NCBI RefSeq assembly: GCF_963921235.1
Contig: NC_086097.1
Coordinates: forward strand, 172,982,001 to 173,046,000
Source of the DNA: Mobula hypostoma
Lineage: Eukaryota
Direction of reading: 5' to 3'
DNA length: 64,000 nucleotides
The notes below the pieces were generated by a model, which was given only the letters and a program-made list of their open reading frames with translations, was not told the DNA's origin and made no database searches. Positions 1-64,000 of the stretch are shown here, piece by piece. The position numbers were made by a program, and so were the translations under genes. Numbering within the stretch: position 1 is the stretch's first letter; every line of letters begins with the position of its first letter.

Positions 1-1449
1 TTGAGAGCCCTTATACTGTAGGTTATTGCAAGAAGAATTGTCACTTGGTAGGGCAAATCAACAGAGGCAAGACTGAGGAAAGTGTCTGATTTTATTAATT
101 TCTCAGCCTATGGGGATGGTTGGCAAAGCTACCACTTTCCTAAATGTGCCCAGCACTGAGTGAACTATTTTGAAGAGCAGTCCCACATTGCGGGGTCTGG
201 AGTCGAACAGTCACCGAAGATTTTTCCATCTTAGAAAAATTACTGAACTGAATGTGTTTTCATTACTAGGAATAGCTTTTATCACTTCACATTTATTTAA
301 TTAACTGAATTTAAACTCCCCAGATGCCATGGTGGGATTTGAACTCATGTCAATTCTTACCTTCAAACTGCTATTCCAGTAACTTAACCAGTATGCTTCC
401 ATTCCCAGCAGTGATGTATTGACAGGTGATCAATGTGAACAAAGTTGTATAAATATGGAGTCAAGATTGGAATTTAAGCAGTAAGCATGGTGGGGAAATA
501 CTCTTCAGAAACAGTCCAGCTGGGAAAAGTCATTAATGGAGCACAACAAAGTGAGGCTCTTAAGTCAAATGAGATGGCAAGCCTAGAGAACTGAATCAAT
601 TACATTCAATGGTCAAGGTGGAGCTTTATAGTCTCAGATGTTTTGTTTATTTTTCCTACTTCAGGATATTAAATAAGCTGTGCAAGAGACCATGGTAGTT
701 CAACAGACATATGATGTTAAAAGGATCAGGACTAATGGACCTAATGTCCTTTAGTCTCAGTCACATTTTGTATGTTTTTACAGACTACATGCTTAAAAAT
801 CCTTTATCTGCTTGTTCCCTACTTAGAGATAACAGCACTTATCCTGAAATGATTGGATGTATTAGACACCCCCTTACAATGGAAAATGAATAAATAGATT
901 GCATTATATTTTTCTCTACATCAAAAGGGATTATACATTTCACATTTCATTAGAATGGCAGACAGCAAAACGCTAATCTCTACTTGTAAAATTTATCACC
1001 TTCATTATAAATTGAGGATAGCTTGGAATTTTAAAATACAGTGCACTATAAACTGGAATGCTTTGGAATATTTTCGTCTTGAAGACCTCGTCTGCTAATA
1101 CAAAAATATTTTGTTTTGTAGCTTTGAATCTAATCAACATGCAAATTATCTCATAACACAGCCAATAATTGATAATTTGCCTTAAGAACCAATTTTATCA
1201 TCACTGAAATTTTAATTGGTTTGTTACCAATAAAAAAATTACAATTTTTCCTACAACCAAACAAGAAATCTCAACTTGGGAGATATGTTTAATTCATTAT
1301 AGGCAATAAAAAAATTCAAATCAGACATTTGTTATATTGTTACATTTGAGAATAGAAAATCAAAATTATTAAATGTGGTTGTTCATGAATGTATCTTTAA
1401 AAGTAAAAAAAAGTCAGCATTAACAGCAAACACTAATTGAGTAACTGAG

Positions 1450-1642
1450 TTCTCTCCTATTAAATTCCTTCTTTTTCAGCCATATCACTTCCATCACCTC
1501 ATCTCACTTATTACCTGCTGGGTATACTCTTTCCCTTTGCCCCTCCACCTTCTTTTTCTGGCTTCTGACCCCTTCCTTTCCAGCCCTGATGATGTATCTT
1601 GGTCTGAAACATCAACTGTTTATACTCCTTCATAGATGTTGC
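1450..1642 (+). mobile_element. Older PLE terminal repeat with degenerate hammerhead, split by the younger PLE; resumes at ~3191-3270
   Basis: cagccCTGATGA...tctGAAAcatcaactg at 1581-1618; continues after the insert as gatgctgcctgacttgctca...cagcatctgc. Confidence 0.7.
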
Positions 1643-1696
1643 ACTCACAACACGCTGGAAGAACTCAGCAGGTCGGACAGCATCCGTGGAAACAAT

Positions 1697-1734
1697 CAGT
1701 CAATGTTTCGGGCCGGAACCCTTCGTCAGGACTG
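1697..1734 (-). ncRNA. Hammerhead ribozyme motif, inverted copy
   Basis: Reverse complement of the 3060-3097 motif. Confidence 0.78.
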
Positions 1735-1892
1735 TAGGGGGAAGGGGCAGAGGCCCTATAAAAAAGGTGGGGGGGGAGGGTGGGAAGGAGAAGGCTGGTA
1801 GGTGCCAGGTGAAAAACCAGTAAGGGGAAAGATAAAGGGGTGGGGGAGGGGAAGCAGGGAGGTGACAGGCAGGAAAGGAGAAGAAGGAATAG

Positions 1893-2796
1893 GGGAGACA
1901 GACTGTCCACTGACATCTTCTACAAGCCCACTGACTCTCATAACTACCTCGACTATACCTCTTCCCACACTGCCACATGCAAAAATGCCATTCCCTATTC
2001 CCAGTTCCTCTGTCTCTGCCGCACCTGCTCCCAGGATGAGGTTTTCCGTTCCAGGACATCTCAAGTGTCCTCTTTCTTTAAGGATCGTGGTTTCCCTTCT
2101 GCCATCATCAATGATGCCCTCACCCGCATCTCCTCCATTTCCCACACTTCGGCCCTCACCCCACCCTCTCGCCACCACAACAGGGACAGAGTTACCCTTG
2201 TCCTCACCTACCACCCCACCAGCCTCCGGATCCAGCACGTTATCCTCCGCAACTTCCGCCACCTTCAACAGGACCCCACCACTAAGCACATCTTTCCCTT
2301 TCCACCCCTCTCCACTTTCCGCAGGGATCGGTCCCTCCACGACTCCCTGATCCACACGTCCCTCCCCACGGATCTCCCACCTGGCACTTATCCCTGCAAG
2401 CATAAGTGCTACACCTGTCCCTACACCTCCTCTCTTGCCACCGTACAGGGCCCCAAACAGTCCTTCCAGGTGAGGCAACACTTCACTTGTGAGTCTGTTG
2501 GGGTCATCTATTGCATCCGGTGCTCCCGGTGCGGCCTCCTCTACATCGGTGAAACCCAACGCAGATTGGGGGACCACTTTGTCGAGCACCTCCGCTCCGT
2601 CCGCCACAACAGACAGGATCTCCCGGTTGCCACCCACTTCAACTCTGCTTCACATTTCCATTCGGATATGTCCATACACAGCCTCCTCTACTGCCATGAT
2701 GAGGCTAAACTCAGGTTGGAGGAGCGACAACTCATATACTGCTTAGGTAGTCTCCAGCCACTTGGTATGAACATAGAATTCTCCAACTTCCGGTAA
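1893..2796 (+). pseudogene. PLE ORF fragment: RT thumb plus GIY-YIG endonuclease (open frame, N-terminus missing)
   Basis: ORF 1840..2796 contains STDIFYKPTDSHNYLDY and YPCKHKCYTC, then VIYCIRCSRCGLLYIGET..RL..H (GIY-YIG motif with the PLE-type CxxC). Confidence 0.9.
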
Positions 2797-3059
2797 TTCT
2801 CTCCCCCTCACTTCCCCTATCCCTATGTCATTCTGTCCCTCCCCCAGCTGCCTATCACCTCCCTCATGGTTCCGCCTCCTTCTACTACCCATTGTGTTTT
2901 CCCCTATTCTTTCTTCACCTTTCCTGCCTGTCACCTCCCTGCCTCCCTTCCCTCACCCCTCTATCTTTCCCCTTACTGGTTTTTCACCTGGAACCTACCA
3001 GCCTTCTCCTTCCCACCCTCCCCCCACCTTCTTTATAGGGCCTCTGCCCCTTCCCTCTT

Positions 3060-3097
3060 CAGTCCTGACGAAGGGTTCCGGCCCGAAACATTGACTG
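3060..3097 (+). ncRNA. Minimal type I hammerhead ribozyme motif in PLE terminal repeat
   Basis: cagtc CTGACGA a gggttccggccc GAAAc att gactg. Stem I cagtc/gactg, stem II gggt/gccc, intact CUGANGA and GAAA boxes; stem III variant (ATT instead of GTC). Confidence 0.8.
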
Positions 3098-3447
3098 ATC
3101 GTTTCCACGGATGCTGCCCGACCTGCTGAGTTCCTCCAGCGTGTTCTGAGTGTTGCTTTGACCCCAGCAGCTGCAGAGTATTTTGTGTTTTACCTCCATA
3201 GATGCTGCCTGACTTGCTCAGTTTGTGTGTGTTGCTCAAGTTTTACAGCATCTGCGGAATCTCATGTCTACTAATTGTCTACTAATGATAGGAATTGTAA
3301 AACCATTATAGCTCTCTCCACCTAACTTCAATGTGGTAATTATCTTAACAAAAACTAACAAAACTTCTGAGGAATCCTGATTGAAATTATCATGACAAAA
3401 TCAGTTTAAACATGATATCTTGCACACCAGAGATAAATTTAGTTGGC

Positions 3448-3875
3448 TCCATCTTGGGTCCTAGCCTACAAAGTGCCCAGGACATCTTGCAGGAGCAGCG
3501 TCCAATATTAAGGATCTCCAGCACCCAGGGCATGCCCTTTTCTCACTGTTACCATCAGGTGGGAGGTACAGAAGCCTGAAGACACACACCCAGCGATTCA
3601 GGAACAGCTTCTTCCCCTCTAACATCTGATTTCTAAATGGACATTGAACCCTTGGACACTATCTTTTTTAAATATAAATTGTTTCTGTTTTTTTGCATGA
3701 TTTTTAATCTATTCAATATACATATACTGTAATTGATTTACTTATTTATTTTTTATTATTATTTTATTTTGTGTTTTTTTCTTCTATATTATGTATTGCA
3801 TTGAACTGCTGCTGCTAAGTTAACAAATTTCACGACACATGCCAGTAATAATAAACCTGATTCTGATTCTGATTC
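3448..3875 (+). mobile_element. Rex1/Babar-type LINE 3' fragment with (CTGATT)n tail
   Basis: Closely matches 54945-55364 and the 3' end of the RT-bearing copy at 55365-58138; ends aataaacctgattctgattctgattc. Confidence 0.75.
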
Positions 3876-3949
3876 AGTGTTGGGATGTTTTTCCCTTTTC
3901 CATTCTCATCAACCATCTCCTCTACTCCTGCATTTCTGCTCTCATCTCC

Positions 3950-4420
3950 CCTCCTCCATCATAGGAAAGAGAATGTGTCTGTCTTCTCTTCCCACCATCC
4001 TGAAACTCAAATGATTTTTCCAGTAATTCAATGAACTTCTCCCTATCACATTACTGCATTCTGTGCTCACAATGTTGTCTCCTTTACAGGATAGAAAACC
4101 ACTGTAGATTGAATAACCACTTCATGGAATTAATCTGTTTAGTTTGGTTAGAGTGCCCTCGAGTCACTGTTACTTTATTTCTCCAAACGTCTTCCCACTT
4201 GAACCTCTGTCTTTGATCTCCTCTTCTTAACGAAGCCGAGTATAAGCTCAAGGAATAGCACCTCATCTTCTGCCTAGGTACATTGCAGCCTTTGGGACTC
4301 AATAGTAAATTCAACCATTTCCGATAACCAGCCTATTCCGTTTGTGGCAGAACTGGCCAATTCTGAGGAAACATCACCTAGCTGGAACATTAATTCAGTT
4401 TTTCTCTATCCATGAATATT
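3950..4420 (+). mobile_element. Old degenerate PLE 3' fragment
   Basis: 4230-4322 resembles the GIY-YIG C-terminal coding end at 2700-2795 (aagctcaaggaatagcacctcatcttctgcctagg). Confidence 0.55.
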
Positions 4421-6559
4421 TCCAAATATCCCACAGACATCTACTACAAGCCCATAGATTCTCGGAACTGTCTGGGAAATGCTCCCTTCTGCAGATTTTC
4501 TTGTCTCTGTGGGATCTATGTTGTTTTTAAATTAATGCTTTGCTAACAAATCCGGGAGAAACTAGAACTATTCACAATACTACAATAGCAAAACTAGCTT
4601 TACAGGAACTTATGTCAGACAAAAGATTTCCTCACAGCATTCCTGCTTTGAATTTCACTGATGGTTTAGAAGTCACAATTTATGAACGTCCTTGGCATCC
4701 GCTTCTGTGCAGCTCACTAGAGTAGCACCATGCTGTGTTTTCTATGTACTGTGCCTTGTAATGTATGACCTTTCCATTCACATAAGCATCATATATCGAA
4801 AGAAATGCCACCAGACAGAGAAAGCGCTACTATGTCCAAGGGGGCTACACAGGAGTGAATACAAGACTATATTTTTTTGTAATGAAACCTTCACAAACAA
4901 TGAAGGAACTAAGTGCTCTTTAACAAGCTGTCCAAATACATTATTGCAGGCAAAATGATGATTAATTCCAATAGTAGCTTAATAGAGGATTAAACAGTAG
5001 AAAGTTAGACCAATAATGGTTCTGGTAACACACAAGGTTATTAGGGTGCTATGCTTAGTTATTGGGACTGACTGCATTTGAAACTTAAGTTCCTTTTTGG
5101 CGAGCTAACAACACATCCTTATTGAGGCTCTGTTGGACAAGGATTAGGGCATTTTAGCCAATTGTACAGAATAACAAAGAGAAAATTCTCACTCAATGCA
5201 GTTTTATTACACATGGCACAGAAGTAGAAAATAGACAAATAACTTTGCTCAAAAAGCAAGAAATTGTTAGTTCCTGCAGAAAAGAAGAAATAGAATGGAT
5301 TTTAACTGGTTGTTCAAAGTGGTGGAAGAGGTCGGAACTGAAAAAGAAAAAAGTTGAATATTGCTACTGAGGTAGTTGTGAAAAGTATCTCTCCTCCTTG
5401 AAAGAAAGTCTGAAAAATCAATTTAATTAAACACAAACTAATAAGGTCACCAATCTGGAATGCTGACTGTCCCCGGTGAATTTGCTCAACATATTCAACG
5501 GCGCACTATTAAAGTAAAAGAAAAAGGCTCTGTATGCTCAATACACTGTACAAGGTGGGTTAAATTCCCTGCCAGAAGTTCAGACAATTTATTATATCCT
5601 TAAACTTTTTTTTAAATACAGAAAACATTCCATCATGTGTTACTCCAAAACTGGTGCTTAAGATGTAACACATCTATTTTGAAGTTCACAACATTTAAGA
5701 AAACAATATAACATGGCCATACAAAACTTCAACTTCTGTCATTATTCAAGTAGGGAGTTGGGAAGCTTGGCAAGAGAACATGTACATGGCAGATAATCTG
5801 CAAAGTGACTTCGCAAGAGGTTAACAGGCCAATCCTTGTGAAAGGCTAACAGTGAAATAATCACTTGCAACAGGGTCATATAGTGAATGGGAGGATTTTT
5901 TTAAAAAGAAAGCAACACCCTATAATTGTGCAATGCCTGCATAAAATGAAACATGAGATGCTTACATTGAATAACTTCATTTTCTTTCCCACTGTAAGTA
6001 TGTGGTATCTGAGACCATTTTCCTAATTCATTTTATTCCCTGGTGGAAGTCAAGAATGAACTAGAGCCTTTGGGGCAGTCAGTGATTCCAAATGCACAGA
6101 TTATTTCCCATTTATCTTCAGATCTGGCTTAAATGTTCTGAAACTTCAGTAACTTGGCAAGTTTAGTATTATCAAGAGGAATAAAATAATTTCATAGCTA
6201 TGAAGTCATCTAACATTCCTCTAATCTAACACTCTGAAGGCTTGTCCACACTTGAGGCTTTAATTCCATCTTTCATCCACTATGAATTATTAAACACTTT
6301 ATTTAGCACAGAAACAATTATGTCCAAATGCCATGCTTAACCAAAAGTAAATATTGAAAATAATCTTTGTTGACTAACATTGTTGTGGCAATTCATTGTA
6401 GCACATGGTACCTATTATTCTATTCTCGTATTCTGATGGGATAATTTCTAAGTGCAAAATATTGGCAACTCCAAATTCTCAAATCAAATTTTAATAGTTC
6501 TATCACAATATAGTACTCTTGTGAATGTGTAAACACTTTCTTAGCTTCAGAAGCATGAG

Positions 6560-6688
6560 ATAATCTGCAGATGCTGGAGATTCAAAGCAACACATACAAA
6601 ATGCCGGAGGAACTCAGCAGGCTATGCAGCATTTATGGAGAAAAGTTAAATACTCGACATTTTGGGCCAAGACCCTTCATCAGGACTC
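6560..6688 (-). mobile_element. Short PLE terminal-repeat insertion with degenerate hammerhead
   Basis: Minus strand reads gtcCTGATGAagggtcttggcccaaaatgtcga, followed by the shared gctgagttcctcc...cagcatctgcag tail. Confidence 0.75.
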
Positions 6689-7837
6689 TGCCTTAGTTTT
6701 ATTACTTTCCCTAATTAAAATTCAGATATGTATTTGCTTCCTCATACCTGTGATCAACTGCTTTTGACTCAGTTTTCCAAATAATCAACTAGTCCCAACA
6801 TATTAAAAAAAGAATCTCTACATTTATATAGTACCTGGTGGGGCAAGAAGAAATCTGAATTTTTCAAATAAAGGACAGTGAATATCTCGAACGAGCTGCC
6901 AGAGGAAGTGATAGAGGCAGATACAAATGCCTTGTTCAGAAGATATTTAGAAAGGTACTTGGATAGGAAAGGTATAGAAGGATGTAAGTAAATGGGATTA
7001 TCTCAAATGAATATGGATGACGTGGGCAGAAAGGGGTAATTTCTGTACATTTTTAAGATCCTTTATTACCACAGGGTACCCTGATGTGATTTATGATTTA
7101 TACAGCTAACAAGTTATGCTTGTGGTGAAGACACTGTGGAAATGAAGAAAGTCTCTCAAGACAATTTATATGTAATGGGCTGCCCCAAAAATGGAATGTA
7201 ATAATGATAACATAATCACTTTCTTTTAATAATGTTAATTAAGAGATAAATACAGGCCAGGGCACCAGGAAGAACTTCAAAAGTAACAGGGTAAAATAGA
7301 AGCGGGGGAGGGACTTCTGATCTATAGTCATTGACCTGAAGCAATTAACTCCATTATTTCTCTGTGGAAGCTGACTGACACTCCAAGTGTTTCTATTTTT
7401 ATACTCATCTTTGGGATGTATCTTCTAAACTGAATAGAATTCAGATTTTAAATGATCTTGCTGCTGTCATTTTTATTATTCTTCTTGACCTATTATTGCT
7501 GCCTATGATCTTCCAGAAACGCAGCATTCCCATTTGTTTTTCTCCCGTCATCCCATTACTTCTCTCACTGCCGCTACACTTGCTTTGAAACTGTATCATC
7601 CCCAACATTTTCTAGTTTTATTACAAGTCTTTGACCTGAAACATTAATTTAATTTCTATTCCCACGCCTGTGTGCACATATGTTCTCTGTTTTATTATTT
7701 TTGACTGCCATCTGAGGTGTTGCGCTGGATCATGGTGATGGGCAGTTGGCAGTTCTAGCTGCAGCATGTGGTTTGCCACGTTCTAGATTTTTTACTGGAA
7801 CACTGTAGCACAGAGGTATAGAACACATTGGAACCAT

Positions 7838-8047
7838 CTGCTGGGGGAACTCAACAGATTGAGCAGTATCTGTAAGAGGAAAGGAACTGTCCATATTTCA
7901 GGTCAAAATCCTGCATCAGGACTCAGTGCAGGTCAAACTGAAACATTGACATTTCCTCTCCTCCCACAACATGCTGCTCAACACGTTGAGTTCCAAAAGC
8001 AGATTGTTTGATGCCCTACATTCCAGCACCTCAGCCTCTTGTGTCTC
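7838..8047. mobile_element. Older palindromic PLE-derived mini-element
   Basis: Inverted arms (gaactcaacagattgagcagtatctgt / acaacatgctgctcaacacgttgagttc) around a degenerate hammerhead at ~7890-7950. Confidence 0.6.
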
Positions 8048-8639
8048 CATGGAACACACTGGAAACCAGATGTGGGTGCACCTGACCTCTCTGTCCACCC
8101 ATGGACCCAGAGCTGAGTCCAGGTTTTTTTGTAACATATTGATACCACTTGTAACTTGCCCCATCTAGAAATGTCAATCTTTACTAAAAGGTTAAGTGAA
8201 GATTAGTATGGGTATTAACTTCATTTGTTATTAACATTAATGTTTAAAATATTTCTACAAAATATATTGTAAGTAAATTTAGTACTTTTTATTGTTTTTA
8301 CTAGTATTGTTTAATTTTATTTAGTTACTGAAATGTTTTTCCATCATTTCTCAATAACTCTGATCATCAGATTCACTCAGATACATTGGGAAATGCTTTG
8401 GCTAGCCAAGTTGTCAGAGAGCCAGTAAGTCTGGGTGGAGATATCGCATCACCCACCAGTTGTATAGTTCCACCTGCATCCCTTTCTACTTCAAGAAGGG
8501 CTAGGACTATGTCACAGATTGTTAGGAACCTTGTGACTAGTGAGCTAGTAAGATTGGTGAAAGAAAGATACCAACTGTCTTGGGAAAGCAGCCAACATAA
8601 TCAGGCCTCCAGGTACAAGTAAAATCTATCCATCTGAGT

Positions 8640-9253
8640 GAATAGTTTCAAGTTTCTGGGCATCAACATCTCAGAGAATCTATCCTGGGCCCAACACACT
8701 GATCACATCATGAACAAAGCTACATTTCGTTAGGAGCTTGAGGAGATTTGATATGGCACCAAAGACTTGAGCAATTTCTACATATGTACCATGGACAGCA
8801 TTCCAACTAGTTGTAACACTTGTCTGGTTATGGAGGCTACAATGCACAGGGTCAAAGGAGGCTGCAGAGGATTGTAGACTCAACCAGCTCCATCATGGGC
8901 ACTAACCTCCCCACCGCTGAGGACATTTTTAGAACGAGACACCTCAAATAGGTGACATTTATCATTAAGGACCCTTACCATCCACAACATGCCTTCTCTT
9001 CTCATTATTACCACCAGGGAAGAGATACAGGAGCCTGAAGATGCACACTCAACATTTTAGGAACAGCTTCATCCCCTCTACGAACAGATTTCTCAGCCCA
9101 TGATCTCTCCGTCACTATTTTGTTCTTTTTTAACACCATTTATTAAAATATTTATTTTTGTATCTTATAGTATTTTATGTATTTCAGTGCACTGCTGCCA
9201 CAAAACAACAAATTTCACAAGGTGTCAGTGATAATAAACCTGAATCTGATTCT
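8640..9253 (+). mobile_element. Rex1/Babar LINE 3' fragment
   Basis: FKFLGINISENLSWAQH-type coding remnant; tail aataaacctgaatctgattctg. Confidence 0.75.
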
Positions 9254-10382
9254 GTTATATAATGTATTGAATGGACCTCATATGACAAAGATGAACTCTT
9301 AATCACTCAATCTACCTTCTCATGGTTCTTGTACCCTATTTGGCTACCTGCACTGAACCTTCTCTACCAGTGTAACACTACGGTCTGCATTCCATTATTG
9401 TTTTCCTTTTGTACTACCTTAGCATACTTAGGTAGGGAACGATCTGTCTGGATGACACACAAACAGAACCTTTTTCATTTTATCTCAGTGCATGTGACAA
9501 TAATAAACCAGTTACCAATACTTTTTCATTCATGGCATATCCAGAAAGTCTCAAAATGATTTGAAAGTATAGAGTAGTGGTCGATTTATACAGTGAACTT
9601 CAGTAAAACGAAATGGACTTGGAGAGGAGGTGCTATCTGAGTGACATAAAAAATGAGTCATTATAAGGAAGATGAGTAAGTGGGAGAGAAGCTTTGAGAC
9701 TCCGTGGCAGGGAGAAGCTCTCGCACTTGATCTGAATTCAATCATCTGTTTTTCCAGTTCCTTTCAGAAACTTACGTTGAGAACTAAAGTCAGAAAATCT
9801 TCACAGTTACGCTGTCGGGTTCAAGCAGGACTGGTACATATGAACATACTCCCCATAAATGCAATTGTCACAGATAGATTGCTTAAAAATGAAACGAATT
9901 ACAAATACTTTTGTGAAACGTACAATATGTCACTGCCTCATGCTTGATAACACTTCTTAAAAACTTTACATAACTAAGTTTGATAAATACGTTTCCTTTC
10001 ACAATCTCCTTTTAACAACGATGACAGGTTTTCCAGGGAGAGAGAAGGCAAGAACACTCATTACTGTTATACAGCAGTCAGGAGGAAAATGACAATCTTA
10101 CATCTTAAGGGCAGAATAAAGAAAAGTTACTTATGGCCCTTAAAGCTGGTTCCTTAGCTTAACTTGTTAGGAGCATTAGGGATAAGCACCTCTTTGTTTT
10201 TAGCAGTCTTTAACTGAATTGTAACAGAGGCAGCTGGTGTATCAGCAACACTCTACAAATAAAAAGCTTGCTTTAAACTTACAACTGTAATTAATAGTTC
10301 AAGGCACCTGCTGTTACTATTACTGTTTATTTCTGAGAGAGAGATGCCAAACAATAATTCAGAAATTGTCATTTTGTAATAC

Positions 10383-10544
10383 CTGCGGGGACTTGTGGGA
10401 ACGCCAACTGTACTGATGGCTATGCTGGCTAGACAATAGAACATTTTCATCAGTATCCACCTGGCCAAACCGCAATGTCTCCTGGGTGTCGTTACATATC
10501 ACGAAGTGGCTGAAGACCAATTCCTCTGCCTCTGGATGTTGGTT
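10383..10544 (-). CDS. VPS13B: VPS13B internal coding exon (162 nt, phase 0 to 0)
   Basis: Hand translation: NQHPEAEELVFSHFVICNDTQETLRFGQVDTDENVLLSSQHSHQYSWRSHKSPQ. Acceptor ctctgttccag, donor CAG|gtatta. Confidence 0.94.
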
Positions 10545-12443
10545 CTGGAACAGAGAACATCAGCACACATTAGATCAGCCCCAAGGATGATTAGCAGTCA
10601 TGTACCTAAGTGGTAAATGCTGCAGCTTTTGAAAGCCAAAGGATATGAATACTCTGATTAATATTTCACGACTGACAAAAGCTGTTTACTGTCAACACCA
10701 GCACTTCAAATTCTCTATGGTGCTTAAAAAAACAGTTGTTTTAAAAAAAATAAAGGAGCCTTCTGGAGATTGTGAGTCTAATATATAAACTGATTTAGAA
10801 CTTGCAGTTGGCAATGTCTTCAAAGCTTAACTTTAGATGACTCCAAACATAATCAGATCATAGCTCAGCATTCCAAAAGCACCAGAACTAAGATGTTCAA
10901 GCCTGAACAGAGCATTCAGTTTGACCAAAGTAATCAGTAAAGTGAACCAAACATTATTTTTGAATAGAGACAAGCACAAAGCATTAAAAACATAAGGTAC
11001 AGTGTGATGCAAGAAAAGTAACTTAGCAGAAAAAATAGGGGAAGATAATTAAAAAAGTAATATCAAACATCCTTATTATATGTTCATGTGAGATAAGCAG
11101 AAAAGAACCACAGAACTGCAAATGAGGATTAAAGAAAGCTTTTGTGTTCCAGGACATGGTTCTGCAATTCAGTTCCTGGCTGCCGACTATTCAACTCTGC
11201 CTACCACACTTGGGAAAACTCTTGTAACCCAGCCTACAAGGATAACTTGATCCAGTGATCTATACTCACAGGAGCATGGCCTTGTGCTTTTGCAGGCCAA
11301 GCTTGGCCAGCTGCTCCCCATCCTCAAGAGAGAAAAATAGTAGATTTTAAAAACAAAGGGAAGAAACTCAACAAAAGAATCTAAGATACAGCTGCCATGA
11401 GAGGCCCTCAGCTACCCCATTACAGGTATATAAGAGCTGCCCAATACCAAATATACATCAATCTGTGAGCAGTGTCAGAGTGATTTTTGGGATCTAATCC
11501 AAAGTAATATGATTATAAACCTTCAGTGCTTGAGTAGCTGTTAACCAATATGGACATTATATTTTTCCACTGACATCAGTTCTCATTACCGAAAGAGAAG
11601 GACATTTCTGTAATATGCCAGAACTGCAAAAGAAATCTGGTCATTGCACACAAATTAGAGAGAAGCAATCACATGCAAGCACAACTTTAATTCTCAAGAC
11701 TCGATCCTAACTTTACTGCACGCGATACCTAGGCTGTCTTTATGACCAGATGCAAATAGGATAAATATAGGGGCTGTGTTCTTTATTATATGGAGATGTG
11801 ATAGAACAATTTTCAGTTTTAAAAGGAATGACTAAGGTATGCATGTAAATATTTTAATTACAGGCACCAAAATACTAAACTTTCCGAGATAAATATTGCA
11901 GAACAAAAGGGTAATGAGGAACTGGAATGAGCTGCCAGAGAAATGGTTCATGGAGAAGGGCTTGCAGGATTATAGGCTGATCCCAGGCAGCTGTTACTAG
12001 CAGGAAGGATGCTGGGGTCTGGATGAATTAGTTGGTCCAAGAAGAAAAAAAATGTTTCATACAAAACACAGAGGTTTGACACCTTCATTGGGTGATGACC
12101 TATGGAAATGAAATTCATTGCTGGCACAGAATATAATTTTACGATTCCATTTGCTGGGATTCCTCTGATTTTTTAAAAATTGAAATAATGGTGCCTGTTA
12201 TTTAAGAAGCTACCTCTATTAAATTTATGCCCTGTGGATTGATAACAACTAGGTCAAACCAGTGCTGCTCTCATTATAATGCTGTAAATGAAGTTTATGC
12301 TTGGTACATTAATATTGAAAGATATCATCTGTAGTAAAAAAATTAGAATACAGTTCTGTCAACAATTTAAGGATCTCTGCTCCAATGACCTCAGAAGTCA
12401 ATAATAGAAATGAGTTGTCATGGTTACCCTTGTGCTAACATAC

Positions 12444-12793
12444 CTGCTTCCAAGCACGGATTGCTGTGTCCAATGAATGGATTGCATGCTGCCCCACATT
12501 GATAAACACAGGATCAATAAACACGTTTCCATCCAATAGTTGCTCCACAGAGCTGTTGCTGATGGCCACTTGTCCATGAAGAATGAAGGGTTTTATAATG
12601 TTGAGCATGGTGAGGTTGCGGTATTCCAGCAAGTTACATTTGACAGTGGTGGAGAACTGGAATTCCTGGCAGACTGGTCCGTCAGACCACTGACGCAAGT
12701 AGACATTTGGATTTTTCAGAGAAATCACCATGTATTCTTGCTCAGAAGGCAACTTTCTATCAGGCATGAATGTCTGGAGGCAGCTGGGTTGAG
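12444..12793 (-). CDS. VPS13B: VPS13B internal coding exon (350 nt, phase 1 to 0)
   Basis: Lies within ORF 12435..12830: QPSCLQTFMPDRK...VYLRQWSDGPVCQE...VFINVGQHAIHSLDTAIRAWKQ. Acceptor ttataccacag, donor CAG|gtatgt. Confidence 0.93.
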
Positions 12794-12896
12794 CTGTGGT
12801 ATAAAATAAATATTTCAAGTAATCATGCAAGAAGGGAGAGCCATAATCTTACTCAGTGTGACTAAAGCTTCACAACAAAGTGTTTGACTTAAACAC

Positions 12897-13565
12897 TTGA
12901 GCAGTTTCAAGTTCTTGAGTATCAACATCTCTGAAGATCTAACCTGGGCCCAACATATTGATGCAATTACAAAGAAGGCACAACAGTGGCTACATTTTTT
13001 AAGGAGTTTGAGGAGACTTGGTATGTCACCAAAGACTCTGGGAAATCTCTACAGATGTGCAGCGGAGAGCATTCTAACTGTTTGCGTCACTATCTGGTAT
13101 AGAGGGGCCACTGCACAGGATCAGAAAACGCTGCAAAAAGTTGTAAACTCAGCCAGCTCCATCACAGATACTAGCCCCCATGCCCCCGCCCCCAGCATTG
13201 AGGATACCTTCAAGAGGTGGCATACATCATCAAGGACTCCCCCCCCCCCCACCCCCACCATCACCCTGGACATGCCCTCTTTTCATTGCTACCATCAAGG
13301 AGGTACAAGAGTCCGAAGACAATGTTTCACTCAATGTTTTAGCAACAGCTTCTACCCTCTCCACCATCAGATTTCTGAATGGACAATGAACCCATGTACA
13401 GTACACAACTTCCCTATTTTTTCTCTCCTTTTGCACTACTTATTTAATTCAATTTTTATTTATATTTCTTATTGTAACTTATAGTATTTTATTACTATCA
13501 TGTACTGCTGCTACAAAACAAATTTTATGATATATGCCAATAATGTGAAACCTGATTCTGATTCT
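12897..13565 (+). mobile_element. Rex1/Babar LINE 3' fragment
   Basis: ORF SSFKFLSINISEDLTWAQHIDAITKKAQQWLHFLRSLRR...ESILT; CTGATT tail. Confidence 0.85.
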
Positions 13566-14432
13566 AAAATTACACAACACAACCATTCAGAAACAAATTA
13601 CTGATGGATAATAATTGCTAGCCTTCCTAGCAATGTCTGTGTTCTGTGAATAAATAAAAAATACATTAAATATTGTTTCAAGACATATATTGATAATAAA
13701 TGAACCTTTGAAACTAACCTATGAAGACCAAATGAAAAAAGATGACTTTTGTTAACTAATAGAATCACAGAGGATTATAGAAATTTATGCCACTGAAGAC
13801 AACTTGTAAATCAATTGCATCCATGCCACCCAAAAATAACAATCTGTTATTAAATAAAAAATGAAAATGCTGGAAATCCTCAGCATCTGTCGGAAAGAAG
13901 CAAGTCTCTTGAAATAATAACTCTTTTTCTTTCACAGATGCTGCCTGGCCTGCTGTGTTTCTAGATCAAGTATGGTGTAGGTAGATAATAAAGTGAAAGG
14001 TCATAATGAGGTAGACTGTGGGGTCAAGAGTCCATCATATCATATAAGGTCCATTTAATAATCTTATCACAATGGCACTGAAGTTTCTGTATCTTCTGCC
14101 TGATAGAATGGGGAAGAGAGAGAATTCCAGGGTGTGTGGGTTCTTTGGTTATGTGACTACTTTACTAAGACAGCAATAAGTGCAGACAGAGTCTACAATA
14201 AAGTTCCAATAAACTTTAGTGCCAGCAAAAGTTATCTGATTTAATTTTAAATATTCAGTACACACTTATTCAATACATTTGCTTAACATAAACTTATATC
14301 TGCATCTTCTTCAACTGTAGAAAATAAACAGTGCACTTGCCAGATTTCCTTCAAATAAAAATATTAAAGATTTAGATTAGATTGAAAGGATGATTTAATC
14401 AAACAGGCAAACTTATTTTTTGAACAACATAC

Positions 14433-14614
14433 CTGTACCTAGCTGATCCAAATGATGGCAAAGGTGAAATTCAATTTGAGCAAGCCGTAATGAGATACCA
14501 AGAGAAGAAACAAACCATGGGGCAAAACAAGAATCAACCCTGGTGCAGGCTGCCAAGGCCATTGGAGACACAAGCTGATCACAGATACTCTGAGAGCCGG
14601 ACTCTCCATCACTG
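14433..14614 (-). CDS. VPS13B: VPS13B internal coding exon (182 nt, phase 2 to 1)
   Basis: Not in the ORF track; translated by hand as SDGESGSQSICDQLVSPMALAACTRVDSCFAPWFVSSLGISLRLAQIEFHLCHHLDQLGT. Acceptor ttctcatcag, donor CAG|gtatgt; phases match both neighbouring exons. Confidence 0.92.
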
Positions 14615-15774
14615 CTGATGAGAATGCAATAAAAATAATCTGATCAGTATCACATTTCTGCTGAAAGAAACCTGAAATTTAATTTTAAAAAGATCTTGTT
14701 TTATTAAAGATATTAAGACAACCAAAGACACATAATTTTCATTGTGTCATGGTAGTATTAACTATTTCTTAACCAAAATTATAGGGCTGCAAAGACTTGA
14801 CAAAATATTCCACAAAAATATTCAAACAAGCAACATGAATAAATTGTAAAAGGAGAGAAACAAAAGGCTATACAAGGTATAAGAGGAATGCTGCACTGTC
14901 AGAAATGGGCTATCACTTTCAGATGGGACTTCGAACAAGACCCCATCTGCTCTGCAGTTTCCCCCCGGATGTAACAGGGTTCTGTTCTTGAGCACTCTTC
15001 CAGAGTTGGACCTGTTTGGGTAATGAAATGAATGTATTTAAATGAAAACAAGGCCCAACTAAAAACAACACCCGGTTAAACCAGAATATTTAATTGAAAC
15101 ATTGAAATACTATCATAAACTGAGTTTTTACACAGCAGAAGATACCTGCAGCCCAGAAAATTCATCCCTCCAGTCATTCAAGCACTCATTTATATGAATG
15201 GACAGTGCATAAATTAAGCATTCCTAACTTGGAAGGAACTGCATTTCCTTATAACACACAAGGAGGCAATTTCATGCTTAAGTTTCTCATTCTTCTAGTT
15301 CTACTCAAAAGGTTGCTACTTTGATAAGTTAATTCTTTCCCATTGATGTTGGTTTTTCTGCTGGGTGCCTTTAACATTTTTCTTCTTTTATTCCAAAGGT
15401 ATAATGTGCTGTCAGATGGTAGTCTAACAACACAGTATTTTTTTCACTACAATACAGAAGTAAAGCACTGAAAATGTTGGAAATCAAAATAAAAATAGGA
15501 AGTTTTTATTTAAAGCAAATATTGCACCACTATCTCTGCACTTTCCTCTTGTTTTGCACGTATTATTGTGTTTATTGTTGTATTTATTATTGCCATATAT
15601 AGTGTTTCATGCAAGCAAGGAATTTCTTTGTTACCTGGTGTATATGTTAATAAACTAACCTGATCAGACTTATTAGAAATACTTAATTGGTCAAGCAGCA
15701 TTAGCAGAGTGAGATATTGAGTTTACCAATGTTTCTGATGAATGGTAGATTTATGGATTTATTCCTGGAGTCAT

Positions 15775-16440
15775 AGTTATACAGTACAGAAGCAGGCTCT
15801 TTGACTCAACTCTTTCATATTAACCAAGGTGATTATGTACTCTGGCCCCATTTGCCTGAATTTGGCCCATATCCCTCTTATTCTTTCCTATCCACATTGC
15901 TGTCCAAATCTTCCAGATGTTGTAACGACAATTACCTCTACCTGCTCCTCTGGCAACTCATTCCACAAATTCACCACCTTCTGCGTGAAAAGCTTGTCCC
16001 TCAGGACCCCTTCAAATCTTTTTTACTCCACCTTAAACCTATGGCCTCTAGTGATAGACTCTCTTATTCCAGGTAAAAGGCTGTGACTATCTGCCCTTTA
16101 GACTTTTATGAACCTCTAAAATCAACTGTCAGCCTCCTCTGTTCCATGGAAAACAAAGCCAGCCTATCCAATCTCCTATTGTAACTCAAGCCCTCAAGTT
16201 CCAGGCAACATTCCCGTGGATCTTTTCTCCACACTCTCTGACTTAATTACATCTTTCTTACAGTACAAAATACTCCAACCAATGTTTTGTACAACTGTAA
16301 CATGACTTCTCAACTCTTGTGTTCAATGGCATAGCCAACAAAGGAAATCATGCCAAACACTTCCTTCACCACTTTGTCTATTGTGTCACCACATTCGGGA
16401 AATTATGTAATCATACACCAAAGTTCAGTAACACTCCTGA
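15775..16440 (-). mobile_element. Degenerate CR1 LINE 3' fragment
   Basis: Collinear similarity to the 3' part of the CR1 at 27925-28600. Confidence 0.6.
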
Positions 16441-16454
16441 AGACCCTATCATTC

Positions 16455-16990
16455 ACTTCAAATTTAAAATAAATCTATTAACAAAATGTACATATATCAC
16501 TTTGAGATTCATTTACTTGCAGGCGTTTACAGGAAAATAAAGAAAAACGATAGAATTTAAGAAAAACTATAACAAACACACACTGACAAACAACCAACGT
16601 GCATAGAAGACAAATCATACAAATAAAAGAAAATAATAGTTGTAGTCTTTTAAGGTGAGTCTGTAGTTTGTGGAATCAGTTCAGTGTTGAAGTGAGTGAA
16701 GTTATCCACACCATTTCAGGAGCCTGTTAGTTGTAGGGCAATAGTTATCCCTGAACTTGGTGGTTTGGGACCCAAGGCTCATACACCTTCTGCCCCATGG
16801 TGGTACCAAGAAGACAGCATGACGTAGACAGTGGGGCTCCTTGATGATGGATGCCACTTTCCCATGGTGGCACTTCTTGTAAATGTGCTCCATGGTGGCA
16901 AGGGCTTTTCCTGTAAAGGACTGGGCTGTATCCACCACTTTCAGGAGACTTTTTTTTGTTCCTGGGCATTGATGTTTCTGTATAGGGCAA
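16455..16990 (-). mobile_element. Rex1/Babar LINE 3' fragment
   Basis: ORF VDTAQSFTGKAL...ASIIKEPH resembles 57640-57850. Confidence 0.7.
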
Positions 16991-17271
16991 AATACAACCA
17001 GTTGTATACCTTGGCCTGATTTTGCTTCCTAAAGTGCGTCACTTTGTACTTGTCTTCAGTTTAATTCTATAAGCCATTCTCTTGCTCTCTTTCCCAGAAA
17101 ATCTACATCCTGTTGTAACTTTGATAATTTTGGTGTCATTGGCAACGTTATTAATCATGCCACCTGCATTCTCTTCTAAATCATTAATATGATTCAACAA
17201 GTTAACTCTGGTTCTCTTCCTGCAGATGATGCTTGTCCTGCTAAGAATTTCCAGCAGATCAGATCAGAATC

Positions 17272-17612
17272 GGATCAAAGAACGACTGCGCAGGTGCGTG
17301 GATGTCAGCAAGTTAGACTGGCCAGAGGAATTTAAAAGGAGATCAATTTTTCTTCGGCAGTTTGTTCAAGGAACGACTGTAAAGGCACGTGGATGTCAGT
17401 GAGTTAGACCAGCAGGAAGAGTTTAAAAGGAGATCAGTTTTTCTTCGGCAGTTTGATCGAGGAACAACTGCAAAGGCACGTGGACATCAGCGAGTTAGAA
17501 ATGTAGGAAGAGTTTAAAAGGAGATCAATTTTTCTTCGGCAGTTTGATCAAGGAACAACTGCGCAGGCGCGTGGATGTCAGCAAGTTAGACCGGCAGGAA
17601 GAGTTTAAAAGG
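17272..17612 (+). repeat. Tandem array of 91-bp monomers (~3.7 copies) at a CR1 5' end
   Basis: The aacRactg unit starts at 17281, 17372, 17463 and 17554, an exact 91-nt period. Confidence 0.92.
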
Positions 17613-19262
17613 AGGACAGCTTTATAGAATGGGCATCGGAGGAGCAGGCAACGGAGTAGCAGGAGTCAGAGTAGGAGGGCTTTGGCTCAACGGGGCTTTG
17701 GTGATAACTAGTCAAGGCCAGGTAAGTTACTTGTGAAGAATAGGAAGTATGTCTGTGAGGCCGGTGTTCAGTACTGGGTGTCAGAAGTGGGATGTCCAGG
17801 AGACTCCCAGTCTCCCAGACGGCCATATCTGCGTCAGATGCATCGAGCTGCAGCTCCTTAGGGACCGGGTTAGGGAACTGGAGATGCAGCTCGATGACTT
17901 TCATCTGGTCAGGGAAAGTGAAGAGATGATAGGAGCTATAGGTAAGTAGTCACAACGGGGCCTAGGGAGACAGAGAAGTGGGTAACAGTCAGAAGAGGGA
18001 AGGGTAAGAGTTAGATACAGTACCCCTGTGGCTGTCCACCTTAACAATAAGTACTCTTTTTTGAGTACTGTTGGGAGGGATGACCTACCTGGGGGAAGCA
18101 ACAGTAGCCATGCCTCTGGCACAGAGCCTGGCACTGTGGCTCAGAAGGGTAGGGAAAGGAAGAGGATGGCATCAGTGATAGGGGACTCTATAGTTAGGGG
18201 GGTCAGACAGGTGTTTCTGTGGATGCAGGAAAGAAACATGGAAGGTAGTTTGCAGCCCAGGTGCCAGGGTCCGGAATGTTTCTGATTGCATCCACGATAT
18301 CCTAAAGTGGAAAGGTGACCAGCCAGAGGTCGTGGTACATATTGGCACCAACGATATAGGTAGGAAAAGGGAGGAGATCCTGAAAATAGACTACAGAGAG
18401 TTAGGAAGGAAGTTGAGAAGCAGGATATCAAAGGTAGTATCTCGGGATTACTGCCTGTGCCACGCGACAGTGAGGATAGGAATAGAGTGAGGTGGAGGGT
18501 AAATGCATGGCTGAGGGATTGGAGCAGGGGGCAGAGATTCAGATTTCTGGATCACTGGGAGCTCTTTTGAGGCAAGAGTGATCTGTAAAAGAAAAGGACA
18601 AGTTGCACTTGAATCCGAGGGGGATCAATATGCTGGCAGGGAGGTTTGCTAAGGCTATTGGGGAGAGTTTAAGCCAGAATTGCTGGGGGTTGGGAACCAA
18701 ACTGAAGAGATGGAGGAAATTTGTAGACAGTGTGAGAGGGAGGATAGACAGGTGATACAGAAGGGATATGCTCAGAATGGTGGTTTGAGATATGTCTATT
18801 TTAATGCAAGGAGTATCATGAACAAAGCAAATGAGCTTAGAATGTGAATCAGCACTTGGAGCTATGATGTTGTGGCCATTACAGAGACTTGGATGGTTCA
18901 GGGGCAGGAATGGCTACTTAGAGTGCCAGGCTTGAGATTTTTCAGAAGGGCAGGGAGGGAGTCAAAAGAGGTGGGGGTGTGGCACTGCTGATCAGAGATA
19001 GTGTCATGGCTGCAGAAAAGGAGGAAGTCATGAAGGGATTGTCCACTGAGTATCTGTGAATGGAAGTTAGAAACAGGAAGGGGTCAGTAACTCTAATGGG
19101 TGTTTTTTTATAGACCACCCAATAGTAACAGGACCATCGAGGAACAGATAGGGAGACAGATTCTGGAAAGATGCAATAATAACAGGGTTGTCGTAGTGGG
19201 AGGTTTTAATTTTCCCAATATTGATCGCATCTCCCTAGAGCAAGGAGTTTAGATGGAGTGGA

Positions 19263-19466
19263 CACAAAATAATCTGCAGATGCTGGGGTCAAAGCAACAC
19301 TCACAACACGTTGGAGGAACTCAGTAGGTCGGGCAGCATCCATGGAAAAGATCGGTTGACGTTTCAGGCCGGTCCTGACGAAGGGTTCCGGCCCAAAACG
19401 TCGACCGAAGTTTTCCACGGATGCTGCCCGACCTGCTGAGTTCCTCCAGCGTGTTGTGAGTGTTGC
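19263..19466. mobile_element. Palindromic hammerhead-bearing PLE mini-element with 14-bp TSD
   Basis: TSD ttagatggagtgga at 19249-19262 and 19467-19480. Inverted arms of ~85 nt; core cggtcCTGACGAagggttccggcccaaaacGTCgaccg at 19370-19407. Confidence 0.9.
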
Positions 19467-21219
19467 TTAGATGGAGTGGAGTTTGTTAGGTATGTTTAGG
19501 AAGGTTTCCTGACACAATATGTAGATAAGCCTACAAGAGGAAGTCATCCTCCACCATCAGATTTCTCAATGGACAATGAAACCTTGTACACTACCTCACT
19601 ATTTTTTTGCACTACTTAATTAATTTAATCTTTATATTTATATTTCTTATTGTAATTTATAATTTCTAAAATTATGTATTACACAGTACCACTGCCAGAA
19701 AACAACAAATTTCATGACACATGCCAGTGATATTAAACCTGATTCTGATTTTACACTGTGGGATATTGTGATCTTGTAACAATGTGTGCTATAATCACTG
19801 AATTGTTGTGTTCAGTTCTGGTCACCTCATTATAGGAAGGATGTGGAAGCTTTAGAGAGGGTGCAGAGGTGATTCACCAGGATACTGCCTGGATTAGAGA
19901 AGATGCCTTATGAGGAGAGGTGGAGTTAAGTATAGCTTTTTTCGTTGTAGTGAAGGAGGATGAAAGGCAATTTAAAAGAGGTGTATAACATGACAGCCGG
20001 CATAGATTGAGAGCCAGTGCCTGTTTTCCCTCATGGTGGAAGTAGTTAAATTAAGAAGGCACATTTTTAAGGTGACTGGAGGAAAATATAGGGAGGATGT
20101 CAGAGATAGGCCTTTTAGACAGAGAGTGGTAAAAGAATGGAATGCACTGCCAGGACTGGTGGTAGAGGCAGATACATCAGGGACATTCAAGAGCCTCTTA
20201 GATCGGCACACGGATAAAAGAAAAATGCAGGTCTATGTGAGAGGGACAGGCAAGGTTGATCTTGGAGTAGGCAGAGCTTCATGAACTAAACTCTTCTATG
20301 TTCTAAGCCCCTTTAGAGAAGGAAAAATAAAGGTACAGTTTGTCACCAACTCAAGGGCATTTTAGAGATGAGATATAAATGTTGACCTTACAGTGACACC
20401 TATAACCTAAAGATGAACTGTAAAATGTTAAGTATTTGTTGGATTCTACTATAGAGGAAGTTAGTGGTTTGTTCCAAGTAGCATTAAAATTTTTATCCAA
20501 AATGATCACCATGACAAGTGGGACTGTGGCTATTCACATGAAAATATTTTCATTTCTAAGTACTGAATGTTAGATATCAAAAACATGCACTTGTGGATTA
20601 CATAATATGTTTCTGCTCATTCTTTAGAGTTTAGTAAAATAGTAGCTGGCCACATATTTTAGTTAGCATTCAGAAGAATAGATCTACTGAAAAAAGCTAT
20701 TTATATTACTTGAGAAAAATGTAAATGAATAACACTTCTGTCAGGAATGGCTGCTCAAGGACATTCTGTTAAGTCTTGTGTTTCAGACAAGGGCCAGAGA
20801 GCAGCACTCTTGGCCTCTAAGCCAGAAGGTTGCAGTCTTGAAGTCTGATATTAGTATGAAAAAAAGCAGGCAAACATTTCAATGCAATGCTGAAAGTGAT
20901 TTGCATTGCTTGAGTTACCAGTTTGTCTTTTCAGTGGACATAAAATATTCCATGGCACAATTTCAAAGAACAACTCTGGAGCTCTGTCCACTATCCAAGT
21001 CAATGGGCCCAATTATGGCTCACGCATGGATAGTCACACTGTATTAGGAAGCTTATTGCCAGCCTTGGTCCCTGCACACTACTCTGTGTCTGAGTTCACT
21101 CCCAAGTCCAAGTGCATTCTGTAACATACTGGGATCAGACAATATGTGTTACTAGTCTCACAGCTTTACACCTGCCACAGGTGGTATATCCCACAGCAAC
21201 ATTAAAAACATTAGCATCA

Positions 21220-21620
21220 GAGTCATAGTTTTGAAAGCATAGTAAAAGGTCCTTCAACTCAACTTGTCCATGCCAACCAAGTTGGTTTACTTGAGCTAGT
21301 CTCAATTCCCTGTATTTGTCCTATACTCCTCTGAACTTTTCCTACCCAAGTACCTGTCCAAATATCCTTTCAATGTGGCAAATCCACCACCTCAACCACT
21401 ACCATATACTCACTACTATCTGAGTGAAAATGTTGCCCCTTTGATCTTTAAAACCCTTCTCACCTTAAAACTATGCCCTCCAGTATAAAACTCCCCTACC
21501 CTGGGACAAAGTTTGTCACCATTCACCTTATCCATGCCCCTCATGATTTTATAAACCTTTAGGAAGTCATCCTTCAGCCTCTTATGCACCAGGGAAGAAA
21601 AGTCTCAGCCTACCCAGCCT
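21220..21620 (-). mobile_element. Degenerate CR1 3' fragment
   Basis: Similar to the CR1 3' end at 27940-28340. Confidence 0.55.
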
Positions 21621-23489
21621 CTATTACATTGTTTCAACTATGATAAATAGGGAAATGTGAAATCAATAAAAACACCATTTAGTTGTTGAATCAAAAGGCA
21701 AGATTCTAATCACTGGTTTAGTAACAGTTTGATGACTTTGCACTAAAATGGAATTTTTATGTTTCAACTGTGCATATTTTTTTAATGAACGTTGCTTAAA
21801 TGATGCTAACATGTGATGCTGATGCAAGTAAGCTTTCCATTGCATCTGTTCACATGTGACACAGCATATGCTCAAGTACAGACCTGTCCTTGAGCATATG
21901 ACAATAACTTTGATTTTGACAGGAGGTGGGTGGGCTTGTGGGTGCCTGAAGTTTAGCTGCTTCTCTTATCAAAGACTGACTGAGGCAGCAGTGTCAGCAA
22001 GATATGAGGAGCCACATCACTGCTGAAGTGTGGTCTCTGGGATGGAGATGGGTGAATGAACGTGAGGTTTTAGACAGGTACAAGGCAGCACTCCTTCCTC
22101 TATCAATAATGCCTGAATGGTTTATCTGATAAAAGCACCTTGCTGCTTATGCAAGACTGAGTACAATAAGTAAAGATTGTGTACAAGTCTATACAGATTC
22201 TTGCATTACAACAGTATCTACACTTTAAAAATAAGTGACCTTTTTGCATGAAAAGGATGCAAAAAGAGCTATGTCATTGCAAGTGCTTCCTTTTTCCCTT
22301 CTAATTCGAATTACAATATTTAAACACAGTCAGAAAAGATGGAAGAAAATGAGGAAATGAGTTTAGTAGACACCAGCTTCAATTCATAAAGTCATTCAAA
22401 ACAGCATCAAATTAAGGAACAGTGGCTCAATTAAGGTAAAAGTGCTAGAAGGACAATTACCTTTACCAAATTAAAAAACTGCAGATGCTTGCACTGAACC
22501 TCCGCTGTTTCACTTACTTCAGACAGCTGGTAAAATGTTTCTACTTTATCAGTAACCCAGCGAAGGGCCACTTAGCAACATCCGAACATAAAGAGAAATT
22601 TAATACACCCAAGTCACTACATTCTTTTGCATTCAAAACACATTCCAGATCTCTTAAATAGGAGGCGTCTTTGCCAAGTCATCTTCCTTAATTTGAAACA
22701 GATATGATATTTTTTTCTTAAGTTCTATAATGTACCTGTTACTTCATGAAGTAGAAATTTATTCAGTGTCACTCTAAAATGTGTTTTAATAGGTCAGATT
22801 TTGATATGAAAATGATAATTTTAATGTAATTTGCTGTTAACAATGTGCAAATTATCCAGAAAATTTTAGACATGAAAATATGTCAACTGCAAATTGTTAT
22901 AGTCGTTAGATGATTTTCACTGCTCTGCTATTAAATTTGCAGAAATAATAATAAGAAGAATAATAAATACTTTATTGATCCCAAGTGGGAAATTCTTTGA
23001 CTCTTCCCATTCTCTGCCACTTTAATTCTCTATCCCACTCCACCCTGACCTATCAAATTGTGGTTTCTGCCAACATTACAACGGCAGCCCAATGCACAGT
23101 TGAGGAACAAGCGCTCATCTTCTGTGTGGATATACTGCAGCTTTCTGGACTCAGTACCGAATTCTACAACCTTAAGTAACTTGATTTCTCAGAAAGTAAA
23201 AGTTGGCCATCAGCTTTGTTGCTTGTGTTCTTCTTTATTTTGCTTGTGAGGCGTGTTGGGCATGTCTTACTGTCCTGTATTTTGCAACTCCTACACTCTT
23301 ATGTCTATAGAGAGACAGGATATTGCAGATGCTGGAATCTAGCGCTACAGACAATCAGCTGGAGGAACTCAGTAGTTAAAGCTGTAGGGAGAAAGGAATT
23401 GTGTTTCAGGTTGAAACTTTTCATCAATTGTTGGACAATCCAGGGGTGCATGAAAACAGCCAGTTTTTAATCAGGTCAGTAATCAAGAT

Positions 23490-26400
23490 TTCAAAACCAG
23501 AGTTTCATGGCAGTTTTTCTGATTTAAGGAGTGATCAATCAGCAAGCAACATTGTGTAAAAAGAGCTACCTTTCAGTCAGGTCCGCATTCAAGATTTAAA
23601 AAATAGAGCTTTGAGCCATTTTCTCTTGAGTTGGACAATCCACACCTGGGGTGCTTTAAAAGAGCCACTTTTTAATCAGGGCAGCGATCGAGATTTTAAA
23701 AGCAAAGTTTTGCGCCAGTTTCTCTTAGTTGAGGGGCAACCAATCAGCGAGGGATTCATTAGAGAGGGACAATTAAAACAGTGCAGGTGCAAGTGGAGTG
23801 GTCGTTCTCCTGAGTGTGCCAGTCCTCAGTGAATCCTGACGAAGGGTCTCGGCCTGAAACGTTGACTGTACCTCTTCCTAGAGATGCTGCCTGGCCTGCT
23901 GCGTTCACCAGCAACTTTGATGTGTGGTGCCAGTCTTTAGAGTGGCTTTGGCTGATGAGGCTTAGACGAAGTCAGGCTTGGGTGAGGTAGATTGCCTTGT
24001 AAGTTACTCTTTCTGTATTCTTATTTGTTCATTCCTCATGGTGCATAGTATAGTGAGAATGGCTCCTAAGACAGTATTTTGTACTGCATTTGGGATGTGG
24101 GAAGTCTGGGAGACCTCAGGTCCTGAGAGAACGCAATAAGGAACTGGAGCTGCAGCTCGATGATCTTCAACTCATACAGGAGAATGAGGCAGTGATAGAC
24201 AGGAGCTACAGGGAGGTAGTCACCCCAGGTTGCAGGAGACAGGTAACTAGGTGAATGTCAGGAGAAGGAGGGGAAACACACAGCCAGTTGAGAGTACACT
24301 TGTGGCCATTCTCCTTGATAGTAAATATATAACTTTGATACTATTGAGGGGGACGTCATACTGGGGGGTGGGAGAAGAGCCACCAGCGACCAGGTCTTTG
24401 ACACTGAGTCTGGTGCTGTGGCTCAGAAGAGCAGAGAGGTGAAGAGGACTGCAGTGTGTGTAGGAGATTCTTTAGTCATAGCAACAGAGACAAGTTTCTG
24501 TGGGCACGATAGAGATATCTGGAAGGTATGTTGCCCTGCTGGTGCTAGGATCAGGGATGTCCCGGATCGTGTCCATAGCATTCGCAAGGGCAAGGGTGGG
24601 CAGCCAGAAGTCTTGGTACATATTGGCACCAATAACATAGGTAGACAAGGTGAGAAGGTCCTGAAGAGAGATTTTAGGGAGCTAAGTAGAAAGCCGAGAA
24701 ACAGGACCTCCAGGGTAGTTATCTCTGGATTACTGCCTGCGCCATGTGCCAGTGAGGGTAAGAATAGGATGATTTGGCAGGTGACTGAATAGCTGAGGAA
24801 CTGGTGCAGGGGGCGGGTGTTTGGATATATGGATCATTGGGCTGGAGAAGGTATGACCTTTACAAAAGGGCTGTATTTCACCTGAACTCAAGGGGATCCA
24901 ATATCCTTGTGGGCAGTTTGGCTAAAGTTGTTCAGGTGGGTTTAAACTAATTTGACAGGGGGACAGGAACCAGAGTGATAGTGTTGAAGGTGAGGTAGTT
25001 AATTTACAAACAGGCAATGCGTAGTGAGACTCCAAGCAAGGAAAAGCTGGTAATAGGGCAAAATTGCAGTCAACAGGATGAGTTGCAATGTAAAAGTGGG
25101 GCAAAATGGAAAACCATAATAACCAATTAACCAATTTCCCCCGGGATCAATAAAGTATGACTATGACTATGACTATGGAAAGGGTGAACACAGGACTAAA
25201 GGTGTTATATTTGAATGTGCGCAGTATATGGAATAAAGTCAATGAACTTGTGGTATAATCACTGCTTGACAAGTATGGCTGAATCATGGCTGAAAGAAGA
25301 TTGTAGCTGGGAGCTCAATGTCCAGTGATACACATTATATTAAAAGGACAGACAGGAAGGCAGAGGGGGTGGCGTTGCTCTGTTGGTTAAAAAATGAAAT
25401 CATATCATTAGAAAAGGTGACAGAGGGTCAGAGGTATTGAATCGTGGATAGAGCTAAGGAACAGCAAGGGTAAAAAGACCCTGATGGGAGTTATATACAC
25501 ACTCCCCAAACAGTAGTAAGGATGTGGTCTACAAGTTACAATGGGAGATAGAAAATGCATTACAATAGTCATGGGGGATTTCTATATGCAGGTAGATTGG
25601 GGAAATCAGGTTGGTGCAGGATTTCAACAGAGTAATTTCTAGAATGCCCGTGAGATGCCTTTTTAGAGCAGCTCGTGGTTGAGCCCACTAGGGGATCAGC
25701 TATTTGGGATTGGATGTTGTGCAATGAACTGGAATTGATTAGAGAGCTTAAGGTAAAAGAAGCCTTGGGAGCAAGTGATCATAAATTGACCAAATTCACC
25801 CTGAAATTTGAGAAGGAGAAGGTAAAGTCAGATGTATCAGTATTACAGTAGAATAAAGAGAATCACAGAGTCATGAGAGAGGCATTGGCCAGAATTGATT
25901 AGGAAAAAAAACATAGGCAGGAGTGACAGAAGAGCACCAATGCCTGGAACTTCTGGAAGCAATTCAGAAGACACAGGACATATACATCCCAATTAGGAAG
26001 AAGTATTCTAAAGGCAAGATGACTAACCGTGACTAACAAGAGAAGTCAAGGCTAACATAAAAGCCAAAAAGAGAGCATATAAAGCAGCAAAAATAAATGG
26101 GAAGTTAGAGGATTTGGAAACTTTTAAAACCCAACAGAAAGCAACTAAAAAAGTCATTAAAGATGGAATATGAAAGTAAGCTGGTCAATAATATTAAAGA
26201 GATTACCAAAAGTTTCTTCAGATATATAAAGTGTAAAAGAGAGGTGAGAGTGGATATTGGACTGCTTGAAAATGATGCTGCAGAGATGGTAATGGGGGAC
26301 TACAAAATAGCAGATGAACTGAAGAAGTATTTTATGTCAGTCTTCACTGTGGTTAGACAAAGGAGAATCAGTTGATGTCCTGTACTTGGATTTTCAGAAG

Positions 26401-27455
26401 GCTTTGACAAGGTACCACACAAGTTACGAGCCCATGGCATTAAAGGAAAGATTCTAGCATTGATAAAGTAGTGGCTGATTTGCAGGAGGCAAAGAATGGG
26501 AATTAAGGGAGCCTTTTCTGGCTGGCTGCCAGTGACTAATGGTGCACCACTGGGGTTTGTGTTGGGATTGATTCTTTTTACGTTATATGTCAATGGTTTG
26601 GATGATGGAATTGATGAAATGGCAGATGGAATAGAGAGTCAGGAAGTATATGGTCATGCACTTTGGTAGAAGAAGTGAAAGGGTTGACTATTTTCCAAAT
26701 GGAGAGAGAAAATACAAAAAACCTGATGTACAAAGGGATTTGGGAGTCCTTGTGCAGGATTCCCTACAAGTCTATTTGCAGATTGAGTCTGTGGTGAGGA
26801 AGACAAATGCAATGTTAGCATTCATCTTAAGAGGACTAGAATATAAAAGCAAGGATGTAATGTTGAGATTTTATAAAGCACTGGTGAGGCCTCACTTGGA
26901 GAATTGCGAGTAGTTTTAGGCCTGTTATCTTAGAACTTAAGTACTGAAACTGGAGATGGTTCAAAAGAGGTTCACGAAAATGATTCCAGGATCAAGTGGC
27001 TTGTCACATGAAGACAGTTTGATGGCCTTGGGCCTATAATCACTGGAATTCTGTAGAATGAGGGGTGTTCTCATTGAAACCTATTGAATTGTGAAAGGCC
27101 TTGATAGAGTGGATGTGGAGAGGATGGTTCCTATGGTGGGAGTGTCTAAGACCAGAGGACACAGCCTCAGAATAGAGGGGTGTTCTTTTAGAAAAGAGAT
27201 TAGGAGGAATTTCTTTATCAAGAGAATAATTAATCTGGAATTTATTGCCAAAGGCAGCTCTGGAGGCCAATACTTTATGGATATTTAAGGAAGAGGTTGA
27301 TAGATTCCTGATTGGTCATGCCATGAAGGAATACAGGAGGGGAGATGGCAGGAGATTGGGACTGAGAGGAAAAATGGATCAGTGATGATGAAATGGTGGA
27401 GCATACTCAATGGGCCAAATGGACTAATTCTACTCCTATGTCTTTTGGTCTTATC
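23490..27455 (+). mobile_element. Decayed, internally deleted CR1 LINE (5' UTR, esterase ORF1, APE-RT ORF2)
   Basis: VGDSLV, VLVHIGTNNI, FFRYIK, LDFQKAFDKVPH, QRDLGVLV, YKALVRPHLE, TRGHSLRI; deletions near 26352 and 26617. The 5' boundary is approximate. Confidence 0.88.
23832..23926 (+). mobile_element. 95-nt PLE terminal-repeat insert beginning at the hammerhead
   Basis: aatcCTGACGAagggtctcggcctGAAAcgttgactg; imperfect TSD gtgccagtcYtYag at 23816 and 23927. Confidence 0.82.
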
Positions 27456-27919
27456 ATTCTTTTATCTATGTTATATTATCTCTGTCTTCATTCACTCATT
27501 GATCAGATAATTCCATTTACAAGTCTATTTTCCAATTTTTATTTCTACAACTGCTCTTACACCAATTCCTTATGCCCTTCTCCTTTGTTCCTTGTTTTCA
27601 ATTTTCCTCATTAGGCAGGGAAAAGCTAGGCCTGCTGTTATCCAAGTTCCCAATTTCTCCCTTGCCTCTGCTATATTATTGTCAGCCAGCAATAGCTGCA
27701 TAAATTACTTTCAATATGGCAGGCAAAAGAAAGTTTAATGAAACAGCAAAGCAAGCTGCCTGCTCCCACAAACTTGGGGTCAATTGCACCAACAGCAGTC
27801 ATGTAATACATCTTCACATTCTGGTTGTATTACTAACTGAAGGAAATCATTCATGGGGTGTGTGTAACACCTGACAAAGCTGGTGTCTATTCCCTAATCC
27901 TTATTACCCTTCGTGATAT

Positions 27920-30900
27920 AACCATACAGCCACATAAAAATTACAGCACGGAAACAGGCCATCTTGGCCCTTCTAGTCTGTGCCGAACTCTTACTGTCAC
28001 CTAGTCCCACCAACCTGCACTCAGCCCATAACCCTCCATTCCTTTCCTGTCCATATAGTTGTCCAACTTAACTTTAAACAACAACATTGAACCTGCCTCA
28101 ACCACTTCTGCTGGAAGCTCGCTCCACACAGCTACCACTTTCTGAGTAAAGAATCTCCCCTTCATGTTACCCCTATACTTTTGCCCTTTAACTCTCAACT
28201 CATGTCCTCTTGTTTGAATCTCCCCCACTCTCAATGGAAAAAGCCTATCCATGTCAAATCTATCCATCCCCCTCAAAATTTTAAATACCTCTATCAAGTC
28301 TCCCCTCAAACTTCTATGTTCCAAAGAATAAAGACCCAACTTGTTCAACCTTTCTCTGTAACTTAGGTGATGAAACCCAGGTAACATTCTGGTAAATCTT
28401 CTCTGTACTCTCTCTATTTTGTTGACATCTTTCCTATAATTCGGTGACCAAAACTGTACACAATACTCCAAATTTGGCCTCACGAATGCCTTGTACAATT
28501 TCAACATTACATCCCAACTCCTATTCTCAATGCTGTGATTTATGAAGGCCAGCATACGAAAAGCTTTCTTCACCACCATATCCACATGAAATTCCACCTT
28601 CAGGGAACTATGCACCATTATTCCTAGATCCCTCTGTTCTACTGCATTCTTCAATGCCCTACCATTTACCATGTATGCCCTATTTTGATTAGTCCTACCA
28701 AAATGTAGCACCTCACATTTTTCAAAATTAAACTCCATCTGCCATCTTTCAGCCCACTCTTCTAATTGGCCTAAATCTCTCTGCAAGCTTTGAAAACCTA
28801 CTTGATTATCCACAACTCCACCTATCTTAGTATCATCTGCATACTTACTCATTCAAGTTACCACCCCATCATCCAGATCACTAATGTATATGACAAACAA
28901 CATTGGACACAGTACAAATCCCTGAGGCACACCACTAGACACCGTCCTCCAATCTGACAAACAGTTATCCACCACTACTCTCTGGCATCTCCCATCCAAC
29001 CACTGCTGAATCCATTTTGCTACTTCAATATTAATACCTAACGATTGAACCTTCTTAACTAACCTTCCGTGTGGAACCTTGTCAAAGGCCTTACTGAAGT
29101 CCATATAGACAACATCCACCACTTTACCCTCGTCAACTTCCCTGGTAACCTCTTCAAAAAAGTCAATAAGATTTGTCAAACATGACCTTCCACGCACAAA
29201 TCCATGTTGACTGATCCTAATCAGACCCTGTCTATTCAGATAATTATATATACCATCTCTAAGAATACTTTCCATCAATTTACCCACCACTGACGTCAAA
29301 CTCACAGGCCGATAATTGCTAGGTTTACTCTTAGAACCCTTTTTAAACAATGGAACAACATGAGCAATATGCCAATCCTCCGGCACCATCCTCATTTCTA
29401 ATGACATTTGAAATATTTCTGTCAGAGCCCCTGCTATTTCCACACTAACTTCCCTCAAGGTCCTAGGGAATATCCTGTCAGGACCCGGAGACTTATCCAC
29501 TTGTATATTCCTTAAAAGCGCCAGTACTTCCTCTTCTTTAATCATCATAGTTTCCATAACTTCCCTACCTGTTTCCCTTATCTTACACAATTCAATATCC
29601 TTCTCCTTAGTGAATACCGAAGAGAAGAAATTGTTCAGAATCTCCCCCATCTCTTTTGGCTCCACACATAGCTGTTCACTCTGATTCTCTAAGGGACCAA
29701 TTTTATCCCTCACTATCCTTTTGCTATTAATATAACTGTAGAAATCCTTGGGATTTATTATCACCTTACTTGCCAAAGCAACCTGATATCCTCTTTTAGC
29801 TTTTCTAATTTCTTTCTTAAGATTCTTTTTACATTCTTTATATTCCTCAAGCACCTCATTTACTCCATGCTACCTATATTTATTGTAGATATCTCTTTTT
29901 TTCCAAACCAAGTTTCCAATATCCCTTGAAAATCATGGCTCTCTCAAACTTTTAACTTTTCCTTTCAACCTAACAGGAACATAAAGATTCTGAACCCTCA
30001 AGATTTCACCCTTAAATGACCTCCATTTCTCTATTACATCCTTCCCATAAAACAAATTGTCCCAATCCACTCCTTCTAAATCCTTTCGTATCTCCAAAGT
30101 TAGCCTTTCTCCAATCAAAAATCTCAACCCTGGGTCCATACCTATCCATCTCCATAATTATACTGAAACTAATGGCATTGTGATCACTGGACCCAAAGTG
30201 CTCCCCAACACAAGCCTCGGTCATTCGCTAACAGGAGATCCAACCCTGCCCCTTCTCTAGTTGGTTCCTCTATGTATTGCTGCAAAAAACTATCCTGCAC
30301 ACATTTTACAAACTCCAAACCATCCAGTCCTTTTACACTATGGGCCTCCCAGTCTATGTGTGGAAAATTAAATCTCCCTTAATGACAACCTTGTACTTAC
30401 TACAAATATCTGCTATCTCCTTACAAATTTGCTCCTCCAATTCTCGCTCCCCATTTGGTGGTCTATAATACACCCCCATAAGTGTTAGTACACCTTTCCC
30501 ATTCCTCAATTCCACCCAAATAGCCTCCCTAGACGAGCCCTCTAATCTATCCTGCCAGAGCACCGCTGTAATATGTTTTCTGACAAGCAATGCAACACCT
30601 CCCCCTCTTGTCCCTCCGATTCTATCACACCTGAAGCAATTAAATCCAGGAATATCTAGTTGCCAATCACACCCCTCCTGTAACCATGTTTCACTAATAG
30701 CTACCACATCATACTTCCAGGTATCAATCCATGCTTTAAGCTCATCCACCTTTCTTATAATGCTCTTAGCATTAAAATAAATGCATTTAAGAAATTTTCC
30801 ACCTCTTACTCTCTGTTTATCACTAACGGTGCAAACAACTTTACTATTTTCTTTTTCTTCCTTCTCCCCTACATCTGTTCCTACACTCTGGTTCCCCTCC

Positions 30901-31780
30901 CCCCTTATATCTAGTTTAAATCCACCGGAGCCTCTCTAGCAAACCTACCTGCAAGAATATTTGTCCCCCTCCAGTTCAGATGTAAACTGTCCCACTGGAA
31001 CAGGTCTCAGCTTCCCTGGAAAACTGCCCAATTATCTATAAATCTGAAGCCCTCCTTCCTGCACCACGTCTTCAGCCACATGTTGATCTGCACTATCTTA
31101 CTATTTCTAAACTCGCCTGCACATGGCACTGGTAGCAATCCTGAGATTGCTATCCTGGAGGTCCTGTCCTTTAACTTGGCGCCTAACTCCCAAAACTCAT
31201 CTTTCAGGACCTCCTCACTCTTCCTACCCACGTCATTGGTCCCTAAGTGGACCACGACATCCGGCTGCTCATCCTCCCTCTTGAGAATACCGAGAACTCG
31301 ATCCGAGATATCGCGGACCTTGGCACCAGGGAGGCAACAGACCATCCATGATTCCGATCTCTTTCACAGAACCTCTTATCTGTCCCCCTAACTATCGAAT
31401 CCTCTATCACTATTGCTCTTCTCTTTTCTCTCCTTCCCTTCTGACTTGAGGGTCCCATCTCGGCGCCAGAGACGCAACCACTGCAACTTGTCCCTGATAG
31501 GTCGTCCCCATCAACAGTATCCAAAACGATGCACTTATTATTGGTTGGAACAGCCACAGGGGTGCTCTGTCTATTCCCCTTCCCTCTCCTGACAGTCACC
31601 CAGCTACCTGTCTCCTGACTCTTAGGGGTGACTATCTCACTGTAACTCCTGTTTATTTCTGCCTCTGCCTCCCGAATGATCCGAAGTTCATCCAGCTCCA
31701 GCTCCAGCTCCAGCTCCAGCTCCTTAACTCAGTTTGTCAGGAGCTGCAGCTGGATGCACCTTTTACAGGTGTAGTCATCA
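27920..31780 (-). mobile_element. Young, near full-length CR1 LINE (ORF1 esterase plus ORF2 APE-RT) with few disabling lesions
   Basis: ORFs 31007-31599 (VVVHLGTNDV), 30354-30749 (ISETWL, GGGVALLV), 28853-29854 (NYRPVSLT, DFSKAFDKVPH, GVPQG) and 28001-28852 (KYADD). Confidence 0.95.
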
Positions 31781-32658
31781 GCTTTCTTGAGCTACTGCAG
31801 TCTATCAGCAGAAGGTACTCCTTATGTGCTGTTACACAGGAATTAGCCCCAGCAACAATGAATGTTTTCATCACGGTGGTAGGTGATGGGGAAGGGATCT
31901 TGCAAGAAGCATTCTAATCTTTTAAATTGGACAGAGTTCATTCAAAACTGGCAATAAATGTGACAGATAATTTATTGTTTTATCAAAATGAGCTCATCCA
32001 ACCCATAAAAAATAAAACTGTCCTTTTATCTTTCACAGAAACAATTAGTTAACTGATTATTTACAGGTTATTTTTAACTTTAACAATCATCTCCCACCCA
32101 CCCACACACAGACAGGCCTCCAACCTCAGGATATGCTGCCTCTGGGCCTCCAGTCTTTAGCTGATAGTATATATATGGAATGAACTGCCAAAGAAAGTGG
32201 TTGAGACAGGCACAAAAACAAGTTTTAAACAACAGCTGGAATGGTCCATGGATAAGAAAGGATTAGATGAATTTGGGTCAAGTATGAGCAAACAGGAGTA
32301 GAGTAGCTTGAATGGGCATCTTGATCAGCACAGGCCAGTTGTGCTGGAAGGCCTGTATGACTCTTTCTATGGCTCTGAGTTTGGAGAATCAGCAGCTAAG
32401 TTCGGGATAATTGATAACAACCATTGCTTGGACTTTAACTCAAGGTCCAGAGTGTGACCTCTTGATCATAGTTTGAAGCTAATTGTTTTTTAAAAGAAAG
32501 GAAGCATAATATCAAAGAGATAGGTCTTCGATGTCAATTATGAATTATTCAAAATCAATCTATTTGTTCTTCATTGGAGTCTCCAGGAATCTAATAATAG
32601 AGTTCTCCATTCAGCCAACACTCACTTTCAATAGAATTGCTATAGACTCTATTCTTAC

Positions 32659-32855
32659 CTCTGCTCTTCAGCAATTTCTTGATTGTTATTAAGAACTATC
32701 CTCCACAGGTCAGAAGCTACCAGCTCCTTCTGATCACTAGCCAATGTGACGTTAGGCAGCTGTAGCTCACACGCTTTGCTTTCTGACAAGCTAAATTCAC
32801 GATAATCCACAAATATTTGTTGAAGTTCATCCCAGTACTCTAGGCTGCATGGTAC
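32659..32855 (-). CDS. VPS13B: VPS13B internal coding exon (197 nt, phase 0 to 2)
   Basis: Acceptor tttgaaacag, donor AG|gtaaga. Encodes VPCSLEYWDELQQIFVDYREFSLSESKACELQLPNVTLASDQKELVASDLWRIVLNNNQEIAEEQ, in frame with the preceding exon. Confidence 0.93.
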
Positions 32856-33344
32856 CTGTTTCAAATAAATAACAAGAAAGAAATTATCACTGCCAAGTAA
32901 ACCACTCAGGTATTGCACCATAATGTATTTGAAAGGGTAGAATGGACTCTTGGGTATACTTGTGGACTCAAATCATATAGAACAATATAAGTCAAATATT
33001 TGAAGAAAGTACCGTGTATAGTCCAGGAGGAGAGACCATACATACTCTCTGTGCTCACTGGGTAAAAGGTGAACTGACTTGACGCAAATTCTCACATATA
33101 TTAACACATTTTCCAAAGTAATTGAGTCCGGTGCTTCATAAATCTACTTTACACCCTCACCAGTGCTATCACATCCATCCTATACAGTGCCATCCTGAAC
33201 GAGAATCATAGAATTGTTGCAATAGCCCATTGAGTCCATGCCAATACAAAACATTTTAAATATAGCCTCACTAGGGTCTTATATAGTTCAAATATGATCA
33301 ACTGAAGGCAATTATCCTGTATGCCTTCATAGTATTTAATATTT

Positions 33345-33630
33345 GTACCTGATTCTGAATCTGAATCAGAAACACATTTTTTATCACTCTTATATGATGT
33401 GAAATTTGTTGGTTTGTGGCAGCAGTACGATGCAAAGATAGAAAATTATTATAAATTACGAAATAAATAATAGGATAAACAAATATAAATAATGAGGTAG
33501 TATTCAGAAACTGTTCATAAATCTGATGACAGAGGGGAAGGAGCTTTTCATAAATCATTGAGTGTTGGTCTTCATGCTAGTACCTCCTCCCTAGTGATAG
33601 TAATCTTGAAGGGCCATGTCCCAGATGATT
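33345..33630 (-). mobile_element. Rex1-type 3' tail fragment
   Basis: Reverse complement of the shared tail (gaatctgaatcag...tttatcact...gaaatttgttg). Confidence 0.6.
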
Positions 33631-35404
33631 AGCGTCCAAAACAATGTCATGCTCTTTTCTGCACTCTTGAGCTCATAAGTCACTTTATTTCTCAGTATCT
33701 CGCATTTAAAGTTTATTCCACAACTTTGTTTGACCTTCCCAAATCTAAATGCATGTATTTAACCCAGGCTAGCATCAGGTGATAAGTTCTGATTGCTAAG
33801 ATTCAGACCTCCTTTGGGTGTAACTCCTTGAAATATAATGTTTAGTGTTAGTTTATTTTCTTCTAACAAACAGAAGTCAAACAAAAAATGCATAAGAAGT
33901 TAACCGATAGAACATGATTTATAAACACAATCACTTGGGTTATCTGTGCATTCAAACAGATGCTAAACAATACTGCCAAACAATCTCATTGCCTCAGTAA
34001 AGCAGTCAACATTACCAAAGACCACACCCAGCTTAGACATCTTTGCTTCTCCCCTCTCCCATTTGGCAGAAGATACAGAAGATGAAAATCATATACCAGC
34101 AGGCTCAAGGACTGCTTCAACCCCATTGTTTTAAGTCTACTGAATGGTCCCTTGGTATGATGATGGACTCGATCTCAGTCTACCTTGCTATAGCCTCACA
34201 GCTTATTGTCTGCCTGTATCTGCAACACCACTCTGCATTCTGTTATTCTTTTCCCTTGTACCAACTCAATGTACTTATGAGATGAAATAATTGTATTGAT
34301 GGCATGCAAAACAAAATTTTTCACTGTACTTCAGTATCCATGATAATGATAGACCAACTTAATTTACCAATATCATAACAGCCAAAGGATTTTGACGGGT
34401 TTGGATAATGTTGAGTTGAATGAAGCTCATGTGGAACAAAAACATTGTAACGGACCAACTGTGTTGAATGGCCTGTTTCTGCCCAATAAGTTTCATGAAA
34501 CTAAGATCGCAGAACACCACGGCATAGAAACAGGCCCTTTGGCCCCTCTAGTCTGTCTGTGCCAACAATTAATTTAGCTAGTCCCATCAAACTGCACCAG
34601 GACCATAGCCCTCCATACCCATCCCATTCATGTACCTATCCAAATTTCTCTTAAATGTTGAAATTTACCTTGCATCCACCGTTTGCATTGGTGACTCATT
34701 CTGCACTCTCAGCACCCTCTGAGTGAAGAAGCTAACCCTCATATTCCCCTTAAACATTAATCTTTCACCCTTAACCTATGACCTCTTGTTAAAGTCTCAC
34801 CACCAGTTGAAAAAGCCTGCTTGCATTTATTCTATCTATACCCCTCATAATTTTGCATACCTCTATCAAATCTCTTAATCTTCTACATTCTAAAGAATAA
34901 AGTTCTAACATATTCAATCTCTCCCTATAACTCAGGTCCTCAAGTCCTGGCAACATCCTTGTAAATTTTCTCTGCACACTTTCAATCTTGTTAAGTACAT
35001 CTTTCTTGTGTGATAGATGAAATACAAAATACTCCAAATTAGACCTCACTGAAATGCAGTACAGTTTCAACATAGCAATCCAATTCCTGTACTTAATACA
35101 TTGATTTAGGAAGGCCAATGTGCCAAATGCTTTCTTTACGACCCCAACTCTTAGGACATGCCCTATTCTCATTGATACTATCAGGAAGGAGGTACAGGAG
35201 CCTGAAGGCACACACTGAACGATGCAATAACAGCTTCTTCTCCTTTGCCATCAGATTGCTGAGTGGACATTAAGCCCATGAACACAACCTCACAACTTTT
35301 TTTATTTTTTGCACATACATATATACTTACTGTAATGCACATTTTTTCTCTATTATTATGTACTGCATTGTACTGTTGCTGCAAGGACAATAAACCTCGA
35401 TGTA

Positions 35405-37131
35405 TAGTGCTTAAAGGAAGTACTCACCCCCTTTGGAAGTTTTCATGTTTTATTGTTTTACATCAATGAATCACAGTGGATTTAATTTGTTTTTTTTGAC
35501 ACTAATGAACAGAAGAGACTCTTTCATGTCAAAGCGATAACAAATTTCTACAAATTGGTCTAAATTTCTTTCAATTATTAAACACAAAATAATTGATTGC
35601 ATAATTAATCACCCCCTTCAAGTCAGTATTTAATTACTCTCCCTCTTCAAGTCAGTATTTTATAGATGCACCTTTGGCAGCAATTACAGCCTTGTCTGTA
35701 TGGATAGGTCCCTATCAGCTTTGCACATCTGGACCCTGCAATTTTCCCATATTCTTCTTTACAAAACTGCTCAAGCTCTGTCAGATTGCATGGGGATCGT
35801 CTGTGAACAGCCCTTTTCAAGTCCAGCCTCAAATTCTCAATTGGATTGAAGTTTGGACTCTGAGTTGGCCATTCCAGGATATTAACTTTGTTGTTTTTAA
35901 GCTATTCTTGTGTAGCTTTGGGGTCACGGTCTTGCTGGAAAACAAATCTTCTGCCAAGCCATCGTTCTCCTGGAGACTGCATCAGGTTTTCCTCCAGCAT
36001 TTCCCTGTATTCTGCTGCATTCGTTTTACCTTCTATCTTCAGAAGCCTTCCAGGTCCTGCTGCAGTGAAGCACGATACAGACGCCACCAAACTTCACAGT
36101 AGGGATAGTGTGTTTTTAATGATGCACAGTTTTGGGCTCATGCCAAACATAGCGTTTAGTCTGATGGCCAAAAGCTCAATTTTGGTTTCATAGGACCATA
36201 GAAACTTCTTCCAGCTGACTTCAGAGTCTCCCACATACCTTCTGGCAAACTCTAGCTGAGATTTTATGCGAATTTTTTTCAACAGTGGCTTTCTCTTTGC
36301 CACTGTCCCATAATGCTACGAATGGTGAAGCACCTGAGCAACAGTTGTTGTATGCACAGTCTCTCCCATCTCAGCCACTGAAGCTTGTACCTCCTCCAGA
36401 GTTGTCATAGGTCTCTTTGTGGCCTCCCTCATTAGTCCCTTCTTGCATGGTCACTCAGTTATTGAGGGTGGCCTGCTCTGGGCAGATTTACAGCTGTGCC
36501 ACGTTCCTTCCATTTCTTGATGATTGACTTAAATATACTCCAAGTGATATTTAGTGACTTGGAAATGTTCTTCTATCCATCTCCTGAATTATGCTTTTCA
36601 ATAATCTTTTCATGAAGTTGCTTGGAGTGTTCTTTTGTTTTTGCCAGGATACTGACTCACAAACAGTTGGATCTTCCAGATACAGGTGTATTTTTACTAT
36701 AATCAATTGAAACACCTTGACTGCACACATCTCCAAAAACGATCTCCATTTAACTAATTATGTGACTTCTAAAACCATTTAGCTGCACCAATGACTTAGC
36801 GTGTCATATTAAAAGTGGTGAATACTTATGCAATCAATTATTTTGTGTTTTAGATTTGTAATTAATTTAGATCATTTTGTAAATATGTTTTCATTTTACA
36901 TAGAAACATAGAAAACCTACAGCACAATACAGGCCCTTCTGCCCTCAAAGCTGTGCCGAACACGTCCTTACCTTAGAAATTACTCAGGGTTACCCATTTC
37001 ATTTTCTGTTGATCAGTGTCAAAAAAGCCAAATTAAATCCACTGTGATTCAATGTTGTTAAACAATAAAACACGAACACTCCCGGGGGGGGGGGGCGGGG
37101 GGGGCAGGGTGAATACTTTTTATCGGCTCTG
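35405..37131 (-). mobile_element. Tc1-family DNA transposon (defective) with long IR/DR-type inverted repeats and TA TSD
   Basis: Inverted repeats of ~210 nt (aatcacagtggatttaatttg / caaattaaatccactgtgatt) with inner direct repeats. Transposase remnants KRKPLLKK, FLWSYETKIEL, FVFQQDRDPK, NLTELEQFCKEE. Confidence 0.92.
36898..36996 (-). mobile_element. CR1-type 3'-end fragment inserted in the Tc1 inverted repeat
   Basis: catagaaacatagaa tail and tacagcacaatacaggcccttc; flanked by the duplication tttcatttt. Confidence 0.7.
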
Positions 37132-39634
37132 TATACCAGTGATATTCAACCTGATTCAGATTCTGATTCTACTTATGATGCCACTTTCAAGAAATTGTGG
37201 ATCTATATTCTCAGATCCTTCTGTTCTACCACACTCCTCAGTGCCCTACTGCTCAGTTCATAAGACATACCTTGGATGGTCCTTCTAAAGTGAAACATCT
37301 CACACTTGTCTACATTAAACTCCATCTGCCATTTTTTAGCCCATTCTTCTAGCTGGTCCAGATCTGTAGAAGCCCTTGGGATTCTCCTTCACTTTGTCTG
37401 CTGGAGCAACCTCATGTCTTCTTTTAGCTCTCCTACTTTCCTTCTTAAGCATTCTCTTGCATTTCTTATACTCAAGTATCTCATTCGTTCTTACATGTTT
37501 ATACCTACTATGCACCTCCTTCTTTTTCTTAACCAGGACCTCAATATCTCTCAAAAACCAAGGTTCCTTAAACCTATCATCCAAGTATGCTTTTGCCAGA
37601 AAACAACCTGTCCTAATCCACATTTACCAGATCCTCTCTGATACCATCAAAATTGGCCTTTCTCCAATTTAGAATATCAACTCCAGGACCACACCAATCC
37701 TTTTCCATAATTGCCTTGAAACTAACAGCAGTATGATCACAAGATGCAAAGTGTTCCCCTACACCAACTTCTGTCACATGCCTTGTCTCATTCTCTAATG
37801 GAATATCTAGTATCACACTCTCTCTATTTGGGATTTCTATGTACTGATGAAGGAATCTTCCCTGAACACATTTGGCAAACTCTTTTCCATTCAGCCCTTT
37901 TACAGTATGGGAGCCCCAGTCAATATGTGGCAAGGAAAAATCACTTACTATGACAACCTTATGTTTCTTGCAACAGTCTATTTGCTCCTATAAATCCCGT
38001 GGTCTGATGCGGTTTATAATGTAATCCTATTAAAGTGGTCATACCTTTCTTATTCTTCAGTTCTGCCCATATATTTCACTAGATGAGCTCTACAGCAAGT
38101 CCTGACTGAGCATTGACATGACATGACGCTTTTCCTGACTAGTAATGCCAGTATTCCCCCCTTAATCCCTCTTGCTCACATTTAAAAAACAAAACCCTGG
38201 AATGTTGAGCTGCCAGTCCTGCCCCTCCTGCAACCAGGTTTCACTAGTGGCTACAGAGTCAAAACTCCACGTACTGATCCATGCCCCAAAGTCGTCCACC
38301 TTTCCTACCGTACTCCTTGAATCGAAATATACACAGCTCAGAATATTAACCCTATCATACTCAACCTTTTGATTCCTGACCTTGTACATAGGCTTAACAA
38401 CATCCTTTTCCATAATCACTCCAATGACTGTTCTGGCACTCCGTTTACCATCCCCCTGCAACTCTAGCTTAAAGCCTCCCTGTGCAACACAAGCATACCT
38501 TCTGCTGGGATATTAGTACTCCTCCCGTTCAGGTGAAAACCATCTCTTTTGTACACATCCCATCTTCCCTGGAAGACAGCACAATGATCCAAAAATCTGA
38601 AGCCCTCCCTCTTACACCATCTCCTTAGCCATGTGTTAAACTGTATGATCTTTCTGTTTCTGGCCTCACTAGCATGTGGCACAGGTAGTAATCCTGAGAT
38701 CACAACCCTGGAGGTCCTGTCCTTTAACTTACCACCTAAATGTCCTGAACTCACTTTACAGGACCTCGTCATCACTCCTACCCATTGGTACCAACATGGA
38801 CCATGACCTCTGGCTGCTCATCCTCCCACTTAAGAATGCTGTGGACTCAATCCAGGATGTCCATGACCCTGGCACCATAAGGCAACATACCATCCAGGAA
38901 TCTCGTTCTTGTCCACAGAACCTCTTTTCCGTTCTCCCTAAGCCATGAACCTCCTATTACTACAGCTCGCCTCTTCTCCCTCTTCTCTTCTGAGCCACAG
39001 AGCCAGACTCAGTGCCAGAGTCTGCTTTCTTCTGGTAGGTCATCCCCCCACCCAACAGTATCCAAACCGTATACCTGCTGATGAGGGGAACATCCACATG
39101 GGTACTCTGTACTGGCTACCTATTCTCTTTCTCCCTCCTGACGGTCACCTGTGTTCCACATCTTGGGTATAACTACTTCCCTCATCCTGTCTATCAATCA
39201 CTCAGCCTCCCAAGTGATCTGGAGCTCATCCAGTTCCAGCTCAAACTCCTTAACACTGTCTGTTAGAAGTTGCAGCTGGATGCATATCCTTCAGGTATAG
39301 TAATCAGGGGCATTGGAGGTCTCCCTGCCTTCCCACATCCTGCGAGAGGAGTATTCCACTATCCCACCTGGCAATCTCACTGCTCTAAATGTACAGTAAG
39401 AAAGAAAAAGTAAATAATGAGAAAAAATCCTCCTACAGTCTACGCCTCGATGAGCTAAAGCCTCAACTCCCCACTCTAACAGTGGCCCACTCACACAATG
39501 TCCATTCACCTTAAACCTAACTTCTTTATATGGATCTTGCCAAATGTCTAATTATGCACAATTCAATTTCTCCTTAGGTATGGTGGTGCACAAAAAAGAA
39601 ATTTTGAAAATGTTGGCCAACATTCTTGTGTTAA

Positions 39635-39861
39635 GCAACACACATCAAATTTGCTGGTGAACGTAGCAGGCCAGGCAGCATCTCCAGCAAGGGGTACAGT
39701 CGACGTTTCGGGCCGACACCTTTTATCAGGACTGACAAAGGGTCTCGGCCCGATACGTCGACTGTACCTCTTCCTAGAGATGCTGCCTGGCCTGCTATGT
39801 TCACCAGCAAATTTGACGTGTGTTGCTTGAATTTCCAGCATCTGCAGAATTCCTCGTGTTT
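39635..39861. mobile_element. Palindromic PLE mini-element with two overlapping opposite-strand hammerhead motifs and 15-bp TSD
   Basis: TSD acattcttgtgttaa at 39620-39634 and 39862-39876; ~95-nt inverted arms. Minus-strand motif cagtcctgataaaaggtgtcggcccGAAACGTCgactg at 39697-39734. Confidence 0.9.
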
Positions 39862-40898
39862 ACATTCTTGTGTTAAAATGTTTTGGTTCATTAATACTCT
39901 TCAGGGAAAGAAATTTAGATTATTTTACCATTCTTGATTGCACATGACTTCAGACCCACCAGTGTGGTTTCATCTTGATGTCCCTTTGAAAAGACCACTC
40001 AGTCCAAGGGACAATTAAAAACAGACAATAAATATTGGCCTTATTAGCAATGCCTACTGTACATCTTCCAAATAAGTAAAACATCAATTAATAGATTAAT
40101 CAATTCAGTAGAAAGATAAAAAGAAAGGTAAAATGATGAAAGATTAAGTAGAAATATAGGGATAGTTCTAATTGTGTTTAAGTCATCTGAGGGGTGTCAA
40201 TATCCAACTGGCCACCTGTTCGGTTTTCTGTTATTTATACTCTGTACCTTTTGAATAACCTTACTGCCAAGCACTTCATCCTTTATATTTTCTCCCTCCT
40301 CACACTTTTATTGGCCACCCACTACACTCTATGAACTGTCTATTCAATACCATTCCGATCAGCCATTCCTTCTGTGTCCTTCAATTATACACCTTCTGAT
40401 AAGCTACCCTTCTATACACCTGCTAGGAAACCCATTTGTTACACAGCTTGCCAGATATTGCAGTCCACCAGTAATTTTGCAATGGTTTAGCACAGCATTT
40501 GATCCAACAGCAACCAGTTATATACTCACCGAAAGCTAAAATGACTCAAGTTTAGACTTTCTTTATAGGTACTTTCTTTATCACTATTTCTTTATAACTG
40601 ATTTGAATGTATATTTTAATTTTGTGTACTTAACATTACATCAATAAAGTAGTCCTGAAACTGAAGCAGATTTATGACTGCAATATTAATGTTTGATTCA
40701 GCACAGCAGTGTTTGATCTGACAACACAAAAAAACCAGTCAGCCCATGGGACCATTATTTTTCTAGACTTGACAGCCAATTCTGAACTAAGAGCCTGAAT
40801 TTACATGATGCATGGGTTATATGCAACAAAATAGAGACCATTCCTATGGCAAGTGCTGTATTTTGATAGCTTTGATTGTTTTTCAAAATACAGAGTTA

Positions 40899-41466
40899 TA
40901 GTACTGTGCAAAAGTCTTACGCACATATACATAGGTAGGGTGCCTAAGACTTTTGCACAATACTGTAGTAATTTTACGTACTGCATTGTACTGCCGCTAC
41001 ACAAAAAAAAAAAAAATTCATGACGTAAGTGAGTAACAATAAACTTAATTTTGCTATGGGTCTCTGTTGTGGACTGAGAGTGGGAAAGTTGCAGGGAGAG
41101 GGAAATCATGGTAGAGAAAAGGGGAAGGGAGAAAGTAAGGAGTGGGAAGCACCACGGAGACATTCTGCAATGATCAATTAACCAACTGTTTGATATCAAA
41201 AATAGCTTGCCTGGTGTCTCAAGGTTGGGTGTATCTGCACACACGCCACCCCCACCCCTGGCATTCCTTCTCTGCCAGCTATTCTACACCCCTCCAATGG
41301 TGCTCCATCTTCACCATTCTCAACATCCTTGCACCCGCCAGATATACAATCTACACTCCACTCCACTCTACTCTACTCTCCGCTCCACGTTTATAAATAC
41401 AGTACTGTGCAAAAGTCTTAGGCACCCTAGCTATATATATGTCTCCAAGACTTTTGAACAGTACTG
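40899..41466. mobile_element. Tc1/mariner-type MITE pair or composite element with ~67-bp self-palindromic ends
   Basis: 40899-40966 and 41400-41466 each read agtactgtgcaaaagtctta...aagacttttgMacaRtactg; the two units are inverted relative to each other and flanked by TA. Confidence 0.75.
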
Positions 41467-43577
41467 TATATGAAAGCCACTCTCAAAGATATTGTGCAAA
41501 ATTACGCTGCACAAGCAAAATACATTTAGAGAACAAGTGAAATACTGCACCAACACCATACAGATTTGATGGAACATGTTACTCAGTGCTAAGTGCTCCC
41601 AAGAAATGTTTCCCAATGTGAGCTTTTGACCATATATCTCTCTCCAGAGACTCCCTAACTTTGTAACATGTTCCAGTCTGACAAAACCACTGCACACTTC
41701 CAACTCTAACTTTGTAATCAGTCCCAATTTTAATTACTCCTCCAGAGGCAGCACGCATTCAGCTGCTGCTCTTGCCCTATGTCCTAGAGTTCTCTCTGTG
41801 GCGCTCCTGGCCATTTTTTCTTAAGATTTTTGTTAAAAAATCTCTCCCTGACCATGTTTCTACACATCTGTCCTGATATCTCATGTGGTGCAATGCTCCA
41901 TAATGTTTGACAATGATCATTTTGATCATTTAACTGCACAGGAGCAGCTATATTTTGCAAAATTTTGTTGATATTTTAACCAATGCAAGAGAATAATCCA
42001 TATAATGTGCCAATCCATTTTCTCCTCCATTTTCTCTCTCCTAAAGTTGTTAAAATTTAAAGTTTGTCCTAAATGAGATGCATTTCTCCCTGGCATTCAT
42101 TCTCCATTTTAACAGCATGTTATTGCTTGCAATACCCTTATTTCATGGCTGCAACATCCCTTCTACTGATGGATCTAATATTAGGCACTACCTTAGAATT
42201 CTTTAGCATTCGGTTCAGCATGGTTTCAAATATCTTCTCATATTATTCTTACAAAGAGGATAGAAAGCATGAAAATAGGAGCAGTATAGTCCACCTGGTC
42301 CCCACGTCTGTCATTCACCATGATTATGGAGGACCCTAACTCTTCCACTGTATCAGTTCCCCATTGCCTGCAATTCCTTGATCTCTCAAAAACATCTACC
42401 TCCATCCATCTCTAATGAGCCAGCCAGCAAACTATGTCACTACTGCTAGAAACAAGTTCAAACAAATCTATAAGTCACTATGTGCCACATAAGTCAGAAG
42501 CAAAGTACATAACTTTGTAAAATAAAAAGAAGAATGAGAGGAAGCTCCAACAGGATCACTATCGTGCATGACAGTCACTTGTTCCATCCTGCCTCAGCCA
42601 ATTCTTTGAGAGATCCATCCAAATAGGTCCATTTCCCCACATCAGCTCTGCTAATATTCCTGTTTCCTTTTAACTCTCATGCCACAATGTCATGCAAAGT
42701 TCAAATTTGGACACAAAAATTACTAAATTGATAAGAAGAATTTACCAAGGTTTTTAAAGTGTGTTTCAAAGACCCTGCACTATCACCATACAAAATCCTG
42801 ACAATGAATTATTCCACTAGATGTGAATACCATTTCATTTCCTCCAAAAATTGTTCAGTCTGGATAAGAAACCACATGGCCAAGGTGCAGGAATGGATTT
42901 CAAAAATATAAATGCAATCCACTCTTGGGAAACAAATAAGTAGTGCTCACAGGAAAAAAAAATGCCCAAAGTTGCAGCATTGACTTTTGTAAAGAAGACA
43001 CAGCTGCGGCTTTTTCACCTGTGTTGCCCCACAAGTATTGTGGAATACTGCACTGCATCAAAATTGTCTTCCTGTCCGGAAAGCCAGGCATGTATAAACA
43101 CTACAGTGAACTTAACATTTATTTTCTCTTTCGTATTGGGAATTGGTAATTTTAGAGCCCTGGGAAATTTGCACTAAATTTCTAAGGAAATGTGAAAAAA
43201 ATATAGTATTTGGTTTTACAGCAGCCCTATGCCAGATATTTTTCCATTGGTCCCATTACAAGTGAAAGCAATGCTCTCCATGGGTCTGGTTAGAACAAAT
43301 TCTAAACTAAATTTAAGTAATCCCTTATTTTTATTTTTTTTAACCCGCAGGAAAATATGAAATACATTAAATGATATATAGATACTTAAAGTGCAAACAT
43401 CACAGAAGCTGGTGGACTCCAAACAAAATTGTGCCTTAGAGTTCTGCAGCACCACTTGCGATATTGGACATTTTAAAATTTGGATTGACCATATTGTGAA
43501 GTCTCTATGCAGAAGTCTGCAGAAGAAACCTGTTTGTCCATGAAAAGCAGAACTAAATTAAAATATGTCCAACAGAC

Positions 43578-43762
43578 CTGAAGGACATCCCCAAGATCTG
43601 CTGTGCTGATGTCCGGGTCTTCTGTAGTGTTGAAAGGCACTGGATTAATTCGAACAAGAGTCAGGGCTCGGGGTTCTGGATATCTCCACATCATCATCGC
43701 TGGATGCTCATCAGTCTCATTGTAAAACACAACTTCAAAAATATTTGGCAACTTTTGTGCAT
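43578..43762 (-). CDS. VPS13B: VPS13B internal coding exon (185 nt, phase 1 to 0)
   Basis: Acceptor ctcatttatag, donor CAG|gtctgt. Encodes AQKLPNIFEVVFYNETDEHPAMMMWRYPEPRALTLVRINPVPFNTTEDPDISTADLGDVLQ, recognised from memory of vertebrate VPS13B. Confidence 0.93.
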
Positions 43763-44034
43763 CTATAAATGAGAAATATAATTTAGATTACTTAAAAGTT
43801 CTAAAGATTCATATTCAAGCCCGATATAGTAAATACATAAACAATTTCTATTTGAGTATCCCTTTCGTTTGATATCTATAATTCCTTTCAATTTTACCTG
43901 TTCATCCCTTTCTTTCCACATAACCATTCATTCATACACGTGCATTCACTGAACCAGATTCCTGCCATTCAGGAATATTCTGCAGGTACTGCAATGCTCT
44001 CACAGCTCTAGAGCCCCAGATTCAACCTCAATCT

Positions 44035-44385
44035 TGGAATGATCAAGGTGTATAAGAAGATTAGAGTCAGCTCCTTTTTCCTACAGGATGGAAATGACTA
44101 ATAGGGCATAATTTTAAGATGATTGAAGGAAATAAAAGGGAAATGTCAAAGGTAGATTTTTTTTACAGAATGACACGTTCATGAAACATACTGCCAAGGG
44201 TGATGGTAGAAGTGGACACAATATGGAGATTTAAGAGAATCTTAGATAAGAACATGGATGATAGAAAAATGGAGGGCTATACAGGAGGTAAAGGTCAGAT
44301 TGATCTTGGGGTAGATTAAAAGGTGGCACAACACTGTGGGCCGAAGGGCCTGTACCGTGCTGTACAGTACAGGCCCTATGTTCTA
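44035..44385 (+). mobile_element. Degenerate CR1 3' fragment
   Basis: Ends gggccgaagggcctgtaccgtgctgtac...ctatgttctatg. Confidence 0.7.
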
Positions 44386-45217
44386 TGAGCCTGTGAGGCT
44401 GCTACAAGCAAGTTTTTCATTGCACAGTACATCACCATCTCTATGCATGTACCAACAAACTAGACTTGACTTCTCCAGGGTATGCAGGTTTCATCCCATT
44501 TCTCAAAGACGCACAAGCTGGTAAGTTAATTTGTGACTGTAAGTTACTCACAGTGTAAATGGTTGGTGGGAGAATTGATGGAGAAGGGAGGAGCTCAGCA
44601 GCAGCATTCTCTTCTCTGACTTTCAAGTCTAACTCCAGGTACTTGTGTACTTCTATCTAACATCTAGTGGAGTGTGACAGATTAGGTATTGAATGGCTGC
44701 TTCCTTGGGGTGGCAAGAATAGACCAGGTGAGTGTAGTCGCATAGTTAGAAGCCAGCTACTTAAAAAATGAGATGAGAAAAGTTTCCTCATTCAGATGAT
44801 CAAGAAACTTTTGAATTTTTAACTTGATTCTCCATCTGAGAAATCCCATGGCTTCAAGAAACCTCAAGAAGGTGGTATCCATCACTAAGAACCATGACCA
44901 TCTAATACAGGGGTTCCCAACCTGAGGTCCAAGGATCCCACTGTTAATGGTAGGGATCCATAGCATAAAAAGGTTGAGATCCCTTCATCCAGGAAATGCC
45001 CTCTTCTCAGTACCATCGGAGATGAGGTGCAGGAGTTTGAAGACCCAAACTCAATGGGAACAGCTTCTTCCTCTCTGCTACCAGATTTCTAAATGGACAA
45101 CGAACCTATGAACACTATCCCATTACTGATATTTTTTGCACGATTTCATAATGTATTGTAATTTTTATATCTCTGCACTGTACTGCAGCCACAAAACAAC
45201 AAACTTCATGTCATATA

Positions 45218-45786
45218 CACACAGTGGCCACTTTATTATGTAAACCTCTACACCTGCTCATTAATGTAAATATCTAATCAGCCAATCATGTGGCAGCATC
45301 TCAATGCATAAAAGAATACAAACATGGTCAAAAAGTTCAGTTCTTATTCAGAATGAACATCAGAATAGGGAAGAAATTTGAACTAAGTGAGTCTGACTGT
45401 GTAATGATTGTTGGTGCCAGACTTGTGGTTTGAATACTTCTGCAACTGCTGATCTCCTGAAATGTTCACGCTCAACAGTCTTTAGAGGTTACAGTAAATG
45501 GTGAGAAAAACAAAAAAAAATCCAGTGTGCAGCAGTTCTGTGAGTGAAAATGGCTTGTTAAAGACAGAAATCAGAGGAGAATGGCCAAACTGGTTCAAGC
45601 TGACAAGAAGGTAACAGTAACTCAAATAACCACATGTTACAACAGTGGTGTGCAGAAGAGCATCTCTGAAAGCATATCACTTCGAACCTTGAAGTGGATG
45701 GGCTACAGCAGCAGAAGACCACAAACATACATTCAGTGGCTGCTATATTAGATACAGGAGGTATCTAATAAAGTGGCCACTGAGTG
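45218..45786 (+). mobile_element. Non-autonomous Tc1-derived element inside a Rex1 3' fragment (~44850-45815)
   Basis: TIRs cacWcagtggccactttatta / taataaagtggccactgagtg with TA on both sides; HTH-like transposase N-terminal remnant (LSESDCVMIVGAR...STVFRGY). Confidence 0.85.
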
Positions 45787-46309
45787 TAAGTCAGTGATCA
45801 TAAATATGATTCTGAAGTACAAATTTATCTTATGGCAAAAAATTCAGTCCCTTCCTCGACATTACAGGCTCACTGAATTACTCAAGATACTGGTCCACAA
45901 ATGTACCAGGTTTCAGGGATTCCTCTGCAAAATCAAATCACACCACTGCTCTCTCCCACCTTCTCTCTTTAATCTTCTTCTGCTTTATAGTTCCAGCTAT
46001 AACATTACTCCTCTGTTTGGTTCACTGCTGGGAGAAAATGCAATAAAAAACACAGGTAGAAATACTTCGTCAAATCCATTTTTGTCTTTTACTCACTTTC
46101 AAATGTTTTCTTAAAAACCATGCAAAATATTGATCTCTTTCCTCAACCCTCATTTTTTTTTGCGATATCTTTGGAAACATTCACATTACACCCATTCGAC
46201 AAATGCATTCTATTAACTTGTGTAATGATCTCAACATACAAACTAGGACCCTATATGTGGTCATTAAAATAACTTGGCCAACAGATCTCATTATTTAAGT
46301 TGCAGCACA

Positions 46310-47670
46310 GAATGAATGCTAATATTGCATTTCCATTCCTTACCAGCAACTCAACCTGCAAGTTAACCTTCAGGGAATCCTGCATGACGACTCCCCCACA
46401 TTCTGAACTTTCTCCCCATTAAGAAAATATTCTATGCCTTTATTCCTTCTATCAAAGTACATAACAATACACTTCCCTGCACTATATTCAATCTGCCACT
46501 TCTCTGTCTATTCTCCCAATCTGTCCAAGTCCTTCTGCAGACTCCTTGCTTCCTGACCACTACCTGTCCTTCCATCTATCTTCATATTGTCTGCAAACCT
46601 GGCCACACAGCCATTAATTCCATCATCCAAATCAATGGCATATAACATGAAAGGAAGTGGTCCCATAACAGAAATCAATGGAAGGCAACTAAAAAGCCAT
46701 AAGGAACACAAATAGTCAACCAGAAAAGGCCTCCTTTATTCCCACTCTTTGCCTCCTGCTAGTTAGCCAACCTTCTACTCACGCTAGTATCTTTCCTCTA
46801 ATACCTTGGACTCTTACCTTGTTAAGAGCCTTGAATGGCTCCTTGTCAAGAGCTTTCTGCTTGTTATTTCTTCAAAGAATTCTAAAAGATTTGTCAGGCA
46901 AGTTTTTGCTGTCAGGAAACCATGCTGAATTTGGCCTATCTATCTCCAAGTACCCCAAAAAGGTCATCTCTAATAATGGACTCCAACATTTTCCCAAGTG
47001 CTGAAGTCAGGCTATCCGAGCTATAATTTCCTTTCTTTTGTCTCCCTTCCTACTTAAAGAGTGGAATAACATTTGCAATCTTCCACTCCTCTGGAAGCAT
47101 TCCAGAATCTAGTGATTCTTGAAAGATCATTATTAATACCACCATAAATTCTTCAGCTACCTCTTTCAGAACGCTAGGGCATAGGCCTTCTGGTCCAGGT
47201 GACTTATCTACCTTCAGACTTTTCGGCTTCCCAGGCATCTTCTCCTTAATAGCAAATACCCCCCATTTCTGCTCCCAACACTCCTGAATTTCTGGCATAC
47301 TGTTAATGCCTTCCACAATGAAGACAGACACAAAATACTTGTTAAGTTTGTCTGCCATTTATTTGTCCCTTATTACTACCTCTCCAGCATATTTTCCAGC
47401 AGTCCAATATCCACTCTTGCCTCTCTTTTACTCTTTATATAGCTGAACATACTTTTGGTATCCCCTTTTATATTATTAGCTAACTTACTTCCAGATTTCA
47501 TCTTTTCTCTCCTTATGCTTTCTTAGTTTCCTTCTGTTGATTTTTAAAATCTTCCCAATCCTCTAACTTCCAATTAGTTTTTGCTATATTATATGTTCTC
47601 TCTTTCCTTTTATGTTGTCTTTGACTTCCATTGTCAGCCATGGATGCATCATCCTCTATTCAGAATACTG
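46310..47670 (-). mobile_element. Decayed CR1 ORF2 fragment
   Basis: KYFVSVF..DKSPGPEG..WKIANVIPLFK; DLDDGI..ARFADNMK. Confidence 0.85.
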
Positions 47671-50600
47671 CTTCAACTTATAATACTATGACTTTAAGAC
47701 CTTGATCTTCTTTGGGGCCAGCAAAGATCTACAAAGTGGTGAATTGGAAGGATCAAGGTAATATCCACATCTCAAGATCTGCTATGGGAGTGGCAAATGA
47801 AATGCAACATTTGCAGCAACAAGCAATCTGTTCGAGCAACTCAGCAGGTTGAGCAACATCTGTGGGAGAAATTGTTGATGCTTCAGGTCAAAATCCTGCA
47901 TTCAGGATTGATACCAGATTTTACTCTGTGACTGAAAACTTCTGAAGTGGCCTGGTGTAGCAACTGATTAACATCAATGAGAATTTTGAAAGGGATAGGT
48001 AAGATAGTGGCAGGAAAGTTGTTTCCACTGGTAGATGAGACTAGAACTCAGGGACACACCCTCAAGATTCGGGGGAGTAGAGTTAGGACAGAAATGAGGA
48101 GGAACCACTTTTCCCAAAGACAGGTGAGTCCATGGTCAGATCAGCCATGATCTTATTGAATGGCGGAGCAGGCTCAACAGGCCAGATGGCCTACTCCTGC
48201 TCCTATTTCTTATGTTCTTATTTTCTAATCTGTGTCTCTGCATTAACCACCCCAGAGAGCTGAAGCCAGATATGTTCAAACAACTGCATGCTAAAGAGGG
48301 CTATTATGAAGGTTTGCCATGCTGCCCCTCAAGATGTCTGATGCTGTCATAGACACTGAGAACAAGCAAACTTCTAAACTCTCTTCACATCACAGCAATG
48401 GGATTCTTGCTCCAAAACTGTTATGGTACATTGGCACAAAGTGGATAGTTGACTTCAATTTGCTTATAAATAATTAGGCAGATAATAGTTCATTCTGCAG
48501 CCAAGGGAATCAATGGATTTGCCACCCCTATCACAAATAACTGTCTGTTTACTTTCAGATTGATTTTAAGCAGTCCTCTTTATCTTTATTCTTTGCCAAG
48601 TTCACTGTTTTAAATCATGCATGATGTATGCTTTTTCAAGATCTTTTGGTCAGGAATTTTGAGACTGCGCCATATAAATCACTCTGTGGTATCAAGGTTT
48701 AAAGATATAAGAAATGTACGGAAAATGGTTAAAGTGAACAGTGGAAACAGCTTTTGGAGGAAAACACTTTGAAAAGCTTATGCATTAAAATGTACAACAT
48801 TTTAATTATTGCCTTTGGACTAACACTAAAAGTTTCATTTATTGAGCATCCAAGCAGGATATCTGAAAGATACCTAGACAAACTTAATTTCATCCTTTCA
48901 CTCAATCCTCCCCACCTGTCTGCAACTTGAAACACACTCATTTTCTCACTTTTCCTGTTCTGAAGAAGGGTAGTTGATTTTTATTTCTCTCTGCACAACT
49001 AATGCCTCACCTGCTGGATATGCAGTACATTTTCTGCTTTTATTGAAGCAAAATGTCCATCTTAACAAATCACCTTAACTATTCAAACAGGTTTACGAGC
49101 TCAATAGAGAAACCAGCAACTATGACTCTCCCGCTGATCAGCATATTTATGACATTAGTGAACCAGTGTCCAGAGACATGGAAAAATGTTCCATTGACTT
49201 GGCCTCACATTCATGGATTTAAGTTTTGTTAAGGAAAAGGTGGTACAGTAATGGTGAGCATAAAATATCAACCTGCTGTTAAAGATAAACATCTGGTTCA
49301 CTTATCCTTGGGAGTGCTCCTTCCAGTGGGGGATGATCAAGTTTCTGCCCTTGAACAGTCCTGTTCTCGGCCTTCAGCTGGGTGGGTCCTTCATTGCCTG
49401 GGCCTCGACAGTGCATAAGAATTCATGGACATCATGATTGCTGTCTGGCTGCTGGATCTCCTACACTTTTTCCAGCCACCATATGGACTACAGGTCACAG
49501 ATTTTGTTGGACTTTTGCCTTCAGAATCCTGGAGTTCTGTTTTTAATCCCAAAAGACATGTCAGTCCTAGTCATCCTTGGAATGGAAAAGGCTATGATTA
49601 ATTTGATCCTTGATCTTTGGTTGTTCTCATAACACCATTTACTTATCTTTTTCTGGCAGAGAAGCCAACAATCTTTTATTATGCTGAACACAGTTGACCT
49701 AGCACTCTGGACAATCTGTGGTTCTTATGCGTGATCTCAATCACCCCTTTTCATAGAACGGTACTGCACAGGAACAGACCCCTCGGCCCTCAGCTCCACA
49801 GATACTACAAGATTTGTTGAGTTCCTATGGCAGTTTGCTATTTGCTCCAGGTTCCAGCATCTGCAGTCACTTGTTTTCAATTTGTGCTTCTTGTTGATGG
49901 GAAGTCATATAGTTGTCAAGGAGGGTCTGCTTCAGTGAATTTTTCTTTACGGCTCTTTGAGTCCTTCAATGTGGGCGATAAAAGCATTTCTGTTGCCATG
50001 AGACATTTGATGACTGTGCTTGCCACAACTATCAAGATGTGCACGATATGGACACCTCTTCTGAATCTTTGAGGGCAACAATATAATCTGGCAAAGGCTA
50101 GTGTTTAGATCGAGGGTACGGTCTTGAGGCCATGTACTAGTTTAACTGATAAAACAGCCTATGGGTTATGTCAAAAACATTTTCCGAACATTTTGGCACA
50201 TCTTCCTCATCAGTTGATTATTGACCATCACACATTTCAAGTCAAGTTTATTGCCATACTCACAAATAGGGTGAAGTACAGTTCAATGAAAAGCTTGTTT
50301 GCAGTGTCATAATAGGCATGTAGATACAGACAACATACAGAATATAAATCAGAGTGGAATAAAAAACTGTACAAAATACAAGAACCTAGTGAAAAAAAAA
50401 CATAAGGACACAAGTCAGTTTCAGAGAATAGAGTCCATTCTTGCCCAAAATCAAAATGAGTGAATTCTCTGTTGGACATGAGAATTCACTCATTTTGATT
50501 TTGGGCCAGGAACTGGTCAAAGTTGGGAGTAGAACTTCTGTTTGCACCTATCCATTAGTTCCAGAGTTGGGGCATATGTACGGATGGCTACAGTTTGCTG

Positions 50601-51127
50601 GCTACTTTAGAGTAACTAGAATATATAAAGATTACTAATTGTACAGAATTAAGATGCTAAATCAGCTAATTCGATGGCAAAATCCATCATATTAAAGTAA
50701 CCCTCCTGTCCTACTTTGCCCTTCCAAAGATTTATCAGCTAGCATATTCTTTGACTTGGCCCTCTGCTGCCTTTCATGTCCGACCAAGGATGGAAATATT
50801 AGTATTAGTGCTCCAGCCTTTTTCTCAATCTTCCTTGCTGCAAATCTGTGGGAAGCAACTTCATCTTTGTCATCTCCACTTCAGGGTCTAGGTTATCCGA
50901 TCTTCAATCATCACATTTGTGCAAGTACTCATTTGGAAAACAAGTTCCAGGTTATCAATGACTCCTTCACTTCAGAAGAATGGGCCTTAAGATTAATGTC
51001 CAGAATTCAGAGGTATTCTCATAATTTGATATCAAGGTATCCCAAGATATCGCCAATCAAATCAACCAAGACCTAATGTGAGTTCCTGGAAATTATACAT
51101 CCTGTTATCTGGTTTCTACCTCTAAGA

Positions 51128-51872
51128 CAGAGGGGGAGGGGGGGAGAGAGGGGGAAGGGGGAGAGGGAGAGAGGGGGAGGGGGGAGAGAGGGGGGAAAGA
51201 GAAGGGGAGAGAGGGGAGAGAGAGGGGAGAGAGGGGGAGAGAGGGGAGAGGGGGGAGGGGGAGAGGGAGAGGGGGAAAGAGGGGGAGAGAGGGAGAGGGG
51301 GAGAGGGGGAGAGAGGGAGAGGGGGAGAGGGGAGAGGGAGAGGGGGAGGAGGGAGAGGGGGAGGGGAGAGAGGGGGAGAGAAGGGGAGAGGTGGGAGAAA
51401 GGGGGAGAGGGAGGGGGGAAAGGGGAGAGGGAGGGAGAGGGGGAAAGGGGGAGAGAGGGGGAGAAAGGGGGAAGAGAGGGAGAGAGGGGGAGGGGAGGGG
51501 GAGAGAGAGGGGAAAGGGGGAGAGCAGGGGAGAGAGTGGGGGAGGGGAGAGAGAAGGAGAGGGAGAGGAAGGGGCAGAGAAGGGGGGAGAGAGAGAGGGA
51601 GGGGGAGAGAGGGGAGAGAGGGGGAGAGAAAGGGAGGAGGAGAGAGGGAGAGAGGGGGAGAGAGGGGGAGGGGGAGAGAAAGAGGTGGGGAAGTGAGAGG
51701 AAGAGGGAGTGGAAGGGGGCAGGAGGGAGCGGGAGGGGGAGGAGGAGGGAAAGGGGCAGGGAAGGGAAAGGGGAGGGGAGAGAGAGAGCGGGAAAGAGGA
51801 AGAGAGAGCGCACAGGGGGAAAGAGAGAGGGGAAGAGGAGGGGGAAGGAGAGACAGGGGAGAGGGGAGGGGA
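51128..51872 (+). repeat. ~745-nt polypurine (G/A) low-complexity tract
   Basis: Almost entirely G and A, with many G3-G6 runs. Confidence 0.97.
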
Positions 51873-53339
51873 ATCAAATGGAGCATAATATGTGGAAATC
51901 TGAGATTTTTGTTTAGTTTGGAAACAATGGAAAAAACTAATTATTATTCTTAATGGAATGAGACACCAGAGTGTTGCGATAACAAACAACAGACTTGCAA
52001 TGGTGGCAGTAAAAAGAAGGCTCATGAGACTGATTCCTAGAATAAAAATGATAAACAGGTTAGGCTTACTTAGAAATTCTTATTAAAATGTGAATATGCG
52101 TAATATGGAAACTTGCAAATATGTGAACTACAAGGGTGTCAAGGGCTATGGGAAGAGAGCAGAAAAGTGATGCTGTGGCCAAGAATGAATTAGCCATGAT
52201 CTTCTTAAATGATGCAAAAGGCTCAAGGGACCAATTGGCTTGCTCCTGCATCTTACTTTCTAATATTCATTAGGACAGTCTTGCAGGACTGGATATTTTT
52301 AGACAAGCTCCATGAAAAACAGTTTTTATGCGTCAAGTTAAAGATCTTGGGGGATTCGTTATGCTGCGTTGAATCACAGCAAAACATAATCCCATTCTGC
52401 TACTCTGACACAGGCTATTTTAACATCACTTTCAAGTTCCAACTGTTTATCAGGCAAAAACAATTATTCTCTTGAATTGCGACAGATGAGAAATAATTCT
52501 GAGCTATGCCATTTGCTATATGGGACATAACTTGTATGCTTATTAACGTTGCCTAGACATTTATGTTGCAGATGTTCTTATGTATTATCTGCTGGAGATA
52601 ATATTTCCTGTGACCTATGGAATCTTACAGATGTTTGTCCTTTCCAATAAAGAGATTATCTCAGAATTTAATTTATCCAAATTTCTGTTCTTTGGCTTAA
52701 GAAAGCAGCCAGATGTGTTTTAAGGTTTATTTGGATGAAAGAAGCAAACCTCAAGTTTCAGCAAGTCTGTTATTCCAGTGTATAAACAGACCTTGTTCCA
52801 AACCTTGTCACTGTAATCGCATACTTGAAAATTTTCTTTGAAATCGTCAATTATCAATGATTGATATTAAATTCTTAGTTGTGGTACTAGTCCAAATAAG
52901 TTTGGTTAATGATCTGAAATAAATCTAAACACACAATCTTTTTAAGTTAAAAGTATTTTCATTTTGATATTCTAAATTTAAAATCAATGATTTTCTACTG
53001 AGGCACTGTGGATATAAGATACAGCGACAGTACACCATTGCAAGCTAATGCTGGAAAGAAAACATTTGCCTTTGGAGTGGGGGGTTAATTAGAAAATGAA
53101 GCAAAACATTTATAGATCTGTTATGACTTGAATATCGTAAGTAACAAAACTAACATGTACACTGTGCTAAGGCTACGATACAATGCAGCGACAATCTTTA
53201 ACTGGCAGAACAGAATCAATGAACTTGGTTTATTTCAGTTCCTGCTTGTATAGCCCATTTTTTTAAACAAAGAATCAAATTACTCCTACTTTCTTGCTCT
53301 TTCACTTAAATCCTACAAGTGTATAACCACGTTGAAGTG

Positions 53340-53625
53340 GGGCACAGTAGAGTAGTGGTTAACATAACACTTTAGGGTTCAATTCCTGATGTTGTCTATA
53401 AGGAGTTGGTACGTTCTTCCTGTCACCTCCAGGTTTCCTCTGGGTGATCTGGTTTCCTCCTATATTCCAATGACATACGGGTTAGGAAGTTGTGGGCATA
53501 CTATGTTTTGGGCTGTCCCTGGCATATCCTCAGACTTGTTGGTCATGTGGTGCAAATAATGCATTTCACTGTATGTTTTAATGTTTCAATATACTGTACA
53601 TGAGTCAAATAAATCTAATCTTTAA
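53340..53625 (+). mobile_element. tRNA-derived V-SINE-like element, degenerate
   Basis: A-box-like tagagtagtgg, B-box-like ggttcaattcc, then V-domain-like ggagttggtacgttcttcc...ggtttcctc...ggtttcctcc. Confidence 0.65.
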
Positions 53626-54249
53626 TCTATAATAGTTTTGCTTATATTTTAATAGAGTGCTTCAAGCATAACTTTCCCCAAGAGCAGAAACTAAAAATAA
53701 AGTGATTGAGAGCATAACTGAGAAGAAAAAAAGCTGTTGACAATAGAGAGAATGGTAGCAAGTTAAATTCATTCACAGAAGTATGTTGAGGACTAATGTC
53801 TCCATACTAAATGACAGAGGATAATTGGACAGCAGACGCGTCTGCAAAGGTTTTAATCCCATTTGTAGGAATGTTCCAAGGAAAATTTTGACTCCAAGGC
53901 AGATTACCAAAAGCTTGTTAAGTTTTAAGGAAAAAGAAATGGAACTGTAGGTTTTAAAGAAAAGAAGTGTGGCTAAAGATGTAGGCTCCAAAGGTGGCAC
54001 GATTAAATCCAAGGATAATCAAGAAAACAGAATTGGATAAACATAAATAACTCACAGGCATGAAGAGTAGGATGATGATATGAAGGGATTTCAAAGCAGT
54101 AACATTATTTTGAAATTCATGTGCTCAGCATACAACGGTGGTCATGGATTAGTAATAGTCAATGAAAGGTAGGATACATATAGTAAAATTTCAGATGACC
54201 TCGTTTACAGAGCCAGGGAGGATGACCCAGCATGTAATGGAATAGTAAT

Positions 54250-54760
54250 ACACACAAAATGCTGGGGCAGCTCTGCAGGTCAGGCAGTATCTATGGAATG
54301 GAATAAACAGTCAACATTTCGGGCTGAAACCCTTCATCAGGTCTGGAAGGAAGGGGAGAGAAGCCAGATTAAAAAGGTAGGGGGTGGATTCTGTCAGAGT
54401 ACCACCCAACCTTACTTAAATCTGGATAGCCTCCAACCTGACGACATGAACATCGATTTCTCTAACTTCTGGCAATTTCTCCCCCTCCCACGTATCTCTT
54501 TTTGCATTCACCATTCTGGCTCTCCTCTTACCTCTTCTCTTCTCCTCATCTGCCCAGCAGCTCCCTCTAGCTTCCTTCCTCCTCCTCTTTCTCCTGTGAT
54601 CCACTTTCCTCTCCTATCAGGTTCCTTCTTCTTCAGCCCTTTGCCTTTTCCACCTATCACCTTCTAGCTTCCCACTTCATTTCCCTTCCCCACCTTCTTC
54701 CTCATCTGGTTTCACCTATCGCCCACCAGCTTGTGCTTCTTCCCTTCCCCCACCTTCTTA
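54250..54760. mobile_element. PLE fragment with 5' inverted terminal repeat containing a hammerhead motif (54308-54345, minus strand)
   Basis: Minus strand cagacCTGATGAagggtttcagcccGAAAtgttgactg; forward part encodes LDSLQPDDMNIDFSNF, the PLE ORF C-terminus. Confidence 0.8.
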
Positions 54761-54944
54761 TTATTGTGTGTAAGCACAACCAAAATGATGCTGGTGAACC
54801 ACGGAGACATGTTGCCAGCTGCTTACAAAACTTATGAATATACCTCTTCTGAATTACACTCACTTCAATCTGCAGACTGCAATTTCTGTTTAAGCAACAT
54901 ACTTTTGTACCATCTTAATGAACTAATGATTTCACCATCAAGAA

Positions 54945-55364
54945 GCTGCAGAGGATCGTAAATTTAGTCAGCTCCATCTTGGGTACTGGCCTACAAAATA
55001 CCCAGGTGTCTCAGAAAGGCACCGTCCATTATTAAGGACCCCCAGCACCCAAGGCATGCCCTTTTCTCATTGTTACCAGAACCTTGAAGGCACACACTCA
55101 GCGTTTCAGGAACAGCTTCTTTCCCTCTGCCATCAGATTCCTAAATGGATATTGAACTCCTGATCACTACCTCACTTTTTAAATACATACTATTTCTGTG
55201 TTTGCATAATTTCTAATCTATTCAATATACATATACTGCAATTGATTTACTTATTTATTAATTTATTTTTTTTTCTTCTATATTATGCATTGCATTGAAC
55301 TGCTGCTAAGTTAATAAATTTCAGGACACATGCCAGTGATAATAAACCTGCATCTGATTCTGAT
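54945..55364 (+). mobile_element. Rex1-type 3' fragment
   Basis: Close copy of 3448-3875. Confidence 0.75.
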
Positions 55365-58138
55365 CTTCTGAAGGACTTGGTGACTTAACCCCTCAAGCAT
55401 GCAGATACAACATCTTTAAGCAGACAAAGGTATATTGCCATAGCCAGAAGAGAGGAGAGGGGAGGGCTCCAATCCAGGCTGATATGCCAAGAAATGAAAG
55501 TTCCTCTACCCAGCAACTTGTTAGCAAATGTACAATTGCTGGAGAACAAGACTGAGGACCTAAGGACCAGATTGCTGTACTGGAGGGAAATGAGGATTTA
55601 TTCCGTTCTGTGTTGCACCAGAGATATGGCTCACTCCAAACATGCTGGATTTGGTGATCAGACCTGAGGCCTTCTCAGTACACAGTATGGGCCACATAGC
55701 TGATTTGGAAAAAGGAAAAGGAGGGCGTCTGGGTTTCTCAATAGACTCTGTGCAGTGTTCAGATGCAGCGGCCTTGGTCTTGTCGCACTTTTGTTCCCCC
55801 AGCCTGGAATATCTAACAATTATGTGCTGACCATTCTACTTACAAAGGGATCTCCTCTGTGATCTTGACTTCAGTTTACATACCACTAAAATCTGATGTT
55901 AACCAGATACCCAAGATATTGAATGCTGCTATCACTAAACAAGAAAATGCCCAGTCTGATGCATTTCAAATCACAGTCAGGGATTTCAGTCAGGCTTGTC
56001 TGAAGAAATCTCTGCCCAATTATCATCAGCAAATAATATGCAGCACCAGGGGCCCCAACACATTTGACTACTGGTATACAGTACTACAATTAGGAATGCC
56101 TACCATTCCATGCCTAGACCGCATTTTGGGAAATCTGATCAATTGCTGTCCTTCTCCTACCTGCATACAGACAGAAACTAAAGAATAAGGTTCCAGAGAT
56201 AAGGACAACAAAGAGGTAGTTGCAGGAAGCAGAGGAGCGGCAATCGAATTGCTTCAAGTTGATGGACTGGGCTGAGGACCTGAATGAATAGTTGTCACGG
56301 ACATTATTAAAACAATCATGGAAGACGGTATCCCCACAAAATCATTCAGAGTTTTTTCCACCAGAAGCCCTGGATGAACCATGAGATCCGCATTCTGCTG
56401 AGGGTCAGATCAGAATCATTCAGGTCTGCCGACCAATTAAGATGCAAGAGGTCCAGGTATGATCTCTGGAAAGCCATCTCAGGTGCAAAGTGGCAATTCT
56501 GGGCCAAACTTCAGTCACCGAGGCCAAAGTGAGAGCATTCTTCAGGAGGGTGAACCCATGGACAGCATCCAGCCTGATGGGGTACCTGGTCGAGTACTAA
56601 AGACGTGTGCTGATCTGGAGCAGCTGGAGTGTTCACCAATATCTTTAACCTCTCACTTCAACAGTCTGAGGTAACCATTCGCTTCAAGCTGCTTCAATTA
56701 TACCAGTGCCTAAGAAGAACACTGCCTCGATGACTATCATCCAGTCGCACTTACACCAATTGTGATGAAGTGCTTTGAGAGGCTGGTGATGTAACATCTA
56801 CTCCTGCCTGAGAAGTGACTTGGATCCTTTCTAATTTGCCAACTGACACAACAGGTGCACAGCAGATGCTTTTTCATTGGCTCTTCGCTTTACTCTGGAA
56901 CATCTGGACAGCAAAGATGCATACAATAGGATGCTCTTTACTGACTACAGCCTGGCATTCAACATTATCATCCCTTCAAAGGTAATCAATAAGCTTCAAA
57001 ACCTTGGCTCAATACCTCCTTGTGCAATTGGATCCACAATTTCTGCACTTGCAGACGTCAGTCAGTTCAGATTGGCAACAATATCTCCTCCACAATCACC
57101 GTCAGCACGGGTGCACCACAAGGCTGTGCCATTAGCCCCCAGATCTACTCACTTTATACTTATGACTGTGAGGCTAAGCACAGCTCCAGGGTCATATTTA
57201 AATTTCCTGAAACACCACAGTCATTAGCTAATCAAAGATGGTGACAAATTAGTAATTAAGAGGGAGACTGAAAATATGGCTGAGTGGTGTGACAACAACC
57301 ACCTCTCACTCAATGTCAGTAAGACCAAGGAGTTGATTATTGACTTCACGAGGACGAAACCGTAGGTCTCTGAGCCAGTCCTCATCAAGGGAGCAAACAT
57401 GGTGGGGATCAGCAACTTTAAGTTCCTCAGTGTTATCATTTCAGAGGATCTGTCCTGGGCCCAGCATGTAAATGCAATTACAAAGAAAGCAAAGTAGTGT
57501 CTTTACCTTCCTTAGAAATTTGCGAAGATTCGGTATTTAAAGCTTTATCAATTTCTACTGATGTGTGATGGAGAGTTTATTCACTGGTTGTATCATGGCC
57601 TGGTATGGAAACATCAATGCCCTTGAATGGAAAATACTCCAAAAAGTAGTGGATACAGCCCAGTCCAGCACAGGTAAAGCCCTTCTCACCACTGAACAAA
57701 TCTACATGGAGCGCAGTTGTAGGAAAAAAAAACATCATTAAGGACCTCCACCACCCAGGGTATGCTTGCTTCTCATTGCTGCCACCAGGAAGAAGGTACA
57801 AGAGCCTCAGGACCCACAACACCAGGTTCAGGAACAGTTATTACGATCAGGCTCTTGACCGGAGGGGATAGCTTCACTCAACTGAACTGTTCCCACAACC
57901 TATGGACTCTCTTTCAAGGACTCTTCATCTCATGCTCCATATTTATTGCTTTTTTTTCTCTCTATCGTATTTGAACAGTTTGCTGTCCTTTGCACACTGG
58001 TTGTTTGGCCATCCTGTTATGTGCTGTCTTTCATTTATTCTATTGCATTTCTTGGATTCACTGTGTGTGCCTACAAGAACGCGAATCTCAGTGTTGTACA
58101 TGGTGACTTTGATGATAAATTTACTCTGCACTCTGAAT
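55365..58138 (+). mobile_element. Long decayed Rex1/Babar-clade LINE (APE plus RT)
   Basis: [83 protein letters not shown]. Confidence 0.87.
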
Positions 58139-58139
58139 T

Positions 58140-58290
58140 TATTCTGGCTTCTTCCTCTTTCCAGTCATGCTGTAGAGTTTCGGCCCAAAACTTCAACTGT
58201 TTATTTCCCTCCATAGATGCTGCCTGACCTGCTGAATTCCTCCAGCATTTTGTGTCTGTTGCTCCAGGTTCCATCATCTGTAGGAGCTCC
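58140..58290 (+). mobile_element. PLE terminal-repeat fragment with degenerate hammerhead
   Basis: tttcggcccaaaacttcaactg...gatgctgcctgacctgctgaattcctccagc. Confidence 0.7.
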
Positions 58291-58883
58291 TTTGTTTATG
58301 GATCGGAATAGTGAAGCTTGCAGGTGAAAAGGAATGGTTGAGAATTTCAGCAACAAATAAAATAACCTAATGTAGGAGTGGAGTTTGACAACATTATGGC
58401 AATTACAGGCTCCTTGATGCAGTACTCAGTCAAATGCTGTCTTGATGTCATTACACATCTGGAATTCATCCTTTGATCCAGGTTTGAGTTATGGTTGAGC
58501 AAGTGTCACTTGATAGCACTAGTGATGACAGCTTCCATCATTTTGCAGATGATTGAGAGTAAAGCTGATTGGGTTGTATTAAGTATATTGGCTGATTTGC
58601 TCTTTGTGAGCAGGATATACCCGGGCAAGATTCCACAACTGAAAAGTCATCAATCTGAAATATTAACTCTTGTTTCTTCTCTACCAGTGCTCCCTAGCTC
58701 GCTCAGTATTTCTGTGCTTACTAGTTGAATTTCAGATTTCCAGCCCTTATAGTATCTTCTGACATACAAAAAAAGGGATGACACCAGAAGAACTCACAAG
58801 CTATATTGGCAGCCTATTTGGGAAGGAGTACTGTTTTAATATCAGGATTTAGGTTGGCAAGAAGTTAGATTATGACCAATATA

Positions 58884-59205
58884 AAGCAACACACACAAAA
58901 TGCTAGGGGAACTCAGCATGTCAGGCAGCATCCATGGAAATGAACAAACGGTCAACATTTTGGGCCAAGACCCTCCTTCAGGACAGGAAATGAAGGGGGA
59001 AGACACCAGAATAAAATGGTGGTGTGGGGGAAGGGAATGGAAAGAGCATTGCTGCAATTTGTTGGGTGGGAAAGGTAAAGGGCTGGAGAAGAAGGTATCC
59101 GACAGGACAAGAGAATGGATGACAGGAGAAAGGGAAGGAGGAGGGGCACCAGGGGGAGGTAATAGGCAGGTGAGGGAAGCAAGAAGGCAGAATGGAAAAG
59201 AGAAG
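58884..59205 (-). mobile_element. PLE terminal-repeat fragment
   Basis: Similar to 1643-1896; degenerate hammerhead at ~58948-58985. Confidence 0.75.
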
Positions 59206-61324
59206 AAAAGTTGCTTTGGATTAGTAGCATCTGCAGAATTACTTGTGCTATCAACAACATAAAATGATCTCCATGACAACCAATTAAATTTCTGACAAGT
59301 AACTACATTGGCTAACAAATGAAGGAAACATCAGCATCCAAGTTGCCTAGCAGCTGACAAAAGTGCCCGACAGCATTATGTGATGCATCCACACAGTCTG
59401 AAAGATCACTTATAAGGGACTACGCATCATTACAAATAATGAAAGAAATTTTCTGAGAAGTTACATGTTTATGAATATTTTGTTAAGGGGTATCAATATA
59501 CGGTACAAGAATCCTAAAAGAACTTGCTGTTTTTATGGCTTTTCATTAGCACCTTCAAATTATGGAATGATGACATTAATTACTGGTCAATTGGAAATTC
59601 CATATCAGCCTTAGATTCAGCTTTTCAATGTATTATGATCCAATATGTGATCATATTACTACCACACACTAAAGTTGTCTTTGATGTGGCAGCATAGAGT
59701 GACATTCAATATTATGTGTTAATCACACAACACTCTCAAATGGTTTTATAACAGAGGTTACCTGTACAATTAAGATCTTACTCTGACTGAAACAAAGGTA
59801 CATAAACATTTCTGCACCAACCAAACAGTTCAAAACTTGCACTCACTCATCATAAACACCATACAATGGGAAGAAAGGAAATCTGGAGTAAGTAGAAAGG
59901 AACTAAGCTTGTAATTTTACCAACTATGACTTCTGTTCACATCAGTGTTTTTTTCAACACTGTGTATTAAAATTATTTGTTGGATATCACTCCCAATACA
60001 TAGATCCTTTGATTTAAGAAAGTAGGCATTCTAATCTTGTTTTTTTTTTCAAAATTCTGTTCACAAGCCACTTAGTCCATCCTATCCTCTGGCAACTACA
60101 TGAAACTGAATCATCCGAGGTCATACACAAGTTTGAGTTTTGGACCTCACTCTATGGCATCATCAAGACCGCTTTAATATCATCCAGCTGAGCCTCAGAT
60201 TATCTGTTGCTAAATCTTTCATTTGTGTCTTCATTATGTATTGAACTGACTAATCCAAAGTTCTCCAGCCCAGTCTTCGTTCCCTCTTTGGGATCATCAG
60301 AAGTGAACAAAGCAGGAGTAGTCAATTTCCCCCTTCCCGCCTCACTCCTCAGTATCTAGTAACAATATCATAAGGTCACATAGCACTGAAACAGGCCTGT
60401 TGGCCCACCAGATTCATGCTGACCACCAATTATCCTTCCACTAATCCCATTTACATGGTCCATTACCTTCTACAAATACCCACATCCATAACTTGGTCCC
60501 TCAACCAATGTTGGTAAAGCAGATGAGTTGGTCATTATTCCTTTGCTCTTCACGTGAACTTGACAGATAAAAATAATCTAAGTACCTCTCACCCCGTGTC
60601 TATTGAACTACACTGGATCCTGGTTAAGCAATAAACAATGCTTTAATTTTAAAATCTTTACCCTTAACTTCAAATTCAAACACCACCCCCGCCATGGGTC
60701 TTTTCTCTCCGTAACCACCTCTGTAAACTCCTTCAATTCCACAACCCTCTGAAATATAATAATTCTGCTTCACTCTGTCCTCTTAAATATCCATTTAATC
60801 CTGCTTAATGCCTGAGTCTATAGCTGCCAAAGCCCTTAACTCTAATATTTCCCCCAAATGCTCCCCTCCTCTCTTACTTCTTTAAATACAATCTGTAAAA
60901 CCTACTTTTCTGACCAAGTTTTTGTTCTTCTACACCAATATCTTTTTATGTGGAACGGATCAGATTTTTTGTTAACAGTTCTTTGAATGAAGCACACTAA
61001 GTGGTTTTGCTACATTAAAGGTGCAATTTAAATGGAATTTGTCACAGTTGTTATTGAGTATTAGATGTGGTCTCATAATGAGGCAAAATAAATCTGACGC
61101 GTCACACTATTCATACACCAATACCTATGTTGGCTGGATTGTAAGTGCAAGATCAAATGAATAAAAGGACATCTACTGACAAACTGAAATTTAATGGAGA
61201 TTGTTGCTGAAAAAATGGGATTCATGTTGGTACACTTAAAAATGCTGGGGGATTTCAGCAGGTCACACAGCATCTATGGAGGGAAGTAAACGGTCATCAT
61301 TCTGGGCTGAAACCTTTCACCAGC

Positions 61325-62800
61325 CCTATATACATTCACCCTATCTATACTGTTCATAACTTAGTATACCATTATAAAATCTCCCCTCATTCACCCTTGC
61401 TCCAGGGCATAAAATCCTAATGTAGTCAACCTTTCCTTGTAACTTAGATCCTCAAGTGTAAATCTTCTCTGCACTCTTTCAAACTTAGAGACATCTTTCC
61501 TAGAAGTAGATGACCAGAACTGCATACAAAACTCCAAATTTGATATCATCAACGTCTCATACAACTTCAACATAAGTCCCAACACCAGTATGCCATGCCC
61601 TGATTTATGGAGATTAATGTGCTCATAGCTCTCTTTATATTCCCATCTACCTGTGACAATACTATATTCCAAGGCACCGGTCGTGCATGCAGCCTGGTAC
61701 AGCCGTTCCGATCTATTCTTACTTTCTTCTTCTTACTTTTCAATTTACGTTATTTTTTGTATTTTTTTTCTCATGGTAACACGTCGAAGCTGCACCCTCT
61801 CTAACATGCTGGTAGAGAGAGTTTTATTTGGGTTTTCTTTAGCGCTGGAAATGGTTACATCCCGCCACGCAGGACAGAAGCAAGGTCGCATTGTGTATTT
61901 TACGGACCAGCAAAGACCAGCCGGTTTAGCGAACAGAGCGGTGGACACCCCTGCTGAAATCCGGAGGAAAACACACAGAGGGGGATCACAAAGCCGAGGA
62001 AAGAGGACCGGGTTGAGACAACAGAGACTTTTGGAGAAGAGGAGTTTGGTGGGTAATACCGTTCTGACTGACTGGAAGTGCACTGAGAGCGGTAAGCGTA
62101 AAGGAGTTCGGTGCTTACTGTTCTGGCTAACAATGGATGGTGCAATCCGGGGTATAATACGATCGAGGAACGTGTTTGCAGACTGGATATTGAACTTTTT
62201 ACTGTTGGACTTCGGCCACATTCCACCGTGATACAACACTTGGCGGCACGGGAGGTCGTTCCTGCCTGTGGCCATCGAATGTGCAGCTCCTCCTGTGGAG
62301 GGTCACACACCCTGAGCCAATAGACTGGTCCTGGACTTATTTTCCATCTGGCATAGTTTGCATTTTAGTGTTTGATTGTTGGGGTTTTTTGTATTGCTAT
62401 ATTTACGCTCTATTCTTGGTTGGTGCGGCTGTAACAAAACCAAATTTCCCCGGGATTAATAAAGTATATCTATCTATCTATCTATCTATCTATTTATCTA
62501 CACCTCAGTTCCCTACCATTCACTGTGTAAGTCGAAACTTGGTTTGTCCTTTCAAAGTGCACCACTAGTCACAGGCCTCCAGTCAGACAAACATCTATGT
62601 ATTACCACTCTTTGGGTTCGCTCACTAAGCCAGTGTTGAATCCAACTGACTGCTTCATCCTGAATGCCAAGCAAATTAACCTTCTGGACCAGACTCCCAT
62701 GTCGAACTTTGTCAAAAGCCTCGCTAAAGTTCATGTAAACAATGTCTACCACCACTACCATCAACTTCATCAACTGTCTTCCCTTCATGCACTCCGGTAG
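61325..62800 (-). mobile_element. Decayed CR1 RT fragment interrupted at ~61670-62500
   Basis: MNFSEAFDKVRH...WIQHWLSERTQRVV and LEFCMQFWS..ERVQRRFT. Confidence 0.8.
61670..62500 (+). mobile_element. Young CpG-rich non-autonomous element, probably an internally deleted Rex1 derivative, with (TATC)n tail
   Basis: Retains many CpGs; Arg-rich N-terminal-like remnant; Rex1 C-terminal-like aggtcgttcctgcctgtggccatc; ends ccaaatttccccgggattaataaagta(tatc)n. Confidence 0.6.
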
Positions 62801-64000
62801 TTGCTGAATACACGTCCTTCCAAATGAAAGGCACAAGTGCTACCACTCAGCCAGTGACATGCACAATCACTTATAGTTTTAAAGAATGGGGAGAAAACCT
62901 GTACCACAAGCATTCAGCCAGCCTTGTATATCAACTTTCAGTGTGAGAGTCTCAATTTTATGAATATTACCAAATGCATGAAGCATAGTACGTTGATTTA
63001 GTGGGTTTAAAATGAAAATATGATTAGACCATGAGTTTTATGCAACATGATTTTTGGCATTACAATTGTCCTTGATCCTTGACAGCATGAAGAGTCATTA
63101 ATGCTTACAGTCTGTTCACTGAACATGAGATAGAACTAATCAGTGTAATTGAAAGTTTGACATCTGGCTAATATCCAAGGAGCATGAAACACAAGTGTCA
63201 GTTTAATTTCACTAAAAACTAACAACTTAAATCCAAGGCTCTTGCCAGTTATTTTGTAACCTTGCCATTGATTCCCTTTCTCTACAGGCTAAACTGGATT
63301 GCATAGGAAAACGTTAATAGTATCTGAAGCACGTCTGTTTCACTCCCCTTGCTTCTCTCTCAGTCTGTCACTTTCCACCCTAAGTAAGGATTGGGCTGAT
63401 TTTGCACTCTATTTCCACCCCATCATCATCCAAGTCTGTTATATCTTCCAATACAATGGAATCACCTGCCCTTTCACCTTGTCGAGATTACTCTATAATG
63501 GAAATGCAACTAAAACTGCAGCTGCTGGATACCTGAAGTAAAAACAGAAAATATTGGTGATACTTAGCAGGTTAAGCAATATCTGTGCACTGAGAAACAA
63601 ACTTAACATTTCAGATCAATGATGCAAAATCAATAACTTAAAGGTTCTTTCACTATTGCTTGGGTACTGCCAGCATTTTCTGTTTCAGTTTCTGTTTCCT
63701 TCTTTCCTGGCACCAAGTACTTCAGATGAAGCAGTATAGCTCTGCTAAATTACTATACTGCATTCAGGGCTTATGATTTATATTTTGGAGAAACCAAATG
63801 CAGATTGGGTGCTTCACAGATCCGCTCCATTCAATCCATCAGATGAGTGAGAGTTTCCAGTTGCATATCCTTTAATTTTCTATCTCAATCCCATTCCATA
63901 GTTGGTCTCGTGCTCAATTTTGATAATTCTCAACATAATGCAGAGAACACCAGCACCACCCTGCTTCATCCAATCAATGTATAAAATCTGAATTCCGTTA

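Follow-up and report, generated by a model that had tools for sequence, protein, structure and literature searches.

Does a minimal hammerhead ribozyme that recurs through the introns of a host gene have a role there, or does it record how the element carrying it was copied? This question is raised by a window of 64,000 nt from Mobula hypostoma (contig NC_086097.1, positions 172,982,001 to 173,046,000), in which the original prediction had recognized a family of minimal type I hammerheads dispersed through VPS13B introns in Penelope terminal repeats. That minimal hammerheads occur in the pLTRs of Penelope-like elements (PLEs) is known already, the arrangement having been published in 2014 (PMC4209133). 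Their role in PLEs is called unclear in one later account (PMC8557442), and in one in vitro study the hammerhead was unnecessary for insertion (PMC11167929). With tens of thousands of young copies in one genome, the question of this role can be put in vivo. The new observations here are a tendency of young insertions to break off at the motif, with none ending at the predicted cut site, and the wide amplification of subfamilies whose core has an A6C or A9C change. Literature searches, whose scope stopped short of the supplementary alignments of PMC4209133 and Fig. S2 of PMC11167929, returned no PLE hammerhead family from a ray or shark, no truncation peak at the motif and no A9C. We consider it likely that the pLTR motif of this abundant PLE is a minimal type I hammerhead whose cutting is predicted to require a dimer or help from the element's protein, and that the copies in the introns are decayed insertions with truncated 5' ends, probably copied from RNA that was uncut at the site.

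All 13 of the copies originally listed are present in the window. An ungapped scan seeded with two real copies (threshold of at least 24/39 matches) recovers exactly 13, compared with 0.2 per shuffled window (maximum of 1 in 30 shuffles). Their positions needed some refinement, in that the minus-strand coordinates are low ends and the copy placed near 7890 lies on the minus strand (Table 1). A profile search returns 22 hammerhead fragments in the window at E<=0.01 (22 of the 26 matches listed) and 283 in 1.194 Mb, with 0 in the reversed control; the larger region thus gives one per 4.2 kb, where roughly one per 5 kb had been claimed. The anatomy is as described, with a stem I of 4-5 bp, CUGANGA, a 4-bp stem II, GAAAC, GUC and a palindromic ACGU, and the motif has one extra A beyond CUGANGA, before stem II. 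Loop III is absent, and the palindromic stretch at 15.1-16.1 is predicted to permit a dimer. All core letters are kept in 5 of the 13 window copies, and none of the 13 passes a strict descriptor (stem I of 4-5 bp, G10.1-C11.1 closing stem II, one extra nucleotide past position 9); in many young copies, the pair at 10.1-11.1 is G-U. The claim that no copy is perfect therefore holds for the window but not for the genome, in which we find 11,707 exact 31-nt cores (0 in the backwards control). Within 1.194 Mb, 56 copies are core-complete (reversed control, 1) and 25 pass the strict descriptor (control, 0).

Table 1. Hammerhead copies, Penelope-like insertions and VPS13B exon matches in the 64,000-nt window.
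Feature	Position	Strand	Remarks
Old hammerhead copy	1581..1618	+	Core letters intact, but stem II disrupted and G16.2 lost; tail split by the 1642-3188 insertion, picking up again at 3190-3234
5'-truncated Penelope-like insertion with inverted 5' arm and long tail	1642..3188	+	One insertion; inverted arm 1642-1896 (minus); 16-bp duplication on either side (2 mismatches; by eye)
Hammerhead in inverted arm	1697..1734	-	Core kept, stem III palindrome lost (ACAU)
PLE frame, C-terminal part: RT thumb, CX2CxxC linker, GIY-YIG endonuclease	1900..2793	+	GIY-YIG match at E 0.0096, below Pfam cut-off
Hammerhead in 3' pLTR	3060..3097	+	Core kept, palindrome lost (ACAU); 266 nt past last sense codon
Decayed hammerhead copy	6651..6688	-	G12A
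Old-subfamily copy	7887..7924	-	C in place of A9; inverted partner 7938-8010
Tail-out palindromic insertion	19262..19471	.	Joint inside hammerhead; 14-bp target duplication (by eye)
Hammerhead in 19262..19471 palindrome	19370..19407	+	G12A
Young-family copy	23831..23868	+	Broken off at the 5' edge of the hammerhead; core kept but stem I weakened
Tail-out palindromic insertion	39633..39860	.	15-bp target duplication (by eye)
Hammerhead in 39633..39860 palindrome	39697..39734	-	G8A; overlaps the next at CAG/CTG
Hammerhead in 39633..39860 palindrome	39727..39764	+	G8A and A14U
Second old A9C-subfamily copy	47819..47907	-	Absent from the original list
Hammerhead copy	54308..54345	-	Core kept, one stem I mismatch, AUGU wobble palindrome
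Decayed hammerhead copy	58162..58199	+	
Decayed hammerhead copy	58949..58986	-	A9G, G12A
Decayed hammerhead copy	61291..61328	-	
VPS13B exon match	10377..10547	-	
VPS13B exon match	12444..12794	-	74% to whale shark VPS13B-like
VPS13B exon match	14437..14619	-	
VPS13B exon match	32664..32858	-	
VPS13B exon match	43575..43778	-	

Most differences between copies had been attributed to CpG decay. Such decay is indeed borne out, CpG columns keeping the commonest letter in 54-69% of cases versus 86-98% in non-CpG core columns, but two subfamilies have inherited A-to-C core changes, and not every difference is therefore decay. Comparison with Rfam, which had been proposed as a check, gave no hammerhead among the 13 matches at E<=5 in a scan of the window, likely because the models expect stem III. 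Covariation in the stems does not rise above shuffles among 28 copies from the Mobula hypostoma genome; 23 of these 28 were chosen by patterns that fix stem II, and thus the 99% pairing there is no test. Within the genome, the core varies less than the spacer that follows the hammerhead but not less than the adjoining tail block, so that the comparison of core with flanking sequence put forward in the original prediction is not decisive here. Five loci of distant PLE relatives were drawn from metagenome contigs, two of them without a 3' flank, and in 3/3 of the others the core is kept while the stems differ, at 28-31% protein identity. This retention argues that catalysis matters somewhere in the cycle.

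The assignment of the motif to PLE terminal repeats is borne out by the adjoining GIY-YIG frame, by a two-repeat unit outside the window (L043) and by the match to the published descriptor (PMC4209133). L043 is near full-length, with a partial-tandem layout in which the two direct repeats each hold the motif, at a distance of 3,529 bp, and enclose a broken RT-EN frame; 1 of 20 loci with long frames reaches the 5' repeat. In locus L031, we see the motifs of a PLE-type RT (DKG) along with a C-terminal GIY-YIG in a single frame, the RVT_1 and GIY-YIG domain matches being below Pfam cut-offs. The linker that joins RT to EN is CX2CxxC (CKRKCYTC). A CX2-5CxxC linker at this place is described as a Neptune feature common to Nematis (PMC8557442), and because both have it, the linker would fit either alike and does not separate the two. 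The element has direct or inverted pLTRs, 5' truncation, an optional tail and target duplication, as EN+ PLEs do, and its long copies continue into PLE UTR and frame. Identification of the motif as a PLE minimal type I hammerhead, in the pLTRs of an RT and GIY-YIG element with a Neptune-type linker, is thus supported.

The ends of insertions are informative on how such elements were copied. Among 156 young family-A copies picked by their tail, the 5' end falls within the 36-nt hammerhead (-8 to +27) in 58 (37%), where 9.5 are expected, and the breakpoint hazard per nucleotide is 0.0120 inside the hammerhead versus 0.0020 at -41 to -300, or six times the baseline. At the predicted cut site (+28 +/-1), we find 0/156 of these 5' ends, and likewise 0/91 ends in copies picked by UTR, that is, from the 5' side. 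Religated RNA would equally leave no ends at this site. The 3' ends of insertions lie at two places, some 95 and 131 nt past C3. The peak is present in the unselected 1.194 Mb alone (27/58) as well as in the picked loci (31/98). Genome counts of 35-mers fall from 57,236 in the tail to 52,288 just upstream and 30,543 some 85 nt further up; across the hammerhead, the raw counts drop by only 9%, and the peak is not visible from them by themselves. When corrected by exact-match rates (26/58 and 16/27; 1.194 Mb), k-mer survival is ~0.7 versus 0.45-0.53 in the sample, hence a weaker drop, a comparison in which the two 35-mer patterns catch partly different subfamilies. In other subfamilies, 22/53 copies seem to end in the motif, several of these being cases of UTR divergence and many of the loci having been chosen through the motif itself.

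The pile-up of 5' ends could have arisen after insertion, through deletion of palindromes toward their centre, or from alignments that stop at diverging UTRs. Such an origin would suit the many motif-ended copies that are joined at the hammerhead to an inverted second arm (40/58 are called inverted), the real UTR confound in other subfamilies and the small drop in raw k-mer counts. We nevertheless regard it as unlikely, as the position of the end is independent of tail length: the median is -3 whether the tail is short or long (p=0.82; 46 short-tail and 41 long-tail copies with their end at most 80 nt upstream), with lengths of 99 versus 135 nt. The peak also appears in strictly non-inverted copies (11/42, with 3.6 expected, p=0.0014), for which only the non-inverted class of a stricter call, one that over-calls inversion in long copies, was used. 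Furthermore, target duplications adjoin the short ends: duplications of at least 11 nt flank 13/49 non-inverted copies (0.14 with shuffled pairing), and 11 of those 13 are among the 25 copies ending at -23 to +25. In the junction flanks listed, what adjoins is either the element in inverted orientation or unrelated DNA, and not UTR.

Since young insertions break at the motif and none at the cut site, the motif likely stalls the copying enzyme. We propose that RT would begin at one of the two internal tail sites and then meet the hammerhead, whose monomer may fold into a 38-nt rod at which RT would stall. The self-complementary CAG/CUG, GUCGAC and stem II could let two cDNAs, or a single folded-back cDNA, join, and the joined cDNAs would become the 200-nt tail-out palindromes. 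In folding calculations, the monomer is not exceptional against shuffles (z of -1.3 and -1.8), and the motif as DNA folds weakly (-4.2 and -2.4 kcal/mol). Although a dimer can be drawn, it is not the minimum in the prediction, the double-hammerhead fold having -16.7 versus -34.1 kcal/mol for the cofold minimum; the cofold calculation thus lends the dimer no thermodynamic support. A6C occurs in 17/179 copies and A9C in 20/192, each tied to its own tail (p of 4e-11 and 2e-15, respectively), and a hand count over the first 100 of 4,719 non-A6 matches gives C in 68, G in 20 and T in 12. Both subfamilies are widely amplified. Core variants of this sort may be described in the 2017 work of Lunse et al. 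on PLE hammerhead variants. Cutting probably has an auxiliary part in insertion, given that subfamilies multiplied with core letters changed. Insertion ends keep away from the cut site and gather at the motif, and natural core variants mark lineages that spread anyway.

If cleavage were instead obligatory, two pLTR hammerheads would release a unit-length RNA to be religated into a circle, and as RT would then copy the circle, no insertion would end at the cut site. This model, proposed in PMC4209133, accommodates the counts of 0/156 and 0/91, the partial-tandem layout of L043 and the core kept amid different stems in the three distant relatives. We hold it to be rather improbable, as the A6C and A9C subfamilies multiplied, a natural A6C variant is reported to cleave at under 0.1 per min (PMC3088659), anole ribozyme mutants insert normally in vitro with 0 RNA-seq reads ending at the site (PMC11167929), and the clustering of 5' ends at the motif is left unexplained. 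As for the host, the minus strand of the window does contain VPS13B, whose five exon matches overlap 0 hammerhead copies, but the link to the gene proves incidental. One might take the copies, being intronic and including 13 strict-descriptor copies on the sense strand of the 1.08-Mb VPS13B, for host-used ribozymes that regulate its pre-mRNA. We find this very unlikely, given the lack of strand bias in VPS13B among all copies (131 sense, 122 antisense) and among strict copies (13 sense versus 12), the 0 strict copies in the window, and the spacing of strict sense copies at least 25 kb apart, save one pair at 3.2 kb; palindromic insertions are also predicted to fold into long hairpins that would hide the motif. 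With no fully intact copy in the window and no strand bias in VPS13B, host use is unsupported, and the motif in its intronic setting is ordinary repeat debris. It is just as improbable that the copies are non-LTR retrozymes, which form tandem non-coding units: the hammerhead is type I and an origin of retrozymes from pLTRs has been argued (bioRxiv 10.64898/2026.07.22.740005), yet the long copies run into PLE UTR and frame, and the motif is in none of the 15 tandem-array rows of the window, which contradicts a retrozyme identity there.

A more far-reaching reading we put forward as possible though doubtful. The hammerhead would then serve mainly as a fold and not as a knife, halting RT and supplying the joints by which two aborted cDNAs become 200-nt palindromes; in this way the hammerhead would have reached hundreds of thousands of copies, and lineages with an A6C or A9C core would have spread with no need to cut. 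If true, the genome would record the places at which PLE RT begins and halts in vivo, as well as the core changes that transposition can bear.

When compared to the metazoan PLE minimal hammerheads described by Cervera and De la Pena in 2014 (PMC4209133), the motif agrees in being type I without loop III, in its palindromic 15.2-16.2, in the extra nucleotide between 9 and 10.1, in the G10.1-C11.1 pair and in its presence in both pLTRs. It is also alike in occurring mostly as single, truncated, scattered copies, with opposite-strand pairs 100-700 bp apart. That report includes the fish elements Xena, Poseidon and Neptune, and its excerpted text gives a U3-A8 variant, with neither A6C/A9C subfamilies nor breakpoint mapping. 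In scale, our 11,707 exact cores, from one pattern, stand against about 4,000 in coelacanth and 9,000 in Xenopus tropicalis by descriptor (PMC4209133). The Poseidon of Anolis carolinensis, PAc (Frangieh et al. 2024, PMC11167929), in which ribozyme mutants still insert in vitro and cleavage needs protein, is similar in having two internal RT starts that leave an optional tail (36 nt here) with the hammerhead upstream of them, and in having uncut RNA as the template; in PAc, both DNA strands are extended in vitro. PAc differs in belonging to the Poseidon clade and in a frame that starts inside the hammerhead, whereas the element here has the CX2CxxC linker and a motif without a start codon. The main text on PAc, as excerpted, has no map of 5' truncation points. 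Neptune PLEs (Craig et al. 2021, PMC8557442; Arkhipova et al. 2013, PMC3846280) share the C-terminal GIY-YIG, the CX2-5CxxC linker, 5' truncation, an inverted 5' copy, a tail of 30-40 bp and palindromes at inverted junctions, read in those accounts as self-priming. The excerpted Neptune texts do not connect these junctions to the hammerhead, and their target duplications are 8-10 bp versus 11-16 bp here. Finally, non-LTR retrozymes, found in the one cartilaginous fish sampled, resemble the element in a type I hammerhead related to pLTRs, but they are arranged as tandem units (bioRxiv 10.64898/2026.07.22.740005), whereas here we see single or inverted copies that run on into PLE coding sequence.

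All 13 motif copies of the original prediction are present at their claimed positions: when two real copies served as seeds, the scan picked out precisely those 13, versus 0.2 matches per shuffled window, and a conserved tail of 60-100 nt lies behind every one. A profile made from real copies finds 22 motif fragments in the window and 283 in the surrounding 1.194 Mb (0 in the reversed sequence), which, if local density holds, extrapolates to roughly 0.8 million genome-wide; on the same assumption, the 25 descriptor-intact motifs in the 1.194 Mb correspond to some 70,000. From 5' to 3', the motif comprises a stem I strand (Y)AGUC, CUGANGA, an extra A, GGGU-loop-RCCY (stem II), GAAAC, GUC and GACU(G). 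All core letters are intact in five window copies, each of which has lost either the palindrome of stem III or a pair in a stem. The claim that no copy is perfect holds within the window, where none passes the strict descriptor, but fails genome-wide, where 11,707 sites match a single 31-nt pattern exactly (0 in the control). No Rfam model matched the motif in the window scan. The motif is real and was correctly identified.

The placement in terminal repeats (pLTRs) of a Penelope-like element (PLE) is likewise borne out, by the GIY-YIG frame of one insertion and by a locus, L043, that carries the motif twice. The insertion (1642-3188) is a single event comprising an inverted arm, RT thumb, CX2CxxC linker, GIY-YIG domain, 3' UTR, motif and long tail; it sits within an older motif copy and has a duplication on its flanks. 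A genome search with the window PLE protein fragment yielded 229,075 first-look candidates, of which 132 were scored, and L043 alone among 20 long-frame loci extends to the 5' repeat, its motifs lying 3,529 bp apart. The frame contains ADKG, YIDD, the linker and YIGET, and its closest named relatives are ray and shark proteins (62-83%), which makes the host a cartilaginous fish, probably a ray. Judged by sequence, the element is an endonuclease-bearing PLE, of Neptune type by its linker. At another locus (L035:5820-6400), a 30-nt tandem expansion within a PLE frame repeats SRTITALI and leaves that frame open. The tail behind the motif (L043, L002, L018) is as conserved across subfamilies as the core, and a long hairpin is predicted across both 3' ends; it is likely a protein-binding or RT-start signal.

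As proposed, the motif has undergone CpG decay: CpG columns are eroded, and the remaining core columns are 86-98% constant, about equal to the tail block. Among 28 copies there is no detectable covariation; close subfamilies would not be expected to show any. In a deeper comparison with five metagenome PLE loci (28-35% protein identity), all three with a 3' flank contain a hammerhead 66-220 nt past the stop, sharing the motif's core around different stems, one of them (L323) with an extra A in the GAAA box.

Coordinates of hammerheads in distant PLEs, palindromic insertions and other window repeats
Feature	Position	Strand or source	Remarks
Distant-PLE hammerhead	L323:2717-2754	metagenome contig	match requires extra A in GAAA box
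Distant-PLE hammerhead	L320:1588-1628	metagenome contig	palindromic 2-nt loop III
Distant-PLE hammerhead	L321:4106-4150	metagenome contig	palindromic 2-nt loop III
Tail-out palindrome	19262-19471		example of putative joined-cDNA insertion
Tail-out palindrome	39633-39860		example of putative joined-cDNA insertion
Near-complete CR1-type LINE	28004-29869, 30357-31728	(-)	RT, endonuclease, esterase-like first frame; RVT_1 match
Further CR1-type LINE fragments	24325-24833, 37616-38817
Other LINE family	12888-13568	(+)	3' end in CTGATT repeats; five similar copies besides; frame matches Pfam ALKBH8_N
91-bp tandem repeat, 3.8 copies	17273-17614		without hammerhead
Purine-only low-complexity tract, 740 bp	51129-51871
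Long inverted repeat pair, ~20 kb apart	26066-26825 with 46312-47605

Within the host gene VPS13B (about 1.08 Mb; five exon matches in the window, and a minus-strand frame at 12444-12794 with 74% identity to whale shark VPS13B-like), neither all copies (131 sense, 122 antisense) nor strict-descriptor copies (13 and 12) give any sign of strand selection.

Two core variants are inherited. C occurs at position 6 in 17/179 copies and at position 9 in 20/192, versus 0-6 in each of eight other A columns, and each variant is linked to its own tail. A6 is missing from 4,719 matches genome-wide, and C takes its place in 68 of the first 100; a tighter A6C pattern finds 2,333 matches, and a CpG-tolerant one finds 173 of the older A9C form. 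A6C copies continue into PLE coding sequence. The A6C subfamily (L224-L246) has its own UTR and tail, and among 25 loci A6C also occurs in five copies that belong to family A. The old A9C subfamily (7887-7924 (-), 47819-47907 (-), L099, L102-L130; core CUGAUG-C-A-G) also has its own tail and UTR, with a stem I of only 3 bp. A9C may represent a spare nucleotide shifted to the 5' side of A9 instead of a substitution, an arrangement that could be compatible with retained activity. PMC3088659 reports slow cutting by a natural A6C hammerhead. Published PLE hammerhead work, one key paper and supplements aside, yielded no report of these subfamilies.

Insertion ends were mapped in the young family A, numbering from core nucleotide C3 (predicted cut site +28, 3' of GUC), in 156 copies chosen solely by tail: 58 from the unselected 1.194 Mb and 98 from loci with an exact tail match. 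By 3' end they separate into two groups: 86 end near +95 and 69 near +131. Of the 156, 46 extend beyond -300 and 58 start at -8 to +27; the 5'-end rate is six times as high inside the motif as at -41 to -300. Short copies have a median 5' end of -3 in both 3'-end groups; the stop therefore tracks the motif, not the copied length. The peak appears in each subsample and among strictly non-inverted copies (11/42), in many of which target duplications adjoin the short end. Raw genome-wide counts speak against the peak, since crossing the motif lowers them no further than from 57,236 to 52,288; after rough correction, survival is ~0.7, below the 0.87 expected from baseline, a weaker effect than in the sample. 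The peak is that of family A, the test in other subfamilies not being clean. Supplements and one key paper aside, we found no report of it in published PLE hammerhead work.

The main rival explanation is that the RNA may be cut and then religated into a circle. Around the cut site, 0/156 tail-picked copies start at +26 to +35, and 0/91 copies picked from the 5' (UTR) side end at the site itself, 86/91 reaching +77 or further. We favor a mechanism in which RT would initiate in the tail, on RNA still joined at the cut site, and would stall on reaching the motif. For the intact monomer, the predicted fold is a rod with GAYG:CGUC pairing (-12.9 kcal/mol), not exceptional versus shuffles. Self-complementary motif pieces would then join two cDNAs, or one folded back, into tail-out palindromes. 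At a recurrent inversion joint (39727-39735, L105, L146, L149, L226), CAG of stem I in one arm overlaps CTG of the core in the other. Cutting itself probably depends on a dimer or on protein and plays an auxiliary role.

When compared to known PLEs, much of this is familiar. Cervera and De la Pena 2014 (PMC4209133) describe precisely the same motif, with extra nucleotide and palindrome, in both pLTRs, dispersed as truncated singles and opposite-strand pairs, and its dimers cleave weakly. Frangieh et al. 2024 (PMC11167929) showed that RT starts at two internal sites, that protein assists cleavage and that insertion can proceed in its absence, and PMC3846280 describes inverted junctions with palindromes in rotifer PLEs. 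The window motif agrees with the hammerheads of PMC4209133 in extra nucleotide, palindrome, pLTR location and scatter; with motif, RT starts and inverted-junction palindromes already published, the kind of system is therefore known.

Follow-up and report, generated by a model that had tools for sequence, protein, structure and literature searches.

Two Short 3' pLTR Ends of a PLE, Joined Head to Head Within a CR1 Element of a VPS13B Intron

How does a stretch of only 204 nt come to hold two inverted copies of one sequence, with a hammerhead ribozyme motif lying across the point at which they meet? In the window (by which we mean the whole stretch of DNA analyzed, 64 kb long), the insert in question is made of two short 3' pLTR ends of a very common Penelope-like element (PLE), joined head to head. 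As one of the two-armed PLE insertions, it belongs to a known class, and it is no retrozyme. Probably a single insertion event produced the two pieces, with both nicks of the target priming reverse transcription. The locus by itself matters little, being an unremarkable case of a pattern already described. It is also a clean fossil of PLE integration, the later steps of which are left undefined in print (PMC11167929, PMC8557442). The part of possible use to PLE specialists is a pile-up of arm ends at the edge of hammerhead stem I, which is testable.

Results

The insert (19263-19466) is flanked by an exact 14-nt direct repeat, and it lies in an old LINE within an intron:

19249 to 19262, plus strand: left copy of the target-site duplication (TSD), CR1 sequence, 14 bp, exact
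19467 to 19480, plus strand: right copy of the TSD, 14 bp, exact
17737 to 19545, plus strand, boundaries approximate: the host, a decayed CR1-type LINE with ORF1 pieces and part of an endonuclease
14620 to 32663, minus strand, edges approximate: the VPS13B intron with the insert, between two exons that follow each other directly when aligned to the protein
43778-43575, 32858-32664, 14619-14437, 12794-12444 and 10547-10377, minus strand: five VPS13B exons found by protein alignment, the second and third of which bound the intron

Exact repeats of at least 14 nt at a spacing of 60-500 nt occur only twice in the 64 kb (a count that leaves out a tandem array at 17.3-17.6 kb and a purine-rich tract at 51.1-51.8 kb), and each of the two flanks a two-armed PLE mini-element. 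Contigs of relatives were compared from four sequencing runs at 86% likeness, a level at which paralogues dominate and an orthologous empty site is indistinguishable from a filled one; the best-matching DNA sequencing runs have about half of the sequence words in common with the window. Contigs from two related species, possibly paralogous CR1 copies, bridge the site of the insert, and among the matches listed, the net skip is 218 nt (204 + 14) in three and 219 nt in two, with additional indels in the remaining bridging matches. Because other CR1 copies have the site once, with a net skip of 218 nt, the 14-bp repeat is a true TSD. The first-pass annotation had described a 204-nt insert with a perfect 14-bp TSD placed in a CR1, and it was right on both counts, the repeat being exact and single in other CR1 copies and the endonuclease part of the CR1 being recognizable at 18662-19213 (tblastn E 5e-28, query PF03372). 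The closest named proteins are from sharks, at 92% for VPS13B and 65% for the PLE protein, which makes the source a cartilaginous fish. The host CR1 has a 91-bp tandem array (17273-17623) at its 5' end.

Within the insert, positions along each arm are counted from the hammerhead core base C3:

19263 to 19372, minus strand: arm B, the tailed pLTR end, 110 nt, +13 to +122; 89% to window positions 3078-3187
19372 to 19466, plus strand: arm A, the tail-less pLTR end, 95 nt, -3 to +91; 92% to window positions 3062-3156
19263 to 19293, minus strand: the PLE "tail," 31 nt, on arm B only (tail as in PMC3846280, PMC8557442 and PMC11167929)

The arms are complementary at 89% over 84 nt, and the hairpin that they make is far beyond chance (minimum free energy -155.6 kcal/mol; z -18.8 and -22.7 on the two strands; 0 of 200 shuffles). 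Arm A begins at the edge of stem I, and arm B, which is sense to VPS13B, begins within stem II and has no more of the hammerhead than its 3' half; at the junction, then, stem II of the minus arm meets stem I of the plus arm. The palindrome is asymmetric, with the 31-nt tail on one side only: the stretch from -3 to +12 belongs to arm A alone and that from +92 to +122 to arm B alone. Because each arm has sequence that is missing from the other, a single cDNA that simply folded back on itself is excluded, and the asymmetry fits priming from both nicks at two reverse transcription (RT) start sites. A DNA transposon or MITE with terminal inverted repeats was rejected as well, the arms being pLTR sequence and one end having the unpaired tail, and so was a miRNA gene (28.8 bits vs. 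80).

The arms differ at 8 of 79 nt, always on one side only when set against the window paralogue, and four of these eight differences are at CpG; in the relatives' contigs, the paralogue letter is the majority at all six of the eight sites that are listed. Read from the sequence, this would be about 5% of neutral decay per arm. Selection on the hairpin was considered and rejected, since three of the six single arm changes on the plus strand break a pair and three keep a G-U pair. The copy is likely inert after this decay and would do no more than fold into a long hairpin within VPS13B pre-mRNA.

What of the ribozyme? The parts below were assigned by sequence and with our own numbering:

19370 to 19407, plus strand: minimal type I hammerhead motif, which spans the junction
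19370 to 19374 and 19403 to 19407, plus strand: the two sides of stem I
19375 to 19381 and 19395 to 19402, plus strand: core
19402/19403, plus strand: predicted cut

Stem I, the CUGANGA box and stem II are present, and stem III is absent. The core base at 19395 is A, whereas it is G both in the other arm and in the paralogue; by the numbering assigned above, this base is G12. G12 is the general base of the hammerhead, and its change to A slows cleavage by >500-fold to about a million-fold (PMC2553840). Because the change falls in a CpG, the core was likely whole at insertion. The hammerhead is now mutated, and it is predicted not to fold in the insert, where its stems have a pairing probability of 0.0000 and a forced fold costs +28.2 kcal/mol. 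The minus strand, which is the VPS13B-sense one, has half a motif only, and the insert holds no second same-strand motif for dimer cleavage, arm B being on the opposite strand and without CUGANGA; as single motifs, minimal hammerheads have shown no cleavage. An intact-core hammerhead pattern has no match at 19370-19407, and Rfam gave 0 matches at gathering score in the window and, at E up to 10, generic hairpins far below gathering and no hammerhead.

Stem I across the junction, cggtc/gaccg, pairs at five of five positions. Both window paralogues have cagtc/gactg, and an older copy has gaccg without compensation. In contigs of related species, among which the reference biases those that align, the prevailing letter at 19406 is C for X1 and X5 (T 23% and 28%) and not for X9 (T 82%), so gaccg appears to be a subfamily letter restricted to a lineage rather than one private to this copy. 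An argument from depth that the parent had cagtc (33-43 thousand at 19370-19371 vs. a bin mean of 505 thousand) was set aside because depth summed over contigs does not count copies, nor does it give the share of the subfamily. The two inverted terminal-repeat arms, the junction at stem I/II and the unusual stem I had all been reported in the first-pass annotation, and each of them stands. The change in stem I may be compensatory, as suggested there, or the 5' cgg may derive from the inverted arm.

The parent of such an insert can be approached through a longer relative:

1642 to 3192, plus strand: longer two-armed PLE, of a sister subfamily of the parent, with a 255-nt inverted arm, an ORF end with GIY-YIG and a tailed 3' pLTR

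Its ORF end aligns at 43% over 294 aa (E 1e-70) with P0006, which carries RVT_1 and GIY-YIG, and its direct GIY-YIG match is weak (E 0.0096); its flanking repeat is 12 nt with one mismatch. Of the features of an EN+ PLE insertion, pLTR origin, 5'-truncated copies with an adjoining inverted copy, a tail on one end and a TSD are found. No RT core of the parent PLE lies within the 64-kb window, and scans with a pLTR pattern gave 0 hits in viral contigs, 0 in metagenome contigs and 0 in prokaryote genomes. This 1.55-kb unit keeps a 327-codon open frame at 1813-2796, and its insertion split an older pLTR copy (1527-1641 and about 3193-3263).

Other PLE arms are plentiful in the window. Merged BLAST hits gave 26 intervals, from which five weak or low-complexity ones (at 30574, 51124, 51738, 54544 and 59210) were dropped, leaving 21 arms. 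Their 3' ends fall into two main classes about 33 nt apart, with eight at +87 to +94, eight at +121 to +127 and five elsewhere; the outer ends of the insert are one in each class. Four two-armed units with a flanking repeat are present, with four different junctions and one tailed arm each, and the junction of the insert is found in one of the four. Beside the insert and the 1.55-kb unit, these are:

39635 to 39861, no strand assigned: second two-armed mini-element, 227 nt, of another pLTR subfamily, with an exact 15-bp TSD and a different junction
7834 to 8051, no strand assigned: third, older two-armed mini-element, with a 13-nt flanking repeat, 1 mismatch

The three mini-elements (204-227 nt) thus come from three pLTR subfamilies. 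In the second, the junction makes use of an inverted match of 3 nt that links stem I with the core, stem I again pairs at five of five positions, and both cores are mutated; in the third, the tail-less end aligns only to +75. The stretch at 54244-54760 is possibly another old two-armed PLE unit, with no clear TSD.

The 5' ends of the arms are uneven, with 9 of 21 at -6 to +1, the stem I edge, or six once old families with unknown upstream sequence are excluded. The nine starts are at 6687, 7923, 19372, 23427, 23834, 39731, 39732, 47911 and 61323. Against a rough uniform null over 120 nt, the clustering has p = 4e-6 for the nine and p = 2e-3 for the six; alignment to one reference may inflate it, and the upstream letters were inspected by eye. 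Two solo arms at this edge have no partner (6551-6687 and 23834-23930). Could the edge be the place at which the ribozyme cuts? This candidate was rejected, for the predicted cut site lies about 30 nt further downstream, and the pile-up suggests a defined RNA or cDNA end other than the ribozyme cut. In five of six long copies, a pyrimidine tract and then CAG precede the edge. By its letters, this resembles a splice acceptor, though the CAG also belongs to stem I; for the Penelope of Drosophila virilis, an intron end at helix I is reported in PMC4209133. The solo tail-less arm at 23816-23937, in a CR1 5' region, has an 11-nt flanking repeat with one mismatch and seven extra bases before its start.

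Comparison with Known Systems

The published PLE insertion unit, as laid out in PMC3846280 and PMC8557442, has a 5'-truncated copy in inverted orientation, a tail of 30-40 bp at one of its ends and a TSD. Insertions of the Pen2a_Av type (PMC3846280; Fig. 2 of PMC8557442) share with ours the head-to-head 5'-truncated copies, the 31-nt tail on one arm, the TSD and a parent that has RT plus GIY-YIG at its C terminus; ours differs in that its arms are only about 100 nt and no ORF is left, and its TSD is 14 bp where the rotifer PLE examples in these accounts have 8-10 bp. The hammerhead is likewise familiar: like the minimal hammerheads of metazoan PLE pLTRs in PMC4209133, it has no stem III, an extra base before stem II and a palindromic 15.2-16.2, and that paper already describes such hammerheads in pairs, on opposite strands and at distances of 100-700 bp. 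Unlike those, it has G12 changed to A, with one near-complete motif and a half motif on the other arm.

With non-LTR retrozymes, as presented in PMC7229834 and in a preprint that samples one cartilaginous fish (bioRxiv 10.64898/2026.07.22.740005), the insert has in common that it is noncoding, of a few hundred nucleotides or less, pLTR-derived and in possession of a type I hammerhead. Retrozymes there come as head-to-tail tandems with intact hammerheads and circular RNA, whereas the insert is one head-to-head unit with a broken core. The literature compared also includes PMC8969392 and PMC6765202. The center of the insert is about 55-60% GC.

In L1, 5' inversion by twin priming means that two nicks prime two cDNAs, which are joined at microhomology inside one TSD. 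There, the second cDNA is primed internally, and the result is two nonoverlapping parts; in the insert, by contrast, both starts are near the same RNA end and the arms overlap, which gives the palindrome. In our literature search, no link between twin priming and PLEs turned up.

Origin of the Insert

The outer ends of the insert are at both of the usual PLE 3' ends, and each arm has sequence of its own; together, these point to two primings in one insertion event. In such an event, the GIY-YIG endonuclease of the PLE would cut the two strands 14 bp apart. One 3' end would then prime at the RNA's tail end, and the other would do so at a start site about 31 nt inside. Each cDNA would extend for about 100 nt, the one halting at the stem I edge, where stops are frequent, and the other in stem II, and their ends would be joined via microhomology of 1-3 bases (one if the parent had cagtc and three if it had cggtc). 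The anole PLE protein is on record as having, in vitro, the abilities that this scheme asks for, in that it cleaves and extends both target strands and starts RT at two neighboring sites between which the tail lies; a dimer is predicted (PMC11167929). The first-pass annotation had offered an inverted truncated PLE insertion as one of two readings, and this reading fits everything tested.

Arkhipova et al. in 2013 proposed another route to head-to-head PLE repeats (PMC3846280), in which antisense PLE RNA primes itself, its 3' end folding back at a short self-complementary spot. Self-priming would use the same short homology at the junction, and it can place the start of the tailed arm downstream of that of the tail-less one, an arrangement seen in the insert and in the second mini-element. 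In the unit at 1642-3192, however, the tailed arm is the longer one, and self-priming alone does not account for a tail-less end that falls in an RT start class also seen in solo arms (compare PMC11167929). We judge a by-product of this kind to be unlikely.

The second reading in the first-pass annotation was of an independently mobile, retrozyme-like family, which is to say a nonautonomous palindromic family that propagates itself by means of PLE proteins, and we now consider it very unlikely that the insert belongs to one. The perfect stem I across the junction would suit such a family, as would the three mini-elements within 64 kb, the recurrence of a near-identical junction in relatives' contigs and the fact that pLTR sequence alone can be mobilized in trans (PMC3846280). 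Against it, the mini-elements represent three subfamilies with three junctions, a different one for each unit; there is no tandem arrangement; the hammerhead is damaged and buried in the hairpin; the decay is one-sided only; and among the rows listed, no letters common to both arms are distinct from the high-copy subfamily. Nor would one expect a second-generation copy made by a single priming to have its ends exactly in the two RT start classes.

The recurrent junction deserves a closer look. A variant with one extra A behind 19371 occurs in four X1 contigs (depth 773) and five X5 contigs (depth 886), and these summed depths compare with roughly 4-55 per single listed contig. X9 has two more junction forms, one going from 19308 to 19375 and one with five letters behind 19370, and all variant junctions in X1, X5 and X9 restart at the stem I edge. 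Of about 227,500 contig pieces from the relatives, 32 are listed, and none of these spans the junction of the insert itself. The extra-A variants are, from their letters, most likely similar junctions at other loci; their restart at the stem I edge fits a hotspot, and small reamplified lineages would also be compatible with it. Because 9 of 21 arms begin at that edge, junctions there mark a hotspot and are no proof of a family. The first-pass annotation had proposed that by-products would be told by junctions unique to each locus and evenly spread along the PLE. The junctions in the window do differ from each other, but the arm ends are not evenly spread, and the demand for evenness is too strict because clustered junctions arise without any family. 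A search of the literature (mostly open-access papers) gave nothing specific, either on a pLTR family of palindromic form or on junctions located at the hammerhead. One could still imagine, as a long shot, that a short PLE RNA with its 5' end fixed at the stem I edge feeds fold-back inserts of 200-230 nt and that some junctions, by rebuilding a perfect stem I, are recopied as a palindromic MITE-like family.

Least probable of all, and very much so, is a longer two-armed insertion (such as the unit at 1642-3192) that later lost its center by microhomology-mediated deletion, an event known in PLE copies (PMC3846280), since a later deletion would not target the start of arm A, which is at the same edge as the starts of the partnerless arms.

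Other Elements in the Window

Several elements in the window were noted in passing. A fairly young CR1-type LINE with long RT and endonuclease frames is on the minus strand at 28001-31760. A 30-bp inverted repeat (97%, with a 10-nt loop) at 50440-50509 is unrelated to the pLTR. Two units bounded by inverted repeats lie at 35427-37091 and 40897-41468, and the frames within the former look like what we take to be a Tc1-type transposase.
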